This document shows positions 1 through 64,000 of a stretch of DNA of 64,000 bases, piece after piece. The stretch's first letter is position 1, and every line of letters begins with the position of its first letter. Under the pieces are notes generated by a model that had not been told where the DNA came from, searched no databases, and saw only the letters and a list, made by a program, of their open reading frames with translations. The stretch lies in the NCBI GenBank assembly GCA_965243025.1, contig CBDETY010000003.1:5280001-5344000 (forward strand). Reading direction: 5' to 3'. This DNA is from Candidatus Latescibacterota bacterium (GTDB lineage Bacteria > Latescibacterota > UBA2968 > UBA8231). The translations under genes and the position numbers were made by a program.

Positions 1-451
1 CCATCCCTCGGACCCCGGCATCGGCGTCGGCAACACCTACCGCGGGGTGGCGCGGGTGATGGGGATGGTCGACGGCCTGAAGAAGCTGACCCAGCTCTAC
101 GACAGCCCCTGCAACGGCCTGAACTTCTGCCTCGGCTGCGTCGCCGAGAGCCTGGAGAACCCCGGCGAAGAGGTCTACGACGTCATCCGCTGGTTCGGCG
201 AGCGCAGGAAGATCTTCAACCTCCACTTCCGCAACATCAAGGGCGGGCTCGGCGACTTCGTCGAGGTCTTCCCCGACGAAGGGGACGTCGACATGCTCAA
301 GGCCCTGCGCACCTTCAAGGAGGTGGGGTACGAGTACATGATCATGCCCGACCACGTCCCCGGACTTTCGGGAGAAGAGCCGGCGCAGATCGGGTTCGCC
401 TACACCTACGGATACATCCACGCGATGCTGCAGGCCGTGAACGAGAACTGA
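1..451 (+). CDS. Mannonate dehydratase (UxuA)-like protein, C-terminal part; runs off the window start
   Basis: Motifs HFRN, FPDEGDVDM and MPDHVP match the C-terminal half of the UxuA family; the frame is open back to the window edge. Confidence 0.7.
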   Translation, partial: HPSDPGIGVGNTYRGVARVMGMVDGLKKLTQLYDSPCNGLNFCLGCVAESLENPGEEVYDVIRWFGERRKIFNLHFRNIKGGLGDFVEVFPDEGDVDMLKALRTFKEVGYEYMIMPDHVPGLSGEEPAQIGFAYTYGYIHAMLQAVNEN

Positions 452-487
452 AAACAGGGACGGGCACCGCCGTCCGGGAGAGGAAAA

Positions 488-1558
488 ATGAAGCTCGGTA
501 AATTCATGATGCCGCTGCACCCGCCGCAGAAGGACCGCACGGAGACCTTCGACGAGGACACCGAGTGCGTGCTGTGGGCGGAGGAGCTCGGATTCAGCGA
601 GGCCTGGATCGGCCAGCACCACACCGCCATGTGGGAGCCGATCCCGGCCAACGACCTGTTCATCGCCCACGTGCTGCCCCAGACCAGCAGGATCCGCATG
701 GGCACCGGGGTCACCATCATGACCCAGCACCACCCGGTCAACGTCGCCGTGCGCCTCGCCTACCTCGACCACCTGTCGCGGGGCCGCATCAACGTCGGCT
801 TCGGGCAGGGGGGCGTGCCGACCGACTGGGGGCTGTTCGACCTGCCGGATCCGCGCACCCAGGGGCTGATGAACCTCGAGGCGATGGACATCGTCATGAA
901 GCTCTGGACCGAGGAGGGACCCTTCGAGTTCAACGGGGACTTCTGGAAGGTCGTCCTGGGAGAGAAGGTCCCCGAGCTCGGCCTGGGCGAGGTGCTGCAG
1001 CCGTACCAGAAGCCGCATCCGCCGGTCGCCATGAGCATCGTCAAGGAGGAGTCGATGGCCGCCACCACCGGGGGCAAGCGCGGGTTCCTGCCGATCAGCA
1101 TCAACATGGCGCCGGCGCACAAGGTCACGCGGCAGTGGGAGATGTACTGCGAGGGCGCGGCGGAAGCGGGGCGTCCCGACCCGGACCGGGCCGACTGGCG
1201 GATCTCGCGCAGCATCTACGTCGGCGAGACCGATGCCGAGGCGCGCGAGCACGCCCTGAACGGAGCCTTCGGCGACTCGCTCGTGTACCTCTGCGGCATG
1301 CTGAGGATCGCCAACATGATGGACCTGCCGAAGAGCGACCCGTCCATGTCCGATGCCGACGTCACCCGCGAGTACATCGTCGACGAGGTCGGCATCGTCG
1401 GCAGTCCCGACACGGTGACGGCGCGCCTGCAGGAGCTGTACGACGTCACCGGCGGTTTCGGCACCGTGCTGATGATCGGCCACGACTGGGACGACAAGGA
1501 GAAGATGAAGCGGTCGATGGAGCTGATGGCGACGGAGGTCGTCCCGCGGCTTCCCTGA
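488..1558 (+). CDS. LLM-class (luciferase-like) flavin-dependent oxidoreductase
   Basis: AEELGFSEAWIGQHH, LDHLSRGR, PYQKPHPP and IVGSPDTV are typical bacterial luciferase-like motifs; RBS-like GAGAGGA upstream. Confidence 0.9.
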   Translation: MKLGKFMMPLHPPQKDRTETFDEDTECVLWAEELGFSEAWIGQHHTAMWEPIPANDLFIAHVLPQTSRIRMGTGVTIMTQHHPVNVAVRLAYLDHLSRGRINVGFGQGGVPTDWGLFDLPDPRTQGLMNLEAMDIVMKLWTEEGPFEFNGDFWKVVLGEKVPELGLGEVLQPYQKPHPPVAMSIVKEESMAATTGGKRGFLPISINMAPAHKVTRQWEMYCEGAAEAGRPDPDRADWRISRSIYVGETDAEAREHALNGAFGDSLVYLCGMLRIANMMDLPKSDPSMSDADVTREYIVDEVGIVGSPDTVTARLQELYDVTGGFGTVLMIGHDWDDKEKMKRSMELMATEVVPRLP

Positions 1559-1592
1559 GAGCGCCCGTGCCCGGGGCGCTTGGGCGACGGAA

Positions 1593-2357
1593 ATGGCAGC
1601 GATGAACCCGGAACTGCTCGAAGCCGCCGACCACCTGCAGACCTGGGGCTACTGCGTTCTGGAGGACCGCCTGCCCGGGGAACAGGCGCGCGCGATGGCG
1701 GCCCGTTTCCTCGAGCTGCACGACGACCCCCGCTACTCGGAGTACAACACCGACCAGAAGCCGTACCAGACCCTGTTCGGCATGCTCAACCACGACGACC
1801 GGGTCTGGGACTGCGCCTTCCACCCCGACACCGTCGCCGTTGTCCGCCACCTCCTCGGCGACCGCTTCCGCGTCGTCGAGGCCGCCAGCAAGCCGCTCTG
1901 GCCCGGCTTCAGGGGGCAGTGGCCGTTGCACGTCGACTCGGCCGGCGATTTCCTCAGGGTGCCGGACGTGCCCTGGATGATCAACTCGATCTGGATGCTG
2001 ACCGACTTCACCGCCGCCAACGGCGCCACCCGGGTGGTGCCGATGAGCCACCGCTCGCGGCTGAAGAGACCCCCCCCCGAACTCGAGCCCGACGACCCGG
2101 CGATCCGCGACGTCACCGGCCGCTCCGGCTCGGTGATGATGTGGCACGGCGGCCTGTTCCACGGCGCCGGCGCCAACACCGGCGGGGATATCCGCGTCGG
2201 CCTCAACGTCGCCTACTACCCCCGCTGGATGAACAACTGGGTCGAGTGGGGGCACCAGCCGCTCTGGGCGGAGACCTGGGGGCGCATGCCGGAGGAGCAC
2301 CGGGCCCTGTGCGTGGGCAAGTTCGGGCGGCGCCGGGAGGGCGCGTACGAGCTGTGA
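1593..2357 (+). CDS. Phytanoyl-CoA dioxygenase (PhyH)-family Fe(II)/2-oxoglutarate dioxygenase
   Basis: HxD (LHVD), NGATRVVPMSH, distal His in LFHGAG and a downstream Arg. Start could be 1602. Confidence 0.85.
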   Translation: MAAMNPELLEAADHLQTWGYCVLEDRLPGEQARAMAARFLELHDDPRYSEYNTDQKPYQTLFGMLNHDDRVWDCAFHPDTVAVVRHLLGDRFRVVEAASKPLWPGFRGQWPLHVDSAGDFLRVPDVPWMINSIWMLTDFTAANGATRVVPMSHRSRLKRPPPELEPDDPAIRDVTGRSGSVMMWHGGLFHGAGANTGGDIRVGLNVAYYPRWMNNWVEWGHQPLWAETWGRMPEEHRALCVGKFGRRREGAYEL

Positions 2358-3277
2358 TCGTCGACGCCCACAACCACATCTTCCCCGAGGTCAACGGCCG
2401 TATCCGCGGCGGCGCCACGCGCGGCGCCGGCTACGGGAACATGACCGTTGGCGGGCGGCGGACGGTGCGCATGTTCCCCCCCTTCAACGAGCGCACCGAG
2501 TTCACCCCGGAGATGCTGATCGCCAACCTCGACTGGGCCGGCGTCGGCAAGGCGGTGCTGCAGCAGGGCACGATCTACGGCGAGTGCAACCAGTTCGTCC
2601 TCGACGCCGTGCGCCGCTACCCGGACCGCCTGCTCGGGGCCCTGCACGCCGATCCCTGGCGCCCGGAGTACCGGCCGGAATTCGACCGCATGCTGGCGAC
2701 GGGGGAGTTCTCGGCGGTCAAGATCGAGTTCTCGTACGAGGCCGGGCTGTCCGGCGTTCACCTGGGCGCCCGCCTCGACGACGACGGCATCTCCTGGCTG
2801 TGGACGGCGACCGAGAAGGCCGGGGTTCCCCTCGTACTCGACCTGGGCACGGCAGGCGACCCCTCGTACCAGACGGACGCGGTGCGCGGGATTGCGGAGA
2901 GCCGCCCCGGTCTCAGGATCGTCATCGCCCACCTCGGGCAGCCCCGCAAGCAGGCGGAGCAGGCCGACCCGGAGAAGTGGCGGATGTGGCAGGAGCAGAT
3001 CGCCCTCGGCAGGCTGCCGAACGTATGGTTCGACATGGCGTCGCTGCCCGACTGGGAGGAGGACTTCCCCTATCCGGCGGCGCGGCGGTTTCTCGAGCTG
3101 GCGGTCGAGGCCGTCGGGCCGGGCAAGATCATGTGGGGCACCGACCAGCCGGGAACCCTCAAGCACCAGAACTACCCGGCCTGGCTGCGGCTGGCGCAGC
3201 TGCACACCGAGTTCCTGTCGGCGGAGGAGCGGGCTCAGGTGCTGGGCGGCACCGCCCGGCAGGTGTACGGCGCCTGA
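2354..3277 (+). CDS. Amidohydrolase family protein (Amidohydro_2 type)
   Basis: GTG start overlaps the upstream stop (GTGA); VDAHNH, IAHLG, VWFD and MWGTDQP motifs. The longer ORF-track start at 1580 overlaps the PhyH gene and is not used. Confidence 0.85.
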   Translation: MIVDAHNHIFPEVNGRIRGGATRGAGYGNMTVGGRRTVRMFPPFNERTEFTPEMLIANLDWAGVGKAVLQQGTIYGECNQFVLDAVRRYPDRLLGALHADPWRPEYRPEFDRMLATGEFSAVKIEFSYEAGLSGVHLGARLDDDGISWLWTATEKAGVPLVLDLGTAGDPSYQTDAVRGIAESRPGLRIVIAHLGQPRKQAEQADPEKWRMWQEQIALGRLPNVWFDMASLPDWEEDFPYPAARRFLELAVEAVGPGKIMWGTDQPGTLKHQNYPAWLRLAQLHTEFLSAEERAQVLGGTARQVYGA

Positions 3278-3412
3278 GGCGGGCTACCTCTACCGGCTGG
3301 TGACCTGCGAGGCGTTCAGATGCACAAGCTCACCCTGCTGCGGTAATCGGGTATCCCAGTCAGGTTCATCCTGTATTTTTTTGGGGCAAACCGATTCGGA
3401 ACGGAGATACCA

Positions 3413-3721
3413 ATGACGGAGATTCTGAAAAGCAGCCTTGACGCCGTGGCACAGGCCTGCATACGGCATGGCGCAACCAGGCTGGACGTTTTCGGATCGG
3501 CTTTGCGGGATGACTTCAAGCCAGGTCAGAGCGACGTGGATCTATTGGTCGAGCTTGGTCCGATGGAGCCGTATGCCCGGGTCGATGCCTACTTCGGACT
3601 GCTGGAAGACCTCAGGGAAATACTGGGAGAGCGTGTTGACCTGGTCGTTGCAGGAGCCGTGAAGAACCGCTATATCGCTCGCGACATAGAACAGACAAAG
3701 CAGTTGTTGTATGCCGCGTGA
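3413..3721 (+). CDS. mntA: Minimal nucleotidyltransferase (MNT) antitoxin of an MntA/HepT-type TA pair
   Basis: FGSALRDDF...SDVDLLV (GSx10DxD) and RVDLV; 102 aa; overlaps the downstream HEPN gene. Confidence 0.85.
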   Translation: MTEILKSSLDAVAQACIRHGATRLDVFGSALRDDFKPGQSDVDLLVELGPMEPYARVDAYFGLLEDLREILGERVDLVVAGAVKNRYIARDIEQTKQLLYAA

Positions 3722-4097
3722 CGAAAGGGCATACCTGTCTGACGAAATTGAAGCGTGCGACGCGATATCCGACGCAGTCCGGGGCCTTGATTTCCGCGGC
3801 TACGAAGGCAACCGGCTCGTCCGGTCATCAGTAGAGCGTGAGTTCATCATCATCGGGGAAGCTCTCCTGGCCCTTGGTCGCATGTCGGAGGAGATGTTCG
3901 GCGGCATCACAAAGGCTCGCCGAATCGTGGACTTCCGCAATCGGCTGACTCATCAGTATCCAACCGTGGACGATGCTATCGTGTGGGCGATCATCGAGCG
4001 GGATGTTCCGGTGCTGAGACGGGAATGTGCGGGTCATATTCAAAGCATTGGTTCCCCCGATGATTTGGGAACAGGGAACGACAGCGTCGGTAGCTAA
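3711..4097 (+). CDS. hepT: HEPN/DUF86 ribonuclease toxin (HepT-like)
   Basis: VEREFIIIGEA and Rx4HxY motif (RNRLTHQY); 11-bp overlap with the MNT gene. Confidence 0.85.
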   Translation: MPRDERAYLSDEIEACDAISDAVRGLDFRGYEGNRLVRSSVEREFIIIGEALLALGRMSEEMFGGITKARRIVDFRNRLTHQYPTVDDAIVWAIIERDVPVLRRECAGHIQSIGSPDDLGTGNDSVGS

Positions 4098-4119
4098 CCG
4101 CGAAGCAGATGGTTGAAGC

Positions 4120-4860
4120 CTACCGGCGCGGCACCCAGGCGGCGAAGTACTCAGGCGCCCACTTGCGGGCGAGGAAATACGAGCGCGTCTCCTCCTGCCC
4201 GCGAGGCGGCTGCACTTCGGCGTCGATCCAGGCCTCGGCCCCGGCGAGCCCGGGGAACTCCGCGATCCTGACCAGGTTCCAGTCCCGCTGGGGGGCGATC
4301 AGTTCGAACGCCTCGCAGCGCATCAGCCCGAAGTCGCGGGCGACCGATTTCATCCGGGCTTCCCTTTCTTCACCGCCCCCCGTCCCGGCCGCGGCCCCGT
4401 CCGGCTCCGGCGGCCGGCGCCAGAAGGACAGGACCACCACCGAATCGCCGGAGACCGACAGCGGGGGAACCACCCGGGGATCGGCATCGGCGGGAACCGC
4501 GACCGGGGGCTGCGGATTCGTCACCCATGCGTCGAGCTGCTCCTTGCGCCAGCGCGTCGCAAGGAAGTACTCGTAGAAACCGTAGCGTCCGTACGGCGGC
4601 GCCATCTCGTCCTCAATCCAGGCCCGCGCCCCGGCAAAGGTCGGAAACTCGATGGTCCAGAAGCGCTGCCAGTTCTGCTGCGGTGCGACCAGGCGGAAGC
4701 CCTCCAGGACGATCATCCGGTGGCGGGCGGCCACTTCGAGCATGAGGTCGACGTGAATCTGCTGATACTCCTCCCGCTGTCGGTCGGTGAGGGCATCCCA
4801 TGAAGGAAGGCGCCCGCCCTTGAAGAGGACGACGACGCTGTCCGAGCCCGTTTCTGCCAT
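4120..4860 (-). CDS. Hypothetical protein with two tandem homologous ~100-aa domains
   Basis: DSVVVL...F(R/E)L(V/I)APQxxW...EFPxxAGAxAWIxxExxPP...YFLAxxW occurs twice; RBS GGAGG upstream. Confidence 0.75.
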   Translation of the reverse strand: MAETGSDSVVVLFKGGRLPSWDALTDRQREEYQQIHVDLMLEVAARHRMIVLEGFRLVAPQQNWQRFWTIEFPTFAGARAWIEDEMAPPYGRYGFYEYFLATRWRKEQLDAWVTNPQPPVAVPADADPRVVPPLSVSGDSVVVLSFWRRPPEPDGAAAGTGGGEEREARMKSVARDFGLMRCEAFELIAPQRDWNLVRIAEFPGLAGAEAWIDAEVQPPRGQEETRSYFLARKWAPEYFAAWVPRR

Positions 4861-4982
4861 TGCCAGCCTCCTTTGATGGCTCCGGTTGCCCGCCTAAATT
4901 AGCCCGCAATCGGAGCGGCGTTTCGCGAGCCCGGGGGCCGCGGGTCGCACCGGCTCTTCAACAAACCAATGCAAGAGGTAAC

Positions 4983-5384
<402 letters not shown>

Positions 5385-5413
5385 AGGATGAATCACCGAA
5401 GAAAGGGGCGGAG

Positions 5414-6217
5414 ATGAGCGCGGTCAGCGCCGACGAGCGGTTCCTGTTCGACCTGCAGGGGTTTCTGCTGCTGCCGCAGGTGCTGTCTGCTTCCGAATGC
5501 GAGCGGTATCTCGACAGGCTCCGGGCGGCCGAGAGCAGGGAGTACGAGGACTCCTGGCAGGCCGGCCGCGAAGAGGGCCGCGAGGGACGGCCGACCAGGG
5601 AGCTGAAGCGGGCCAACCAGGTCAGGATGAACGGCCTCCTGCGCCTCGACCCGGTGTTCGACGAGCTGATCGACCACCCCCGGGTGCTCCCCTACCTCGA
5701 GGAGTTCGTCGGCCTGCCGCAGCTGATCAACACCTGGTCGATCTCCAAGTTCGAGGGAGCCGTCCACAGCGGCTGGCACCGGGGGGTGCCGGTCTCCGAC
5801 TACTCCTACTTCAACGGCGAGATCCGCTCCCGCATGTTCAACGTCGTCTGGTTCCTGACCGACAACGGCCCGGACGACGGCTGCATCGTCGCCCTGCCGG
5901 GGTCGCACAAGAGCAGCTTCGACCTTCCCTTCGGCGACTACGAGGGTCTCGAGCTTCCGGGGGCGCAGGCGCTCACCGGCAAGGCCGGGGACCTGCTGAT
6001 GTTCTCCGAGACGGTGGTCCACAACGGCCTGCTGAAGACGACCCCCGGGACCCGCTCCAACCTGTATTTCAACTACGTGCACGCCCACTACAACGTCATG
6101 ACGCGCGAGCCCATCAACTGCCACCACTTCTACCTGCCTGCCGGGATGCGCAAGAGGCTGACCCCGAAGCGGCTCGAGCTGACGAGCTGGATGGAGCTGG
6201 CGCGCTGGGAGTATTGA
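5414..6217 (+). CDS. PhyH-family Fe(II)/2OG oxygenase with HxG in place of HxD
   Basis: FLFDLQGFLLL, VWFLTD, LPGSHK, KAGDLLMFSETVVH and TRSNL are PhyH-like; the first metal motif reads WHRG. Confidence 0.8.
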   Translation: MSAVSADERFLFDLQGFLLLPQVLSASECERYLDRLRAAESREYEDSWQAGREEGREGRPTRELKRANQVRMNGLLRLDPVFDELIDHPRVLPYLEEFVGLPQLINTWSISKFEGAVHSGWHRGVPVSDYSYFNGEIRSRMFNVVWFLTDNGPDDGCIVALPGSHKSSFDLPFGDYEGLELPGAQALTGKAGDLLMFSETVVHNGLLKTTPGTRSNLYFNYVHAHYNVMTREPINCHHFYLPAGMRKRLTPKRLELTSWMELARWEY

Positions 6218-6288
6218 GGGCCTTGCCCGGGGGATCGGCGGGCAGACGGGAAAATGCACGCGGAATCTCGGGAAGCTGGACGGCCGGG

Positions 6289-6397
6289 CGAGCCGGCTGA
6301 CAGCGGGCAACTCACCCGCGGGCCCGGGATTGGAGTCCCGGCCCCCGGGCAGCGGGATAGCCGGCCGAGCCGGCTGACTGCGGACTCCAAACTCACC
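6289..6397 (+). repeat. Intergenic imperfect direct repeat flanking a GC-rich hairpin
   Basis: CGAGCCGGCTGACAGCGG (6289-6306) and CGAGCCGGCTGACTGCGG (6366-6383) are 17/18 identical, and each is followed shortly by AACTCACC. Confidence 0.45.
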
Positions 6398-6456
6398 GGA
6401 CCCGGCATGGCGCTCCGACCCCCAAACTGGGGGCTCAGGGAAGAGCCGCTTCACCG

Positions 6457-6700
6457 ATAAACGGCCGGCGGCCCAACGTCCTCTGGATCGGCACCGACGA
6501 GCAGCACCGGCAGTCGGCAGGGGCCTTCGGCTCCGTCAACTGCCCCACCCCCAACATCGACCGCCTGGCCTCGCAGGCCCTGGTTTTCGACCAGGCCTTC
6601 TGTCCGACGGCGGTCTGCGCCCCGGCGCGCGCTTCGATGCTGACCGGGAGGCTGCCGAGCGAAGGGAGCGTGATCTCCAACAACCACATGGATTTCGCCG
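6457..6700 (+). pseudogene. Sulfatase N-terminal fragment (truncated); 3' end approximate
   Basis: Manual translation from ATA at 6457: INGRRPNVLWIGTDEQH...TPNIDRLA...FDQAFCPTAVCAPARASMLTG, containing the CxPxR formylglycine motif. No ATG/GTG start, and similarity ends after about 80 codons. Confidence 0.8.
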
Positions 6701-6767
6701 CCGCATCAGGCCGCTGTTTCGAGATTATCCGGCGCTGTGGAGGATCAGCGGTTCCCGGGACGGTGCC

Positions 6768-7958
6768 CTACGGCTCGGTTCCGGTGATCCGCCGGTAGGC
6801 TTCCGGGTCGCCGGCTCCCTCGGTCGAAAACACCAGCACCTTCGAGCCGGCGTCGAGCTGCAGCTCCCTGAACAACCGCCCGTCGTTCCCCGCTTCGACC
6901 AGCAGGCCCGCGGTCACCGCCCCCGACTCTCCCGAGACGACACGCGGATCCCCGCCGCCCGGATGGGCGAGGCTGCGCATTCCCGACTCAGTGACCCGAT
7001 CCGGACAACGGACGAAAAAATCGGCGTGATCCCGCAGGATCGGCCAGGCCAACGGGTTGTTCTCGCCCGCCGCCAGGCAGGCCATGATGGTCTCGTCGTG
7101 GGCATCGGTGATGGCGCGGGAGCGGCCGTCCCCGGCCCGGACGGAGGCGAAAAACGAGGCCATGGCCAGCGGCTCGACCAGCCCCAGCAGCGGCCGCCGC
7201 GGTCCGTAGCGCTCGACGAGATACCCCTGCACGGCGCCGGCGAAAGATCCCACGCTGGCCTGGACGAACAGGTGCGTCGGCGGCTCTCCCGCCTGCTCGA
7301 GGGCTTCGGCCAACATCGTCAGGTACCCCTGCATGATCCACACCGGCACCTCCTCGTACCCCTCCCAGGCGGTGTCCTGGATCAGCACCCAGCCATGCCG
7401 TTCCGCCTCGGCGGCGACGATGCGCACGGTGTCGTCGTAGTTGCAGTCGGTGACGGTGGTCTCGGCTCCGTGCCCGCGGATGCGGTCGACCCGGACCGGG
7501 GCGGCGTGGGAGGGCAGGAAGACCGCGGCCTTCTGCCCGAGCTGCTGCGCGGCCCAGGCGACGCCGCGGCCGTGGTTGCCGTCGGTGGCCGTGGCGAAGA
7601 CGAGGTCGCCGAGCGCCGCCTTCGCCCCGGGGGAGGTCAGGTCGCCGAAGGTGACTCCGGCGACATCGCGGCCGAGCCTGCCCGCCAGGACCCCGGCGAT
7701 GGCGTACGAGCCCCCCAGCCCCTTGAAGGCGTTGAGCCCGAAACGGGTCGACTCGTCCTTGACCCATACCCCGGAGATTCCGAGCGACGCGGCCAGGGCG
7801 GGAAGGGAGTGGAGCGCCGTGGTGGAGTAGCCGGGGATCGAGCGGTGAAAGGCGGCGGCGGCTTCGGCAAACCGGGCGGCGAACCGGGACGTGTCGGCCC
7901 CGGCCCCGCCGCGGGCGGCGGACCGGTTGTCGAAGACCTCGACTGATTCGGAAGGCAT
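6768..7958 (-). CDS. dpaL: Diaminopropionate ammonia-lyase (PLP-dependent)
   Basis: KDESTRFGLNAFKGLGGSYA, TATDGNHGRGVAW, QDTAWEGY, IMQGY and SGESGA motifs. Confidence 0.9.
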   Translation of the reverse strand: MPSESVEVFDNRSAARGGAGADTSRFAARFAEAAAAFHRSIPGYSTTALHSLPALAASLGISGVWVKDESTRFGLNAFKGLGGSYAIAGVLAGRLGRDVAGVTFGDLTSPGAKAALGDLVFATATDGNHGRGVAWAAQQLGQKAAVFLPSHAAPVRVDRIRGHGAETTVTDCNYDDTVRIVAAEAERHGWVLIQDTAWEGYEEVPVWIMQGYLTMLAEALEQAGEPPTHLFVQASVGSFAGAVQGYLVERYGPRRPLLGLVEPLAMASFFASVRAGDGRSRAITDAHDETIMACLAAGENNPLAWPILRDHADFFVRCPDRVTESGMRSLAHPGGGDPRVVSGESGAVTAGLLVEAGNDGRLFRELQLDAGSKVLVFSTEGAGDPEAYRRITGTEP

Positions 7959-8093
7959 CGGGATTCAGGGACCTCGCTGGCGGACTTTCTTCATGCTTTT
8001 TCCAATCTCCCATACATTACGACACACAGTGACAACCTGTCGTCCCGGATGGGAGGACGCGGACCGATACCGTTTTTCAGGGAGAAAAGCTCG

Positions 8094-9311
8094 ATGAGGT
8101 TTATCGTCGGAATGTGGGCGGCGCTGTCGATGGCGGCATGCGGGGGCAACGAAGTGACCGTCCGGATCGAAGGGGGAGACGGCAACAAGATACGGCTGGA
8201 CGCCAGTGAGCTTCAGCACAAGTTCAACCGGCTCGTGGACGCGGGGTCCTTTACCTTCGACGAAGTCCGGGAAGGGGAGTACGCGATCAATGCCGCAGCC
8301 ACGGGGATGATGGCGGCGCGGACGCTGAATGTCGAATCGGCGCCGTTGTTCGGAAAAAAGACGTACGAGCTGTCGATCGCCATTCCCGGAGGCCGCAACG
8401 GCCCCTACGAGCCGCAGGGCACCATCGTCTACACCTCCTCGCCGACAGCGATTCTCGACTGGAACCTTTTCACCATCCCCGCCGCAGGCGGCGAACCGAC
8501 CCAGCTGACCGACACTCCCGAGTTCGAGCACCATCCCGCCTGGTCGCCCGACGGCAGCGAGATCGCTTTTTCCCGCGGCGAAGTGATGACCAATATCGAC
8601 ATCTGGGTGATGGCAGCTGACGGCAGCGGCGAGCGGCGCCTGACCGAACACCCGGAGCGGGACCAAAGTCCGGCCTGGTCGCCCGACGGCAGCACCATCG
8701 CTTTTCTCAGCCAGCGCGACGGCGACCTGGCGATCTGGCTGATGGACAGCGAAGACGGCGGCAACAAGCGCAGGCTGGGGAAGGGAAACGAGCCGGCCTG
8801 GTCCCCCGACGGCAAACGCATCTCCTTCACTTCCGGGGACTTCCACGACAACGACGAGATCTACATCATCGACGCCGACGGCTCCAACCTCCGCCGCCTG
8901 ACCGATGACAAGCACTACGACTGGAACTCATCCTGGTCGCCGGACGGGGGCCGCCTCGCCTTCAACTCCGAGCGCTTCCAGGGCGAGGAGTTGATGGTGG
9001 CGGACGTCGAGAGCGGCGGCCAGATGCGCATCACCGTGGCCAGAAACACGTTCGAGCTGAACCCGGTCTGGTCCCCGGACGGCCGCGCCCTGGCCTACCA
9101 GGGGAAGATGCACTTCCGCGAGGACGGAGAGCTCGACGTCGACTTCAACGACCGCACCGGTAAGTGGGTGCTGCACGGCACGTACGACATCTTCGTCGTA
9201 CCTGCCGTCGGGTTCAACTGGGATTACCAGGAGGATCACCCCGTCATGCCGGTCAACCTGACGAACACGTCGGACCGCGACGAAAAAGAGCCGAGCTGGC
9301 GGCCGTTCTGA
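8094..9311 (+). CDS. TolB-like beta-propeller lipoprotein (PD40 repeats)
   Basis: Lipobox MAAC; five PAWSPDG-type repeats. Confidence 0.85.
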   Translation: MRFIVGMWAALSMAACGGNEVTVRIEGGDGNKIRLDASELQHKFNRLVDAGSFTFDEVREGEYAINAAATGMMAARTLNVESAPLFGKKTYELSIAIPGGRNGPYEPQGTIVYTSSPTAILDWNLFTIPAAGGEPTQLTDTPEFEHHPAWSPDGSEIAFSRGEVMTNIDIWVMAADGSGERRLTEHPERDQSPAWSPDGSTIAFLSQRDGDLAIWLMDSEDGGNKRRLGKGNEPAWSPDGKRISFTSGDFHDNDEIYIIDADGSNLRRLTDDKHYDWNSSWSPDGGRLAFNSERFQGEELMVADVESGGQMRITVARNTFELNPVWSPDGRALAYQGKMHFREDGELDVDFNDRTGKWVLHGTYDIFVVPAVGFNWDYQEDHPVMPVNLTNTSDRDEKEPSWRPF

Positions 9312-9602
9312 GCGCAACAGTCCGAAGCCGGGGGGTCTGATGCCCGGCTGGGGACGCGGGGTAGTCGATTTCAAAGCGACATTTGTGGCCGGCCATAAAC
9401 GACTAAATTGTAAATAAGACATAATTGTAGTAATTGCGGAATGTGGAAGCCTGGGCAGCTGCAGCAAGAGCTGCTGAACGGCCATCCCTCCCAAGGGGAC
9501 CCGCCCATTTCCGAGGACGCATAAGACCGCCGGGCCCTCCCTCAAGGGACTCCTGTCTTCCCGGGGGCTCTCGCAGTAAACCGTTGCTTGCGGCTGACAG
9601 CG

Positions 9603-10745
9603 CTAGCGGGGGCTCCGTCGGCGGTAGATCGCCCCCGACTTCACAACCGTGACCGGCTCGAGCACGCGGCTTGCGGTGCGGGAGTGGCCGTGGGCGTCGT
9701 CGAGCCGGAACTCCCCTTCGCGCAGCTCGAAAAGCACGGCGTCCCCCCAGGCCCCGCTTCGCAGCGTGCCGATCTCCCCCTCCATGCCGACGACCCCGGC
9801 TGGCACCGAGGTGACCTTGGCGATGCAGTCGTCGAGAGACAGCCCGAGGTGGAGGAACTTGTTGACGACGTTGGCCAAGTCGAAGACGGGGCCGTCGAGG
9901 TTGTAGACGTGCAGGTCGGAGGAGATCGAGGTCGGCTGCACCCCCTGCTCCAGGGCGGTCTCGACCACGCCCCAGGAGAAGGAGCCGGCCCCGTGGCCGA
10001 CGTCGAAAACCACCCCGCGGTCGAGGGCCTCGCGGACGGAGGCGCGGATCTTGCCGTCCTCGAGGATGCCGCAGGCCATGCCGTGGAAGCAGTGGGTGAG
10101 GATGTCCCCCTTCCCCATGTGGGCGAGGATGTCGTCGAGGGAGTCGCACCAGGCGGCCTGGGGGTGAACCATGATCGGCAGGCCGGCGGCGTCGGCCGCC
10201 TCGCGGGCGCGGTGCAGCGGCGTCATGCCCGAGCGCTCGCTGACGATGGTGTGCTTGGTGAGCCGCACCTTGACCCCGAGGATGACGTCGCGGTGGCGCT
10301 CGATCATGGCGCAGGTCTTGGCGACGTCGGCGTACTCGGGGATCTCGAACTCGCCGATCTCCTGGGTCAGCATCCCCTGGGTGGAGACGTTGATCTGGGC
10401 GAGGATGCGGGTGTCGCTGACGTCGATGACGAACTTGCGGAAACCGGGAAAGGTGTCGGCCCCGGCCGAGCCGGCGTCGACCACGGTGGTGGCGCCGCGC
10501 GCCAAGCAGGTCGAGTCCGGCTCGATGCCGTAGTGGCTGACCCCGGGAAAGACGTGGACGTGCAGGTCGATAAGGCCCGGGGTCAGGACGAGGCCGGCGG
10601 CGTCGACGACCTCGCGCGCCTCCCCCGCCGGCAGGTCGTCGGCCACCTCGACCACCCTGCCGCCGGCGAAGGCGACGTCCTTGCGGCCGTGGATTCCCCC
10701 GGCGGGATCGACGAGGGTGCCCCCTTTTATCAGCAGGTCGTTCAT
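9603..10745 (-). CDS. Amidohydrolase/deacetylase-family metallohydrolase (dihydroorotase-like)
   Basis: PGLIDLHVH, VVDAGSAG, MVH, THCFHG, FDVGHG and ISSDLH. Confidence 0.88.
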   Translation of the reverse strand: MNDLLIKGGTLVDPAGGIHGRKDVAFAGGRVVEVADDLPAGEAREVVDAAGLVLTPGLIDLHVHVFPGVSHYGIEPDSTCLARGATTVVDAGSAGADTFPGFRKFVIDVSDTRILAQINVSTQGMLTQEIGEFEIPEYADVAKTCAMIERHRDVILGVKVRLTKHTIVSERSGMTPLHRAREAADAAGLPIMVHPQAAWCDSLDDILAHMGKGDILTHCFHGMACGILEDGKIRASVREALDRGVVFDVGHGAGSFSWGVVETALEQGVQPTSISSDLHVYNLDGPVFDLANVVNKFLHLGLSLDDCIAKVTSVPAGVVGMEGEIGTLRSGAWGDAVLFELREGEFRLDDAHGHSRTASRVLEPVTVVKSGAIYRRRSPR

Positions 10746-10752
10746 CTCCGCA

Positions 10753-11874
10753 TCACCTCGTGGAAAAGCGGTACTCGGTCACCTGCCGGTAGGTCTCGCC
10801 TGGGCGCAGGATGACGCTGGGGAACTGCGGCTTGTTGACCGAGTCGGGGAAGTGCTGCGTCTCGAGGCAGAGCCCCTGGAAGCGCTGGTAGGTCACGCCC
10901 CCCTTCCCCGTGATCGGTTCCAGGTAGTAGCTGGTGTAGAGCTGCACCCCCGGCTCGGTGGTGAACAGCTGCATCACCCGGCCGCTTTCCGGGTCGAACG
11001 CCTCGGCGGAGAGCGCCGCCTCTTCGCCGCCGCCGTGATCGAGGACGTAGTTGTGGTCGTAGTGGACCAGGATCTTGTCGAGGCCGGCGCCGATCCGCTT
11101 GGGGCGGGTGAAGTCGAGGGGGGTGCCGGCGACCGGGACGATCTCCCCGGTCGGGATCCCTTCCTTCCCCCGCTCCGTCGCCATGGCCGCGTGGATGACC
11201 AGCTCGTGGCCGAAGATGTCCCCCGCGTCCCCCCCGGACAGGTTGAAGTAGCTGTGGTTGGTGAGGTTGACGGGGGTCGCCTTGTCGGTAGTCGCCTCGT
11301 ACTCGATGCGCATGCCGTCCGCCCCGGTGAGCACGTAGGTAACCGCTATCGACAGGTTGCCCGGGTACCCCTCCTCGCCGTCCGGGCTGAGATAGGTAAA
11401 GCGGACCGCCGGGCCGTCGGCGTGTTCGACCACCTCCCCGCTCCACAGCCTCTGGTGCAGGCCGACCTCCCCGCCGTGCAGGTGGTGCTCGCCGAAGTTG
11501 CGGGCCAGCTGGTAGGTCACCCCGTCGAGCACGAACTGCGCCCCGCTGATGCGATTGGCGACGCGGCCGGTGGTGCAGCCCATGTAGGGGGGGTTGGCCT
11601 CGTACTCGGCAGCCGTGTCGAACCCGAGCAGGACGTCGGCGAAGGCGCCGTCGCGGTCGCGGACGTGCAGCTCGGTCGCCGTCGCCCCGAGGGCTATGGT
11701 CCTGAGGATGGTGCCGTTGCCGTTGGTCAGGGTGAAGCGGTCGACGGCGCGGCCGTCGCTCATCGTTCCCAGGGTATCGCGGGTAACCGGGCTCACGTCT
11801 GATTCTCCGAAGGTGGGGTGGGGAACGCCGGCGCACAGAACCGCCAGAAGGGCGCCGGCCTGTCTCCAGTGCAT
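10753..11874 (-). CDS. galM: Aldose 1-epimerase (galactose mutarotase) with N-terminal signal peptide
   Basis: GRVANRI, HLHGG, NLTNHSYFNL, YDHNY and LETQHFPDSVN; hydrophobic N-terminus MHWRQAGALLAVLCAG. Confidence 0.92.
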   Translation of the reverse strand: MHWRQAGALLAVLCAGVPHPTFGESDVSPVTRDTLGTMSDGRAVDRFTLTNGNGTILRTIALGATATELHVRDRDGAFADVLLGFDTAAEYEANPPYMGCTTGRVANRISGAQFVLDGVTYQLARNFGEHHLHGGEVGLHQRLWSGEVVEHADGPAVRFTYLSPDGEEGYPGNLSIAVTYVLTGADGMRIEYEATTDKATPVNLTNHSYFNLSGGDAGDIFGHELVIHAAMATERGKEGIPTGEIVPVAGTPLDFTRPKRIGAGLDKILVHYDHNYVLDHGGGEEAALSAEAFDPESGRVMQLFTTEPGVQLYTSYYLEPITGKGGVTYQRFQGLCLETQHFPDSVNKPQFPSVILRPGETYRQVTEYRFSTR

Positions 11875-11980
11875 GCGATTTCTCCCGTCGGGTTGGGGAG
11901 GCAACAGGTTATTGCAACTCGGGATCGGGCAGTGAAACTGGAGGTTCAGATTTACAGGGTCGCCTCGAAGGGCGATTCCG

Positions 11981-13315
11981 TCAGGCCGTTGCTCGAATCT
12001 CCGGGTCTCCCGCCTCTGCCCGGTCCAGGAAATGGTGGTTGACGAGCACCGAGGTTACGGCCAGGGGGGATACGCCGAATCGCTCTGCGGCTTCCTCCCT
12101 TGCATCCTCCGAGAAATCCTCCTCCAGGAAACCGACCAAGCTCTCGACGGGACACAGAAGCTCCGCGGCGAATGCGCGCTGCATTTTCTGCCGGTAAGTA
12201 TAGGCGCCGGTCGCTGGACGGAGGCGGTCCTGCGTAGGGACCACCAAGCTGTCGGCGAGCAGGCGCGCTACCTCAAAGCGCCTTCCGGTTTTCCATTTCG
12301 AGCGCAGGACGGCGCGGCTTCCTCGATCTCCCTCATGAAGTGCGAAAGCCATTTCACCGTTGGCGCTGCCATCGGCTAATGCTTTTTTCTCAACGCCGTA
12401 CAACTCGGCAAGTCGATGGTCCGATACCGGATCGTCTCCCAGCCCCTCTCTTCGTCGCAAGGTGTTTGCCGCACCGGCACCGATCTGCCAGGGGGCCCAG
12501 TCTCTAAAACCGTTCCAGGAATCTGTCTGCGTCTCCGGCCTGTCCTTGGGAGCGATGTCGAAGCCCGAACGTCCTCGTGCTGTCTCCTGGAAAGTTTCCG
12601 CAGTCAGAAACCGGTCCGCGACCACTTCGGTCATAGCTGCACTTCCCAGCGTGTCGCCGTCGGCAATGACCTGCTCGACCTGCCCCGGGTCGGCTTCGTC
12701 CACATCGAAGCCAAGGCAGGCCTCGATCTTCCGGTACATGGTTGATTCCGGGTCGTTTCGCTCGGCAGTCAACTCCTCCCATGCCGTGCAAAGGTCGTTG
12801 CCGAGGACAGACCATTCACCGAGCCGCTCGAGAACGCGTCCTACCAGGTCATCCACCCCGGCCTCGAATGTATCGACCGGTATCACACTGGTCTGATCGG
12901 CAATGTAGCGCAGCAGCTCCGTGGGTGTCTCCCGGGACGGCCGGGAATCTAGCACGACCCGTAAGCCATCGGACTTGATCGTGACATTCGGCCACAGCCA
13001 TCCTCCACCAATGCCGGCCAGTTCATGGGCTTGGCGCCAACCCGTGCTCCTGTCCCGTTGGAGATTCTGATGCGCAGGCTCCCAGCGAAGACGCCACCAG
13101 TTCCAGGTCAACCATTCCGCCAATCGATAGGCAGAGAGATTGGCCCCGTTCTGCACCTGCCGTGTTTCGAGATTAACCACTTGGGTAAAAGCGGTTTTAT
13201 CGATCTCGATGAATACCTCGGCAAGGGTCGCCTCGTCTTCAACCGGGTCAGGCATCATGGTGATGTCCGAACCCGGTTCACGACACCATTCGGCTGCGAT
13301 ACGGAAGGTCGTCAT
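11981..13315 (-). CDS. ImmA/IrrE (DUF955)-like protein with degenerate zinc-peptidase motif
   Basis: C-terminal RRFEVARLLAD...QRAFAAELLCP...AERFGVS resembles IrrE-type RFTxAHELGH...AxxFAAxLLxP but lacks HEXXH; ATG at 13315 overlaps the upstream stop (ATGA). Confidence 0.65.
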   Translation of the reverse strand: MTTFRIAAEWCREPGSDITMMPDPVEDEATLAEVFIEIDKTAFTQVVNLETRQVQNGANLSAYRLAEWLTWNWWRLRWEPAHQNLQRDRSTGWRQAHELAGIGGGWLWPNVTIKSDGLRVVLDSRPSRETPTELLRYIADQTSVIPVDTFEAGVDDLVGRVLERLGEWSVLGNDLCTAWEELTAERNDPESTMYRKIEACLGFDVDEADPGQVEQVIADGDTLGSAAMTEVVADRFLTAETFQETARGRSGFDIAPKDRPETQTDSWNGFRDWAPWQIGAGAANTLRRREGLGDDPVSDHRLAELYGVEKKALADGSANGEMAFALHEGDRGSRAVLRSKWKTGRRFEVARLLADSLVVPTQDRLRPATGAYTYRQKMQRAFAAELLCPVESLVGFLEEDFSEDAREEAAERFGVSPLAVTSVLVNHHFLDRAEAGDPEIRATA

Positions 13316-13916
13316 GTCCGGCGGTTTTCCCATTCATCACCGATAAAATCGGCGAAGCTGTCGCCCCTTTTCATCGGGTACCCGTGATACTGCCCGCGTT
13401 CTTTGTTGCTGAGTTGGGCTTCGTAGACAACGCCGTCGCCATCGACGGCCCAGACGTTTTGCGGCCAATTGTTCCGCCTTTTCTCACTTACCATTCCTCG
13501 CTGGAACCCGGACTTCAGCAGATCAGTTGCATTCAGGCAATCAGCCGAGCCCGGCGCGTCGCAGATCGTTTTGCCTGGAATAGGTTTCGGAGCCTCCTGC
13601 AAGCCTGAGGAACCCGGACGAGACTTGTGATACTGGCTAGTGCCCCGTCGCAGAAATATGTCGACATTGGGACGCCGATCCATCCCGGCTCACGGCGTTG
13701 CCTTCGCTCGCCGTACACCCTCGGTACGACTCGCTCAGGCGCCTTGTGAGCCGGGCGCCTCGGCATCCCAATTTTGTCAATCTATCTCTGCGACGGGACA
13801 CTAGGGCAGTAGATGCAATTAGTTTCCATCAGTTCTAACTCGTCGGGGCTGATCGAACCGGCTGCCGCCAGCACGGCTTTCGGCTTCTGTTTGCTGCGCT
13901 TTTGGGGTCTTCTCAC
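13312..13916 (-). pseudogene. Small toxin-like gene interrupted by a MITE (146 aa when the MITE is removed)
   Basis: GTG at 13916 with GAAGGGA RBS gives VRRPQKRSK...NCIYCPS. Deleting 164 bp (MITE plus one CTAG) joins in frame to QYHKSRPG...WAVDGDGVVYEA...YHGYP; 605-164=441 bp. Confidence 0.75.
13637..13804. mobile_element. MITE / non-autonomous IS derivative: 160-bp imperfect palindrome flanked by CTAG
   Basis: CTAG at 13637-40 and 13801-04; terminal inverted repeats TGCCCCGTCGCAGAAATA and (reverse complement) TGTCCCGTCGCAGAGATA, 16/18 identical; inner arms TTGGGA(C/T)GCCGA..CCCGGCTCAC also pair. Confidence 0.85.
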
Positions 13917-14018
13917 CCGCAGGTCCCTTCGCTTCCAGTCGCGACAGATGTTAAATATAGCGACAACCAACGCCTATTCTGACGGTTAAACTGCTGAATT
14001 TGCTACTTTGGCCTTGCT

Positions 14019-14801
14019 TCACTCCCTCGGCAACGCCCGCAGCAATCCCCGCTCGATCAGCCCCCGGAAATGCATCGTCACGCTCGCCGCCAGGGCGCGG
14101 TCCCGCACCACCAGCCCCATCTCGATGTTCCGGTCCAACGCCGCCTCGGTCAGGTTCGCCGAGGTGATGAACACCGACTCTTCATCCGCCACCACCGCCT
14201 TGGCATGCAGCACACCCGCAGGGCCGTCCGGCTCGAGTGACCTGGGATCGTAGAACACCTCCGGGCGCCGCTCTCCCGGCCAGTCCTCGGACCAGAAGCG
14301 GTCGGCGAACCGCCTCACCAGATGTTCCTGCTCCGTGGTATCCCTGTCGCCGCGCTGGACGTTGAGCAGCAGTTTCACCTGCAAGGTCTCCACTTCGTCC
14401 ATTCGCTTCGCCAGCACCTCGAAGGCCCGCTGTCCATCGAAGTAGGCGTACGTCGACGCCCAGACCGACTTCACCGCTTGGCCCAGCATTTCCTCGTACA
14501 CCCGCCGCGTGTCCCTGGCGTGCAGCCCCGGCACTTCCGGGCCCGACCAGACCAGATCCGGTGCAGGCACCCGGGCTACCCCCTCTTCGACCGCTCGGAT
14601 CCAGGCACCTGCCGCCTTCCCGTCAATACCATTGGCGCTCAATTCTTCCACTAATGCGATCACCTCCCCGGCCCCCTCGCGCAGGTTGAGCACCGAATTG
14701 ACTGCGGCAGCTGTGCAGGGAAGCGGCAGCATGCCCGACTCCAGTGCGCTAGCCAGGCCGCGGCGCACGTGGGCGGGAAGTCGAAACAGGGATTCGGTCA
14801 C
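14019..14801 (-). CDS. drmC: DISARM phospholipase D-like nuclease DrmC
   Basis: LVWSGP, single HKD motif (LHAKAVVAD) and TSANLT...NIEMG; GTG start overlaps the drmB stop. Confidence 0.9.
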   Translation of the reverse strand: MTESLFRLPAHVRRGLASALESGMLPLPCTAAAVNSVLNLREGAGEVIALVEELSANGIDGKAAGAWIRAVEEGVARVPAPDLVWSGPEVPGLHARDTRRVYEEMLGQAVKSVWASTYAYFDGQRAFEVLAKRMDEVETLQVKLLLNVQRGDRDTTEQEHLVRRFADRFWSEDWPGERRPEVFYDPRSLEPDGPAGVLHAKAVVADEESVFITSANLTEAALDRNIEMGLVVRDRALAASVTMHFRGLIERGLLRALPRE

Positions 14802-16588
14802 CCGGGCGGCTCGAAGAAAGCCGCGCCCGTCACTCCCATGACCGGCACGACGAGGGCGCGGTCCAGGTAGTCGTTCCGCATCTCGCAGGAGGTCTCCGCC
14901 ACGAGAGCGCATCCATGGCAGGCGGCACCGTGAAGCAATCTCCCTTCGATGCTTTCACCCGGCTGGTGGTGTGCGCAGATCGGGTCGTTCGAGCACAGCT
15001 CGCTCATGAGAAGCGCCTGGAACAGGTGGTCCTCGATGTGCCGGCCCTGCTGGACCAGACCGCCGAGAGTCCCTTCCGCGTCCGGGCTTGCGGTGTAGAG
15101 GAGCAGGCCGTAGTCCTCGCCCGAACCGCCGACGTAAATCCGTTCGCGGATCGAGCTCGCGGGATATCCGCAGCGCATTGCCAGCGACTGGATCATCAGA
15201 TGGGAGAGCGAATGCAAAAGCAGGTACGGACCTCCCGGGAAGGGCCTTTCCAACTCCCGCTTCTCCATCCAGCGCCGGTGTCCGCGTTTCAACTGATCCA
15301 ACCGTTCCTGGACGGTATCTCTCGCGAGCCATGCCCGCACCGCTTCAGGACGAAGCTGCAGGAAGATCCCTTCCCCGCGGTTTTCCGTAGCTGGAAACCA
15401 CTCCGGCTCCACGGCCAGCTGTGCGAGCTCAACGTCGGTGTCGTACTCGCCGTTGATGTCCGGCATCACCGCCTCGAACCGGGAGAAAGCTGTCAGCGCC
15501 CGCACTTCCCGCAGCCGGTGCAGTTGGATCACGGCGGCGATTCCAGAGGAGAATTCCGAACTTCGCCAAAGCGGCTCCGGAAGCCGCCGGGCGTGAAAGT
15601 CCGGATCGACCGGCACGTCGTCGCCGTGTCCCTCGGGCGCGGCGAGGATGGCCTCCAGCTCGACCTGTTTCACGGGACGGTCTTCGCTGCTTCCGGTCTT
15701 GATTTCCCTGATGGCCTGGAGGACTTCCTGGTCGTCGAAACCTGCGAGGATCTCGGCGACCTTCGGCTTCCTCTTCACGAACGCCAGCTCTCCGGCTTCC
15801 TCGACTATCGACAGGTCGTCCCAGAGTTCCCGCACCGCCTGCCCGACGTCGCTTCCCCGGTCCGGAAGGGAGAGCACGCTGACCACCTGCGGGAAGTAGG
15901 CGTTGGAGGCCGTCCGGATCAGGAGCCGGCTCGGCTGACCGCAGGCCTCGTTGGCATTGCGTCCCAGCCAGGGTCTGGCCCCCTGGCAGGTACCGAGGGG
16001 ATTCATCTCCAGCTGCGTTGCCTCCGACAAGCTCCTGCGCTTCCCGCATCCACACCGGACGACCAGGTCCCCAAGGTCTCCCCCGGTACTGCGCTCATCC
16101 AGCCACAACTGCCTCTTGCAGGGGAGGCTCCCTTTATGCACGAAGTACCACCAGTCCAGGTCGTCCACATGTCCGTTCGGGCATGCCCGGACAAATCGGG
16201 TGGCGACCACCTCGTGGCCGTCGAACCGCCCCCTCTGATCCAACCCCTTTCGATGCACCAGCCGGCGTGATTGCTCCCGGTTGTCGCCATCTCCCCCTTC
16301 CTGCACAACGAACCACTCGGGAAAGCGCCAGACCCCGATTCCCCTGACGGGCTGGCTCGGATCGGTCGACTCCGGCGGCGGCGCGTACAGCCTCGGGGCC
16401 GCCACACCGGTCATGTTCCGGACTTTCCGCTCCAGTCTCGGCTCCAGGATTTCTTCGAGGTCGCCGGTCCTCGGCCAGCTATCCAAACCGCCGACAATCG
16501 CGGAGTCCTGGGGCAGATCGATCAGCGCCCCGGGCCCGAAGCTTGTGATAACTTGGCTGCTGCGGATCTGTCCGTGCGCCTGGTTCAT
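14798..16588 (-). CDS. drmB: DISARM DUF1998 protein DrmB
   Basis: RSSQVITSFGPGA, LLHSLSH, GTLGGL and Zn-binding CSNDPIC...ACHGC...SCE; 4-bp overlap with drmA. Confidence 0.92.
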   Translation of the reverse strand: MNQAHGQIRSSQVITSFGPGALIDLPQDSAIVGGLDSWPRTGDLEEILEPRLERKVRNMTGVAAPRLYAPPPESTDPSQPVRGIGVWRFPEWFVVQEGGDGDNREQSRRLVHRKGLDQRGRFDGHEVVATRFVRACPNGHVDDLDWWYFVHKGSLPCKRQLWLDERSTGGDLGDLVVRCGCGKRRSLSEATQLEMNPLGTCQGARPWLGRNANEACGQPSRLLIRTASNAYFPQVVSVLSLPDRGSDVGQAVRELWDDLSIVEEAGELAFVKRKPKVAEILAGFDDQEVLQAIREIKTGSSEDRPVKQVELEAILAAPEGHGDDVPVDPDFHARRLPEPLWRSSEFSSGIAAVIQLHRLREVRALTAFSRFEAVMPDINGEYDTDVELAQLAVEPEWFPATENRGEGIFLQLRPEAVRAWLARDTVQERLDQLKRGHRRWMEKRELERPFPGGPYLLLHSLSHLMIQSLAMRCGYPASSIRERIYVGGSGEDYGLLLYTASPDAEGTLGGLVQQGRHIEDHLFQALLMSELCSNDPICAHHQPGESIEGRLLHGAACHGCALVAETSCEMRNDYLDRALVVPVMGVTGAAFFEPPG

Positions 16589-19500
16589 CTGTCCGTTTTT
16601 TCCCGGGCTCCACCCAAGTCTTTCAGGAACAGGTTCACGTTGGGCTCAACGTCCCTCATGGAACGGTTTGCCCGGAATTTCGCGTGGTGCTCGGTTTCGA
16701 AATCCTTGTCGAGGATTTCGCGAAGCAACGGCCGTGGCCGCCGTTGCCCCGGGATTTCGTAGCGCTGATACTGGACCTCGACTCCGGCCGACTGGTAGTC
16801 GTCGATCACCTTGGTCCAGGAGTCGAGCAGGTCGACGACGCGGTTCTGCACGCTGCGCAAATACTGTTCGCGCTCTTCCTCGTCCGTGATCGGCTGGCTC
16901 CGCACCCGTTCGAGGAAGGCATCGAGCAGCATGGGCTCCAGTTCAGCCCGGATGTCGCCGATCCGTTTCACTTCCATTGCCGGCGTCAGCTCGGCCCGCC
17001 CGTGCCGGGCGAGCGTTACCAGGGCCCCGGCGAACCCCCTGTCCAGGGCGCGGGCCGAAAACGGCGTGACGCTGCCGACCTCGACGGAGCGGTAGAAGGT
17101 CTCGTGGTAGTGGCGGAAACGCTCGTAGTGAGATCGGTCCCTGGGCTTGTGGATGTTGAGCAGACTAACCACCAGGCCGGGCCGTTCGTCGTCGCGGCCG
17201 ATCCGGCTGGTGGCCTGGATGTACTCGTCGTGGCGCAGGGGCTGTCCGAGCACCACCATCAGACCGAGCCGTTGAATGTCCAGCCCCACGGAGATCATGT
17301 TGGTGGCGATTGCGCAGTCGACGCGGTCATTCTCGTGGAAGCCCAATCCCAGCCGCCGGCGGGCTTCGGCCACCTTGTCCGTGGAGACGCGCGACGTCAG
17401 CTCCACCACCTCGGAGAAGGTTCTCCGGTCCCGGAACAGCCCGGTCGTTTCACCGATTCGCTTGCGGATTCCGTACCCCTTGATGGTGTTCTGGATTTCC
17501 TCTTCGAGGATGCGCCGGGCGCCGCCCAACTCCTTCAGGCTGTTGAAATAACCCAGCACCGTCATGTACGGGTCGGCGGGGTTCTCTTCGTTGCGGCGGC
17601 CCCCCGCTTCCATGTAAGCCTTCTGGGCGGTTCCCATGAGCGCCAGCCACGCCCGGCGCATAAGCACCTTCGGGTTCCTGCCCTGGGCGGCGATTCCCAC
17701 GTATACCCGGCCCGGCACCTTGGAGGTCGTTTCCGTGCGAGCAAAGAAGGAGTCGCGCCGGTCTGGCCCGGGGGCGGGGAAGACCTGTGTCAGCGAGCGG
17801 CCGAATAGCGCCTGGATCTGGTCCTGCGCCTGCCTGACGGTGGCTGTGGAAGCAATGATCTTTGGGCGAAAGGCATTCCCTCCGGTCCCGCGCACGCAAA
17901 GAGCTTCGATCGCCGCTTCGTACAGTCCGGCAATCGTTCCCAAAGGCCCGGAGATCAGGTGCAGCTCGTCCTGGATCACCAGGTCGGGGGGCAGCAGCGG
18001 AGCCGGCAGCCGGGTTGCTCTTTCTGTATCCGTGGCGCCGTAGAACCCCCTCCCGTCATATCGGTCCGCCCCGCCGAGAAGACCGCCGGAGGGTCCCATC
18101 CAGGGCAGCGATGCGAACTTGTCCACCGTGGCGATCAGAAAGGCCGGCAACCTCCGGTAGATCGGCTCGTCCACGGCCAGGATCGGCAGCGCACGGTCGC
18201 CGCTGAACTCGCACTCGAAGTTCATGCACACGATGCGCAACTCGCGCGGCTGGTCATCGTTGGGAAGCAGCGCGAACGAGTCGGGTCCGAACGGTTCTCC
18301 GCACCAAGGGCAGCTCTCCAACGGGACCGGCGACGGCTTTCCTCTCGGGTCTGCTTTGTACTGCCTGACCTTGGTGCGCGCCGAATCCGACCGGCCGTCA
18401 CCTTTTTTCCCGAGGAGGTTGGGCGTTGCCGCCTTGCCCACCCAGAGCCCGATCTCGAAGGGCCAGTCGCCGTAGCGGCCTTCCGCCTCGGTACGCTCCA
18501 GCTCCAGTGCACAGACCAGACCCGAGGCGCGCGCGAGCTGATCGAGGGTCAGAAGTCGCAGGGTGTAGCGCATGATCACGCTTACGCCGGCGCCGGCCCG
18601 TCCCTGCGCATCCGGATGGCGCAGTCTTCTCAGCACCATGGCAAACGCCGCAAGGCCGAGATACGCTTCGGTCTTTCCGCCGCCGGTGGGGAAGAACAGC
18701 AGGTCGACCGTTTCGCGATGCTGGTCGGCAGGGTCAATCAGCCCGGGGAGATTCAGCAGGATGAAGGCCAGCTGAAAAGGCCGCCAGCTCGGCTCTTCGA
18801 TTTCCAGACGCTGGCGGAGCGCCCGGGCAACTGCCCGGTTAGCCACCCGGAAGGAATCGAGCGCGTCTTCGTCGGCCGCCAACACCGCGATCCCTCGCCC
18901 GATCCGGTCAGCTGCGAGGTCTGCCAACCGCAGCAGTTCTACGGCTGTCTCACGCCGCGTATCCTCCAAGTCCTCGACGCTCTCCCGCCGGGCAAGAACC
19001 CAGGCGCGGTACTGGTCGACGAGGGGCCGTAAAGCGTCCTCGGCTGCCGCCCCGTCGGGCAGCGAGCCAAGGGTTTCCATGGCCAGTTCGACACCCGGCA
19101 CCTCGGCGGTCTCCGTCTTTTCCACCTCGGCACGGGGGATCCACGCAGTCCGCAGGAGGTGACACTCCCCGTCGAGGATCTCCCAGTCTGCCGATACACC
19201 ATGGCCAGTAGCGTACGAGGGTGTGTCCGAGTAATGGAGATCGGCCACTCGATCATCCCACTGATTCGCGCGCGTTCCCCGCAAATCCGGCCGCGGAACA
19301 AACGGGCGCCCACCGTCGACTTCAAGCTCAGGCTGAAAGACATAGGCGCGGTCTACATCGGTCTCCAAAGGGGCCCGGTTGTTGACCAGAAAAACGGAAA
19401 CCGACCGCGTCCCAGGGGGTATGTGTTCTTCGAGGTCCTGCGCGACGACCCTGCGCTGGACAACATGGAGCTGGAGACCGCCCGACTCCGGGACGTCGCA

Positions 19501-19992
19501 GACAACAGGGTCCTCAACTTCGGTGAGTTTGAGGGTGACCTTTTGCACCCGGGGAGTCCGTTGCCAGACTGACTTCTCGTCTTCTTCGTCTTCGATCTTT
19601 ACCGGTTCATAGTCCCCCCAGGAGGCGGTTACCTCGAGTGAGTCCGTTTCCCCGGGAACGAGGAAGCTCAGCCCCATGGAGGAAGGGAAGTAGCCCTTCT
19701 TGGCGGCCTTTCTTTCCTCGTTGGACTCCTCGGCAAGACCAGTGGACTCAGGGACTTCCCCGTCCATGTCGTCATCTTCGTCCGCGTCGGCACTCGTATC
19801 AGCCGCAGACCCGGACGGGATCAGGAAACCGGTCAGATACCAGTTCGAGGGTCGTATCCACCCCGGCAGGCGCTCGTCGGCCAGGGGATGGCCGACCCAA
19901 GGCCCTACCAAATCGAGGTTCAGGGCCTCAATCAGACGGCCTCGTACTTCCAGGGAGGTACTGGGAGCGCGGTTTTTGGAATTGCTCGCCAT
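16585..19992 (-). CDS. drmA: DISARM helicase DrmA
   Basis: FPTGGGKTEAY, QDELH, ASTAT, ATNMISVGLD and YIQATSRIGR; adjacent to drmB. Confidence 0.92.
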   Translation of the reverse strand: MASNSKNRAPSTSLEVRGRLIEALNLDLVGPWVGHPLADERLPGWIRPSNWYLTGFLIPSGSAADTSADADEDDDMDGEVPESTGLAEESNEERKAAKKGYFPSSMGLSFLVPGETDSLEVTASWGDYEPVKIEDEEDEKSVWQRTPRVQKVTLKLTEVEDPVVCDVPESGGLQLHVVQRRVVAQDLEEHIPPGTRSVSVFLVNNRAPLETDVDRAYVFQPELEVDGGRPFVPRPDLRGTRANQWDDRVADLHYSDTPSYATGHGVSADWEILDGECHLLRTAWIPRAEVEKTETAEVPGVELAMETLGSLPDGAAAEDALRPLVDQYRAWVLARRESVEDLEDTRRETAVELLRLADLAADRIGRGIAVLAADEDALDSFRVANRAVARALRQRLEIEEPSWRPFQLAFILLNLPGLIDPADQHRETVDLLFFPTGGGKTEAYLGLAAFAMVLRRLRHPDAQGRAGAGVSVIMRYTLRLLTLDQLARASGLVCALELERTEAEGRYGDWPFEIGLWVGKAATPNLLGKKGDGRSDSARTKVRQYKADPRGKPSPVPLESCPWCGEPFGPDSFALLPNDDQPRELRIVCMNFECEFSGDRALPILAVDEPIYRRLPAFLIATVDKFASLPWMGPSGGLLGGADRYDGRGFYGATDTERATRLPAPLLPPDLVIQDELHLISGPLGTIAGLYEAAIEALCVRGTGGNAFRPKIIASTATVRQAQDQIQALFGRSLTQVFPAPGPDRRDSFFARTETTSKVPGRVYVGIAAQGRNPKVLMRRAWLALMGTAQKAYMEAGGRRNEENPADPYMTVLGYFNSLKELGGARRILEEEIQNTIKGYGIRKRIGETTGLFRDRRTFSEVVELTSRVSTDKVAEARRRLGLGFHENDRVDCAIATNMISVGLDIQRLGLMVVLGQPLRHDEYIQATSRIGRDDERPGLVVSLLNIHKPRDRSHYERFRHYHETFYRSVEVGSVTPFSARALDRGFAGALVTLARHGRAELTPAMEVKRIGDIRAELEPMLLDAFLERVRSQPITDEEEREQYLRSVQNRVVDLLDSWTKVIDDYQSAGVEVQYQRYEIPGQRRPRPLLREILDKDFETEHHAKFRANRSMRDVEPNVNLFLKDLGGAREKTDR

Positions 19993-20066
19993 CAGGAGAA
20001 CCAGTCATCTACAAACCAAGAAGGTGGTGGGTGCCCAGTAGTCAGTACATACACAGACGGAATGGA

Positions 20067-21359
20067 CTAAGCGTTGTCGACCGGATTGCCACGCCAGACT
20101 AGCGGCTTGCCTGTCTCAGCGTCGACAACGCCATCAAGTTTGGGGGTATCTTCAGGATCTGCGCAGGTTGTATCAAGTTGGGTTTGTGTAAGCCCAACCA
20201 CCGGACTTCCACCCGACTTCGACCCGGAGAAATCTGCACCAGTGAGATTGGAGCGCGACAAGGTCGAACCGTAGAGGTTGGCGTCTGAAAAAGACGCGTT
20301 AGATAAGTCTGCTTCGAGCAGTACTGCGTTTGATAAATCTGCATTCCAGAGTCTCGCGTGGGCGAGTTTGGCCCCGGGCAAATTGGCGTCTGTAAGATTT
20401 GCGCCATCGAGAATGGAACCCGTAAGGTTTATCCCCATCAGATGACCACCAGATAGATCTACTCCGTCCATCCGGGTTAGGTTTGCCACAACAACATTTG
20501 CCATATGTAAGGTAGTGGCTTGGTATCCGAGAGTTGCAGATGGGTTGGACGAGGATAAATCCGCATATCGAAGGTCTGCACCGGATAGTTTGGCGTTCAT
20601 TAGCCTCGCATTCGTAAACCGGACACCAAACAGGTTTGCATTGCCAAGATTGGCTTTATCTAAGGACGCGGCGCGAAGGTCCGCGAATCGCAAGTCCAGT
20701 TGGAATCCCTCCCTTTCCTCGAGACGGAGACCGGTATCACGGCGGCAAGCAATCGCCGACATGACCGCCTCGACATCTTCTCTCTGTGCTGAAGGAATAC
20801 CCCGGAGGTCCTCGAATCTCGGTGCCAGGTTGGTCTCGTCTCCTGGGGAGATCACGTTTTCGTCTTTGGTGGGGTGGCGAACAAAGGCGCAGAAAAGGCG
20901 CATAATCTGGACGTGATATCGATCAGGATGGTCCTCCGCAAGACACCGAAGCGCGAAAATACCGCCGAGACGAACAGAGGTGAGGTGGCTCCCGAGCATC
21001 TCCGCCCCCTTCTGGTAACGCCCGTTCAAAAACTCCTGCTGCGCCGTGTCAGCTTGGCGTTCGGCTACTATACTTCGCCAAATGGCAGCCGGCAACGCGA
21101 CGATTGCTGCGCTCAGCAATCCGATGTTCCGTAGTGTTGAGCTATTGGACTCGGAACTGAACCAATCCCATAGAAGAAAATCAACAACGACCACCGCAAT
21201 GGCTATCGTGATGACTGTCCGAAAGCCAACCGACTTGGGCATGACAGTTTCTTTAGCCTTCAAAAATTTTCTTATCCGGACTATGAAACCTGCGACGGTC
21301 CTCGTGCCCGAAGCAAGTTTGCGCCGAGCCTCAAAAGTCCTTAACCTGCGGATGCTCAT
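20067..21359 (-). CDS. Membrane-anchored pentapeptide-repeat protein
   Basis: Two N-terminal hydrophobic segments, VRLGGIFAL, then many A(D/N)Lxx pentapeptide repeats. Start may be 21242. Confidence 0.8.
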   Translation of the reverse strand: MSIRRLRTFEARRKLASGTRTVAGFIVRIRKFLKAKETVMPKSVGFRTVITIAIAVVVVDFLLWDWFSSESNSSTLRNIGLLSAAIVALPAAIWRSIVAERQADTAQQEFLNGRYQKGAEMLGSHLTSVRLGGIFALRCLAEDHPDRYHVQIMRLFCAFVRHPTKDENVISPGDETNLAPRFEDLRGIPSAQREDVEAVMSAIACRRDTGLRLEEREGFQLDLRFADLRAASLDKANLGNANLFGVRFTNARLMNAKLSGADLRYADLSSSNPSATLGYQATTLHMANVVVANLTRMDGVDLSGGHLMGINLTGSILDGANLTDANLPGAKLAHARLWNADLSNAVLLEADLSNASFSDANLYGSTLSRSNLTGADFSGSKSGGSPVVGLTQTQLDTTCADPEDTPKLDGVVDAETGKPLVWRGNPVDNA

Positions 21360-21365
21360 CGTTCG

Positions 21366-22520
21366 TTAGAGGGGGTCAATACTCCTCAATTCAAGCGTTG
21401 TTCGAACCTCCCCTATTCCTGTCTCTTCGACCCGTTCAACACAGTCTACCTCGTATCTTTGGGTGTCGACGATCACTCCACTTAATGTGACTTTAAAACC
21501 ACTGGCAGAACGGCCGCTATGGCGGATGCCTTCGTCGTCCCGCAGAGTCCAAAGTCCCGATTCGACGTTGACGTGTGTGAAGACTCCCTTAAGGGTGACC
21601 TCCTCAACCGTCAAATCCTTCTGTTCGACGATCAGGTTGTGTAGTCTTTCTGCAGAACTTCGAGAAATCTTCCTTGCCGATGAGAATGTCCGGTCCGGTG
21701 CTGACCATCGGTATCCCAGGCCAGATTCAGAATCAACCATGAATTTCAGCAATCGCCGATAGGCATCTACGAGGTGGCCCCTGTTGTCCCGGATGACAGA
21801 GAACCCCGCCTCTGGTTCATCGATGCACTCGGTCAGGATATCGATTTTATCAAGAGCTCTGGACAGACCTACGAAACCTAGTAAGTCAGGGTCTACTCTT
21901 GACTGGAGGTGAACAGTGAACGATCCGGGCGAAAACCCAAACACGTCCATCATCCAGTTCGCTTTATCCCCAATTTTTTTCCGTGTGTCTGGGCTTACGT
22001 CGCGAAGAACTCTCCGGTATGCCTGGCCAACCAGATTCTGAAAAAGGGACAGTCCCGTGGTCAGATTACTCACCCCGATATTCGCAGCGGTTTGGGTTTC
22101 TGGAGGATTCATTCGCAAGTGCAAAATTGCCTTGCCACGGGTTGTCACTTCCTGAGTCACCGGGTCCGGATCAACAAAGTCCGATATTCGAAGGTCTGGG
22201 TCGGGGAGCCATTTCTCGGGGGGCCTGCCAACTGGAGACATCGGTAATCGATTCGCCGATTCGACGGTGTCACCCGTGAGTGCTGCGATGTAATACTCGT
22301 TAACTTCGGGTGTTGTCAGGCCACTACGGACATCAAGAACGCCGGTTTCCAGTTGGTACACCCTATCTCCTGACACGGGTGTCAGCAGGTATCCATCCGT
22401 GCTTTCCGATTCCTCGACCAGCAATCCAAGGTAGAGTTGCCCCACTTCATCGCTAGCCACGATGACTTGAGGTCCATCGTAGTAGATCAGCGTCCGTACG
22501 AGTTGGACAGATCTGGCCAT
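21366..22520 (-). CDS. Hypothetical protein, N-terminal domain possibly DUF6575-like
   Basis: LIYYDGPQV...LYLGLL...YLLTPVS...WLPDP N-terminal pattern (family label recalled, not verified) and GFSPGSF in the C-terminal half; ATG at 22520, 13 bp after the upstream stop. Confidence 0.65.
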   Translation of the reverse strand: MARSVQLVRTLIYYDGPQVIVASDEVGQLYLGLLVEESESTDGYLLTPVSGDRVYQLETGVLDVRSGLTTPEVNEYYIAALTGDTVESANRLPMSPVGRPPEKWLPDPDLRISDFVDPDPVTQEVTTRGKAILHLRMNPPETQTAANIGVSNLTTGLSLFQNLVGQAYRRVLRDVSPDTRKKIGDKANWMMDVFGFSPGSFTVHLQSRVDPDLLGFVGLSRALDKIDILTECIDEPEAGFSVIRDNRGHLVDAYRRLLKFMVDSESGLGYRWSAPDRTFSSARKISRSSAERLHNLIVEQKDLTVEEVTLKGVFTHVNVESGLWTLRDDEGIRHSGRSASGFKVTLSGVIVDTQRYEVDCVERVEETGIGEVRTTLELRSIDPL

Positions 22521-22533
22521 TCGTAAGTCCGGG

Positions 22534-22917
22534 TCAGGGATTGACAGACAGGGCCAGTGGGACAGGGTCGAAGTTGGCACCGCGCCACCAGGACACGTGG
22601 CCCGACTTCCCGGGGGTTTTCTTGGTGAGGCCCGCCGCCGGAGGAAGATTCAGTGAAACGATGGAACCGCCCTTGAATCGAGGCAATTTCAACAATTTAA
22701 TGGCGCTCTTCCGGACGAGAAATAGCGATACGGCACGTGCCTGACACTCCGGTACCGAAAAAGGTCGTTTCGGGTAGAGTGACCTCTGCGAAATGAAATC
22801 GCAGTCGGTGGGGGGGATCGCCCGAACAACGCGAAAGTGCGGTTCAGGAACTGGTGCACCGGCGTCTTTTGGGGGGCAGTCATCCGGAAGTTCTTCGTAC
22901 CAGCCGTTCTCAGCCAT
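22534..22917 (-). CDS. Small hypothetical protein (127 aa), possibly ADP-ribosyltransferase-like fold
   Basis: CPPKDA, HFRVV, ARAVSLF and GHVSWW; co-oriented and closely linked to the downstream gene. Confidence 0.6.
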   Translation of the reverse strand: MAENGWYEELPDDCPPKDAGAPVPEPHFRVVRAIPPTDCDFISQRSLYPKRPFSVPECQARAVSLFLVRKSAIKLLKLPRFKGGSIVSLNLPPAAGLTKKTPGKSGHVSWWRGANFDPVPLALSVNP

Positions 22918-23060
22918 CCGTCACCCAGCCTAGTTTCGCAAGTACCAGCCGCCCCAGAAAAGGCTGTCAACGAGAGAATCGCCTCTTCCGTAATTCGCAT
23001 TCAAAAGGCGGTGCCCACCGGTCGGCACGACGATGGATGGCTCGACCACATGCAGGGTTG

Positions 23061-24953
23061 TCACAACGAAATCCCCATTTCTCCCAAGAACCGCGAAGGC
23101 TGTTTCTCCCAGCCAGAATAAACCTCGGAAAAGGTCATAGTTAGGCTTGCCTGGGCTCGTGTAATTGCCACGAAGCAGTTGCGTCGCTCCTCTTCGATGG
23201 CGCGATCGCCGCTTTGTATAGCATAATAGGAGGGCAATTGATCTTCTGCCAACCCAACCAGGTAAACGTGTTGGAACTCCTTGCCCTTGGCGAGGTGTAT
23301 CGTCAAACACTGGATGTCGTTCCTGCCCGGAGGCGATGTTTTTTGCCGCAGGTCCAGCTCCTGAAGGAACTGGTTAAGGGTTGTTTTTCCTCCGTGCTGT
23401 TGCCGGATTTTGCTTTCAAGTTCCCGCCAGACCTGTTTCTCCGCCATCGTTTCGTCGAAACCCGAATCCTGCTCGTAAGAGGTGTCGCTGCTTTCAGAGT
23501 CCCAACGGAAGACGTTATTCACAAAATCCCGATACTCGAGACGTTCCAGAAGATGATCTCGCAGGGTACACAACAACGGGTGGCCAGCTTGACCTGACGG
23601 TGGAGTCGCGGCCTCGACGAATCCTCTCAGCAGCGAATCTCCGGACTGGCCACTTTCCATGTCCGCATCTTCGGGATCAACGTTTACCCCGGTCAGATCT
23701 CCAAATGCCTTGTACAATACTGCCAACTGACCGGCATCGTTCGGGGAATTGGCCAAGCGTAATCCCGAGTGGATGAAACGCAGCAACGGAGATTCGAATT
23801 CTTTTTTCTGCCTGACGAGATACGGGGACAATCCGGCGCTATTCAGCGCTTCTTCAGCGGCTGCCAAAAGCTTGGTATTTCGGGCAAGAATGGTGCAATC
23901 GCCGGGATCGAGGGATCGCTCAACAATATCCCGGGCAATCCACGCCATCTCTTGGTCGGTGTCGGGAAATTTTATGTATCTGACTACATCGGAACCGGAC
24001 GATACGACGGTGGATACCAGCCCCTTTTTATCCGCCGCCCGGTCAAGGTTGTGCCGGATCAGGTTGTTGGCCAGTTCAATAACCTGCGGTGGACATCGGT
24101 AACTCTCCGGGAGTTGGACGACCTCCATGTCGTAGTCCTCCCTGAGTTTCCGAAGGCGTTCCGGACTGGCCCCGTTCCACTGGTAGATGATTTGGTCGTC
24201 GTCCGCTACCACGAACAGGTTGGACTTTCGGTCAGGGCAGAGGAGGTGCAGCAAGCAATCCTGGGCTTTGTTTGTATCCTGATACTCGTCGACGCAAATG
24301 AACGGATATACAGTTCGATAGTGGTGGGCAATTCTGGGCCGTTCGCGGAACAGGCGCAGACAGCAGAGCAACAAGGTTCCGAAATCGAGGTAATTCTTCC
24401 GGATCAGGAGACGCATGTAGGTGTTGTAAACAGGTCGAATCCAGTCCCAATCGGAGTGGAACGGAAGCGGTTCATCGTCCCCGAAATGGCCATCTCGAAG
24501 CAAGCGATCGACCATCTGCACGATACCTTTCCCGGTCAAGATCTCCGGCAAGTCTGCGAAGTCCGCGCCCTCAATTGCTTCGTCCAGTAAGCTGTGGCGG
24601 TCTGCGTCCTGGGTAAGGATCTTGAAGTCTGGGCGCAGGCCGAAATGACTGCCGTGTTGCCGCAGCACCTCCGCCGCAAAGGAGTGGAACGTCGTCAGAC
24701 GAGCTCGATGCGCCTCCGGGCCGAGCAGTTGAGATGCCCGAGACCTCATTTCGTCGGCGGCTTTAGTGGTAAACGTAAGCGCCAGAACTTTGAAGCGACT
24801 CTCGGGAAAATCCTGAATCAGCCGTGCGACACGTATGGTCAATACCCGGGTCTTCCCCGACCCCGGTCCGGCAAGGACCAGCATGGGGCCGTCGTTCCAC
24901 GCCACTGCGTTCCGCTGATTGGCGTTCAGACCTTCCATTTCGAGCATGGTCAT
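23061..24953 (-). CDS. gajB: UvrD/Rep superfamily-1 helicase, Gabija GajB-like
   Basis: AGPGSGKT, VDEYQD, DDDQIIYQW, YRCP, TIHLAKGKEF and FVAITRA; 4-bp overlap with the OLD nuclease gene. Confidence 0.85.
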   Translation of the reverse strand: MTMLEMEGLNANQRNAVAWNDGPMLVLAGPGSGKTRVLTIRVARLIQDFPESRFKVLALTFTTKAADEMRSRASQLLGPEAHRARLTTFHSFAAEVLRQHGSHFGLRPDFKILTQDADRHSLLDEAIEGADFADLPEILTGKGIVQMVDRLLRDGHFGDDEPLPFHSDWDWIRPVYNTYMRLLIRKNYLDFGTLLLCCLRLFRERPRIAHHYRTVYPFICVDEYQDTNKAQDCLLHLLCPDRKSNLFVVADDDQIIYQWNGASPERLRKLREDYDMEVVQLPESYRCPPQVIELANNLIRHNLDRAADKKGLVSTVVSSGSDVVRYIKFPDTDQEMAWIARDIVERSLDPGDCTILARNTKLLAAAEEALNSAGLSPYLVRQKKEFESPLLRFIHSGLRLANSPNDAGQLAVLYKAFGDLTGVNVDPEDADMESGQSGDSLLRGFVEAATPPSGQAGHPLLCTLRDHLLERLEYRDFVNNVFRWDSESSDTSYEQDSGFDETMAEKQVWRELESKIRQQHGGKTTLNQFLQELDLRQKTSPPGRNDIQCLTIHLAKGKEFQHVYLVGLAEDQLPSYYAIQSGDRAIEEERRNCFVAITRAQASLTMTFSEVYSGWEKQPSRFLGEMGISL

Positions 24954-26647
24954 TCCCCGGCGAGGTCGATTGCCTTATTGAGAATATCCGAGAGCGGCCC
25001 GGGAACCGGTAGAGCATTCTCGGTTGCTGTCATTTTCGCCACGGCTTCGGCGGCGGCTGCCGGTTTGCTGAAGCTCTTGGGCAACGCATCCAGAACCTCC
25101 AGCCAGTATTGAGCGGTCCCTTTCGTAGATGATGGGTGAGGCTTCTGTGAGGACATCCTTGATTCGTAAATTTCACCGAACCCATTTTCGCAAAGAAGCA
25201 GCTCAACGTTGTCGTAGGGAATTGCGAGTCGGTCAGTCTCGGATGCTCCGCCCAACTGTGCCTTTACTCGGTTCTCGTACTTCTTGCGCCCCTGGTCGTC
25301 GTCCAGTACACAATACCAAGCGATACCGAGCTGATTGGCAACCTTCGCAAGCATCCCCACAACCGTCTGGCTGAACTCCACGCAGCGAACGCCCTCCCGC
25401 TCGAGATCCAGCCCAAGCGTTTCGGCAGCGCCGGAAAACAGCGTTGTTTCCGTCTCTCCTTCGACCAGAAGCCAGCACCTCGAAAAAAGCAACTCGCCGC
25501 GGGTCCGCCGGACGTGGAAATCGAACTTTCGTTCCTCTTCGGGGTTCAGGGTCCCCGGCTGTATTCGGTACGCCTTGATCCCCCCGTCGTCGTGTACGAA
25601 ACGCCGAATGGCCGAAGCATTGACGCTGCCAAGCAGATCGCCGCTGTGGGTCGATACCAGCTTCTGCCCCGGCAGGTCGCGCACCAGGCTCATCAGGGAG
25701 CGGATGGCAGACGGGTGCAGGTGGGCCTCCGGTTCCTCAAGGGCCGTAATCGGTTCTGCCGCGGGGTCGAGATCGGAGAGCTGGCTGCGGAGGAAAGCGC
25801 CGAACAGCAACAGCACAGTCAGACTCTGGGTTCCCTCGCCTTGGAATTCCACCGGAATCCTGGCGCCGGAACGGGAAGCGAGGCTCACCTGGGTGCGGGA
25901 CAGCAAGGAAAAGAGCTTGGTCGGGAGCGCATCGATGGCGACGATATCGGTGGCGCCGAACTCGATAACCCGCGCGGCGTCTTCAAGACGCTGGCGGATT
26001 TCCAGCAACGGTTGATGCGCTTCGATCAGCCGGCGGTTCAGATCGGCGAGTTCCTGTTCCAGCTCATTCTTTTCATCCTCGGGAACGCCAAGCTCCGCAA
26101 GGAAGGTGCGCCAGAAGCGGCCGTTGGAAACAAAATGCCTCGAAGCATCCCGCAGTGCGGAAAGGTAGAACGCCGGCACCACTCTCTGAAAAGCAGTGAG
26201 TTGGGCAGTCGTCCGTCCGGGCAAGGGCTGGCCGTTCGCATCGAGAAAGTCCCAATCCGTTGAGGATTCGAGGACATCAGGCTCGAATGACGAAGTTACC
26301 CGCAGGGTCACCCGGCGTCGGTCCTCTTCATCGAACGCGAGGAGCCCTTCAAGCGTTTGCACGACTTCGTCAGGCCATGGTTCGGCGTCCGTCTCGACGA
26401 ACGACAGTGTTATCTGGATCGGGTCGGAGGCCGCAGGCGACGAGTCTTCGTCGGAAAGGTGATAATCGTACTCGTTGAACGGACCGCGTCCTCGGCCACG
26501 GAGCCGCTCCAAACAGATGCGGATAGCCTCCAGAAACGCTGTCTTGCCCGAGTTGTTCTCGCCGATCAGGACCGTCGTTTCGTCGAGGTCGAGGCTGAGT
26601 TCCTTGATGCAACGGAAGTTGCGTATCTCGACGCTGGTCAGCTTCAT
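24950..26647 (-). CDS. gajA: OLD-family ATP-dependent endonuclease (ABC ATPase + TOPRIM), Gabija GajA-like
   Basis: GENNSGKT, GEGTQS, EEPEAHLHP, STHS and TOPRIM LVEGETE...DDD. Confidence 0.87.
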   Translation of the reverse strand: MKLTSVEIRNFRCIKELSLDLDETTVLIGENNSGKTAFLEAIRICLERLRGRGRGPFNEYDYHLSDEDSSPAASDPIQITLSFVETDAEPWPDEVVQTLEGLLAFDEEDRRRVTLRVTSSFEPDVLESSTDWDFLDANGQPLPGRTTAQLTAFQRVVPAFYLSALRDASRHFVSNGRFWRTFLAELGVPEDEKNELEQELADLNRRLIEAHQPLLEIRQRLEDAARVIEFGATDIVAIDALPTKLFSLLSRTQVSLASRSGARIPVEFQGEGTQSLTVLLLFGAFLRSQLSDLDPAAEPITALEEPEAHLHPSAIRSLMSLVRDLPGQKLVSTHSGDLLGSVNASAIRRFVHDDGGIKAYRIQPGTLNPEEERKFDFHVRRTRGELLFSRCWLLVEGETETTLFSGAAETLGLDLEREGVRCVEFSQTVVGMLAKVANQLGIAWYCVLDDDQGRKKYENRVKAQLGGASETDRLAIPYDNVELLLCENGFGEIYESRMSSQKPHPSSTKGTAQYWLEVLDALPKSFSKPAAAAEAVAKMTATENALPVPGPLSDILNKAIDLAGE

Positions 26648-26752
26648 TCAGGATTCCCCGTTCAGACTCGCGTACTTGAAATCCCGTCCCAGTCGATGTG
26701 CTCGACAAACATCCCATCTCCCTCCAGGTAGACGTGCAATCTCAACCGTCTC

Positions 26753-27250
26753 TCAATTCTCATTTCGAATTCTAATTGCTTCCTCAACAGCGTTCGCAAG
26801 GTGCTCAGAAATCCAAGCATATCGCTCTTTGCTGTTACTCCCGCCGGGATTGTAACACTTGACAATTGAGGAAAGCCTATTGCCTGAACTTCCATGGGTG
26901 ATGAAATCGAACGGATTTTTGCCAAGTGATGAAACCATTCCGTGGTAGTCCTTCAATCCGTGAATGCGGATTCCGACTACCCCCATTCCATCATCCCAGG
27001 ATTTGATAATTTCGTGGTTGATCCATTTACGATTTGCCGTATCGGATCCGACTAATACGACCGTACAGGAACGGTACATCATCTGACCCGCAATCCATTT
27101 CCTTATTGCAGTATCGCCTCCTTTCTTAACTGTCTCCCAGTCGTTATCTGTCGCGGGTCTGTTTCCTTCTATGCTGCCGATATTGCGGACCATCCCTGCC
27201 CGCCAGTTGTCTGGGTTGTAGTGGAAGCTGTAAAACACTCTACGAGCCAT
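26753..27250 (-). CDS. TIR-like protein (DUF1863/MTH538, Thoeris ThsB-like)
   Basis: RVFYSFHY, DNDWE, SCTVVLVG and RKWINHEI (conserved catalytic Glu), GIRIH. Confidence 0.85.
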   Translation of the reverse strand: MARRVFYSFHYNPDNWRAGMVRNIGSIEGNRPATDNDWETVKKGGDTAIRKWIAGQMMYRSCTVVLVGSDTANRKWINHEIIKSWDDGMGVVGIRIHGLKDYHGMVSSLGKNPFDFITHGSSGNRLSSIVKCYNPGGSNSKERYAWISEHLANAVEEAIRIRNEN

Positions 27251-27662
27251 TAGGTTGTTCTCCGGAAACATTGATGACTACCAAGACAATCGCGATGATG
27301 AGAGCCCCATAGAACGGAACCAGGGTTATCGAAAAGGTCGAGCCAAGCCACGAGCGCTTCCAACCGGTTCGGAACGAAGCGGTGGCCATTGAAAAGTCGA
27401 CTTCACTTTCGTCTATTGACCGGACGCGGTCGTATAGCGCCCGAAACAGGCGTTCCTGCCACAGGTAGTAGCCGTCAAGTCCCCAGAAGACGAGGACAGG
27501 TACCAATGCAATGTAGGCAACATCGAGGCGGTCCTCCTTCGCCAAGAGAACGAACAGGGCGGTGACCAAAACAACGGTCCACCCTTTCACTCGGAATGAG
27601 TCGGTCGCTAGGCGGTTGACTACTCCTTGGATCAATTCAAGATGCTTTAGCTTCGATTCCAT
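27240..27662 (-). CDS. Small integral membrane protein (about 3 TM segments) coupled to the TIR gene
   Basis: KHLELIQGVVNRL...KGW, three hydrophobic segments and YYLWQERLFRALYD; 11-bp overlap with the TIR gene; ATG at 27662 after CAGGA. Confidence 0.8.
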   Translation of the reverse strand: MESKLKHLELIQGVVNRLATDSFRVKGWTVVLVTALFVLLAKEDRLDVAYIALVPVLVFWGLDGYYLWQERLFRALYDRVRSIDESEVDFSMATASFRTGWKRSWLGSTFSITLVPFYGALIIAIVLVVINVSGEQPNGS

Positions 27663-27804
27663 TGCTATTTCCTGCGGGGATGAATGGCTTGTTCGATTCG
27701 ATGGTATTTGCTGTCGCCCGGGCGCCCTGCTCGCAGTTGCTGGTTCGACTTGGCAAGGACTTTGATCGGTTTCGTACCGTTCTTGACTCCCAGATAATTT
27801 CCCC

Positions 27805-28824
27805 CTACCAACCAGAAGAACTTCCGAAAGTGCGATTTGCATCGAATATGTATGAATACGCACTCACTCTGTTGGATTGGTCTGGCACAAGGCCCAGAAT
27901 GCCTCCAGCTGCGCTCAGAGCTAATCCAAACAGGTCCCCAGCCCCCAAGGCCCAAACGCCACCCGTGATTCCCAAGGACCAAGAGGTCAGGTTTTTTCCA
28001 AGCGCAAGTCGAGTAGATCGTTGGATGTCGTGAGCTCTATCCGCAATCTCCTGTCGACGTTCCAATAGCGCGGTTTCTCGTTCCTTGCGATCGTTGATCT
28101 CAGCTAGCTCGGCCATGAACCCCCGGAGATCTCTCATGTATGCCTTGTGGGTGTCTTGGTGCTCTGAACGGAATTGGAGTACATCGTCGAGGGGAATGGA
28201 CTCCAAGTCGAAAGTAACGGGTTCAAGATCCAATTCAATTACCTTGTCACGTGATGGCATTTTGTCCCTCGACAGAGTTCCGATCAAGTCGGAAGCTGCG
28301 CCACCATGGTTGGTCGTGGGGTGTATGGTCATGTCCCGCCTTGCCCCAGAAACGCGGGAAAGTTGCCCGAGAATTACAAGAATAGTGGTACGAACGGCCG
28401 GGTGGAGAGGAATGGAAACACCGTCTTCACTCGGACGCGCAAGACCCTTCGCCTTCAGTTCATCGACAAGGAAGCCCGCCAAGTCGACATCGGCGCCGTA
28501 GCCAATCCGAGACTGTGACAGTTCCGCGAAATAATCGGTTTGTGGTAGGTCATCGAATGCGCCCGTCGTGAGCAGCTCAACAACGATTTCGGCAAGCTTT
28601 TCAGTTGTTTCTTGATCAACCCAATTTTTCGGTTCGAGCACCCGTAAGAGGCCGCGATCCTCTAGCGGCTCAGCTAGGGTTGGATCTGCATTCGTATGGC
28701 GGCCGTACATGTAATCGGGCAACAGAATAGCTATGTCATCGAAAAACAATAGAAGCGACTTTACCCAACCACTGTCTCTCGATAGCCAAAATGGGGCAGG
28801 ATAATAGTAAGCTGTATCGGTCAT
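27805..28824 (-). CDS. Hypothetical protein (339 aa) with C-terminal Gly-rich hydrophobic hairpin
   Basis: YYYP...WVKSLLLFFDxIxxxxP N-terminus, predicted helical region, then LGITGGVWALGAGDLFGLALSAAGGILGLV; RBS AAGGAG. Confidence 0.75.
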   Translation of the reverse strand: MTDTAYYYPAPFWLSRDSGWVKSLLLFFDDIAILLPDYMYGRHTNADPTLAEPLEDRGLLRVLEPKNWVDQETTEKLAEIVVELLTTGAFDDLPQTDYFAELSQSRIGYGADVDLAGFLVDELKAKGLARPSEDGVSIPLHPAVRTTILVILGQLSRVSGARRDMTIHPTTNHGGAASDLIGTLSRDKMPSRDKVIELDLEPVTFDLESIPLDDVLQFRSEHQDTHKAYMRDLRGFMAELAEINDRKERETALLERRQEIADRAHDIQRSTRLALGKNLTSWSLGITGGVWALGAGDLFGLALSAAGGILGLVPDQSNRVSAYSYIFDANRTFGSSSGW

Positions 28825-28945
28825 CAGTCAGTCTCCTTCTAGGAAATCACTATTCGTAATCCAGATGCATTACTTCGAGATTCACATCGCTCTGGTCAAG
28901 GGGTGTCGACCTGTCAAACAACCCCAGAAAAATGACCCAAGGGCA

Positions 28946-31900
28946 TTACTCGTTATCGTCGTCTTCCCAGTAGGCTGGTTTGGTGCCTGTCTCTCGTTTG
29001 GGGCGCTTGGCGTTCAGTTCGAGAAGCCGCGCCAGCACCTCGTCCCGGATGTCGTCGGGCCAGCGGCAGCGGTAGGGCTTTTTTCGGTTGCCCCACTCTT
29101 CCTCGTCGATCTCGTAGTCGAGGAGGAACTGGCAGTCGGTGGGGATGTCATTCCAACCATAGGCATCGAGTACGACCCGGTCCATTGCGGCGTGGAGATC
29201 GCGGAGCTTGGCGATGTCGCGGTCGTCTTCGTCAGGGTCGTGGAAGCGGTTGTAGGTCTTGGTCAGGCCTTCGTCGTTACGGACCATGAGGTTGGCCCGG
29301 AAGTCGTAGTAGGTCTGGCCGGCGGCTTCAAGGCCAGATTGAGTAGCCCAACCCTCGGGGAAGGGGAAGGTCTCGAAGCAGTCGGAAGGTGAGTAGTTGA
29401 TGTCATCCTTCATTGTAGAACTGAAGAACCTGGCCCATATCTCATGGACGTTAGACTGGAGAACACAGAACGCAGAATATTCCTGAAATGGGAAAATGAC
29501 CAGTTTGTGGGAAGGGAGCATCCCTTTCCCAAGAAATGCGAAGTGGATCTTGTTGCTGATGATTCCGCACACGAGATAGCGGTTCAGTCCCGAAATAGCT
29601 GACCGAAGCTGGGGGCGCTCGTTAGCGTACTGCCACCAACGTTCCCTGTGTGAGCGGTCAATTGGCGACTTGCCGAGTTCGTCTCGTGCGGGTTTGACCC
29701 GCTCCTCTACGATCTCCAGCAGACTGGGCCAATCCGCTGCTACCGGATCTGGATAGTCGAGTGGTACGATTCCCTGCCTCAGCCATTCGCGACGCTGACC
29801 TTCGTCCGCGCCTATCCACCGAGCGTCTAGATCTTCCTTGCGCAGTGGATAATTTTGAAAGTTTATCGCATAGCGATGATGCATGTGAGTCGGGCTGGTG
29901 TTCACCTCTTCACCGCCAATATATGGAAAGATCACCTTCTGGTTCTGCGGGTTCTGTTCGACTAGGCGGTGCATCTCCGCCACGGATGAGGCGACATTCT
30001 TCCTGTCGGTGTCGTCGAAGGTAAAGCCCATGCCTCGGAGAAACACCCCCACGAAGCTCTTGCCGGTGTTCTCCCTGACCCGCTCCGGGTCATCGTTCCC
30101 GCCGCGGTGAAAGAGGAAGGCGGTGATAGTCTCAACCACGTCTCCATCGAGTCGCTTCGTTTCGATGTGCCGTCCCTTATGGACGTGGAGAATACTGACC
30201 ACCACGGCGGCCTGACCCGGCCACTTGACGCGCCGACGGGCACGGTAAATGTCCCCACCGTTCCCACAAATCCAACGCAGGCCGCTGGCGCGGGTATCGC
30301 CTTGGGCGATGGTGTTGGTAGCGATCAGGCCAAAGGCGCCGTTTGGGCGGATCAGATCGTAGACGCGTCGGAAGAAGTGTGCCACGAGGTCGGCATTACT
30401 GTTCGAGTGCAAGTGGACTGATGCAAGCCAATCGCGATATCCGGCACCAAGGACCGTGCTAATCCGCTTCCCTCCGAGGAACGGAGGATTCCCGACGATG
30501 CCGTCGAACCCCGGATTCTTCCGGTCAAACACCTCCGGGAACTCGATCTCCCAGTGAAAGGGGGCCAGCGGCGGGTCCGCACGGCGCTGCTCCTCAAGCC
30601 AGCCGCGGTGCTGATCTGCCCTTCGCTCGTAAACGGCAGTGGCGTACTCAACCCGTTTAGTCTCCCGCTCCTTCGCTTTGGTCCCCTCGAAGAAGGCGGC
30701 CGTCACCAGATCGCCGAAGAGGCTGATCTTGCCAAGCTCGAAGCGGGCTTCATCCCACCAATCATGCAGTTCCCGATCCGCGACCTCGTCGCCTGCCTCA
30801 CGGATCCGCCGTCGGAGTTGGGCTACCTTGGCGATCTGGCGGTGTACTTCCGTGGTCTCGAACCCCAGGTCGGCCTCTTCCGCACGGCGATCCCAGTGGA
30901 AGACTTCTATCTGCTTCCGGGACAGCCCGACCAGCGAGTCCCCGTGCCGCAGGGCGTGGTCGATGAATGTCAGCGGATGGTCCTTGGCCAGGGTCGCTAG
31001 CCATAGCGAAACCTTGGCGAGGTCGACCGCCATGGGGTTCCGGTCCACTCCGTACAGGCAGCGCTGTGCGATCAACCGGCGGGCGAAGATTCCCTCATCC
31101 TCGTCAGGCGGGATTCCCGGAATCTCGCCGTGGGCGCGCCAAGCCTCGACAAGAGCGTCGCCGAGCTGGCGGCAGGCCTCCACCAGGAAGGCCCCCGATC
31201 CCATGGCTGGGTCGCATACCTTCAGGTCCAGAATTTTTTCAGGCCGCGGCGGCTTCCCGTCCTCTCCCTGAAGCCGCGCCAGGATAGGCTCCAGGGTCGT
31301 CCGCACGATCGGCTCCGTCAGCTCGCGCGGCGTGTAGTGCGAGCCGGAGCGGCGCCTTTCTTCACTGGGTTGCAGCACCATCGCTCCCTGGGGCACTAAG
31401 TCGGGGGTGGCATCGACCTCGATCACCGGGCTGAGGGCCGCGTGCAGGTCCTCCAGCGTTCCGGCATCCTTCACCGCTTTCCTGATTTTGTCTCCGAGCT
31501 TTCGGTCGGCGTGGTCCCGGAGCCACTTGTCGCGCCGGGCACCCGGCTCCGCGGCGAGTGCTTCGAGGTCCACGGTTGTAGGAGCGCCCTGCTTCTTGGC
31601 CGCCTTGATCGCCACGGACCTCCCGCTGGCGGTTTCCAGGCGGAAACCCATCATGGTCTCGTAGACCGAGCCGATCTGCTCCACGTCGAGGGCCCGGTAG
31701 GAGAGCCGCTCGCCGTCGAGGACCAGCAGCTTCTCCAGGGCGCGGTAGATGGTGCCGTCCGATACGAGCGGCGGCTCGATGCGCTCGTGAATCTGGCGCG
31801 CCACCATGTCCGGCCGGCCTTCGAGGAACGGGAACCGGTCCGGGTCGAAGAGGACACCGTGCCGCCTGGGCAGGGTCATCTCCCCGGTTTCGGCGCCGTC

Positions 31901-32968
31901 GTGAATCAGGCGGAAAAGCACCAGCAACTGCGCCCAGGCACTGAAGCGCTGGTCCATGGTGTCGGGAAACAGGGCCGCGTCCTCACGCAGGCGCTCGTAC
32001 AGTCCCACGAGGGAGTAGTAGCGCTGGAAGGTCTCGTCCTTCGGCAGCATGTCCCGCTCTTCGGCGTAGAGCAGGAACACGAGCCGCAGGTTCACGGTCA
32101 GCAGGGCGTGGTAGACGCGGTCGGGATTGTCCGCGAGGGTCTGCCGCAGCAGCTCTCCCTTCGATGCGTCGTGGGCGGCCTGGAATCCCCGCAACATCTC
32201 ATACAGGGCGTGGAGCACCTGCTCGGCTAGCCGCTCGCTGACCTCGTTCTGGAACTTCCGGCTGTCCTCGAGCAAGGCGGCCAGCCGCTTGGAACTGGGC
32301 AACGATAACAGCCGGCTTTCCCTCAACAGCAGGCGCATGGCGGTGCAGATCGGCCTGCCGGAAGTCTGCACCATCTCCGCCACGCGGAAGTCCATCCAGC
32401 CGGAGCTTTCACCCCGGGGCGCCGAGATCAGCCGGATCGACAAGCCGTTGAACAGCAGACCAGCCTTTACCTCGGTGCGGCGGAGAAGTCGCTCCATCCT
32501 GCTGTGGGGAGAGGCCTCGAGCGCTCCTGAGCCCTTCACCTCTTTATCGAAGTCCTGCCCCGGTTCCAGGACCTGTACGAGGAGCTGCCAGTGAGACTCC
32601 CCTTCCCGGGGGCTCCGCTCGCGAACGGCGAAGTCGGGGGCGAGGGTTTCCCCATCTGCGGTGGTTACTACGAGCTCGTCAGGGATGGGACTTTCCGCGG
32701 TGCCGGCGTAACCCTTGGGCGAGAAGTTCCATTCGAGAACGGTCCTCGCGAAAGCCTCGAAGTCCGGCAACCACGGCACCGGATCGGCATCCTGCAGGAG
32801 CGTCCTCTCCTCGACGCAGTCACGCAGCCGTCGCTGCCCTTCGGCGTCCTGCCGGTCAAGTATGGCACCTGCCCGCACCAGGGCCGGCGCGGAGACGACA
32901 AGGCCGCTCGGCTGGACGAAGCCGATCCACTCGAGGTGCCTGAGTATCTGCGGGTCCAGCTTGGCCAT
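28946..32968 (-). CDS. drmMI: DISARM class 1 N6-adenine DNA methyltransferase DrmMI
   Basis: GSHYTP, CDPAMGSGAF, GNPPF and C-terminal TRD with FETFPF; ATG at 32968 directly after the drmD stop. Confidence 0.9.
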   Translation of the reverse strand: MAKLDPQILRHLEWIGFVQPSGLVVSAPALVRAGAILDRQDAEGQRRLRDCVEERTLLQDADPVPWLPDFEAFARTVLEWNFSPKGYAGTAESPIPDELVVTTADGETLAPDFAVRERSPREGESHWQLLVQVLEPGQDFDKEVKGSGALEASPHSRMERLLRRTEVKAGLLFNGLSIRLISAPRGESSGWMDFRVAEMVQTSGRPICTAMRLLLRESRLLSLPSSKRLAALLEDSRKFQNEVSERLAEQVLHALYEMLRGFQAAHDASKGELLRQTLADNPDRVYHALLTVNLRLVFLLYAEERDMLPKDETFQRYYSLVGLYERLREDAALFPDTMDQRFSAWAQLLVLFRLIHDGAETGEMTLPRRHGVLFDPDRFPFLEGRPDMVARQIHERIEPPLVSDGTIYRALEKLLVLDGERLSYRALDVEQIGSVYETMMGFRLETASGRSVAIKAAKKQGAPTTVDLEALAAEPGARRDKWLRDHADRKLGDKIRKAVKDAGTLEDLHAALSPVIEVDATPDLVPQGAMVLQPSEERRRSGSHYTPRELTEPIVRTTLEPILARLQGEDGKPPRPEKILDLKVCDPAMGSGAFLVEACRQLGDALVEAWRAHGEIPGIPPDEDEGIFARRLIAQRCLYGVDRNPMAVDLAKVSLWLATLAKDHPLTFIDHALRHGDSLVGLSRKQIEVFHWDRRAEEADLGFETTEVHRQIAKVAQLRRRIREAGDEVADRELHDWWDEARFELGKISLFGDLVTAAFFEGTKAKERETKRVEYATAVYERRADQHRGWLEEQRRADPPLAPFHWEIEFPEVFDRKNPGFDGIVGNPPFLGGKRISTVLGAGYRDWLASVHLHSNSNADLVAHFFRRVYDLIRPNGAFGLIATNTIAQGDTRASGLRWICGNGGDIYRARRRVKWPGQAAVVVSILHVHKGRHIETKRLDGDVVETITAFLFHRGGNDDPERVRENTGKSFVGVFLRGMGFTFDDTDRKNVASSVAEMHRLVEQNPQNQKVIFPYIGGEEVNTSPTHMHHRYAINFQNYPLRKEDLDARWIGADEGQRREWLRQGIVPLDYPDPVAADWPSLLEIVEERVKPARDELGKSPIDRSHRERWWQYANERPQLRSAISGLNRYLVCGIISNKIHFAFLGKGMLPSHKLVIFPFQEYSAFCVLQSNVHEIWARFFSSTMKDDINYSPSDCFETFPFPEGWATQSGLEAAGQTYYDFRANLMVRNDEGLTKTYNRFHDPDEDDRDIAKLRDLHAAMDRVVLDAYGWNDIPTDCQFLLDYEIDEEEWGNRKKPYRCRWPDDIRDEVLARLLELNAKRPKRETGTKPAYWEDDDNE

Positions 32969-32970
32969 GC

Positions 32971-35900
32971 TCAGTTGGTCTCCGGCCACAGGTAGGCCAG
33001 GCCGACGGGCTCAACCCGGGTTGCCCGCACCTCGTAGAACTCGCGTATGCGGGCGGGTTCGACTTCAAGGTCCTTGTCGAACTGTTCGAGACGCCGCCGC
33101 CACCCCCGCATGTTCGCTTCGACTTGGTCCCGCTCCTCCTTTTCGAAGCCCAGGGTCAACTGCTTGTAGTCGCCGCGGTCGTACCTCGCGAGTTCCTCTA
33201 CCACTCGTTGGCGCTGGCGCTCCAGCGTCGTCCGCAGATCCTGCTCCTCCCGGGTGCCGCGCTCGGCCAGACGCTTAACCGCGCTGGCGGCCAGCTCCTC
33301 CGCCCGCGGCTCCAACTGCGGCAGCAGTTCCTCGATATCCTGCGCTGCGGTCTCCAGAAGCCGTTCCCGGATCGTCTCGTGCGGCAGGCGCATCCCGTTT
33401 CCGGTCAGCGCTTCCTCAAGCAGGTCGAGCGTCCGCAGCTCGGTTTCCCGGGCATACGCCCGGAGGGGCCCTTTTCGCTTCGAAGCCTCGACCCATCTCG
33501 CGGCAACCGGAACCAGCTCTTCGTGCAGGCGCTCGGCTCCGCGTCCGTACAGCGAAAGCCGTCCGAGCAGGATAACGCGCGGTATCGAATCCCTGGCCTG
33601 CGCCAGGCATGCCCGCGACAGGTCGTTGTAGATAAAGCCCTGGGCCCGGAACCGGGCTAGCAGCCGTTGTGCCACGCGCTGCTCCAGGTGCAGGTGGACG
33701 CTGTCCTCGGTGACCGCGCCGGGGTCCTCGAACACGACCGGCCGAATCGGCGCCTCCCGGCGCCAGTCGGTTACCTTCTGATCCGGCTTCTTTGGCTGTC
33801 GCAGGGTATCGAGGGTGGACGACCAGCTGGCGTCCGTTTCCGCCCTCTGGTCGAGAGCCGGAAACTCCCAAACCCGTCGTCCCTCCTGGTCGCGAGTCTC
33901 CTCCAGCGGATCCGCCCCCAGCAGTTCGAGCGAGCAGGAAAGCGCATCCCGGAAGGCTCCTTCCTCGAAGCGGACCCATCCGCGCGAACCCTGGAGCAGT
34001 GACTGGCAGCGGGCGATCTGATCCTTCAGGTCCTCCTGGCGCTCGCGGGCGCCCTCCAGCTCCTCTTCTGCGACCCGCTTCCGCTCCTCGTCCAGATCGG
34101 CATTCTCGATCTCTTCAGCGAGCTGGGCGGCGGTCGCGTGGCGGATACCGCCGCGAAGCAGCCGTTCGACATCGTCGTCGATGACCTTCGACAGGCTGCC
34201 CAGCTCCCGCTTGATCCTCTCCGTTTTCCCGACCAGCACCCCGAGAACTCGGTCCTCCGCCCGCTGGGGCAGGACGAAGTAGTGGCAGCGCACCTCCCGG
34301 GCTGGCTGCAGCTTGCGGTCGATGCGGCCGTTCCTCTGCTCGATCCTTCCCGGGTTCCAGGGCAGGTCGAAGTGGAACAGGTCGGTGCAGTGGGCCTGGA
34401 AGTTCAGACCTTCCCGCGCCGCATCCGTCGCCAGCAGAATGCGCAACGGGTCCTTGGCGGGATGGGTGTTGAAGCGCTTCTGGATCTCCCGTCGATTCTT
34501 CGAGCTGACCAGCCCGTCAATCACCTCGATGCGCTCATCCGCAAGGTCCGTTCCTGCGATCGCTTCCTCCAGGATGTTCCGCAGGTAGCGCTTGGTGCCT
34601 TCCCGGTTCTCGGTGAAGATCAGCACCCGGCGGTCGTTCCAGGGGACCGGCTCACCCTGCGCCAGCTCGCCGAAGGCAGGCAGCCCGGGGCAGAGGTTTT
34701 CCCGTATCCAATCGATCAGCCGCCGCACCTTGGCGTCGGGCAGGTACCGCGACTCCTCGGCGATTTTCTCCATCCGGTCCAGAAGCTTCTGTTCCCGGCG
34801 CCACAGCTCTTCGGCCCTTTCGTCTCGCGCACCCCCTTCCTCGGCCGCGACCGTCATCGCCTCGACCTCGGCCTCTTCTTCGGCTTCCAGCTGATCCTCT
34901 TCCCACTCCCCCCGCTCGTCATCGGAGTCCGGCGCCGTCCGCAGCAGGCTGTCCTGCTCTTCGGATTCGGGAATCTCGGCTGCGGCTTCCTGCTCACGTT
35001 CCCACTGCTTCACCACGGTGCGGCGATGCACCTTGAGGGTGCGCGCGAAAGCCTCGATGGAGGAGAGCAGGCGTTGCTGCAGCCCGACGACGAGCAGCCC
35101 GGCCGCGGCCTTGGCCCTCCGCGAGGTCGTCGCGTGCCGCTCCTCCCGGGCGGTGCGGTACCGATCGAGCAGCTTCGACAGAAGGATCTCGGGGGCGTCG
35201 GGCGGCAGGTTGTCGATCTCCAGCCTCTCGACATTGCGGCTGGGGAATCCCCCCTGGATCTCCCGGATGTCCTCCTTGAGGCGGCGCACCATCACCTCCT
35301 CGAGCTCGCTCTTTCCGCGGATCTTCACCCCGCGCGTGAACCGGTACGGGTCGAGCAGTTCCAGCAGGGTGGAGAAGCTGTTCGAGTGGCCGTTGTGGGG
35401 TGTGGCGGAGAGGAACAGTCGATGTTCGAAGCGGCCGCACAGGTCCCGGACGGCGCGCGTGAACTTGGTCTCGATCCCGTAGCGGCCCCCGCTTGAAGGT
35501 GCCGCGTGGTGGGCTTCGTCGAGGATCAGCAGACTCCCCGGCAGCAATCCTCCCAGCCATTCCCGCATGGGATCGGCGTAGGTGGGATCGATGAGGAGGT
35601 TGTGCGAGATCAGGAAACGGCTGTGCGTCCGCCACGGGTTCACCCCGAACCCCCGCTCCCGGCGAACCCGCGCCAGGTAGCGCCGGTCCAGAATCTCGAA
35701 GACCAGTCCGAAGCGCTCCTCCAACTCCCCCCTCCACTGCTCGAGCACCGAGGGGGGAGCCGATACCACGATTGTCTTGGCCTTCCTTCGCAACAGCAGC
35801 TCCCGGGCGATCAGGCCTGCCTCGATCGTCTTCCCGAGCCCGGTGTCGTCGGCGATGAACAGGTTCACCCGGGGCAGGCGCAGGGCCTTGCGCAGGGGCT

Positions 35901-36267
35901 CCATCTGGTAGGCGTCGATCTTGATGCCGGCGCGGAATGGGGACTGGAACAGGTTAGGGTCGGTCGCCGTGACGCAGTTCCAGCGCAGGGTGTGGAGGAA
36001 GGCGGCGAAGTGCCGGGGTGAGTCGAACCCTTTCGACGCGAGATCCGCCCAGCCCTCTTCCTCGAGAATCAGGCGGTCGATCTCGTAATCCCAGTAGACT
36101 TCGAGCTCCTGGCCCTGGGCGTCGTCGTCGGCGCAGGCGAGGCGAACGCGAGGTGATGCCGCTCCGTTGGCTACCACCTCCTCGACCAACCAGCGGCGGG
36201 AACGGACCAGGACCAGCTGACCCGGTTCCGGAGGTGTTTCGGGCAGGTTCCTTGTAATAGATGTCAT
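32971..36267 (-). CDS. drmD: DISARM SNF2-like helicase DrmD
   Basis: ADDTGLGKT, DEAHH, SATPHNG, TDAAREGLN and EQRNGRIDR. Confidence 0.92.
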   Translation of the reverse strand: MTSITRNLPETPPEPGQLVLVRSRRWLVEEVVANGAASPRVRLACADDDAQGQELEVYWDYEIDRLILEEEGWADLASKGFDSPRHFAAFLHTLRWNCVTATDPNLFQSPFRAGIKIDAYQMEPLRKALRLPRVNLFIADDTGLGKTIEAGLIARELLLRRKAKTIVVSAPPSVLEQWRGELEERFGLVFEILDRRYLARVRRERGFGVNPWRTHSRFLISHNLLIDPTYADPMREWLGGLLPGSLLILDEAHHAAPSSGGRYGIETKFTRAVRDLCGRFEHRLFLSATPHNGHSNSFSTLLELLDPYRFTRGVKIRGKSELEEVMVRRLKEDIREIQGGFPSRNVERLEIDNLPPDAPEILLSKLLDRYRTAREERHATTSRRAKAAAGLLVVGLQQRLLSSIEAFARTLKVHRRTVVKQWEREQEAAAEIPESEEQDSLLRTAPDSDDERGEWEEDQLEAEEEAEVEAMTVAAEEGGARDERAEELWRREQKLLDRMEKIAEESRYLPDAKVRRLIDWIRENLCPGLPAFGELAQGEPVPWNDRRVLIFTENREGTKRYLRNILEEAIAGTDLADERIEVIDGLVSSKNRREIQKRFNTHPAKDPLRILLATDAAREGLNFQAHCTDLFHFDLPWNPGRIEQRNGRIDRKLQPAREVRCHYFVLPQRAEDRVLGVLVGKTERIKRELGSLSKVIDDDVERLLRGGIRHATAAQLAEEIENADLDEERKRVAEEELEGARERQEDLKDQIARCQSLLQGSRGWVRFEEGAFRDALSCSLELLGADPLEETRDQEGRRVWEFPALDQRAETDASWSSTLDTLRQPKKPDQKVTDWRREAPIRPVVFEDPGAVTEDSVHLHLEQRVAQRLLARFRAQGFIYNDLSRACLAQARDSIPRVILLGRLSLYGRGAERLHEELVPVAARWVEASKRKGPLRAYARETELRTLDLLEEALTGNGMRLPHETIRERLLETAAQDIEELLPQLEPRAEELAASAVKRLAERGTREEQDLRTTLERQRQRVVEELARYDRGDYKQLTLGFEKEERDQVEANMRGWRRRLEQFDKDLEVEPARIREFYEVRATRVEPVGLAYLWPETN

Positions 36268-36398
36268 ATGGCAGCTAAGACATCATATGCGGCGTGCAGG
36301 AGCAAGGAAAAGCCAACCCCACCTGCAATTTCAGATTGGAAAGATGGCCGGATGCAGAGGATGGATGGCTGATTCGAGTAGGGAAATGAGCCTGGGAG

Positions 36399-36638
36399 TT
36401 ACCGGTCTCGGGCGCCATGGAAGACGCTCAGGACATGGACCGCGTCGTGGTCGGAGGCGAATTCCCCCGCTTCGGCCTGGGCAAGAGACCTTCTCACCTC
36501 GGCGACCTGCTCGTCCGTCAGCCTGGAGAATGCCCCTCCTTCGCTCACGATCTGGAGCAACATGCGGCCGATGAAGTCCTGTCGGTCTTCCGGCAGTTCG
36601 GAAGCTTTCCTGAACGCCTCTTCCAGAAGCCTGGTCAT
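36399..36638 (-). pseudogene. Degenerate TA module: antitoxin fused to the last residues of a ParE/RelE-like toxin
   Basis: MTRLLEEAFRKASELPEDRQD...AEAGEFASD is addiction-module antitoxin-like and runs directly into AVHVLSVFHGARDR*, which resembles a ParE C-terminus. Confidence 0.55.
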
Positions 36639-36843
36639 CGTGGGGTTTCTCCATCCGCAAGGGGTTCGAACGGCAATGGGAACAGCGCCCGTCCATGAGA
36701 ATATAGGATGGCGATGGCACCGCTACGACCTGATGCCGGCGACAGGTCGAAGGGCATTAACTGAATCCGGGTTCCAGGTATTATCTTTATGTCCCTGAAT
36801 CAGTTACCGCTCCAATCCAGCGCCCCGGACCGAACCGCCGCCG

Positions 36844-39186
36844 ATGCCGAGAAAAGCACAGCTGACCCAGGTCGGCAAGCACAAGCTCGAGATCTCCAAC
36901 CTCGACAAGGTGCTGTGGCCGCATGACGGCATCCTCAAGGCGGAGCTGATCGAGTATTACCTGAAGATCGCCCCGACCATCCTCGCCCACCTGAGGGGGC
37001 GGCCGCTGTCGTTCGTGCGTTTCCCCGACGGCATCGACGGCGAGAGCTTCTTCCAGAAGAACCGTCCCAAGTGGGCGCCGGGGTGGCTCGATCACGAGGT
37101 GATCGGAGAACCGGGCGACTCCCTCGACTACGTGCTCGCCTCGGACGAGGCCTCGATGGTCTGGATCGCCAACCACGCCTGCATCGAGGTCCATCACCTG
37201 CACTCGCGGCGGCCCCGTTTCGACAACCCCGACTACTTCGTCGTCGACCTCGATCCCCCGGAAGGGTACCCGTTCCCCGGCGTCGTCGAGCTCGCCTTCC
37301 GGGTCAGGGAGCACCTCGAGTCGCACGGCTACCACCCGTTCGCGAAGACCACCGGCCGCAAGGGGATTCACGTGGTGGCCCCGATCGAGCCGAAGTGGGA
37401 CTTCGATACGGTGTTCGCCGCGGCCAGGGGGATGTTCCAGCCGTTCGTCCGCGCCCACTCCGCGGCGACGACCCTGCACATCAAGAAGGAGGCGCGCCAG
37501 GGCAAGGTGCTCGTCGACGTGTTCCGCAACCGTCCCGCCCAGACCATCGTCGCCGCCTACAGCGTGCGCGGCTCCGCCGGCGCCCCGGTGTCGATGCCGT
37601 TGGCCTGGGAAGAGCTGGAGCAGCTCGCCGACCCGGGGGAGTACAACCTGCGCACCGCCGCCGACAAGGTGCTGAGCGAGGGAGACCCGTGGGAGGGGAT
37701 GGGGGCCTACGCCGTGCGTCTCCACACCGACCGCAAACCGGCGAAGAAGAAGAAAACCCCGGCAAAATCGAGAACCCACAAGACCCCGGACCAGCTCGTG
37801 TCCTACGCCGGCAGGCGCAGCTTCGAAAAGACCCCGGAGCCGGCCCCGGAGGTCGAGGGCGGGGACGGCAACGCCTTCGTCGTCCACCGCCACCACGCCT
37901 CCCGCCTGCACTACGACCTGCGCCTCGAGCGGGACGGGGTGCTCAAGTCCTGGGCGGTGCCCAAGGGGCTGCCGCCGCGGCCGGGCATCAAGAGGCTGGC
38001 GGTCCAGGTCGAGGACCACCCGCTGGAGTACCTCACCTTCGAGGGGCGCATCCCCAAGGGGGAGTACGGCGCCGGCCCGATGTGGGTGTACGCCCTCGGC
38101 CGCTACGAGGTCACCAACGACAAGAAGGACAGCTTCTACTTCCGCCTGCAGAGCCCCGAGCTGAGCGCCGAGTTCCGGCTGATCAACACCCGCGGCAAGG
38201 ACTGGCTGCTCGAGCGCCTCGACAACCCGCAGGTCGACTGGCTCGAGGAGTTCGTCGAGCCGATGCTGGCCGAGAACCGCGGCGAGGTGCCGGACCGCGG
38301 CGACTATCTCTACGAGCTCAAGTGGGACGGCATCCGCGCCTCGATCGCCCTCGACGAGGGGGAGGTGCGCATCCGCACCCGCAGCCGCCGGGACGTCACG
38401 GAACACTTTCCGGAACTGCTGCTGCCCGAGGAGGCGTTCCGCGCCTCGTCGGCCCTGTTCGACGGCGAGATCGTCTGCCTGAACGATCAGGGCCGGCCGG
38501 TCTTCACCGACGCGGTGGGCCGCCTGCATGCGCGCGGCGAGCGCGGCATCGAGAAGGCGCGGCAGCGCCACCCCGCCCACTGCTACCTGTTCGACTGCCT
38601 CTACCTCGACGGGCGGCCGGTCGTCGACGAGCCCCTCGACCGGCGCCGGGAGTGGCTGGAGAGCGCCCTCAAGCCGGAGTCCCCGTACCGGGTCAGCGAG
38701 GTGGTCGCCGACGGGCACGCCCTGTTCGAGGCGACGCGGCAGGCCGGGCTGGAGGGGATCGTGGCGAAGCTGCGGGAGGCCCCGTATCTTCCGGGAAAAC
38801 GCTCCGACAGGTGGCTGAAGATCAAGGTGCGGCAGACCATGGAGTGCCTGGTGGTCGGCTACACCGCGGGCAAGGGGGACCGCAGGAGCCAGTTCGGAGC
38901 CCTGCACCTGGCGACCCCCAACGGGAAGGGCCCGGGCCTCGACTACCTCGGCAAGGTCGGCACCGGCTTCGACGCAAAAACCATGACCTCGGTGATGAAG
39001 GTTCTCCGTCAGCTCGAAGAGAGTGAGCAACGGCCGATCGATGAAAAACCGCTGGACGACGCGCAGACCACCTGGATCGAGCCGCGGCTGTACTGCGAGG
39101 TGGAGTACGCGTCGTTGACCAACATGGGGACGCTGCGCGAGCCTGTGTTCGTTCGCCTGCGTCCCGACATGGAAGCGGAACAGTAG
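36844..39186 (+). CDS. ligD: NHEJ DNA ligase D (primase-polymerase, phosphoesterase, ATP-dependent ligase)
   Basis: RFPDGI, DLDP and KTTGRKGIH (Pol); HHASRLHYDLRLE...SWAVPKG (PE); ELKWDG, EGIVAK and WLKIK (ligase). Confidence 0.95.
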   Translation: MPRKAQLTQVGKHKLEISNLDKVLWPHDGILKAELIEYYLKIAPTILAHLRGRPLSFVRFPDGIDGESFFQKNRPKWAPGWLDHEVIGEPGDSLDYVLASDEASMVWIANHACIEVHHLHSRRPRFDNPDYFVVDLDPPEGYPFPGVVELAFRVREHLESHGYHPFAKTTGRKGIHVVAPIEPKWDFDTVFAAARGMFQPFVRAHSAATTLHIKKEARQGKVLVDVFRNRPAQTIVAAYSVRGSAGAPVSMPLAWEELEQLADPGEYNLRTAADKVLSEGDPWEGMGAYAVRLHTDRKPAKKKKTPAKSRTHKTPDQLVSYAGRRSFEKTPEPAPEVEGGDGNAFVVHRHHASRLHYDLRLERDGVLKSWAVPKGLPPRPGIKRLAVQVEDHPLEYLTFEGRIPKGEYGAGPMWVYALGRYEVTNDKKDSFYFRLQSPELSAEFRLINTRGKDWLLERLDNPQVDWLEEFVEPMLAENRGEVPDRGDYLYELKWDGIRASIALDEGEVRIRTRSRRDVTEHFPELLLPEEAFRASSALFDGEIVCLNDQGRPVFTDAVGRLHARGERGIEKARQRHPAHCYLFDCLYLDGRPVVDEPLDRRREWLESALKPESPYRVSEVVADGHALFEATRQAGLEGIVAKLREAPYLPGKRSDRWLKIKVRQTMECLVVGYTAGKGDRRSQFGALHLATPNGKGPGLDYLGKVGTGFDAKTMTSVMKVLRQLEESEQRPIDEKPLDDAQTTWIEPRLYCEVEYASLTNMGTLREPVFVRLRPDMEAEQ

Positions 39187-39344
39187 CTGCGGGGCCGCGG
39201 GCGTCGCGAGCCTTCGCCGGCAGGCCCTGATGGACTGCTTTACAAGGTGAGGCCGAGAAATCGGCGACGAAGACCGGTGCGAGATTAATGGACGGAGCGT
39301 GGAACGCGCGCCGCCACGGAACTGCTGAAAACAGGAGGTTCAAG

Positions 39345-40259
39345 ATGAACATGCGATCCCTGTGGAAGGGGCACATCAGGTTCTCGATGGTGACGATCCC
39401 GGTGCGGCTGTACAACGCCGTCGACTCGGGGTCGACCATCCGCTTCAACCAGCTGCACAAGGAGGACAACGGCCGCGTCGGCTACGACAAGAAGTGCAAG
39501 AGCTGCGGCGAGGCCCTGAGCAACCACGACATCGTCAAGGGGTACGAGTACGCCCCTGACGAGTACGTCATCATCGAGGACGAGGACCTGCAGAAGCTCA
39601 AGCTCGCCAGCACCCGGATCATCGAGATCGAGGGGTTCGTCGACGCCGAGGAGGTCGACCAGATGCTCTACGACACCCCCTATTTCGCCGGGCCCGACGG
39701 CGAGGTCGCCAAGAAGGTGTACGGCCTGCTGGCGGGGGCCCTGGAGGCCAGCGGCAAGGTCGGCGTCGGCAAGGTGGTGATGCGGGACCGCGAGGACATG
39801 GTGCTGATCGGCCAGCAGGAGGGCGGGCTCGTCATCTACAAGGTCCGCTACCCCGAGTTCCTGCGCAGCATCGGCGACGTCCCCGAGATCCAGGAGGTCG
39901 ACGTCGCCGCCGAGGAGCTGAAGCTGGCGCAGAGCCTCGTCGACTCGATGACCACCTCGTTTTCCGACATCGAGATGAAGGACACCTACCGCGAGGCGGT
40001 GAAGGAGCTGATCGACGCCAAGGTCGAGGGCCAGGAGATCGTCGCCGTCGCCGAGGAGGTCAAGCCGGTGGTCGACATCATGTCCGCCCTCAAGGAGAGC
40101 ATCGAGCAGGCGAAGACCGAGAAGAAGCCGATGAAGCGGGCCGAGGGAGAGAAGGCAGCAGCCAAGGCGAAGCCGAAAAAGAAGGCCCCCGCAAAGAAGA
40201 AGGCGGCGAAGAAGCCGGCCGCCAGGAAGCCGGCCGCCAAGGCGAGGAAGGTGGCCTGA
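39345..40259 (+). CDS. ku: NHEJ Ku protein with Lys/Ala-rich C-terminal tail
   Basis: WKGHIRFSMVTIPVRLY, IVKGYEY, DTYRE and DIMSALKESI; RBS GGAGG. Confidence 0.95.
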   Translation: MNMRSLWKGHIRFSMVTIPVRLYNAVDSGSTIRFNQLHKEDNGRVGYDKKCKSCGEALSNHDIVKGYEYAPDEYVIIEDEDLQKLKLASTRIIEIEGFVDAEEVDQMLYDTPYFAGPDGEVAKKVYGLLAGALEASGKVGVGKVVMRDREDMVLIGQQEGGLVIYKVRYPEFLRSIGDVPEIQEVDVAAEELKLAQSLVDSMTTSFSDIEMKDTYREAVKELIDAKVEGQEIVAVAEEVKPVVDIMSALKESIEQAKTEKKPMKRAEGEKAAAKAKPKKKAPAKKKAAKKPAARKPAAKARKVA

Positions 40260-40393
40260 TTTGCGGTCCCGGGGAACAACCTGCCGGATCGAAGGAGCAG
40301 CGTTGCGAGGTCTCGGCGTATGAATTCCAGGGAATATGCGGAACGGCATGCCGGCAGCCTTCTGAGTCGGCGGTCCGGAGGCGAGTCGGACAG

Positions 40394-41017
40394 ATGAGCA
40401 AGCTGCTTCCCTTCCCCGCGGCGAAGGCGCGCCGCCCCTCGAAGTTCGGGTACGAGCGCGTCCGCAAGCGGGACCGCAGGGACAGGAGCCAGCTCGACCT
40501 GTTTGCCGGGGGCGGCGGCAAGCTGATCGAGTTCCCGGCGGCGGGGGGGCCCGGGCCGTTCGAGGAGGCCCTGGCGCTCGAGGACGGCGGCGACGAGGGG
40601 GCGGCCCGCCGGCTCTACGAAACCGCGGTCGCCGAAGGAGACTCGGTGCCGGACGCCTACTGCAACCTCGGGGTGATCGAGTCGAAGGCGGGCGGCGTCG
40701 AGCAGGCCTTCGGCTGCTTCCGCAACGCCCTCAAGCACGACCAGCAGCACTGGGAATCCCACTACAACCTCGCCAACCTCTACTTCGACACCGAGGAGTA
40801 CCGGCCGGCCCGCGTCCATTACGAGCTGGCCGCCGAGATCGAGCCGGAGTTCCGCAACATCTACTTCAACCTCGGCCTCGTGCTGGCGATCGACGAGGAG
40901 TTCGAGCTCGCCATCGACGCCCTTTCGCGCTACCGGAAGCTCGCCCCCGACAGCGAGGCGGGGACGGCCGAGGACCTGCTGGAACATCTGAGACGTTCCC
41001 TCGAACAACAGGGCTGA
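40394..41017 (+). CDS. Tetratricopeptide repeat protein downstream of ku
   Basis: TPR repeats AYCNLG, HYNLA and YFNLG; N-terminal QLDLF. Confidence 0.85.
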   Translation: MSKLLPFPAAKARRPSKFGYERVRKRDRRDRSQLDLFAGGGGKLIEFPAAGGPGPFEEALALEDGGDEGAARRLYETAVAEGDSVPDAYCNLGVIESKAGGVEQAFGCFRNALKHDQQHWESHYNLANLYFDTEEYRPARVHYELAAEIEPEFRNIYFNLGLVLAIDEEFELAIDALSRYRKLAPDSEAGTAEDLLEHLRRSLEQQG

Positions 41018-41284
41018 GCGCTTCCTGCGGGGAGGCAAACCCGCTTCTGGTCGCACCGCGCGAGCTTGTTGTTCCGGCCGTCGGTCGCGGGCCGGCCGGG
41101 GGCCGGGCATTTCGAGATGCCGTGGTTTGTGGCAACCCTGAGTGCCCATGGCTTGGCGGTCAGTTATGGGGGGCGTTCCCTGAAACTTCGTGGCTACCCC
41201 GGTGCGCGGCCGACCTGGAGGCGGGGTGACCAGCGGCAACCCCCGGCGGCCCCGAGTCGCGGCCGGCACCGGGGTGACACCTCT

Positions 41285-42025
41285 CTACAGGTCGCGCCGC
41301 GCGAGGCTGAACTTCTGGCCGGTCGGTCCGGGGGCCGGCTGGGCCGCCAGGAAGAGGGCCAGGGGAAGGACGTCCTCCGGTTTCTTGTTCCACTCGACGA
41401 CCCCGAACCGCGAGATACTGCCCGGGGCCGCGGGGTTCAGGGCGGTGGCAACAGGGCCGGGGATCAGCTCGTTGACGCTGATGCCGTGCTCCGAGAGTTC
41501 CGCGGCCAGCACCCGGGTCAGCATCGACAGGCCGGCCTTCGAGCAGCAGTACGCCGAGTCCCCCGCGCAGGCCCGCTGCCCCATTCCCGAACCGATGGTG
41601 ATGATCTTGCCCGACCCCCGCGCCTTCAGGTGCGGGATGGCGGCGCGGGCGCACAGGCAGGCGCCGAGCAGGTTGACCTCGAGCACCCGCCACCATTCCT
41701 CCGGGTCGCTTTCCTCGACCGGACCGGAGGCGTTGGTCCCGGCGTTGGCTACGAGGATGTCGAGGCCGCCGAACGCCTCCACGGCGCCGCGCATCAGGCG
41801 GCCGGCCTCCTCCTCCCGGGTGACGTCGGTTTCAGCGGCGAGAGCGCGGCCTCCGGATTCGGAGATGGCCGCGACCGTTTCCTCGACCTGCGTCCGGGTG
41901 CGGGCGGCGCAGACCACCGCGGCCCCCCCGGCGGCGTACCCGGCGGCGATGGCCCGGCCGATGCCGCGGCCCGCCCCGGTGACGACGGCCACCTTGCCTT
42001 CGAGTGTGCGTCCGTCTGCGGTCAT
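41285..42025 (-). CDS. Short-chain dehydrogenase/reductase
   Basis: TGAGRGIG, ANAG and YxxxK (YCCSK). Confidence 0.92.
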   Translation of the reverse strand: MTADGRTLEGKVAVVTGAGRGIGRAIAAGYAAGGAAVVCAARTRTQVEETVAAISESGGRALAAETDVTREEEAGRLMRGAVEAFGGLDILVANAGTNASGPVEESDPEEWWRVLEVNLLGACLCARAAIPHLKARGSGKIITIGSGMGQRACAGDSAYCCSKAGLSMLTRVLAAELSEHGISVNELIPGPVATALNPAAPGSISRFGVVEWNKKPEDVLPLALFLAAQPAPGPTGQKFSLARRDL

Positions 42026-42110
42026 GGTTCCTCCTCCGATGGCTGGCTGGCGTTACGGTTCGTTCGCGCAGGAATAACCGGATCGCCGCAGGCGCGGGCC
42101 ATGCCGTAGC

Positions 42111-42262
42111 AGCCCGGTGATCAAGTTGCTCCGCAGGCGAGGCCGAGGCATGGTGGTGTCGAAGGCAAGGCGCGCGACCGAATCGAGGGATTCGGGGAGG
42201 AAGCGCAACGCCGAATACGGCCCGAGGGGGGGCGGCAGCCCCGATGGGTTTTCCAACGGGCC
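42111..42262. mobile_element. Degenerate MITE-like intergenic element
   Basis: Imperfect inverted ends AGCCCGGTG / CAACGGGCC; internal CAAGGCGC...GCAACGCCG motifs shared with the 13.6-kb MITE. Confidence 0.4.
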
Positions 42263-42526
42263 GGCAGGCAGCGGACGGAAACCAACCGGTCTGGAGAAAG
42301 GGAAGCGCGGCCGTCTGCGGTCCTCCCGGTGAGAGCTGCTGCACAACCGTTACCTTGTAAGATCCGGTGAAGGGCCATGCGGACCCGGCCGGTCTCGAGG
42401 CAGGCGGAAGAGGTTGGCCACCTTCCCGATTCTCTGTGGTTCGACGGCCCCCCTTGTCTCCGGCGGCTCAGGCGCCACGCCTGAAGCAACTCCATCGACT
42501 GACTGTTACCTGAAAGGAAGTCCCGA

Positions 42527-43786
42527 ATGCCCGGCGATTTCGAGAGCAACCTGAAGAAATACGGCGAGCTGGCGGTGCGGGTCGGACTCAACCTGCAGCC
42601 GGATCAGCGGCTGATCGTCCGCGCCCCGGTCGCCGCCGCGGAGCTGGTCCGCGCCGTGGCCGCCTCGGCCTACGACCTCGGCTGCCGCTACGTCGACGTC
42701 CTCTACGGGGACGAGCAGCTCGAGCTGATCCGCTTCGAGCACGCGGCGCGCGACTCGTTCGAGGAGTACCCGTCCTGGCAGGTCGAGGGCCTGGCCGGGC
42801 GCGCCAGGGAAGGGGACGCCTTCCTGCGCGTGACCGGCGACGACCCCGACCTGCTGAAGGGCCAGGACCCGGAGCTGGTCTCGCTGACCCGCAGGATCGC
42901 CTCGGAACAGTCGCGGCCCCTGCTCGACTACATCACCCGCATGGCCGTCAACTGGTGCGTGATCTCGGCGGCCGTGCCGCCCTGGGCGGCGCGCGTCTTT
43001 CCGGAGGCCCCGGCGGCGGACCGGGTCGGCCTGCTGTGGGATGCGATCTTCCGCATGTGCCGCGTCGACGCCGGCGATCCGGCGGCCGCCTGGAAGGAGC
43101 ACATCGACCGCCTCGAAAGGCGGCGCGAGCTGCTGACCGAAAAGGCCTACTCCTCGCTCCACTACCGCGCTCCCGGCACCGACCTGACCGTCGGCCTGCC
43201 GGAAGGGCACGCCTGGCGCGGCGGCATCGACCGCAGCTCCGCCGGCACCGTCTTCGTTCCCAACATCCCGACCGAGGAGGTGTTCACCATGCCCCACTGC
43301 CGCCGCATCGGCGGCAGGGTGCGCTCGACGAAGCCGCTGAACTACGGGGGTTCCCTGATCGAGGACTTCTCCGTCACCTTCGCCGGGGGCCGCATCGTCG
43401 AGGCGTCTGCCTGGCAGGGGGAGGATATCCTGCGCAACCTGCTCGACACCGACGACGGCGCCGCGAGGCTGGGGGAGATCGCCCTGGTTCCCCACAGCTC
43501 GCCGGTCTCGCAGTCCGGGCGGCTGTTCTACAACACCCTGTTCGACGAGAACGCCTCGAGCCACGTCGCCCTCGGCCAGGCGTACAACGTCTGTCTGGAG
43601 GACGGCGCCGCCATGGCGGAGGAGGATTTCTCCGCGGCGGGCGGGAACCGCAGCGTCGTGCACGTCGACTTCATGATCGGCTCAGGCGAGATGGATATCG
43701 ACGGGGTGCTGGCGGACGGCAGCCGGGAGCCGGTGATGCGGGGCGGCGAGTGGGCGGCGGAGGTGGAGGCGCCGGATCAGTCGTAG
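42527..43786 (+). CDS. Aminopeptidase, M29 family (AmpS/PepS/aminopeptidase II)
   Basis: NIPTEEVFT, LGEIALV, TLFDENASSHVALG and SVVHVDFMIG. Confidence 0.92.
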   Translation: MPGDFESNLKKYGELAVRVGLNLQPDQRLIVRAPVAAAELVRAVAASAYDLGCRYVDVLYGDEQLELIRFEHAARDSFEEYPSWQVEGLAGRAREGDAFLRVTGDDPDLLKGQDPELVSLTRRIASEQSRPLLDYITRMAVNWCVISAAVPPWAARVFPEAPAADRVGLLWDAIFRMCRVDAGDPAAAWKEHIDRLERRRELLTEKAYSSLHYRAPGTDLTVGLPEGHAWRGGIDRSSAGTVFVPNIPTEEVFTMPHCRRIGGRVRSTKPLNYGGSLIEDFSVTFAGGRIVEASAWQGEDILRNLLDTDDGAARLGEIALVPHSSPVSQSGRLFYNTLFDENASSHVALGQAYNVCLEDGAAMAEEDFSAAGGNRSVVHVDFMIGSGEMDIDGVLADGSREPVMRGGEWAAEVEAPDQS

Positions 43787-44847
43787 CGGTCGGGCAGCCC
43801 CAACTCTTCGAGCAGCCGCGCAAGCTCGGCGCTGGTCTCCGGGTCGAGGGGAATCCCCTCGCGCTCGCGCCGCCGGCGCTCGCGGTGGGAGCGCTCTCCC
43901 GGCACGAGGATCTCGTCGAAGCCCGGTGCCTTGCGCGAGGCCTTGAGTCCGGCCACCAGCTGCTCGACGGCCCCCTCGAAAACCGCGCGGGACACGAAGT
44001 GGCCGGGGTCGACCACGAGGGCGAACACCCCGTTGACGTTGTGGTCCTCCTGAGGCTGCAGGCCGGTGCTGGCGCCGGCGCCGCTGAGCACTCCGGCGAG
44101 CACGTCGACCAGCATGTTGAGGGCGAACCCCTTGTGGGCGGCGGCCGGCCCCCCGACCGGCAGCAGCGCCCCCTTGCTCCCGTCTATCGAGAAGTCGGCC
44201 GGGTCGCGGGTCGGCTCGCCCCCGGCGTCGATGAGCCAGCCGGCCGGAACGGGCTCGCCGGAGCGGGCCGCCATCTTGACCTTGCCGGCCGCGGCGACGC
44301 TCGTGGAGAAGTCCATGACGACAGGGTTCCCGGGCTGCCAGGGGATGCCGGCGGCGACCGGGTTGGTGCTGAAGAACGGGGCCGAGCCCCCCAGCGGAGC
44401 CACCGCGGGGTTTCCCCCCGCGTCGTTGACCATCATCAGGGCGACCAGCCCCTGCCGCGCCGGCTCGCCGACGTAGCTGCCGAGACGGGCGACGTCGGTG
44501 CAGTTGAGGATGGTCACGCAGCCGCACCCGGAGTCGCGCGCCTTCTCCGCGGCGATCTCGAACGCCCTGACGCAGGCGAGCGGGCCGAGGGAGAAGCCGG
44601 CGTCGAGGTGGGCGGAACCGGCGGACTCGCGCAGCAGCTTCAGCTCCCCCCGCGGCCGGGTCCGGCCCTGCCGCAGGTCGCTGGCGTACATCGCCACCCG
44701 CACCACCCCGTGGGAGTCGTACCCCGACAGGCTCGCCTCGCACAGGATGCCTGCCACCGCGGCCGCGTCTTCCGGCGGGACGCCGAGGCGTCCGAAGACG
44801 TCGAGCATCAGCTGGCGCAGGGAGGTGCTGGAGATGGTCCGGTTCAT
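43777..44847 (-). CDS. Ldh_2-family (type 2 malate/L-lactate dehydrogenase-like) oxidoreductase
   Basis: GYDSHGV, TNPVA, DFSTS, HKGFAL and PGER. Confidence 0.9.
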   Translation of the reverse strand: MNRTISSTSLRQLMLDVFGRLGVPPEDAAAVAGILCEASLSGYDSHGVVRVAMYASDLRQGRTRPRGELKLLRESAGSAHLDAGFSLGPLACVRAFEIAAEKARDSGCGCVTILNCTDVARLGSYVGEPARQGLVALMMVNDAGGNPAVAPLGGSAPFFSTNPVAAGIPWQPGNPVVMDFSTSVAAAGKVKMAARSGEPVPAGWLIDAGGEPTRDPADFSIDGSKGALLPVGGPAAAHKGFALNMLVDVLAGVLSGAGASTGLQPQEDHNVNGVFALVVDPGHFVSRAVFEGAVEQLVAGLKASRKAPGFDEILVPGERSHRERRRREREGIPLDPETSAELARLLEELGLPDRYD

Positions 44848-44959
44848 GGGAGCGGTCCTTGTATGGCTGTCATGTGGATGGTGGTTGCGCCGCGGCGGGG
44901 CGGCTACTCGACTATTGCATTTTCAGCGCCAAAGTGAATTAGCGGACTCCACTATTGCA

Positions 44960-45721
44960 CAACTGCGAATATGCAAGAGAAAGCTCAAAGACTACAAAGG
45001 AAAGGAACGGGCACTTTGGCGCGTGTTCGACCGGGTGAGCTTCGAGGACGTTATCGCCGCCGACCGGGTTAGTGGCGAGGATATCCTGTTGAAGCTCGAT
45101 TACCCGGCGTACTTCGACCTGCTTGAAATGCCGCTTCCTGACGGTCGTGACGCCATACTGCACGCATTGCAGAGAGATCGGCTCATTTCCCCCAGTGCAG
45201 CGGGCGGCTTCGACATCACGAACCTGGGCGCCATTCTGTTCGCCAAACAGCTCGGTGATTTCCCGCATCTGAAGCGCAAGGCCGTAAGGGTCATCCAGTA
45301 CCGCGGCAAGGGTCGGACGGAGACGTTCCGAGAACAGGAGGGTGGCAAAGGATACGCCTGCGGCTTTGAAGGTTTGATCGGATACATAGATGGCATACTG
45401 CCGGCTAACGAGATGATCGGGAAGGCCTTGCGAAGGTCAGTGCCGATGTTCCCCGACCTGGCCATCCGCGAGCTCGTAGCCAACGCGCTCATCCACCAGG
45501 ACTTCTCCGTCACCGGTGCGGGACCGATGATCGAGATCTTCGATGACCGCATTGAGATTACCAACCCAGGTGAGCCGCTTGTGGATACGCAACGCTTTCT
45601 CGACACACCGCGCAGGTCCCGAAACGAGACACTGGCTTCCCTGATGCGCCGAGCTCGCATCTGTGAGGAACGAGGCAGCGGGGTCGACAAGGTTGTCTTG
45701 CAGGTGGAGTTCTGGGCCTGA
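44960..45721 (-). pseudogene. PLACEHOLDER
   Basis: Entry retracted; see the + strand feature at the same coordinates. Confidence 0.
44960..45721 (+). pseudogene. Fragment of an AlbA/RecG-C-like (HATPase_c_4) ATP-binding regulator; 5' end approximate
   Basis: RELVANALIHQDF, IEIFDDRIEITNPG and RN...EERGSG; no credible start codon or N-terminal domain; ends abruptly at VEFWA*; more AT-rich than its neighbours. Confidence 0.7.
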
Positions 45722-46000
45722 CGTCCCGGGCCGGAGAACGCCTCGCGGAGGTCGTCAAAAACGTGACGCGCAATCGGTGTCGAGTCTCCGACCTGATTGG
45801 CAGGTAATTGATCGAGAACCGTCAGACAGTCCTTGAAATTCCGTAACTAACTGATTTTTCTGTAGTTGCTAAATTGACGGGTAATTGACGGGAAGTGCTT
45901 TATGACCATCGACATCAGCGAATAAAGGCTCGGGCACGGGCGGCATCAGCCCAAGCTCTCTACGACCCCTTCCCGGAGAACGAGAAGGCCCGGCTCGGTC

Positions 46001-47458
46001 CTATCCGAACAGCTTGAGCGACAGGCCCCAGCCGCTGACGCAGGCGAAGATCAGGAGAACGACCGCCGAGACGACGGCGCCGATCAGCACCGCGGGGCGG
46101 GTCCGGTAGCGGGGCGGCAGGATGAAGTTGAGGTAGATGGCGGCCGGCATCAGCACGGCGATCGCCAGGTTGGCCAGGAGGAAGCTCGCGATCCCGATGA
46201 GGGTGTCGAAGGGGATGTCGAGCCAGATGACGGTGGTGGCGATGGCGAACATGTACAGGCAGATGTAGCGCTTGAGGCTCTCGAAGTTCCAGGTGCGGTC
46301 GGGCCATACCGCCGAAGAGAACCCCTGGACCACGCGGGCGTACATCTCGGGCAGGGCCTGCAGCGTTCCCCACAGGGCGGCGATGATGCACACGTAGTAG
46401 ATCCCCACCAGGGTGGGGTGGATGTTGGCCCAGACGTGGGCCTGGTTGGTCAGCAGGCTCCAGCCCTGGAAGTGGGTCTTCAGGGGCATCAGCACCGCGG
46501 CCCCGGAGATCAGGAAAGCGGCGCTGACGAGGAACAGGACGATGGCGCCGAGGCCGACGTCCCAGCGCAGGGGCGCAACCAGCTGACGCAGGCGGCTGAC
46601 CTGCTCCTCGTCCTCGGGGAGGTAGTCGATCTCCTTGCTGTTGAAGGCGTGCTCGCGGATGCGGTCGATGTCGTCGTGCCCGGTCAGGCCCCAGCGGTGC
46701 AGGCCGACCCAGTTGGAGTAGGCGAGGTAGGTGAAGACGCCGCCGCCGACGTAGCCGAAGGCGGTGGCAAGGGTCAGCAGCGGATACTCGATGGCGTCGG
46801 CCGGAGCCCAGGACGGGAAGTCCGGCATCCCGTTGATGCCGAAGGTGCCGAGGAGGGCCTGGACGAAGTCGGGCCGCACCATCAGGGTGCCGATCATCGT
46901 TCCGATGACGAGAATCCCGCAGATCGCCAGCTGCTGTTTCTCCAGCCGTTCGAAGGAAAGGCGGATGCCGAACAGCATCGCCGCGGCGATGAAGAAGGTG
47001 GAGATGCCGTTCTCCCAGAGCTTCTCGGCGGCGTCGATCCCTTCGGCCGGGGCGAGGAACAGGTGGTGGACGAGGTCGCCGCACGGTTTGGAGATCGCCA
47101 CCCAGGCCAGCGGCGCCACCGACAGCTCGAGGACGATCAGCGTTATCAGCAGCCAGCCGCGCGGACCGGGGAGTTTGACGAGGCGGTGGCCGATGTACTC
47201 GCCGCTGACCGCGGTGTAGCGGCCGACGAGATAGGTGACGAAGATGCTCTTCGCCAGGACGCTGAGCAGGATCAGCCACAGCAGGTCGTACCCCGCCCAG
47301 GCGCCGAGGCGCACCACGACGATGGTCTCGCCGGCGCCGATGCTCACCGAGGCGACTATCGCCGCCGGACCGAACGCCGACATCATGGCGAGGAAGCGCC
47401 TGAGCGACCAGGGCTGGGCGTACACTCCCTCGAGAGGCGGTACGGTTACTTTATCCAT
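46001..47458 (-). CDS. NRAMP-like / APC-superfamily membrane transporter
   Basis: FGPAAIVASVSIGAGE followed by many hydrophobic segments; ATG at 47458. Confidence 0.75.
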   Translation of the reverse strand: MDKVTVPPLEGVYAQPWSLRRFLAMMSAFGPAAIVASVSIGAGETIVVVRLGAWAGYDLLWLILLSVLAKSIFVTYLVGRYTAVSGEYIGHRLVKLPGPRGWLLITLIVLELSVAPLAWVAISKPCGDLVHHLFLAPAEGIDAAEKLWENGISTFFIAAAMLFGIRLSFERLEKQQLAICGILVIGTMIGTLMVRPDFVQALLGTFGINGMPDFPSWAPADAIEYPLLTLATAFGYVGGGVFTYLAYSNWVGLHRWGLTGHDDIDRIREHAFNSKEIDYLPEDEEQVSRLRQLVAPLRWDVGLGAIVLFLVSAAFLISGAAVLMPLKTHFQGWSLLTNQAHVWANIHPTLVGIYYVCIIAALWGTLQALPEMYARVVQGFSSAVWPDRTWNFESLKRYICLYMFAIATTVIWLDIPFDTLIGIASFLLANLAIAVLMPAAIYLNFILPPRYRTRPAVLIGAVVSAVVLLIFACVSGWGLSLKLFG

Positions 47459-47616
47459 TCGTTGACGATTCTGCGGATTCAGGGCGGAAGGGCAGGGCCG
47501 CGAGGGGCAGAATATGGCCGCCCTCAGGCGCCGGATCAACTCGGCGGGAGGGTGGACGGCTTGACATCCGCCAGCCGCGGAGCTACCCCTATCTGCCCGA
47601 ACCCGAGCGATCTCCC

Positions 47617-48237
47617 GTGGCCATGAACGGCTCGCACCACTCCTGTTTTCTCGACCGTCCTTCGGAACGCTACCGCGACAGCTTCCTGGCCGGCGCCGCC
47701 GAGTTCGTCGGCGAAGGCAGGCTGGACTCGACCTACGCGGCGCTCCTCGGCTACGACCTGCGGCGGCTCGAAAGGCGTTTCTCCTCCTTCGTGTGGGACC
47801 TGCTGCAGCTCGGAGAGAAACGGCCCGCGAGCAGTTCCGGCTACCAGGACCGCGTCTTCTGGCTGATCGACGGGGAGGAGTACGTGGGCCAGCTGTCGGT
47901 GCGCCCGGACCTCGGCACCCCCTACCTGGTGACCTACGGCGGGCACGTGGGCTACAGCATCCGCCCGGGGCTGCGCCGCCGGGGTTACGGGCAGATCATC
48001 CTCTCGCTGGCCTTGAGGGAATGCATCGACATGGGACTTGCGCGCCTGCTGGTCACCTGCGACTCGGACAACATCGCCTCGAAGAAGATCATCGAGCGCA
48101 ACGGCGGCCGCTTCGAAAGCGCCATGAACATGGACGGCCGCGGGCTCGAGGCGGAGGGCCGCCGGCGCCGCGAGAGGGTGCGCAAGCTGCGCTACTGGAT
48201 CGACCTCGATCCCGTGGCCGAAGGAGCCGTCCGGTGA
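47617..48237 (+). CDS. GNAT-family N-acetyltransferase
   Basis: GGHVGYSIRPGLRRRGYG and TCDSDNIASKKIIERNGG. Confidence 0.9.
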   Translation: MAMNGSHHSCFLDRPSERYRDSFLAGAAEFVGEGRLDSTYAALLGYDLRRLERRFSSFVWDLLQLGEKRPASSSGYQDRVFWLIDGEEYVGQLSVRPDLGTPYLVTYGGHVGYSIRPGLRRRGYGQIILSLALRECIDMGLARLLVTCDSDNIASKKIIERNGGRFESAMNMDGRGLEAEGRRRRERVRKLRYWIDLDPVAEGAVR

Positions 48238-49430
48238 AGGAGCGGGTCGAACCGGACTACGGCGGCGGCAGCATAGTCAACCTGGCCGCGTCGATGGTCG
48301 CAGCTTTCGGTGTCGAGCCGCCGGCTCCCTGCTGCCGGGAGGGCCTGCTGCCGGCCGAACCGCTGGCCGCCGGCGGGGACGTCGCGCTGCTGGTCTGCGA
48401 CGCCGTCGGCCTGTACCAGTTGCAGCGCGCCATGGAGGCGGGGCGCACCCCGAACCTGTGCCGCCTCGCCGAGACCGCTCCCGGGGGGATGCGGCAGCTC
48501 ACCTCGGTATTCCCCTCGACGACGACAGCCGCCCTGACCACCCTGAGCAATGCCAGGGCTCCCTGCGATCACGGGATTCTCGGCCACCGGCTCTGGCTGG
48601 AGGAGCTGGGGAGCCTGTGCAACCTGCTGACATTCACCACCGGTTCGAAACCGCCGGAGGGGTTCGACGAGGAAGTGGTCCGCGCCGTGCCGACGGTCTA
48701 CGAGCTGCTCGCGGCGGCGGGCGTCTCCTCCAACGTCGTCAGCGCCGCCGGATACGAGGGCACCGCTTTCACCGCGCTCCTGAGCCGGGGCGCCGCCTAC
48801 CTGGGATACCAGGCCCAGTCCGAGATCCCGCACCTGCTGGACACCTGCCTGCGAGAGAGCTGCGGCCGCAGCTTCCATTCCCTTTACTGGCCGATGATCG
48901 ACACCCTCTCCCACAAGTACGGCCCGGTCTCGACGCGGGAGGAATCGCGCGCCTGCCTGCTGGAGTTCGAGTTCATCGACCTGATGATCGGCCACGTCGC
49001 CGAGGCCTGCCGCCGGTACGGCTGCTCGCTGGTGATCACCGCCGACCACGGCCAGGTGCGGCTCGACCCGGAGAAGGCCCTGGTTCTGGACGGGCCCGGC
49101 GCCGAGGCGCTGCGCCACCCCCCGGGCGGCGGCCGCAGGGCCTGGTACCTCGCCTCCGACGACCCGGAGAAACTGGTGTCCGGCGGCTTCCTGGCGCACC
49201 CGGAAGTCGAGTGGGTGCACAGCGGCGACGCGATCGCCCGCGGCTGGTTCGGGGGTGACTGCGGCAGGTTCCGCTCCCGTCTGGGGGACGTCGTCGCGCT
49301 TCCCGGGGACGGCCTGCAGCTGGTGTACGACTTCGGGTCCGGAATCCACACCCAGACCGGCTCCCACGGGGGGATGACAGCCGAGGAGATGCTGGTGCCG
49401 CTTCTCGCCGTGCCCGCCTCCGCCTGGTGA
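48234..49430 (+). CDS. Alkaline phosphatase superfamily (nucleotide pyrophosphatase/phosphodiesterase-like) protein
   Basis: DAVG, SVFPSTT, DTLSH, ITADHG and GSHGG; GTG overlaps the upstream stop. Confidence 0.85.
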   Translation: MKERVEPDYGGGSIVNLAASMVAAFGVEPPAPCCREGLLPAEPLAAGGDVALLVCDAVGLYQLQRAMEAGRTPNLCRLAETAPGGMRQLTSVFPSTTTAALTTLSNARAPCDHGILGHRLWLEELGSLCNLLTFTTGSKPPEGFDEEVVRAVPTVYELLAAAGVSSNVVSAAGYEGTAFTALLSRGAAYLGYQAQSEIPHLLDTCLRESCGRSFHSLYWPMIDTLSHKYGPVSTREESRACLLEFEFIDLMIGHVAEACRRYGCSLVITADHGQVRLDPEKALVLDGPGAEALRHPPGGGRRAWYLASDDPEKLVSGGFLAHPEVEWVHSGDAIARGWFGGDCGRFRSRLGDVVALPGDGLQLVYDFGSGIHTQTGSHGGMTAEEMLVPLLAVPASAW

Positions 49431-49437
49431 TCCCGAA

Positions 49438-50622
49438 ATGCCGGAGGCGCGCCCCGGTCTCGAAGGGAGCCGGATCGATCCGGGCGGCGGCGAGACCGCG
49501 GTCCTGTTCACCACCAACCCGGGCCTGGAGGACATCGTCGCCGACGAGTTCGGCCGCCGCCTCGCCGAAGCCGGCTTTCCGGAGCCGCGGTTCGACCTCG
49601 AGCCGTTCGGTTTCAAGGGGCACGTCCTCGCCCTGGTGCCTGTAAGCGAAGGTGTACAGGGTGCGGCGCCGGGCGGTTCGGGCCCCGGCCTGTGGGACCT
49701 GACCCTGGAGCTGCGTTCCGTCCACCACGTGGTGCGCCTCCTCTACAGCTTCGAGATCCCGGCAGAAACCGCGGCGGCAGGGGCGCCGTCGGCCGAGGCC
49801 GGCCTCGGGGCGATCCATGCCGAGGTCGCAGGCCGCGGGGTTCCCGGCATGGAGAACGCCCGCACCTTCCGGGTGACCACCAGGCGCAGCGGCGACCACC
49901 CCTTCACGAGCGTCGATGTGCAGCGGCGGGCCGGGGCCGCCCTGGTCGAGCGCTACGGGGCCGCGGTCGACCTGACCGGCTTCGACTGCAACGTCCGCGT
50001 CGACCTGTTCGGTCCGACCTGCGTCGTCGGTTCGCAGGTGACGCGGAGCCCCCTGAGCGACCGGCGCATGCGCCCCTTCTCCCCGCGCACTTCGCTGCGG
50101 CCCAACGTCGCCTTCGCCCTGGTTCACCTCGCCCGCCTGCGGGGGGACGGGGGGCCGCTGCTGGACCCCTTCTGCGGTTCCGGCACGATCCTGCGGGAAG
50201 CCTCCCGGTGTTTTCCCGAGATGGAGTTGTCCGGCAGCGACTACTCCGGGAAGGTGGTCGAGGGGGCCGCGAACAACCTCGAGGCGCTGATCGCCTCGGG
50301 CAGGTTGAGACTGTGCCGGTGCGACGCCCGCAAAATGGTGGAGGAGTACGGCAGCAACCGCTTCCAGGCGATCGTCACGAACCCGCCGTACGGGGTGCGG
50401 CAGGGCCGCGGCATGGATTTCGTCGGGTTCTACCGGCGTTTCCTCGAGCAGGCGGCCGAGGTGCTGTTCCCGGGAGGGCGGCTCGTCCTGATCGCCTGGA
50501 AGCGGGGCGCCATCGACCGCGCCAACCGCAACCTCCGGCTGTTCGGGAAAGTCCACGTCCGCGTCGTCGAGACCGGGGGCATCTACCCGCGCGTGTACGT
50601 GCTGGAACGCAGGGACCGGTAG
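49438..50622 (+). CDS. THUMP-domain class I SAM-dependent RNA methyltransferase
   Basis: TFRV, DPFCGSGTI, CDA and TNPPYG. Confidence 0.85.
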   Translation: MPEARPGLEGSRIDPGGGETAVLFTTNPGLEDIVADEFGRRLAEAGFPEPRFDLEPFGFKGHVLALVPVSEGVQGAAPGGSGPGLWDLTLELRSVHHVVRLLYSFEIPAETAAAGAPSAEAGLGAIHAEVAGRGVPGMENARTFRVTTRRSGDHPFTSVDVQRRAGAALVERYGAAVDLTGFDCNVRVDLFGPTCVVGSQVTRSPLSDRRMRPFSPRTSLRPNVAFALVHLARLRGDGGPLLDPFCGSGTILREASRCFPEMELSGSDYSGKVVEGAANNLEALIASGRLRLCRCDARKMVEEYGSNRFQAIVTNPPYGVRQGRGMDFVGFYRRFLEQAAEVLFPGGRLVLIAWKRGAIDRANRNLRLFGKVHVRVVETGGIYPRVYVLERRDR

Positions 50623-50768
50623 CGGCGGCCGGTCGGGCAATGCGGGCTCTCCCTGGTCCCGCGCAAGGGCCGGGGTGCGGCACGGGATCGCTGACCGAAC
50701 GGTGGCCAGGGGCGGAGGTCCCGCTCCATGAATCCCGGCCTCCCGGGGGCTTCGGGGCCACGGGGGCC

Positions 50769-53171
50769 TCACATCATGGTCCGCCACCGCAGCCGGCTGC
50801 CGTCCGAGGTGACGATGGCGGCGCCCCGGCGGTCGGTCCGCAGCACCGTTATCCCGCGGCTTCCCAGCCGCTCGAGAATCCCGGGCGCCGGGTGGCCGAA
50901 CTTGTTGAACTCCCCGGCCGAGATCACCGCCAGCCCGGGGGCGACCCGGGCGAGGAGCGCGGGATGGGTCGAAGTGTCGGAACCGTGGTGTCCGACCTTG
51001 AGGACGTCCGCCCGCAGCCGCTCCTCCCACCTCGCCAGCGCCAGGTCCGCGGCCCGTTCGGCGTCGCCTGTGAAAAGGAAGCGGTGCCCTCCGTAGGAGA
51101 GCCGCAACACCACCGAGCCGTTGTTCAGCCCGTGCGGAGAACCCCCCTCGGCGTCGACGAACTCCGCAGTCGGGTGCAGGACCAGGATGCCGGCTCCTCC
51201 CAGGCCGGCGATGCTGTCGCCGGCGGCGACGCGGTGATAGCGGGTCCCCTTCTCCACGGCGAGCTCGCGCAGCCGCAGCGCCGCCCACGAGTCGCAGCTC
51301 TGGCCGGCGTCCAGCAGGTGGCGCACCTCGAGCTCCTCCAGCACCGTGACCAGGCCGCCGATATGGTCGAGGTGGGGATGCGACACCACCATCGCGTCGA
51401 TGCTGCGGACGTTCCTGGCCTTGAGGAACGGCAGCAGCACCCGCTTCCCGTAGTCGAAGCCGAAGCTGCGGCTGCCGCCGTCGACGAGCATGGAGCGGCC
51501 GTTCGGGAAGCGCAGGAAGGCGGCGTCCCCCTGGCCGACGTCGAGGAAGCAGATCTCGACCTGGCGGCGTCCGAGGGCGGCGCTCCAGGCCGCGGCGTTG
51601 GCAGCGATCAGGAGGGTGAACAGGACCAGCTTGCGGGCGCCGGGGTGGTCCCGCCAGTGGGCCAGCAGGAAAGTCAGGAAGGCGGCGGCCGCCAACGCGG
51701 AAAGGGAAGGTCTCGGGACCGTCACCGAGGCGTAGGGCAGGCCGGCGAACAGGTCGACGGCCGCCACCATCCCTTTCAGCGCAACGTAGCCGCAGCCGTT
51801 GAAGGCTGTAGCGGCGGCCGGAAGCCACCAGCCGGTCAGGGCGGCGGCCACCCCCATGGCGAGGGCCGCGGTCAGCAGCGGCACGACGAAGAGATTGGCG
51901 AGCAGCGAGACCGGCGCGAAGTGCTGGAAGTGGTAGGCGATCAGCGGGCTGGTGCCGGCCTGGGCGGCGATCGAGACGCACAGGGGGGCGACGAGCCATT
52001 TGCCGGTCGTGCTCTCTTCCGATCGCCAGCGCGAGGGGAAGAGGGCGGCGAGGTCCTGGTGCAGGCCGACGATCGCCAGGGTCGCGGCGAACGAAAGCTG
52101 GAAGCTGAGGGAGAGCAGGCTGGCCGGCCACGCCAGCAGGATGATCAGCGCCGCCAGCCCGAGGGAATTGTACACGTCCCCATGGCGGTCGATGGCGCGC
52201 CCGACCAGCACCACCCCGGCCATGATCGCGGCGCGCACCACCGGGGGCTGCAGGTCGGTGATCAGGGCGTAGAGCCCCAGGACCGCTGTGGTGGCTAGCG
52301 CGGCGGCCCGGTCGGGAAGCCGGCATGCGCGCAGGCCGAACAGGAAGAACAGCGCGATCAGGCCGACGTGCAGCCCGCTGACCACCAGGGCGTGCGCCAG
52401 ACCGGTGCTGCGGAACTGCTCCCTGAGGTCGGCGGGAATGCGGTACTTCTCGCCGAGCAGCATGCCGAGAAGCAGGCCGGCGGGAGCCCCGGACAGGTTG
52501 GCCTCGACCGCCCCCCTGACGGCGGCGCGGGCGGGCCGCAGCACCCGCTCCTTGAACCGGGCCCCGGTGCGGGGAGCGGTCCAGACCACCTGCTCCGCCC
52601 GCCGCACCGAGGCGACGGCGTGGATTCCCCTCTGCTGCAGAAAGGCGCGGTAGTCGAAGGCCGCGGGATTGCGCGCCGGCGAGGGCCGCCGCAGGCGCAC
52701 CTCGAGGACGGCGCTGTCGGCGTAGTCGGCGGCGACGGGGATCGACGAGGTGATCAGCACCCGCCCGGAGGCCGGCACCAGTGCATCCCCGGGCTCGATT
52801 GCTGCAAGGTCGAGGGCGTAGCGGGTGCGTTCGCCGGCAACCTCGGGGTCGGATGCGAGGACGCCGCGCAGCCGGACGCGCTCGCCGAACAGGTTCGATC
52901 TCGAGACGTGGCCGGGCGGTAACAGCTCCGTTGCCGCCCGGTAACGCGCCGCCCCGAGGCAGGCCGTCAGCAGCAGGCAGCAGCATACCCCGAGGGCCGT
53001 TTCCGACCATCCGGTGTACCGGGCGAGAAGGACGGCGGCGAAGGCTGCGGACGCGGCCGCCGACCAGGGCTCGCAGGAGAAGCCGGACTCGGCACCGGCG
53101 AGAATACCGGCGGCGCAGGCCAGCGCCGCCCACAGGGCCGGCCTCCGGCCCCGGAAGATGGCTGTCAGCAC
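50769..53171 (-). CDS. comEC: DNA internalization competence protein ComEC/Rec2
   Basis: RNPAAFDY, HALVVSGLH, FQLSF, DVGQGD, SHPHLDH, KVGHHGS and FGHP. Confidence 0.93.
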   Translation of the reverse strand: MLTAIFRGRRPALWAALACAAGILAGAESGFSCEPWSAAASAAFAAVLLARYTGWSETALGVCCCLLLTACLGAARYRAATELLPPGHVSRSNLFGERVRLRGVLASDPEVAGERTRYALDLAAIEPGDALVPASGRVLITSSIPVAADYADSAVLEVRLRRPSPARNPAAFDYRAFLQQRGIHAVASVRRAEQVVWTAPRTGARFKERVLRPARAAVRGAVEANLSGAPAGLLLGMLLGEKYRIPADLREQFRSTGLAHALVVSGLHVGLIALFFLFGLRACRLPDRAAALATTAVLGLYALITDLQPPVVRAAIMAGVVLVGRAIDRHGDVYNSLGLAALIILLAWPASLLSLSFQLSFAATLAIVGLHQDLAALFPSRWRSEESTTGKWLVAPLCVSIAAQAGTSPLIAYHFQHFAPVSLLANLFVVPLLTAALAMGVAAALTGWWLPAAATAFNGCGYVALKGMVAAVDLFAGLPYASVTVPRPSLSALAAAAFLTFLLAHWRDHPGARKLVLFTLLIAANAAAWSAALGRRQVEICFLDVGQGDAAFLRFPNGRSMLVDGGSRSFGFDYGKRVLLPFLKARNVRSIDAMVVSHPHLDHIGGLVTVLEELEVRHLLDAGQSCDSWAALRLRELAVEKGTRYHRVAAGDSIAGLGGAGILVLHPTAEFVDAEGGSPHGLNNGSVVLRLSYGGHRFLFTGDAERAADLALARWEERLRADVLKVGHHGSDTSTHPALLARVAPGLAVISAGEFNKFGHPAPGILERLGSRGITVLRTDRRGAAIVTSDGSRLRWRTMM

Positions 53172-53463
53172 CCCCGGCGAGAGGCAAAACCTGTTCCATC
53201 CGGCGGTGCGCTTCGGTCCCGGTTCCCCTGCGGTTCGATCCGATCGCGCGCTTTTTCAACCGCTCGGGGGGGAACGCTGCAACTGCTGGTGACCTTTCCC
53301 GGAGAATTGGTTTGCAAAATCCGGCCTCGAACCGGGCGGATCGGCGGGAGAATTGCAGGATATTGGTGGGACAGGAAACCAGGTCGGGTCGACCGCGATC
53401 TTCCCTTCAATGACTATGCCGGCTGCAGAGCCGCCGGCCAGCGGGCTGCTCCCAAGGGAGCCG

Positions 53464-53492
53464 TCGACAGGGTTTCGCGGGCCGGGTATATT
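53464..53492 (+). promoter_or_regulatory. Putative sigma70-type promoter for fxsA (near-leaderless)
   Basis: TCGACA (53464-69), 17-bp spacer, TATATT (53487-92), ending 9 nt before the ATG at 53502 with no SD sequence. Confidence 0.45.
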
Positions 53493-53501
53493 GCCCGCCC
53501 C

Positions 53502-53882
53502 ATGTGGTGGCGGCTCTTCCTGGTCTTCACGGTGACCCCGGTCGTCGAACTGGCCCTGCTGATCCGGGTCGGACAGACCCTCGGGGTCCTGCCGACGATT
53601 GCGATCGTCGTCGCGACCGGCGCCGCCGGGGCCCTGCTGGCCCGCAGTCAGGGTCTGCTCGCCCTGCGCCGGCTGCAGCACGCGGTCTCGGGCGCGACCT
53701 TTCCCGGGGACGAGATCTTCGACGGGGTGCTGATTCTGATGGGAGGAATGCTGCTGCTGACGCCGGGCTTCCTCACCGACCTCGTCGGCTTCGCCGCCCT
53801 GCTGCCCGGCACGCGCGGGGTCCTCAAGGAGATCGTGCGGCGGCAGGTGCGCCGCCGCGTTCGCCGCGTCCGCACCGTCTGA
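53502..53882 (+). CDS. fxsA: FxsA family membrane protein
   Basis: PVVELALLI, GALLARSQG and LLLTPGFLTD. Confidence 0.9.
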   Translation: MWWRLFLVFTVTPVVELALLIRVGQTLGVLPTIAIVVATGAAGALLARSQGLLALRRLQHAVSGATFPGDEIFDGVLILMGGMLLLTPGFLTDLVGFAALLPGTRGVLKEIVRRQVRRRVRRVRTV

Positions 53883-53903
53883 CCGCCGACGGCATGCCCG
53901 TGG

Positions 53904-55463
53904 TCAGGCCGTCTTCTCCGCCAGCATGTCGAGGACGCGCTCCTTCCCGACCAGGCTGACGAAGGAGCCGAACCTCGGTCCCCGCTCCTGCCCGAGCACC
54001 ACCTCGTAGAAGGCGCGGAACAGCTCCTTCGGCTCCTTGCCGGCGGCGCGCGCCACGTCGAAGGGGATCGCCTGCCAGGTTTCCTCGTCCCCGTTCCCGC
54101 ACTGGGAAAGCCGGGCCCGCATTGCGGCCAGCAGCTCGCGCTCCTCCGGCGAGGGGGACCGGTACTTCTTGCCCGGCAGGACGCGGTCCTTGTAGTAGTT
54201 CATCCCCTTGTCGATCAGTTCCTCGACCACCGCTTCGTTGGCGGCGACGGTGGAGTCGTAGCGCCGCAGGTACTCCTTGAGCAGTCCGGTCGAGTCGATC
54301 CCCAGCGCCGATATGAGGTTGTTGACCGTGGTCGAATCGACGCCCGAGCCGTACCGGGGGACGCCCTCCCCCTTGCCGTGGATGTGCCACAGCTCGCTCT
54401 CGGGCCGCTCCTCGCCGGGGATCTCCGGGTAGGAGCGCAGGGCGGCGAGGTAGTCGTCGACGCACTTGGGGACGATGCCCCAGTGCAGGCGTTTGGCGCG
54501 CCGGGGGTTCTGGAACAGGAAGAAGAGCAGGGATTCGAGCGGGGCGTACTGCGTCCACTCGTCGACGGTGACCCCCATGCGCCCGGCGGAACTGGACAGA
54601 CCGCGTCCCTCTTCATCGAGGAAGTACTCGAAACAGAGTCCGACCGGAGGCTGCTTGCCCATCGTGCCCACGATTCTCGACGACTGGCGGACCGACTCGA
54701 CCAGGTCCTTGCCGTACATCTCGTAGTCGACCTCGTACGCGTACCAGCGCAGGGCCCAGTCGACCTTCCAGCCGACTTTCGCCAGCCCCCCGAGAATCGA
54801 CTGCTCGCCGCTCTCGCCGCAGCCTGCGTAGCGGTCGGTGCGGATGTCGCAGGAGAAGCCGACGCTGTCGCGCTCCGGGTGGTAGGAGGTCACCCGCGTC
54901 GCGTTGATCGAGCCGCAGCCGGGACAGATCGGAAAGAAGGGGGACCAGTGCTCGCGGTTCTCCTCGCGCAGGGTGGGCAGTATCAGCTCCCTGACCTCTT
55001 CGACTTTGGCGAGCAGCACCGAGAGCCCTTCGTCGAAGTCGCCGCGGGCGTAGGCTTCGCGCGAACTCTGGAATTCGTAGTCGAAGCCGTACGAGTCGAG
55101 GAACTCGCGCAGCTTCAGGTTCATGTGGTCGCTGAAGCTCGAGCAGCAGCCGAAGGGGTCGGGGATCGCGTGCAGGGGCCGCCCGAGGTTGGCGGCCAGC
55201 ATGTCGGGCTGCGGCAGGTTGCCGGGAACCTTGCGCAGACCGTCCATGTCGTCGCTGAAGCAGATCAGGCGGGTCGGTTCGCGGTACCGGTGTTCGCAGG
55301 CGTTGCGGACCCAGGTGGTGCGGGCGACCTCGGAGAAGTGGCCCATGTGGGGAAAGCCGCTGGGACCGAACCCGGTCTGGAAAAGCACCGGACGCTCCCC
55401 GGACCGGCGGCGGGCGGCGATCCGGCCCGCTTCCCGGAAGGGCCAGGCCTTGTATTCGCGCAT
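53904..55463 (-). CDS. lysS: Lysine--tRNA ligase, class I
   Basis: AWPF, TGFGPSGFPH, SDDMDGLRKVP, WKVDWALRW, EMYGKD and GPRFGSF. Confidence 0.92.
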   Translation of the reverse strand: MREYKAWPFREAGRIAARRRSGERPVLFQTGFGPSGFPHMGHFSEVARTTWVRNACEHRYREPTRLICFSDDMDGLRKVPGNLPQPDMLAANLGRPLHAIPDPFGCCSSFSDHMNLKLREFLDSYGFDYEFQSSREAYARGDFDEGLSVLLAKVEEVRELILPTLREENREHWSPFFPICPGCGSINATRVTSYHPERDSVGFSCDIRTDRYAGCGESGEQSILGGLAKVGWKVDWALRWYAYEVDYEMYGKDLVESVRQSSRIVGTMGKQPPVGLCFEYFLDEEGRGLSSSAGRMGVTVDEWTQYAPLESLLFFLFQNPRRAKRLHWGIVPKCVDDYLAALRSYPEIPGEERPESELWHIHGKGEGVPRYGSGVDSTTVNNLISALGIDSTGLLKEYLRRYDSTVAANEAVVEELIDKGMNYYKDRVLPGKKYRSPSPEERELLAAMRARLSQCGNGDEETWQAIPFDVARAAGKEPKELFRAFYEVVLGQERGPRFGSFVSLVGKERVLDMLAEKTA

Positions 55464-55479
55464 CGCAACTCCCGGGAGC

Positions 55480-55698
55480 TCAGCGATTGCGAAACGTGAT
55501 GCGTCCCCGCGTCAGGTCGTAGGGAGACAGCGCGACGGTCACCTGGTCGCCGGGCAGGACGCGGATGTAGTACTTCCGCATCTTGCCCGAGATGTGCGCC
55601 AGGATCTCGTGTCCGTTCTCCATCTCGACCTTGAAGAAGCCGTTGGGCAGGGCTTCCTTGACGACGGCCTGGACTTCTATCGCCTCTTCCTTGGGCAT
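55480..55698 (-). CDS. infA: Translation initiation factor IF-1
   Basis: MPKEEAIEV...LAHISGKMR...[13 protein letters not shown]; RBS CAGGAG. Confidence 0.97.
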
Positions 55699-55868
55699 GA
55701 ACTCCTGCAGATCGAAGATTCCGTTCGGGGCTGGTCCGCATAATGAAAAAGCGAGCCGAGTCTTCCTTTCCCGGAAGCCCCGCTCGCTCGCGTCTGCCAC
55801 AACCCGCCGGAATCTCAGAAAGTCATTAAAAGTGCCTTGCTTTCAGGTCTGTTTACCAGAACCGGTCA

Positions 55869-55897
55869 AGGTTACGGAATGCCCGGCGCGAAGTCAA
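55869..55897 (-). promoter_or_regulatory. Putative sigma70-type promoter for infA-lysS
   Basis: Minus strand TTGACT (55897-92), 17-bp spacer, TAACCT (55874-69). Confidence 0.5.
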
Positions 55898-55922
55898 CGA
55901 ACCAATTTGCGCGGGTTCGCCC

Positions 55923-56867
55923 TCAGCGCATCAGGTACTCCTCGTTGTAAGTCGCCTCGCGCGCCGCCTCGATGGTGTGCAGGTGCGGGGTCAGCGCCTG
56001 CACCTGGATGAAGTAGTACTCCGCCTCGGTTTTGCGCCCGGCCTTTTCCATCACCGTGCCGAGGTTGTGCAGCGCCGGAACGTGGTCCTCCTCGAGCCCG
56101 ACCGCGGTGGTGAAGGCGCGCTCGGCGGGCTCGAGCTGGTCGAGGCGCAGGTGGGCGATCCCCTGGGCGTAGTAGATGTCGGCGTCGTCAGGTGCCAGCT
56201 TGACCGCGGCGTCGAACTGGGCCAGGGCCCCCTCCGTTTTTTTCGCGGTAAGCAGGATCAGCCCTCTGCTGAAACGGGCCTGCGCCAGCCCGCGGCGTCC
56301 GCCGGGATAAGTGGGATTCTGCTCCAGGACCACCCCGAGGTGCTCTATCGCCATGGCGTAGTCGCCGATCTTGTGGTAGGCGACAGCGAGGTTGTAACGG
56401 GCGTTGATGCGGTTCGGATCGGACCCGATCACCCATTCGAGCAGGGCGATCCCCTCGTTGTGGCGCTTGGTCCGGCACCACAGCGCTCCGAGGCCGGCCT
56501 TGGCCTCGACCAGGGAGGTGTCGACCTCCAGAGCCGCCTGGTAATGTCTCTCCGCTTCTCCGAGACGGGACTCGGCGTGCAGGATCACCGCGAGATTGCA
56601 GTGGGCCTCGGCGTAGCGCGGTTGCAATTCGAGCGCCTTCTGGAGATGCGATTCCGCCTCGTAGTGGTGGCCGTCCTCGTAGAGGGCGTTGCCGAGCAGG
56701 ACGCGGAGCTGGGCGTTGTGGGGATCCTTGCGGACGCGGTCGGCGAGGTAGCGGACCTTCTCCTTGGCCCACATGTCGTAGCGCTCCTTGCCCTCGGCGG
56801 CGAGCTCGGGGAGGGCAAGCGGGGAGAACGAGACCGCAGCTGCCACGACCAGGGGGAAGGCAGTCAC
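55923..56867 (-). CDS. Tetratricopeptide repeat protein with probable signal peptide
   Basis: Multiple TPR motifs (AHCNLA, ARYNLA, ALHNLG); hydrophobic N-terminus. Confidence 0.85.
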   Translation of the reverse strand: MTAFPLVVAAAVSFSPLALPELAAEGKERYDMWAKEKVRYLADRVRKDPHNAQLRVLLGNALYEDGHHYEAESHLQKALELQPRYAEAHCNLAVILHAESRLGEAERHYQAALEVDTSLVEAKAGLGALWCRTKRHNEGIALLEWVIGSDPNRINARYNLAVAYHKIGDYAMAIEHLGVVLEQNPTYPGGRRGLAQARFSRGLILLTAKKTEGALAQFDAAVKLAPDDADIYYAQGIAHLRLDQLEPAERAFTTAVGLEEDHVPALHNLGTVMEKAGRKTEAEYYFIQVQALTPHLHTIEAAREATYNEEYLMR

Positions 56868-58165
56868 GGGTGGTACTTGCGGATGCGGTTGTTGAAGGTG
56901 TCGGCGACGTAGATGTAGCCGTCGGAGTCGAGGGCGATGCCCCCGGCCAGGACCTTGCGGTCAGTCGTCGAACCGAGGTCGAGATCGTCGACCACCGTGA
57001 CCGTGCCGCCGAAGCGGAAAGCACCCTCTTTCTCCTCGCCGCCGGGGGCCCATCGCGTCAGGTACTCCCCATCCCGGAAGACCTCGATGCGGCCGTACCC
57101 GGCGTTGACGACGAAGACCCTGTTGTTCTTTTCGTCGAATGCGAAGTCGCTCGGGCGGGAGAGCAGGCCGGCTCCGCGATCCTCCTCGGAAAGCGGATCC
57201 CGTCCCAGCACGAGGTCGATCTCCTCCCTTTCGGCGCTCTTGTAGAAGACGAGGCGCGGGGCTCGCCAGCCGGTTTCGACAATGTCGAGGGGCTCGACCA
57301 GGGCGGCGAACCAGCCGCGCCAGAAGCGCAGCCTCGAAACCAGGAGGGCCGGCACGCGGTACTCGAAGACGGGGTCGCCGCCGGTGGAGAACTGGTGCAG
57401 CCGGCTGATGCTCTCGATGAAGACGCGGTCCCCGTCGACGGCGATGTGGCGGGCGAACACCCCCGCGAGGGGGCGCGTCCACAACAGCTTGCCGTTGCGG
57501 TCGAATTTCGCCCAGGCCGGACGCGGCGCCCCGACAGCGGGAAGCGTGTTGAAGGCGACGAACAGGTTGCCGTCGGCATCGAGCGCTATGGCCGGTCCGT
57601 CGAGGGTGCCTGTTTCGATGAAGGCGTTGGGCAGGTCGGCGAACTGCCAGCGCCCCAGGTAATGGCCGGCGCGGTCGAAGCGTTCGACGCGGCCGGCGCC
57701 GATGCCGACGACGTTGAGAATGCCGCGTTCGTCGAAGGCGATGCGGGTGGGCAGGAAACCGCGGGGAAGGCTCCAGGAGTTGAGGAGGCGGTGGATTCCC
57801 CCTTTGGCCGGCTTGCTGGCCGAGGGATCGTCGCCGTCATCCCCGGGTTTGCCGATGCGCTCGACGACGACGCGGTAGCGGTAGGTGGTGTTGGCGAGCA
57901 GGCCGCTGTCCCGGCGGGTGGTGTCCAGGCGGCCGGCGATCAAGGCGATGGTCTCGAAATCCCGCCCCGCGCGGGACCGCTGGATTCTGTACTGAAGAAA
58001 GCCCTGCTGCGGGCTGGCGTCCCAGGCGAGCTCGGCAGCTGCGGAGACGCTGTCGAATTCGACCGTCAGGCGGGGAGGCGGCACGACGGGCGGTTTGCTG
58101 CGGAAAAATGGGAATGCGCACGAGCCTAGCACCCATGCGCATGCAAACAGAACGATCGCTGACAT
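56864..58165 (-). CDS. Putative lipoprotein with FN3-like domain and NHL/beta-propeller repeats
   Basis: LGSC lipobox-like, LAW...NTTYRYRV (FN3), and GIALDSDGYIYVADTFNNRIRK (NHL). Confidence 0.75.
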   Translation of the reverse strand: MSAIVLFACAWVLGSCAFPFFRSKPPVVPPPRLTVEFDSVSAAAELAWDASPQQGFLQYRIQRSRAGRDFETIALIAGRLDTTRRDSGLLANTTYRYRVVVERIGKPGDDGDDPSASKPAKGGIHRLLNSWSLPRGFLPTRIAFDERGILNVVGIGAGRVERFDRAGHYLGRWQFADLPNAFIETGTLDGPAIALDADGNLFVAFNTLPAVGAPRPAWAKFDRNGKLLWTRPLAGVFARHIAVDGDRVFIESISRLHQFSTGGDPVFEYRVPALLVSRLRFWRGWFAALVEPLDIVETGWRAPRLVFYKSAEREEIDLVLGRDPLSEEDRGAGLLSRPSDFAFDEKNNRVFVVNAGYGRIEVFRDGEYLTRWAPGGEEKEGAFRFGGTVTVVDDLDLGSTTDRKVLAGGIALDSDGYIYVADTFNNRIRKYHP

Positions 58166-58364
58166 CCGTCGAGTATGGTACTGGGCGGTTCGGGGGGTGT
58201 CAATTTGCGAGCCCTGTTCCGGAAATGGAACGCCGTCGGAAAGCTGACAGCCGTGTGGATGCCGCTGGGGGGCGGACGTACATTCCGGCCCTCCCCGCCC
58301 GGCGGCCGAATTCACGCGGAATTGCGCGCGCAGGAACTGGACCATTCAAGCCTCCACCCCTGAT

Positions 58365-59159
58365 GTGACACCGGTTATCACTCTCACCACCGACTTCGGG
58401 GAGCGCGATTATTACGTCGGCGCCGTCAAGGGCGTGCTCCTGTCCATCCACCCGGACCTCGCCATCGTCGACATCACCCACGCCGTTCCGCCCGGCGACG
58501 TGCTCGCCGGAGCATTCGTGCTGCGCAACGCCGCGGCGGAGTTTCCCCCCGGATCGATCCACCTCGCCGTGGTCGACCCGGGAGTCGGCACGAAGCGGCG
58601 GACGATCGCCGTCAGCGGCAGGGGATCCCTGTGGGTGGGCCCCGACAACGGCCTCCTCAGCTTCCCCCTCGGGGATCCCGCAGCGGTGACCCGCGAAATC
58701 ACCCCGCCTCCCCGCGGCCGGAGGCTGAGCGCGACCTTTCACGGCCGCGACCTGTTCGCTCCCTGTGCCGCCCGCCTCGCCGCGGGGTACCCCTTCGCCC
58801 TCGTCGGCCCGCGCGCAACCGGCGCCGAGATCCTGTCAGAGGCCCGCCCCGTTATCGGGAGCGGACGTGTCGCCGGGCAGGTGATCCATGTCGACGGCTT
58901 CGGCAACGCGGTCACCAACATTGCCGGCGAGGACCTCGACGCGCTCGCGGGCACCGGGGGCGCCGCCCGGCTCAGGGTTCTCGCCGGGGCCCGGCGGCTT
59001 CCCGTTGCCGCCACCTACGGCGACGTCGAGAGGGGGGCGCCGGTAGCCGTGGTCGGCAGCTGCGGCCTGCTCGAGCTGGCGGTCAACGGGGGCAACGGGG
59101 CGGAGTTTCTGCAGCTGCGGCGGCGGGACCCGGTAGTGGTCGAACGGGAAGGACCGTGA
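58365..59159 (+). CDS. SAM hydroxide adenosyltransferase (DUF62; chlorinase/fluorinase superfamily)
   Basis: TLTTDFG, VVDPGVG, GPDNG, TFHGRD and DGFGN. Confidence 0.9.
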   Translation: MTPVITLTTDFGERDYYVGAVKGVLLSIHPDLAIVDITHAVPPGDVLAGAFVLRNAAAEFPPGSIHLAVVDPGVGTKRRTIAVSGRGSLWVGPDNGLLSFPLGDPAAVTREITPPPRGRRLSATFHGRDLFAPCAARLAAGYPFALVGPRATGAEILSEARPVIGSGRVAGQVIHVDGFGNAVTNIAGEDLDALAGTGGAARLRVLAGARRLPVAATYGDVERGAPVAVVGSCGLLELAVNGGNGAEFLQLRRRDPVVVEREGP

Positions 59160-60553
59160 CCGGGGCGCCGCTGATCTCCGGCATCTCCGGCATCCGCGGC
59201 ATCGCCGGGGAGTCCTTCACCGAGGAGGTGGTGCGCCGCTATGCCGACGCCTTCGCCGTCTCCCTCGAACCGGGAGCCCCGGTCGTCCTGGCGCGCGACA
59301 CCCGACCCTCCGGCGCCGGATTCGCCGCCGCCGCGAGCGAGGCCCTGGTCGAAGCCGGCTGCCGGGTCGTCGACTGCGGCGTCTGCTCGACCCCGGCGGC
59401 GAAGCTGATGGTGACCGAGCTCGGGGCGGCCGGGGGGATCGCGGTCACAGCCAGCCACAACCCGGCTCCCTGGAACGGGCTCAAGCTGATCCGTTCCGAC
59501 GGGGTTTTCCTCAACGCCGGCCAGGCCGCAGAGGTCGAGGAACGCTTCGGCTCCGGGGAATCGCGGCGCCTCCCCGGCGGGGCGGAGACCTCACTCGATT
59601 CCGCCTCGGTCTGCGAGCTCCACGCCGACCGCGTCCTCGCACAGGTCGACGCCGCTTCCATCCGGGAAGCCACCTTGCGGGTGGCCGTCGATCCCTGCAA
59701 CGGCGCCGGATGCCTGGAGCTGCCGCTGCTGCTCGAGCGGCTCGGGGTGGAAGCGGGTTTCATCAACGCCGTTCCCGACGGGAACTTCGCCCGCGAACCG
59801 GAGCCGCTTCCCGCCAACCTCGGCCAGCTCGGGGAGGCGGTCCGGGAGCAGGGGGCGGACCTCGGTTTCGCCGTCGACCCGGACGCCGACCGCGTCGCCC
59901 TGGTGGGGCCGGACGGGGTCCCGCCGGGAGAGGATTACACCCTGGCCCTGGCGGTCGCCGCGGTCACCGCCCGGCGCCCCGGGCCGGTGGTCACCACCCT
60001 GTCGACCTCGCAGATCGTCAGCGACGCGGCGGGGCGGAACGGCTGCCCGGTGACGCTCACCGCGGTCGGGGAGGTGCACGTCGTCGAGAAGATGCTCGAG
60101 GAACGGGCGGTGATCGGGGGCGAGGGAAACGGCGGGGTGATCCTGACCGGGGTCTGCCCCGGCCGGGACGCGGCCGCCGCCGTCGCCGTCGTGCTCGAGG
60201 CGCTGGCGGTGAGCGGGTCCACCCTGCCGGAGCTGGCCGCCTCCCTGCCGGCGTACGCCATCGAGAAGCGCAAGCTCGCCTGCAGTCCCGTTCAGCTGCA
60301 GGGAGCCGTTGTTGCCCTCCGCAACCGCTATCCGGCGGCCTGGGCCCACCCGGTGGAGGACGGCGTCAAGCTGTACATGGAGGGAGTGCTCTCCTGCCCG
60401 TGGATTCACCTGCGGGCGTCGAACACCGAACCGGTGGTGCGCGTCATTGCCGAGGCGGAGACCCCGGCCGAGGCGAAAGCGCTGTGCGATGAGGCCGAGT
60501 CGCTGCTCGGGGAGTCGGGGAAACTCCCGGCGGGGCAGGGGGAAACAGTGTAG
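59156..60553 (+). CDS. Phosphohexomutase (phosphoglucosamine mutase / PMM-PGM family)
   Basis: SGIRG, TASHNP, DPDADR, GEGNGG and RASNTEP; GTG overlaps the upstream stop. Confidence 0.9.
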   Translation: MTGAPLISGISGIRGIAGESFTEEVVRRYADAFAVSLEPGAPVVLARDTRPSGAGFAAAASEALVEAGCRVVDCGVCSTPAAKLMVTELGAAGGIAVTASHNPAPWNGLKLIRSDGVFLNAGQAAEVEERFGSGESRRLPGGAETSLDSASVCELHADRVLAQVDAASIREATLRVAVDPCNGAGCLELPLLLERLGVEAGFINAVPDGNFAREPEPLPANLGQLGEAVREQGADLGFAVDPDADRVALVGPDGVPPGEDYTLALAVAAVTARRPGPVVTTLSTSQIVSDAAGRNGCPVTLTAVGEVHVVEKMLEERAVIGGEGNGGVILTGVCPGRDAAAAVAVVLEALAVSGSTLPELAASLPAYAIEKRKLACSPVQLQGAVVALRNRYPAAWAHPVEDGVKLYMEGVLSCPWIHLRASNTEPVVRVIAEAETPAEAKALCDEAESLLGESGKLPAGQGETV

Positions 60554-60588
60554 GGACGGCCGCAGCTGCGGCTGGGCGCCGGCTCCTC

Positions 60589-60975
60589 CTACGAGGTGGA
60601 GGAGGAGTCCTCCACCCCGAGGTTGTCGCGCACCCGGGGTTCGACCGGAAGTTCCTCCTCGACACTTCCCCTGGCGGGGATGTCGACCCGTTCCTCGACC
60701 TTCTGCGTCAGGCGATGGATACTCTGGTTGGCCTTGTCGGCGAACTCCTTGCGCTCCTTGTCGAGGCTGAGGAACTCGTCGGCGATCTGCATGGCGGCGA
60801 GGATGGCGACCCGCAGGTCCTGCAGGTTGGTCTTATGGTTATCGGCGATTTCCCGCATCTTCTGGTCGACGTATTCGGCGGCCGGCTGGATCTTCTCCAG
60901 CTCTCCGCTGATCCTGTAGGTCTTGCCGAAGATCTCGACCTCGACTCCCTCGAACTGCTTGTCTGACTTCGCCAT
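60589..60975 (-). CDS. zapA: Cell division protein ZapA
   Basis: VEIFGKTY, AEYVDQKMREI and AILAAMQIADE. Confidence 0.88.
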   Translation of the reverse strand: MAKSDKQFEGVEVEIFGKTYRISGELEKIQPAAEYVDQKMREIADNHKTNLQDLRVAILAAMQIADEFLSLDKERKEFADKANQSIHRLTQKVEERVDIPARGSVEEELPVEPRVRDNLGVEDSSSTS

Positions 60976-61175
60976 GGCACCGTTCCCGTTCCTGGTTGCG
61001 CGTGCATGCCGCCGGCACGCGGTGCCCAATCTATACCCCTGCCGGGCGGGCGGCAAGCGCGCCGCCGCGGGGAACCCGGTCTCGGGACCGGTGCTTGCAA
61101 CTCCCCGCTGAATCGATCACCGTATTGGACCCTGGCAGCACCCGGTCCCGACCATCCGAGCCCCATACCTGCCCC

Positions 61176-62153
61176 GTGAAAGCCATCCTCGTCGATCCCG
61201 ACACCCGCGGCCTGTCGTGGGAGACCGTGCCCGATCCGCAGCCCGGTCCAGGCGAGGTTCTCGTCGACATCCACGCCACCGCCGTCAACCGCGCCGACCT
61301 GCTGCAGAGATCGGGGGGGTATCCGCCGCCGCCCGGGGCCCCGGAGTACCTCGGCCTGGAGATGGCGGGGGTGGTGTCGGAGGCCGGTGACGGCAGCGAA
61401 TGGAAACGGGGCGACCGGGTCTGCGCCCTGCTCAGCGGCGGCGGCTACGCCGAGCGGGTCGCGGTGCCGCAGCGCCTTCTGCACCGCATGCCCGACAACT
61501 GGGACTTCACCTACGGGGCCGCCGTTCCCGAAGTCTTCTACACGGCGTTCGTCAACCTGTTTCTCGAAGCCGGCCTCCAGCCCGGGGAAACCGCCCTCAT
61601 CCACGGAGGGGCCAGCGGCGTCGGGACCGCGGCGATCCAGCTGGCAAAGCAGTCCGGCTGCCGCGTCCTGGCGACCGCGGGCAGCGAGCCCAAGCTCGAG
61701 TGCTGCCGGCGCCTGGGGGCCGAGCTCGCCGTCGACTACAAGCGGGAGAACTTCGCCGAGGCGGTCCTCGCCCACTGCGACGGGGTCGACGTCGTCCTCG
61801 ACATCGCCGGGGCCAGCTCGCTTCCGGGCAACGTCGAGGTGCTCAAGCTCAAGGGGAGGCTGGTGGTCATCTCCGTTCTCGGGGGCACCGAGGGGGCCCT
61901 CGACGTCGGCGCCCTCCTGCGCAAACGGCTGCGCATCGCCGGCTCGCTCCTGCGCAGCCGTTCGGTCGCCGAGAAGGCGGCGATCAAGGAGGCGCTCGAA
62001 GAGCGCCTGTGGGGGATGATCGAGGACGGCCGCATCGAAGCGGTCATCGACAGCGTGCTGCCGGTAACCGAGGCAAGAGAGGCGCACCGCAGGCTGGCGG
62101 AAAACCGCAACATCGGCAAGGTCGTGCTTGCCGTCAGGGAGCAGGAACCATGA
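61176..62153 (+). CDS. NAD(P)H-quinone oxidoreductase (MDR, PIG3-like)
   Basis: VNRADL, GYPPPPG, GLEMAG, HGGASGVG and IGKVVL; GTG start at 61176. Confidence 0.9.
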   Translation: MKAILVDPDTRGLSWETVPDPQPGPGEVLVDIHATAVNRADLLQRSGGYPPPPGAPEYLGLEMAGVVSEAGDGSEWKRGDRVCALLSGGGYAERVAVPQRLLHRMPDNWDFTYGAAVPEVFYTAFVNLFLEAGLQPGETALIHGGASGVGTAAIQLAKQSGCRVLATAGSEPKLECCRRLGAELAVDYKRENFAEAVLAHCDGVDVVLDIAGASSLPGNVEVLKLKGRLVVISVLGGTEGALDVGALLRKRLRIAGSLLRSRSVAEKAAIKEALEERLWGMIEDGRIEAVIDSVLPVTEAREAHRRLAENRNIGKVVLAVREQEP

Positions 62154-63205
62154 GTGCATCGACCCGCTACCGGGAGATCGAGGTTCGCGGCACGCCGCGG
62201 CAGATGGGGGAACAGCTCGGAGAGGAGGCGCGCGACGAGATCCGCGGCTTCGACGCCGTGGCCCTGGAGCGCGTCAACCTGACCGTGGCGGTCTCCGAGG
62301 AGTCCGCACTCGCGGTCGCCGCCGACAGTATCGGGCGCGTCGCCGGGTACGCCCCGGAAATGCTCGAGGAGCTCAACGGCATGGCCGCTTCCTCCGGGGT
62401 GCCGGCCGAGCGCCTGATGCTGCTGCAGATCCGCAATCAGCTGCGTCCCGACGACGGCGGCTGCACCTCGTTCGCGCTCTCGCAGCCGGCGGCGGCAGGC
62501 ACCTTCGTCGGCCAGAACTGGGACAACGACCCCGAGCTGGATCCCTACACCATCGTGCTGACCCGGCGGCCGGAAGGGGAACCGGCCTTCATGTCCATCA
62601 CCCAGGCCGGCCTGGTCGCCTACATCGGCGTCAGCGACGCGGGAATCGGCATCTGCATGAACACCCTGCCGGCCCCCTGCCGGCCGCTCGGGGTTCCCCA
62701 TTACTTCACGGTCCGCCGGATGTACGGGGCCGGCACACTCGGGGACGCCCTGAAGGCGGTGCGCCGGGCCGAGCGGGCCATTCCCGCCAACGTGATCCTT
62801 GCGGCGCCGGACGGCCTGGCGGATTTCGAGATTACCATCGGCGACGTCCACGTCATCGGCGACGACGGCAGCGGCATCGTCACCCACACCAACCACTGCG
62901 TCCACCCCGACCTGGCGCCGGTAAACGCCGACTTCCCGGAGCTGATCCAGTCGGGGCCGCGCAAGTGCCGCGTCGACGAGCTGCTGCGCCGGGCCCCGAG
63001 GCCGCTGACCGAGGCCTCGCTCCGGGAGATCCTCAGCGATCACGACGGCCACCCGCACTCGATCTGCCGCCACGCCAACGACCATCCCGACAACGGCTAC
63101 TGGACCTCCGTCTTCTCGGTTATCATCGACGTCGGCGCCTGCCGGATGCAGGTCAGCCGCGGCAATCCGTGTGAAGCACCGTACGAAACCTACCACCTGA
63201 ACTGA
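62150..63205 (+). CDS. C45-family autoproteolytic acyltransferase/hydrolase
   Basis: GCTSF nucleophile site, GQNWD, HTNH and GNPC; ATGA overlap with the upstream gene. Confidence 0.88.
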   Translation: MSASTRYREIEVRGTPRQMGEQLGEEARDEIRGFDAVALERVNLTVAVSEESALAVAADSIGRVAGYAPEMLEELNGMAASSGVPAERLMLLQIRNQLRPDDGGCTSFALSQPAAAGTFVGQNWDNDPELDPYTIVLTRRPEGEPAFMSITQAGLVAYIGVSDAGIGICMNTLPAPCRPLGVPHYFTVRRMYGAGTLGDALKAVRRAERAIPANVILAAPDGLADFEITIGDVHVIGDDGSGIVTHTNHCVHPDLAPVNADFPELIQSGPRKCRVDELLRRAPRPLTEASLREILSDHDGHPHSICRHANDHPDNGYWTSVFSVIIDVGACRMQVSRGNPCEAPYETYHLN

Positions 63206-63223
63206 GGGTAACGGGAAACAGCA

Positions 63224-64000
63224 ATGGCGACCCTGCATGGAACGACGGTAGACGCGGCAACGGGCGAGGCGATCGACGCCAAGGTCCACGTCCTCAGCTC
63301 GAGAGGCACCTTTCAGCATCCCGCCGACGCCCTGCTCAAGCGCGGACCCGGGACGCCGTTCTTCTTCGCCGACGGCTCCTTCGAGGTCGAGGTGCCGCGC
63401 GGCCGCACCGACGTGCTCGTCGAGCGCGGCAGCGAGTACGAACCTGCGCGCGTCGTGGTCGAGGCCCCGGAGAAGGGAGTCGTCGAGGTCGAGGTCGCGC
63501 TGCGGCGCTGGCACCACCCGCAGGAGGAGAACTGGTACCCCGGCAACACCCACATCCACTACGACGAAAAGGAAGCGCGTCCCGACGACCGCCTCGCCGT
63601 CGACTGCAGCGTCGAAGGGTACAACGTCACCGTCGTCAGCGTCCTCGACCGCCGCCAGCTGCCGTACGCGAGCAACAAGTACCCGATCGGGGTGATGAAC
63701 GAGTTCACCACCGCCCACCACGTCCTCGACATCGGCGAGGAGAACCGCCACTACGGCGAGAAGTCCCCCTGGGGCATGGGCTACGGTCACGTGATGTTCC
63801 TCAACATCCGCAACCTCGTGCAGCCGGTGAGCCGCGGCCACATCCTCACGGCGCAGTTCGACCCGGACTACCCCCCCTTGTGCTTCTGCTGCGACGACGC
63901 CCGCGGCCAGGGGGGCCTGGTGATCTGGTGCCACAACGGCCGCGGCATGGAGGCGCCGGTCGCCGCCGCCCTCGGCAAGCTCGACGCCTTCAATCTCTTC
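63224..64000 (+). CDS. CehA/McbA-like PHP-domain metallohydrolase (runs off the window end)
   Basis: Manual translation from ATG 63224: MATLHG...ERGSEY...WYPGNTHIH...GEENRH...YGHV...WCH; not in the ORF track because it has no stop. Confidence 0.75.
   Translation, partial: MATLHGTTVDAATGEAIDAKVHVLSSRGTFQHPADALLKRGPGTPFFFADGSFEVEVPRGRTDVLVERGSEYEPARVVVEAPEKGVVEVEVALRRWHHPQEENWYPGNTHIHYDEKEARPDDRLAVDCSVEGYNVTVVSVLDRRQLPYASNKYPIGVMNEFTTAHHVLDIGEENRHYGEKSPWGMGYGHVMFLNIRNLVQPVSRGHILTAQFDPDYPPLCFCCDDARGQGGLVIWCHNGRGMEAPVAAALGKLDAFNLF

Follow-up and report, generated by a model that had tools for sequence, protein, structure and literature searches.

A class 1 DISARM locus interrupted between drmMI and drmA

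The window analysed here is a 64,000-nucleotide stretch of a Candidatus Latescibacterota genome (contig CBDETY010000003.1, positions 5,280,001 to 5,344,000), whose minus strand carries, in order, drmD, drmMI, eight co-oriented and AT-richer genes, drmA, drmB and drmC (Table 1). Class 1 DISARM is described as drmD-drmMI-drmA-drmB-drmC (Aparicio-Maldonado et al., 2021, bioRxiv 10.1101/2021.12.28.474362), an order and strand preserved in the window save for the eight genes that interrupt the drmMI-drmA junction. The interruption separates drmMI from drmA by 8,953 nt, counted from stop to start. The original prediction had placed here five intact DISARM genes and eight further AT-rich genes at 20067-28824, and both statements hold, coordinates and strand included. 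DrmD, DrmA, DrmB and DrmC score above their NCBIfam cut-offs; for DrmMI none of the NCBIfam models exceeded its own cut-off, and the protein is identified by its PADLOC model, with positions 9-1317 of 1347 covered.

Family profiles together with a motif check found all five open reading frames to be full length and their catalytic motifs to be kept. DrmD has GLGKT at residue 143 and DEAH at 250; DrmMI, with the Pfam domains Eco57I, MmeI_Mtase and MmeI_TRD, has the SAM-binding DPAMGSG at 593 and NPPF at 834; DrmA has the Walker A motif GGGKT at 437 and DELH at 675; and DrmC, a PLDc_2 protein in Pfam whose family matches begin near residue 40, has the HxK(x)4D motif at residue 236 in the form HAKAVVAD. 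DrmB carries the Pfam MZB zinc-binding domain, and the start of its gene overlaps the drmA stop.

Table 1. Features of the DISARM locus and its insert, in gene order, with positions in the window
Feature	Position	Strand	Description	Supporting match or observation
drmD	32971..36267	-	SNF2-like helicase, 1098 aa	NCBIfam NF038317 1031 bits (cut-off 610); PADLOC DrmD E=0
drmMI	28946..32989	-	N6-adenine methyltransferase, 1347 aa	PADLOC DrmMI E=0
C1	27805..28824	-	DUF6236-like, 339 aa	nearest Atlas clusters DUF6236, score 0.98
C2 (PDC-M50A)	27240..27662	-	small protein, three hydrophobic stretches, 140 aa from Met at 27662	PADLOC PDC-M50A E=2.9e-47
C3 (PDC-M50B)	26753..27271	-	ThsB-like TIR protein, 172 aa	Pfam ThsB_TIR E=3.9e-26
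gajA	24950..26647	-	Gabija ATPase-TOPRIM nuclease, 565 aa	PADLOC GajA E=4e-198
gajB	23061..24953	-	Gabija UvrD-type helicase, 630 aa	PADLOC GajB E=6.2e-235
C6	22534..22917	-	127 aa, conserved upstream partner of DUF6575 genes	tblastn neighbourhoods
C7	21366..22520	-	DUF6575 family, 384 aa from Met at 22520	Pfam DUF6575 E=1.4e-7
C8	20067..21359	-	430 aa, N-terminal hydrophobic segments and pentapeptide-repeat domain	Pfam Pentapeptide E=2.2e-29
spacer before drmA	19993..20066	-	24-codon open frame ending ...DDWFS	stop overlaps drmA ATG (TGATG)
drmA	16585..19992	-	helicase, 1135 aa	NCBIfam NF038325 1136 bits (cut-off 950)
drmB	14798..16588	-	DUF1998 protein, 596 aa	NCBIfam NF038324 562 bits (cut-off 240)
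drmC	14019..14912	-	phospholipase-D-type nuclease, 297 aa (longest ORF)	NCBIfam NF038319 165.5 bits (cut-off 133)

A scan of base composition and codon usage bears out the AT-richness of the cargo: its G+C content is 0.545, whereas the DISARM halves on either side have 0.643 and 0.647 and the flanking regions 0.671 and 0.687. The G+C of third codon positions (GC3) follows the same pattern: 0.52-0.70 in the cargo, the Gabija genes lying above the others, 0.78-0.83 and uniform across the DISARM genes, and about 0.9 in core genes. At both borders of the insert the composition shifts sharply.

Known and uncharacterised modules of the insert

The eight genes can be grouped into C1, a PDC-M50 pair, a Gabija pair and the run C6-C7-C8, with spacers of 105-143 nt between these modules. 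The genes first described as Gabija-like constitute a complete Gabija system, in which both proteins are full length and the gajB start overlaps the gajA stop. GajA aligns over residues 1-564 with positions 1-567 of the 569 in the PADLOC model and combines the Pfam domains DUF2813, AAA_15 and OLD-like_TOPRIM with a Walker A motif, GENNSGKT; GajB matches its PADLOC model over the full length and contains UvrD-helicase and UvrD_C domains with the motifs GPGSGKT and DEYQD.

The TIR gene of the original prediction is likewise present. Its product is matched by the PADLOC models for both ThsB (E=4.5e-67) and PDC-M50B (E=3.7e-63), and in the PDB by 8wcf_A (E=7e-33) and the ThsB structures 6lhy and 9b7d (E=1.5e-24), with Glu87 aligned to a conserved Glu; translation likely starts at 27250. 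The adjacent PDC-M50A gene extends as a longest open reading frame to 27863, the PADLOC match spanning residues 68-197 of that long frame, and its start is better placed downstream at 27662, as is that of the DUF6575 gene at 22520. PDC-M50A also matches phrog_19896 (E=2e-40), and its hydrophobic stretches were read off the translation. An assignment to Thoeris was rejected: among the 13 proteins scanned with PADLOC there was no ThsA match, only the ThsB-like TIR protein, which fits the PDC-M50 candidate. A literature search for the name 'PDC-M50' found no paper using it; we take the PADLOC candidate set to which it belongs to be the one added by the study of Payne et al.

The remaining genes are, in our view, modest new leads. 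C1 gave no match to Pfam or PADLOC at default thresholds, and its score against Pfam DUF6236 (PF19749; E=0.021, 14.5 bits) lies below the gathering score of 26.2; we call it DUF6236-like on account of the Atlas feature similarity and one homolog carrying PF19749. Its 772 homologs reach 92% identity, and one at 44% identity stands alone on a Rhodococcus plasmid. Its AF2 model (pLDDT 77.7) found no fold match in the PDB (best E=0.033). C6 matched no family in any profile search run, including Pfam, PADLOC and NCBIfam, and tblastn returned three plasmid matches, each immediately preceding a DUF6575 gene or a C7 homolog. The C6-C7 pair is hence conserved elsewhere, and in the 5-8 kb of flank examined around the plasmid homologs of both C1 and this pair, DISARM genes are absent.

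C7 exceeds the gathering score of Pfam DUF6575 (PF20215; 31.6 bits against 26.6), with only residues 13-77 covered, and has 915 representative homologs. Its AF2 model (pLDDT 91.1) matches the PDB only locally, to OB-folds at E about 0.01-0.06, which points to a possible C-terminal OB-fold, and in BFVD a phage DUF6575 protein is a full-length relative (E=1.8e-26). DUF6575 appears among the domains listed for validated systems (Vassallo 2022). C8 begins 6 nt after C7, and its hydrophobic segments, read off the translation, lie at about residues 45-66 and 78-97. None of its 2416 homologs in the protein collection exceeds 51% identity, whereas DrmA relatives reach 84-93%, and we found no case of C8 beside a C7 homolog elsewhere.

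The drmMI-drmA junction across DISARM relatives

The original prediction regarded the interval between drmMI and drmA as a variable cargo slot, and a catalogue of this interval in relatives supports that reading. From 537 DrmA relatives in genome contigs the best 80 were kept, and 54 of these loci showed both the end of drmMI and the start of drmA, so that the junction was measurable; the nine closest DrmA relatives (84-93%) lie outside the set inspected. By tblastn ends, drmMI and drmA are more than 500 bp apart in 27/54 loci. The corresponding figures are 5/43 for drmD-drmMI, 1/75 for drmA-drmB and 0/64 for drmB-drmC, or 6/182 pooled (Fisher p=4e-15, a significance that is overstated since the loci are not independent). 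Measured from stop to start, the distance exceeds 400 nt in 26/54, is 25 nt or less in 17/54 (12 of them exact 4-nt overlaps) and falls between 26 and 400 nt in 11/54. In unoccupied relatives the drmMI stop overlaps the drmA start, and in nine of them DrmMI ends in ...[LF]FS and its gene overlaps drmA at an ATGA; the two genes are thus translationally coupled where cargo is lacking. Annotated plasmid DISARM loci show both states, with four of the six examined occupied at this junction and two having the 4-nt overlap. The preference for the drmMI-drmA junction is itself a modest new lead.

Occupied junctions, present in roughly one relative in two, carry 0.7-8 kb of unrelated genes, most of them of defence type and most running in the same direction as DISARM. 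A PADLOC defence match (E<=1e-5) was obtained in 18 of the 27 occupied slots, several of these being weak or partial (L019, L051, L069, L075), and the other nine have none. The matches include DarG, GmrSD-type enzymes, AbiL with an LmuB-like ATPase, a CBASS cyclase with a 2TM effector, PDC-S01, PDC-S02, PDC-M11 and kinases. Slot genes were called crudely, as longest open reading frames: the first such frame in L003, L033, L048 and L075 is an in-frame extension of DrmMI, and drmA is not one open frame in L054 and L075. Of the 38 frames with any family match across the 27 slots, Pfam identifies a single one as a transposase fragment and none as housekeeping, and 33 are co-oriented with DISARM. 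The content is therefore neither invariant (27/54 junctions are empty or short, 27/54 filled with differing genes) nor mostly unrelated to defence. The G+C of the slot is lower than that of drmA in 26 of the 27 occupied relatives and equal to it in one.

Turnover is evident in the DrmA tree, where the occupied or empty state changed at least 13 times, nine of the changes being forced by well-supported branches, and in sister loci with differing cargo (L003/L028, L041/L042, L043/L051). No homolog of any cargo gene of the window was found in the slots of the 80 loci.

The border of the insert offers some indication of how it arose. The C-terminal tail of the window DrmMI ends in ...KPAYWEDDDNE, without the LF ending of relatives, which lies within the last eight residues in 25/54 and is kept in 12/26 occupied ones. 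In the nearest relative, L005, the DrmMI tail is also truncated and is followed by a 355-nt AT-rich spacer. The 24-codon frame ahead of drmA is probably a relic of the original end of this tail, as a weak resemblance over about five residues suggests. The insertion may have struck the last codons of drmMI, giving DrmMI a new ending and leaving the short relic before drmA. The cargo would have been acquired horizontally, on two or more occasions; Gabija has the higher GC3 noted above. A domain search found no recombinase in the island, there are no flanking repeats around the insert, and the slot spacers share no motif and fold no better than shuffled sequences. An integron-like cassette array was rejected, as there is neither a recombinase domain nor attC-like structured repeats between cassettes. 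Given that recombinase, flanking repeat and attC-like site are all wanting, recombination within, or adjacent to, the conserved drm genes on either side is the probable route by which the cargo was exchanged. One may speculate that the conserved LF ending, with which a K/R-rich tail closes, serves as a docking motif for a partner; it resembles sliding-clamp-binding motifs and has been lost in the window DrmMI. Rather doubtful is the broader proposition that the drmMI-drmA overlap is a dedicated exchange point, with cassettes swapped by recombination in the low-complexity end of the drmMI tail, and that C1, the C6-DUF6575 pair with its possible nucleic-acid-binding OB-fold and the membrane-anchored C8 are new anti-phage systems expressed with DISARM.

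A proposed layered defence, alternative readings and precedents

Taken together, these features point, with a probability of roughly 0.8, to an intact class 1 DISARM with other defence modules nested at the drmMI-drmA junction, a preferred embedding site. DISARM would act as the first, methylation-based barrier between self and non-self, and behind it the nested modules would each form an independent second line. Gabija would contribute a nuclease-helicase system and PDC-M50 the NAD+ chemistry of a TIR domain paired with a membrane partner; C1 (DUF6236-like), C7 (DUF6575) and C8 (pentapeptide) would be candidate further modules. The original prediction also put forward the unknown genes as possible abortive-infection backups for DISARM, a role that is hypothetical. 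The whole set would be passed on together with DISARM and may be co-transcribed with it; promoter and terminator scans of the locus gave nothing above shuffled controls.

DISARM could suffer from the loss of the overlap, from the missing LF ending and from the roughly 9 kb of foreign DNA that precede drmABC. Pressed further, they would mean that the insertion crippled the system and that a decaying DISARM became a landing pad on which only the cargo modules function, an idea consonant with the truncated tail and long spacer of L005 and with the 'genomic sink' mentioned by Payne et al. (10.1101/2024.01.29.577857). We consider this unlikely: all five genes retain full length, scores beyond the curated cut-offs (PADLOC for DrmMI), catalytic motifs and a uniform GC3, and the LF ending persists in nearly half of the occupied relatives, so that an arrangement this common is hard to square with general inactivation. 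Still less probable is that the cargo encodes accessory subunits modulating DISARM, such as sensors or effectors recruited by a DrmAB complex. The strict co-orientation and tight spacing would suit it, as would the published physical coupling of PrrC inside a type I restriction system (10.1101/2024.01.29.577857); however, by definition Gabija and PDC-M50 are each a separate system, C1 and C6-C7 have the DISARM-free plasmid neighbourhoods noted above, and sister DISARMs differ in cargo. An assembly artefact, or the chance juxtaposition of a drmD-drmMI pair with a separate drmABC triplet, might explain the abrupt compositional borders and is very improbable. The window contains no N, the contig on which its DrmA is recorded measures 6.78 Mb, each border lies in a short intergenic stretch with intact genes to either side, and the same split recurs in independent assemblies, both in the surveyed loci and in complete plasmids.

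The nested-module reading makes the locus a clear instance of layered immunity in nature: one block of co-oriented genes combines a methylation barrier with a nuclease-helicase system, a TIR system and a further three or four uncharacterised modules. In practice it supplies a short list of candidate defence genes (C1, C6-C7, C8 and PDC-M50) and a mining rule: given a class 1 DISARM, inspect the drmMI-drmA junction, a rule that could sharpen embedding-based discovery. It also raises the question of why a junction that is normally a stop/start overlap tolerates insertion.

In relation to known systems, the window has the genes, order, strand and family scores of class 1 DISARM and differs from it in the separation of drmMI and drmA and the unusual DrmMI ending. 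Its Gabija copy is typical in its full-length, overlapping gajA-gajB pair and its ATPase, TOPRIM and UvrD motifs, and atypical in being nested in another system; it is recognised here by sequence. The TIR protein resembles ThsB in both models and solved structures, unlike Thoeris in that its partner is a 140-aa membrane protein and not a ThsA of the SIR2/SLOG or Macro type. Like PrrC in EcoprrI and BrxU in BREX, cited as embedded backups by Payne et al. (10.1101/2024.01.29.577857), the cargo would be a second-line defence inside a restriction-type operon; for those two, coupling or complementarity was proven experimentally, and for the window it is predicted from sequence.

The closest precedent is the embedding described in that study (Payne et al., 2024, 10.1101/2024.01.29.577857) for DISARM, BREX, type I RM and Hma under the phrase 'guilt by embedding': DISARM 'frequently contained embedded genes', embedded genes were co-oriented in 96.7%, and they are viewed as defence candidates and possible backups, Gabija being named as one. 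The window shares with these cases co-oriented, largely known or candidate defence genes that are nested in a methylation-based system and vary among relatives. Its stack is large: the eight genes form four or five modules, and the Hma survey of that study capped embedded genes at three per gap. As to the DISARM junction at which embedding occurs, we found nothing in the main text of that study; the drmMI-drmA preference and the normally overlapping stop and start come from the present survey. The nesting is thus real and recurs in relatives, and is of a kind already published, of which the window is a large, clean example.

The DISARM island and its cargo

The window carries a 24.8-kb island of lower GC3, set within flanks of about 0.67–0.69 G+C between an aldose 1-epimerase gene and a LigD–Ku pair, whose minus-strand order is drmD, drmMI, eight more genes, drmA, drmB, drmC and two ORFs without assigned function. 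The curated models recover DrmD (1031 bits against a cut-off of 610), DrmA (1136 against 950), DrmB (562 against 240) and DrmC (165.5 against 133), the PADLOC DrmMI model matches over the whole length (E=0), and all expected catalytic motifs were found in these proteins. Judged by its sequence, the locus is an intact class 1 DISARM in the sense that Aparicio-Maldonado et al., 2021 (10.1101/2021.12.28.474362) give in their introduction, in keeping with the original prediction that its five genes look intact. That prediction had also described an AT-rich insert of eight genes between drmMI and drmA, including Gabija-like and TIR genes, and this too is borne out: the 8,953 nt from the drmMI stop to the drmA start have a G+C of 0.545, versus 0.64–0.65 in the DISARM halves, and encode a complete Gabija, with GajA and GajB both full-length, as well as a ThsB-like TIR protein.

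Spacers of 105–143 nt divide this cargo into four blocks, namely the C1 gene, PDC-M50, Gabija and the trio C6–C7–C8, the last with internal gaps of only 13 nt (C6–C7) and 6 nt (C7–C8). C1 (339 aa, 772 homologs) lacks any above-threshold family; its nearest Atlas clusters are DUF6236, for which the Pfam match reaches only E=0.021, and its fair structural model (pLDDT 77.7) matched no fold in the PDB (best E=0.033, TM 0.18). PDC-M50 pairs the TIR protein, whose Glu87 aligns with a conserved Glu of a solved TIR structure, with a protein of 140 aa that has three hydrophobic stretches; as no ThsA is present, an assignment of this block to Thoeris was ruled out. C7 belongs to the DUF6575 family, with 915 representative homologs and a full-length relative in a phage genome. 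Its model (pLDDT 91) ends in a barrel weakly resembling OB-folds, with local PDB matches only (E≥0.01); a C-terminal OB-fold predicted in this way counts as a lead rather than a result. Vassallo et al., 2022 include DUF6575 in their list of domains from defence systems recovered by experimental selection; the text and two supplements of that study did not show which system contains it, and C7 matched none of the PADLOC models for its systems. C6 has no family match, and PADLOC, NCBIfam and PHROGs returned nothing for C1, C6 or C7. Since all three plasmid matches of C6 (in Oscillatoria, Rhodococcus and Parabacteroides) are followed immediately by a DUF6575 gene or C7 homolog, C6–C7 is a conserved gene pair without a name. 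C8 joins N-terminal hydrophobic segments to pentapeptide repeats and has 2416 homologs, none above 51% identity; in the literature on defence, such repeats were found only in a phage anti-defence protein and in domain fusions, and in no validated defence system. The GC3 of Gabija (0.64–0.70) differs from that of the other cargo (0.52–0.62), which suggests that the cargo was gained in more than one acquisition.

Several further features of this neighborhood deserve mention. The LigD–Ku non-homologous end-joining pair directly adjoins the island on the opposite strand, and a nucleotidyltransferase/HepT-like toxin-antitoxin pair, in which the first gene gives a match to PDC-S09, a PADLOC candidate (E=6e-30), also lies in the window. 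Between drmC and the two downstream low-GC3 ORFs, which have no homologs among the 80 related loci considered below, lies a 30-nt inverted repeat with 83% complementarity and 108 nt between its arms. The 450-aa ORF shows weak RmrA/Peptidase_M78-like matches only (E=9e-4 and 0.059); beyond this hint, PADLOC, NCBIfam and PHROGs gave nothing for either ORF. Within drmMI, a patch of low GC3 (0.56–0.65; DrmMI residues about 976–1225) covers the predicted target-recognition region, with an MmeI_TRD match at 1150–1212, and GC3 returns to about 0.8 across the final 150 codons; this suggests that the specificity domain was exchanged separately, as a mosaic.

Positions of features in the window, in related DISARM loci (L001–L080) and in plasmid loci (L083 and above)
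Feature	Locus	Position
Nucleotidyltransferase/HepT-like pair	window	3413-4097
Aldose 1-epimerase gene	window	10753-11904
Two ORFs downstream of drmC, same strand (450 aa and 123 aa)	window	11981-13683 and 13637-13804
drmA start	window	19992
Spacer before drmA with a short open frame, the possible relic	window	19993-20066
C8	window	20067-21359
C7	window	21366-22520
C6	window	22534-22917
C1	window	27805-28824
drmMI stop	window	28946
DrmMI end without [LMF]F	window	28946-29010
Low-GC3 patch in drmMI	window	29300-30060
LigD–Ku pair	window	36844-40259
C6-like gene just upstream of DUF6575 gene (unrelated plasmids)	L083	5001-5645
	L084	4995-6632
	L085	5001-6208
DrmMI extra C-terminal domain	L003	7364-8155
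	L033	4306-4761
	L048	5397-5795
	L075	6065-6673
Truncated DrmMI tail and spacer	L005	9648-10003
DISARM nested in CRISPR-Cas locus	L087	185-21414
XRE/ImmA-IrrE-type regulator just upstream of drmA	L088	8373-10001
	L089	8322-9944

The drmMI–drmA slot in related loci

An alignment of 20 DrmA relatives, used to scan one genome per species, recovered 537 relatives, from which the best 80 loci (49–74% identity) were kept and the five DISARM proteins placed in each by tblastn. The drmMI end and the drmA start are both visible in 54 of the 80; six more have 10 kb upstream of drmA without DrmMI, and in the remaining 20 the contig ends too soon. The gap between drmMI and drmA exceeds 500 bp in 27 of the 54 loci (reaching 8.3 kb) and is smaller in the other 27, unlike the remaining junctions, which rarely open to this extent (drmD–drmMI 5/43, drmA–drmB 1/75, drmB–drmC 0/64). 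Measured strictly from stop to start, it is above 400 nt in 26 loci, 26–400 nt in 11 and at most 25 nt in 17, with an exact 4-nt overlap in 12 of the latter. In a small independent check, among six annotated plasmid loci chosen from the matches listed (25 of 74 records), four are occupied at this junction, respectively by an MqsA-type antitoxin with SecB and an IS, a PLD protein with an XRE regulator, an XRE regulator with hypotheticals, and an ATPase with DUF4435, and the other two show the 4-nt overlap. A rarer second slot is seen at drmD–drmMI (L019, L051, L053, L072, L076 and L091); that of Trichormus plasmid C holds three opposite-strand genes, including a GNAT. On a Sphingomonas parapaucimobilis plasmid (NZ_CP155757.1), DISARM is the nested system: cas3 and casA of a type I-E CRISPR-Cas locus enclose a drmC-less DISARM consisting of drmD, a methyltransferase, drmA and DUF1998.

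Crude ORF calling in the 27 slots and the six upstream regions without DrmMI gave 154 ORFs, 147 of which were scanned after seven shorter than 76 aa were dropped. At least one PADLOC match (E≤1e-5) was obtained in 18 of the 27 slots: DarG (L003, L029); GmrSD-type enzymes (L028, L054, L061 and, in part, L041); an LmuB-like ATPase with AbiLi and AbiLii (L033, L048); a CBASS cyclase with a 2TM effector and CapH/CapP-like regulators (L043); PDC-S01 (L035), PDC-S02 (L044, L046) and PDC-M11A (L029); a kinase (L042); and weaker matches in L019, L022, L051, L069 and L075. Pfam adds macro, Mrr, YhcG nuclease, Schlafen/AlbA, RloB, Cap15, DUF4747, HD and XisH/XisI domains, and found in the 27 slots no housekeeping gene and only one transposase fragment (L054). 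In 26 of 27 loci the slot has a lower G+C than drmA, and 33 of 38 slot ORFs that gave a family match are co-oriented with DISARM. In several loci (L029, L043, L073, L088 and L089), an XRE/ImmA-IrrE-type regulator (RmrA- or CapP-like) and, behind it, a small hypothetical gene immediately precede drmA.

On a FastTree phylogeny of the 54 DrmA sequences, slot occupancy must have changed 13 times or more, compared with a mean of 18.3 for shuffled labels; well-supported branches force 9 of these changes. L033 and L048 have cargo in common; the sister loci L003 and L028, L041 and L042, and L043 and L051 carry unlike cargo. In the nearest relatives of the window, L005 and L001, the slot is unoccupied, and no homolog of any of the window's cargo genes was found in the slots of the 80 loci. 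Because DrmA has nine relatives at 84–93% identity in the protein collection but C8 none above 51%, the DISARMs of these close relatives cannot, to judge from such identities, carry the last cargo gene of the window. The original reading of the junction as a variable cargo slot is hence supported: the interval is far from invariant, being evenly split between occupied and empty or short states and different between sisters, and its content is not mostly unrelated to defence. This support does not extend to the suggested abortive-infection backup role, which the cargo may have.

Anatomy of the junction and the DrmMI tail

At its C-terminus DrmMI carries a K/R-rich tail of low complexity, whose final eight residues include an [LMF]F motif in 25 of the 54 loci (DLFS, GLFS, PLFE and similar), an ending which the window's DrmMI lacks and which we take to resemble a short docking motif, for example of the sliding-clamp-binding type. 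In unoccupied relatives of the window's clade, the tail ends in ...[LF]FS and the stop overlaps the drmA ATG. The window's DrmMI shares it up to ...KPA-Y, then ends in ...WEDDDNE, and a 24-codon open frame directly before drmA ends in ...DDWFS, its stop overlapping the ATG. On thin evidence, the cargo may have entered the final codons of drmMI and left this frame as a relic; L053 has a similar one (...SSLF). The end of drmMI and the relic possibly resemble each other over 9–12 nt, too weakly to count as a repeat. What was called as the first 'slot ORF' of L003, L033, L048 and L075 is in fact an in-frame C-terminal extension of DrmMI by 150–250 residues; that of L003 gives a match to the C-terminal region of a model for type I methyltransferases. 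In L005, a truncated tail (...RRAGLNFN) is followed by a very AT-rich non-coding spacer of 355 nt to drmA, which may be a scar of earlier cargo.

No tRNA was found in the whole window and no recombinase or integrase domain in the genes flanking the island; no direct repeats of 16 nt or more bracket cargo or island; and, in a search for integron-like sites, the five spacers showed no common motif and folded no better than shuffles (z −0.3 to +1.3). With neither a recombinase nor a flanking repeat, an attC-like site or a common spacer motif found, we infer that the cargo is probably exchanged through recombination within the conserved genes on either side or close to them. Counts of promoter-like (4 versus 4.2 expected) and terminator-like sites (6 versus 16.6 expected) were uninformative.

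Relation to embedded defence systems

The terms 'embedded' systems and 'guilt by embedding' were introduced in a preprint (Payne et al., 2024; 10.1101/2024.01.29.577857), according to which such genes yielded 145 PDC candidates, are co-oriented in 96.7% of cases, are of unknown function in more than half, and, where they encode systems such as PrrC, BrxU, PARIS or Gabija, may serve as backups; a 2025 review restates this account. The original observation of cargo nested in DISARM is confirmed and its argument that slot genes are defence candidates by association is right, but the latter was already in print, since that preprint states it. In the text consulted, nothing indicates at which DISARM junction the embedded genes lie; the supplements (Figure S8 and Tables S3-8) may name it and may give the origin of PDC-M50. 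The useful leads are the preference for one junction, with its usual stop/start overlap, the C6–DUF6575 pair, the DUF6236-like C1, the pentapeptide gene C8 and the DrmMI tail motif. The novelty of the locus as such is low, this kind of embedding being already known: it is of the same kind as the embedded systems of Payne et al. and an unusually large member among them.

Follow-up and report, generated by a model that had tools for sequence, protein, structure and literature searches.

The genes for a 140-residue membrane protein and a 165-residue TIR protein lie side by side on the minus strand of the window, by which the whole stretch of 64,000 nucleotides of Candidatus Latescibacterota DNA analysed here is meant. 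The stop codon of the membrane-protein gene (27240-27242) and the start codon of the TIR gene (27248-27250) are placed so that 11 bp are common to both genes. The PADLOC scan of the window covered the 22 larger open reading frames between positions 11981 and 44937. The features of the locus are the following:

32971..36267, minus strand: DrmD (PADLOC PDLC02621, E = 0)
28946..32989, minus strand: DrmMI (PADLOC PDLC02643, E = 0)
27240..27662, minus strand: membrane-protein gene, open reading frame for 140 amino acids, start MESKLKHLELIQ; PADLOC PDC-M50A family; putative signal-gated effector
27240..27250, minus strand: overlap of the two genes, 11 bp, read directly from the sequence
26753..27250, minus strand: TIR gene, open reading frame for 165 amino acids, start MARRVFYSF; PDC-M50B / ThsB1 family; putative phage sensor and signal synthase
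24950..26647, minus strand: GajA of a separate system, Gabija, directly downstream of the TIR gene (PADLOC, 4e-198)
23061..24953, minus strand: GajB of Gabija (PADLOC, 6.2e-235)
16585..19992, minus strand: DrmA (PADLOC, 5.8e-268)
14798..16588, minus strand: DrmB (PADLOC, 2.2e-79)
14019..14912, minus strand: DrmC (PADLOC, 4e-77)

The gene pair is real and intact. Its open reading frames and coordinates agree with a preliminary description of this DNA, which had reported a 140-residue membrane protein gene overlapping that of a 165-residue TIR protein by 11 bp, and the motifs named there, KHLELIQGVVNRLATDSFRVKGW and DGYYLWQERLFRALYD in the membrane protein and WINHEI in the TIR protein, are all present in the translations. 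The frame of the membrane protein can be extended to position 27863 with a GTG start codon; the homologues and all four PDC-M50A HMMs start at the ATG at 27662. The sequence AGGA, located 9-12 nucleotides 5' of this ATG, and GGAG, located 5' of the start of the TIR gene, resemble Shine-Dalgarno sites. The TIR gene has a second possible ATG at 27271, and in the longer frame from this codon the HMM matches start at residue 8. Neither a promoter-like nor a terminator-like site was found between the membrane-protein gene and the TIR gene, and the 11-bp overlap suggests that the two may be translationally coupled within one operon.

The pair is positioned inside a class 1 DISARM operon that is split into two parts, with DrmD and DrmMI (28946..36267) upstream and DrmA, DrmB, and DrmC (14019..19992) downstream. 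The insert of approximately 9 kb between DrmMI and DrmA encodes, in order, a 339-residue DUF6236-like protein, the membrane protein and the TIR protein, GajA and GajB, a 127-residue protein, a 404-residue DUF6575 protein, and a 430-residue protein. Between about 19.5 and 30 kb, the GC content is 0.51-0.58, compared with 0.62-0.67 on either side. The best explanation is that the pair is a horizontally acquired cassette inside the DISARM operon. The upstream gene for the 339-residue protein was considered as a third component of the system and rejected, as tblastn found it in none of 91 related loci.

The TIR protein and the membrane protein

The TIR protein matches the Pfam family PF08937 (ThsB_TIR) with an E-value of 3.9e-26 and a score of 91.8 bits, for which the cut-off is 21.2. 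PADLOC-DB 2.0 contains four HMMs for PDC-M50A, the membrane protein, and one for PDC-M50B, the TIR protein. The match of the TIR protein to PDC-M50B (PDLC04688, 3.7e-63) is below its match to the ThsB1 model (PDLC00433, 4.5e-67). Glu80, which belongs to the motif WINHEI, is kept in all 112 of the aligned TIR relatives and, in line with the literature on TIR NADases, is taken to be the catalytic residue.

The TIR protein is the sole ThsB_TIR match in the genome, which is 96% complete. The whole genome has no match to the ThsA1 HMM (PDLC00407), only one weak match to the SIR2_2 profile (22.6 bits, 4.4 Mb from the pair), and a single Macro domain, located approximately 3 Mb from the pair. These searches bear out the preliminary description in that no SIR2-SLOG or Macro-TM effector is located nearby. 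Because the genome contains neither ThsA, nor a second TIR, nor a nearby Macro domain, the membrane protein is the only candidate partner of the TIR protein.

Three hydrophobic segments, comprising approximately residues 27-42, 47-62, and 108-131, were identified in the membrane protein from Kyte-Doolittle windows and an AlphaFold2 model. The AlphaFold2 monomer, calculated with 30 homologues as input, has a mean pLDDT of 88.6 and is formed of helices 2-42, 46-82, 105-109, and 115-133. Five lysines and arginines are positioned in residues 1-26, seven in residues 63-107, one in the loop 43-46, and none in the C-terminal tail. According to the positive-inside rule, this distribution indicates that the N-terminus is probably inside and the C-terminus outside the cell. 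The alignment of 30 homologues contains 39 invariant columns, and the charged and aromatic ones among them are almost all on the cytoplasmic side of the predicted topology. They include K6, H7, E9, Q12, R17, K26, W28, D63, Y65, E70, R71, R74, Y77, R81, and D89.

The PDC-M50A HMM PDLC04686 matches residues 1-130 of the 140 in the membrane protein with an E-value of 9.5e-48, and the other three PDC-M50A HMMs match it with E-values from 1.2e-37 to 2.8e-19 (PADLOC). No Pfam or NCBIfam family is assigned to the protein, the scans against these databases recognised no ligand-binding domain in it, and Pfam gave no Macro-domain match. The clusters nearest to it in the ESM Atlas are without a Pfam family. 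A Foldseek comparison of the AlphaFold2 monomer to the PDB yielded generic helical proteins only, the best with an E-value of 0.89.

The family of the membrane protein comprises 867 clusters at 90% identity, and 4875 representatives at 50% identity were found with E <= 0.001. It is present in 31 of 168 genomes of Latescibacterota, the phylum of the window, a patchy spread that is typical of defence genes. In addition, it is encoded on 131-142 PLSDB plasmids, including those of Klebsiella, E. coli, and Campylobacter, where the PGAP annotation is always "hypothetical protein". The family is thus very widespread, yet it is nameless in Pfam and NCBIfam.

Linkage of the two families and exchange of effectors

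The membrane and TIR families are linked across many phyla. Their co-occurrence, which the preliminary description had proposed as a check of its reading, was found from both sides. A scan of genomes for the membrane gene yielded 127 relatives, from which 80 loci were kept. In 41 of the 80, the strand of the membrane gene also encodes a relative of the TIR, which starts -7 to 240 bp downstream. Among the remaining 39 loci, a Pfam TIR is located within 1.3 kb in 11, and PADLOC adds a TIR in two more (L053 and L001), so that a TIR is present within approximately 2.2 kb in 54 of the 80 loci. The sole neighbour in three of the 80 is a SLOG or deoxyribosyltransferase-like gene, and no partner was recognised within 1.3 kb in 23, several of which end at contig edges.

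From the TIR side, a scan of metagenomes yielded 352 relatives, from which 80 loci were kept with TIRs 68-78% identical to that of the window. The membrane family adjoins the TIR in 61 of these 80 loci: the membrane gene is directly upstream in 55, downstream in five, and 621 bp upstream in one. On PLSDB plasmids, 12 loci were viewed, and an annotated TIR gene adjoins the membrane gene in 10; the hosts range from E. coli, Klebsiella, and Campylobacter to lactobacilli, Priestia, Gordonia, and a haloarchaeon. The linkage counts (41/80 and 61/80 loci) rule out a chance adjacency of the membrane gene and the TIR gene.

The two proteins could also act through direct contact: a phage-sensing TIR protein would bind to the cytoplasmic helices of its membrane partner and thereby open it, with no diffusible signal involved. 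The 11-bp overlap, suggestive of co-translation in a fixed proportion, and a membrane effector without a dedicated sensor domain would both fit such a contact. However, the gene order varies, with the membrane gene downstream of the TIR in 5 of the 61 loci and on several plasmids, and TIR_2-type TIRs, TIR-TPR proteins, and 390-residue TIRs all partner the same membrane family. Moreover, the same TIR clade also serves ThsA. Because the partners are promiscuous, a shared small molecule fits better than a co-evolved interface, and opening by direct contact is unlikely.

The TIR-selected loci without a membrane gene indicate which effectors take its place. There are 19 such loci among the 80; four have too little flanking sequence, and 15 were judged. 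ThsA1, a SIR2-SLOG protein, is the neighbour in 10 of the 15 (E <= 1e-156), whereas four contain a second, longer ThsB instead. The last of the 15 (L160) has the same layout of open reading frames as one of the four second-ThsB loci, as judged from the layout comparison. In a maximum-likelihood tree of 75 distinct TIRs, those linked to ThsA are scattered among those linked to the membrane protein. The ThsA label requires six changes on this tree, at least four of which are forced by well-supported branches. The scatter indicates that one narrow clade of TIRs has repeatedly exchanged ThsA and the membrane effector.

ThsA is the receptor of 3'cADPR (1''-3' gcADPR) in type I Thoeris. The simplest reading of the exchange, deduced from sequence relationships, is that ThsA and the membrane effector may respond to one molecule. 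Because very close relatives of the TIR serve ThsA, the type I receptor, the signal is most probably 3'cADPR. This prediction follows from the at least four alternations between ThsA and the membrane protein among very close TIRs.

Domains that bind nucleotides are in some cases joined to the membrane module or encoded beside it. P0181 and P0484 combine the module with SLOG domains in one protein, and in Gordonia it is fused to a HIT domain and adjoins a ThsB TIR; in three more actinobacterial plasmids, a match to the membrane module lies under a HIT annotation. In relatives from the same genus as the window (L001), the membrane gene comes after a DarG-like Macro gene that runs into its start, and in some loci its neighbours are SLOG, Macro, or deoxyribosyltransferase-like genes. 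The occurrence of the module together with SLOG, HIT, and Macro, which are nucleotide or ADP-ribose sensor domains, suggests that it is the executing part of these systems.

The roles of the two proteins could also be reversed. In CBASS, Pycsar, pAgo, and Avs systems, bacterial TIRs are effectors with NADase activity, and the TIR protein of the pair could itself be an effector that depletes NAD+, with the membrane protein serving as a sensor, anchor, or inhibitor rather than as the executioner. The membrane protein without a recognised ligand-binding domain is compatible with this assignment, which the limitations paragraph of a preprint on Thoeris types allows for unverified TIR pairs (10.64898/2025.12.03.692087). 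Against it, the TIRs that are 68-78% identical to that of the window pair with ThsA1, in which case the TIR is the signal maker, and are interspersed on the tree with those linked to the membrane protein. Furthermore, a membrane module fused to SLOG or HIT has the build of a nucleotide-receiving effector. We therefore regard a TIR effector with a membrane-bound accessory protein as improbable.

Proposed mechanism

It is very probable that the pair works as a Thoeris-type module whose effector is a membrane protein. We estimate a probability of about 0.65 that it functions as a two-gene Thoeris-type abortive-infection module, in which a signal made by the TIR protein acts on the membrane effector. 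In this mechanism, the ThsB-type TIR protein would sense the phage and turn NAD+ into a signal derived from ADP-ribose, most probably 3'cADPR. The signal would be sensed at the cytoplasmic face of the 140-residue protein, where the sensing surface may be formed by the N-terminal amphipathic helix together with the helix and loop that follow the second membrane helix. The protein would then assemble into, or open as, a homo-oligomer that breaches the membrane, and the breach would result in the arrest or death of the cell before the phage progeny mature. One type V Thoeris variant is described as not activated by 3'cADPR (bioRxiv 10.64898/2025.12.03.692087), and the assignment of this molecule is therefore not safe for all members of the family.

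The preliminary description had proposed that a small membrane effector, rather than ThsA, receives the TIR signal, with basic and aromatic residues beside the helices as a possible ligand site, and had offered the pair as an undescribed system. The reading of a membrane effector in place of ThsA fits the linkage, the swapping of partners, and the associations with SLOG, HIT, and Macro. The claim of an undescribed system does not stand: both proteins match PDC-M50 of PADLOC, and a TIR combined with a three-helix effector already constitutes type V Thoeris, according to a preprint of December 2025 (10.64898/2025.12.03.692087). The kind of module that the pair represents is in a catalogue and has probably been tested elsewhere.

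Comparison with known defence systems

The TIR protein resembles that of type I Thoeris in matching the ThsB1 model better than PDC-M50B, and TIRs 68-78% identical to it adjoin ThsA1 in 10 of 80 loci. In contrast to type I, the genome contains no ThsA, and the effector here is a membrane protein and not an NADase. Type II Thoeris, in which ThsB is combined with a Macro-TM effector that responds to His-ADPR, similarly has an effector that spans the membrane and is gated by the product of a TIR. The DarG-like Macro gene positioned across the start of the membrane gene in same-genus relatives adds to this likeness, whereas the 140-residue protein itself has no Macro domain. Type VII Thoeris (ThsB and SLATT, cADPR) likewise has an effector of this kind. 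Membership of SLATT was rejected for the membrane protein: none was found for the protein of the window, and no SLATT match at E <= 1 was present for 60 family members among the matches listed (25 of 37 Pfam families).

Nine new TIR systems of E. coli have been described (Wang et al., Nat Commun 2024, PMC11350192). Five of them consist of two genes and depend on both, as well as on the active site of the TIR. A transmembrane partner is present in one of the nine; the text of that article does not say which. The system TIR-IV has two genes and likewise requires both together with its TIR active site, and the mutations that allow escape from it lie in the major capsid protein; its hosts include Klebsiella, E. 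coli, Campylobacter jejuni, Lactiplantibacillus plantarum, Levilactobacillus brevis, Priestia megaterium, and Providencia (PMC11350192). This host list overlaps strikingly with the hosts of the plasmids that carry the membrane family. None of 18 accessions of plasmid copies, obtained from cluster look-ups, is present in the table of PMC11350192, and the relation to TIR-IV is only a lead. A paper on the lactococcal plasmidome (PMC11381338) contains no mention of TIR.

The pair belongs to the candidate system PDC-M50, according to its sequence matches: both proteins match the HMMs over their full length, and the genes adjoin on one strand. PDC is a set of 145 candidates, stated to be untested, that were identified with the "guilt by embedding" approach, within BREX, DISARM, and type I RM systems (Payne et al., 10.1101/2024.01.29.577857). 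The position of the pair inside a DISARM operon is a context of just the kind that led to the PDC candidates. A full-text literature search found no paper mentioning "PDC-M50", and the match supplies a name, not a function.

Type V Thoeris is formed of ThsB and ThsF, a three-helix DUF2270 protein, and is activated by 3'cADPR (Yirmiya et al., 10.64898/2025.12.03.692087, the single preprint that a literature search on Thoeris, ThsF, and DUF2270 returned). According to the same preprint, the model of ThsF is a channel-like homo-heptamer in which positively charged pockets lie between the protomers, type V TIRs share a cluster with the TIRs of type I Thoeris, and type V is enriched in Bacteroidota. 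The pair of the window is like type V in that a ThsB-type TIR adjoins a small effector with three membrane helices, as determined from hydropathy and the AlphaFold2 model. Its TIR is from a group common with type I Thoeris, as is seen on the TIR tree here too, and the expected signal is the same, 3'cADPR.

The difference is in the Pfam family PF10028 (DUF2270), the published label of ThsF, to which neither the 140-residue protein nor any scanned member of its family has a match above the threshold. PF10028 has no match to the protein of the window at E <= 10 and none to eight plasmid members at E <= 1. Six-frame searches likewise failed to find it in 168 genomes of the phylum, although the membrane family is present in 31 of these, and in five further holders. 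The hhalign comparisons of 60 or 225 family members with 25 or 118 DUF2270 proteins gave probabilities of 2.3% and 1.3%. Weak signals are nonetheless present: in scans of single members, DUF2270 is found below the threshold in nine of 60, with a best E-value of 0.0043, and is the commonest weak match, and reciprocal local HMM searches between the family and DUF2270 give 8-10 bits with colinear alignments. In one sample of Bacteroidota, PDC-M50A is present in 12 of 401 genomes, a count that includes the centre genome chosen as a holder, and PF10028 in 2 of 401; both PF10028-positive genomes have no TIR-like open reading frame near the match. Filing the 140-residue protein under PF10028 was rejected, as the Pfam, six-frame, hhalign, and local HMM comparisons gave only weak signal.

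It is possible, although not our favoured reading, that the membrane family is a receptor-effector separate from ThsF and that the pair is a Thoeris type beyond the eleven named. The failure of PF10028 in all members tested (the protein of the window, the plasmid members, and the genomes), the low hhalign probabilities, and the PGAP label of every plasmid copy argue for a separate family. However, DUF2270 is the commonest weak match, its weak hmmsearch alignments are colinear, and in the Bacteroidota sample, a phylum in which the preprint describes type V as enriched, PDC-M50A outnumbers PF10028. A family of such abundance beside TIRs would hardly have been overlooked by the screen of the preprint.

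A more specific form of this separation is less likely than not. In it, the 140-residue protein would be a minimal receptor-effector distinct from ThsF and DUF2270 that binds 3'cADPR between its protomers without a sensor domain. Other signals would be read by this module with SLOG, HIT, or Macro domains added to it, and the pair would be a Thoeris type outside the eleven. If this were true, the membrane family would be a general, swappable "executioner" cassette of nucleotide-signalling immunity.

As a discovery the pair carries little weight, as it is in a public catalogue and the same architecture has already been shown to be anti-phage. The failure of PF10028 lowers the claim of the pair to type V membership, although the annotation behind the preprint may have been more sensitive. 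On balance, it appears fairly probable that the pair and type V Thoeris are one kind of system and that the membrane family is the ThsF family.

The DISARM operon and its insert

The pair of genes encoding the 140-aa membrane protein and the ThsB-type TIR protein is located inside a larger defence operon identified by PADLOC. The GC profile and the PADLOC annotation show that an insert of approximately 9 kb with low GC interrupts the operon, with DrmMI on one side and DrmA on the other. This insert contains at least three further units of defence type, namely the TIR/membrane pair, the Gabija system, and genes without known function.

Features discussed here (window coordinates):
14019-36267, minus strand, class 1 DISARM operon (DrmD, DrmMI ... 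DrmA, DrmB, DrmC)
21366-22917, minus strand, 127-aa gene and 404-aa DUF6575 gene, mutually overlapping
27805-28824, minus strand, 339-aa gene, 142 bp upstream of the TIR/membrane pair

Genes in the vicinity of the pair

The protein encoded by the 339-aa gene has a single C-terminal hydrophobic segment. The gene has a weak Pfam match to DUF6236 (E 0.021), and DUF6236 clusters are its Atlas neighbours, with scores of 0.97-0.98; none of the PADLOC models matched it. A tblastn search of 91 related loci found the gene in none of them, and it was therefore rejected as a component of the TIR/membrane pair.

The 127-aa and DUF6575 genes, neither of which matched a PADLOC model, have relatives at loci L001:1766-3331, L089, L084, L085, and L002. 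In same-genus and same-family relatives, the two genes are again positioned beside the membrane-gene cassette, with identities of 72-82%. In a Binatia metagenome-assembled genome, homologues with identities of 40-44% are located 3 kb from a TIR/membrane pair. The two genes may constitute an additional two-gene defence candidate.

Arrangements and fusions of the membrane module

The membrane gene is 87-89% identical in same-genus relatives (L001:3328-7074, L084, and L085), where it belongs to a different gene arrangement. A DarG-like Macro gene precedes the membrane gene and overlaps its start; a gene for a 525-aa AAA ATPase follows, and a ThsB TIR gene is not reached until 2.1 kb downstream. 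Conjugative IncF plasmids of E. coli and Klebsiella (L178, L176, and L179) carry the membrane/TIR pair, which is flanked by IS6/IS26 copies in one Enterobacteriaceae IncF plasmid. Plasmid records with a member of the membrane family number 40 for Klebsiella and 36 for Escherichia.

The membrane module also occurs as a C-terminal fusion. In a Gordonia terrae plasmid (L180:1554-3064), it is joined to a HIT domain in a 340-aa protein, the gene of which adjoins that of a 163-aa ThsB TIR. In three more actinobacterial plasmids, the membrane-family match is annotated as HIT. In two proteins, P0181 and P0484, the module is fused to SLOG domains.

TIR relatives beside a second ThsB

Four close relatives of the TIR, from metagenome loci L119, L130, L158, and L170, are accompanied by neither ThsA, the SIR2-SLOG effector of type I Thoeris, nor the membrane gene. 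Each adjoins a second ThsB of 385-408 aa (PDLC00434). In L119, L158, and L170, the second ThsB is followed by an open reading frame of 204-268 aa, which matches no PADLOC model and may encode another effector.
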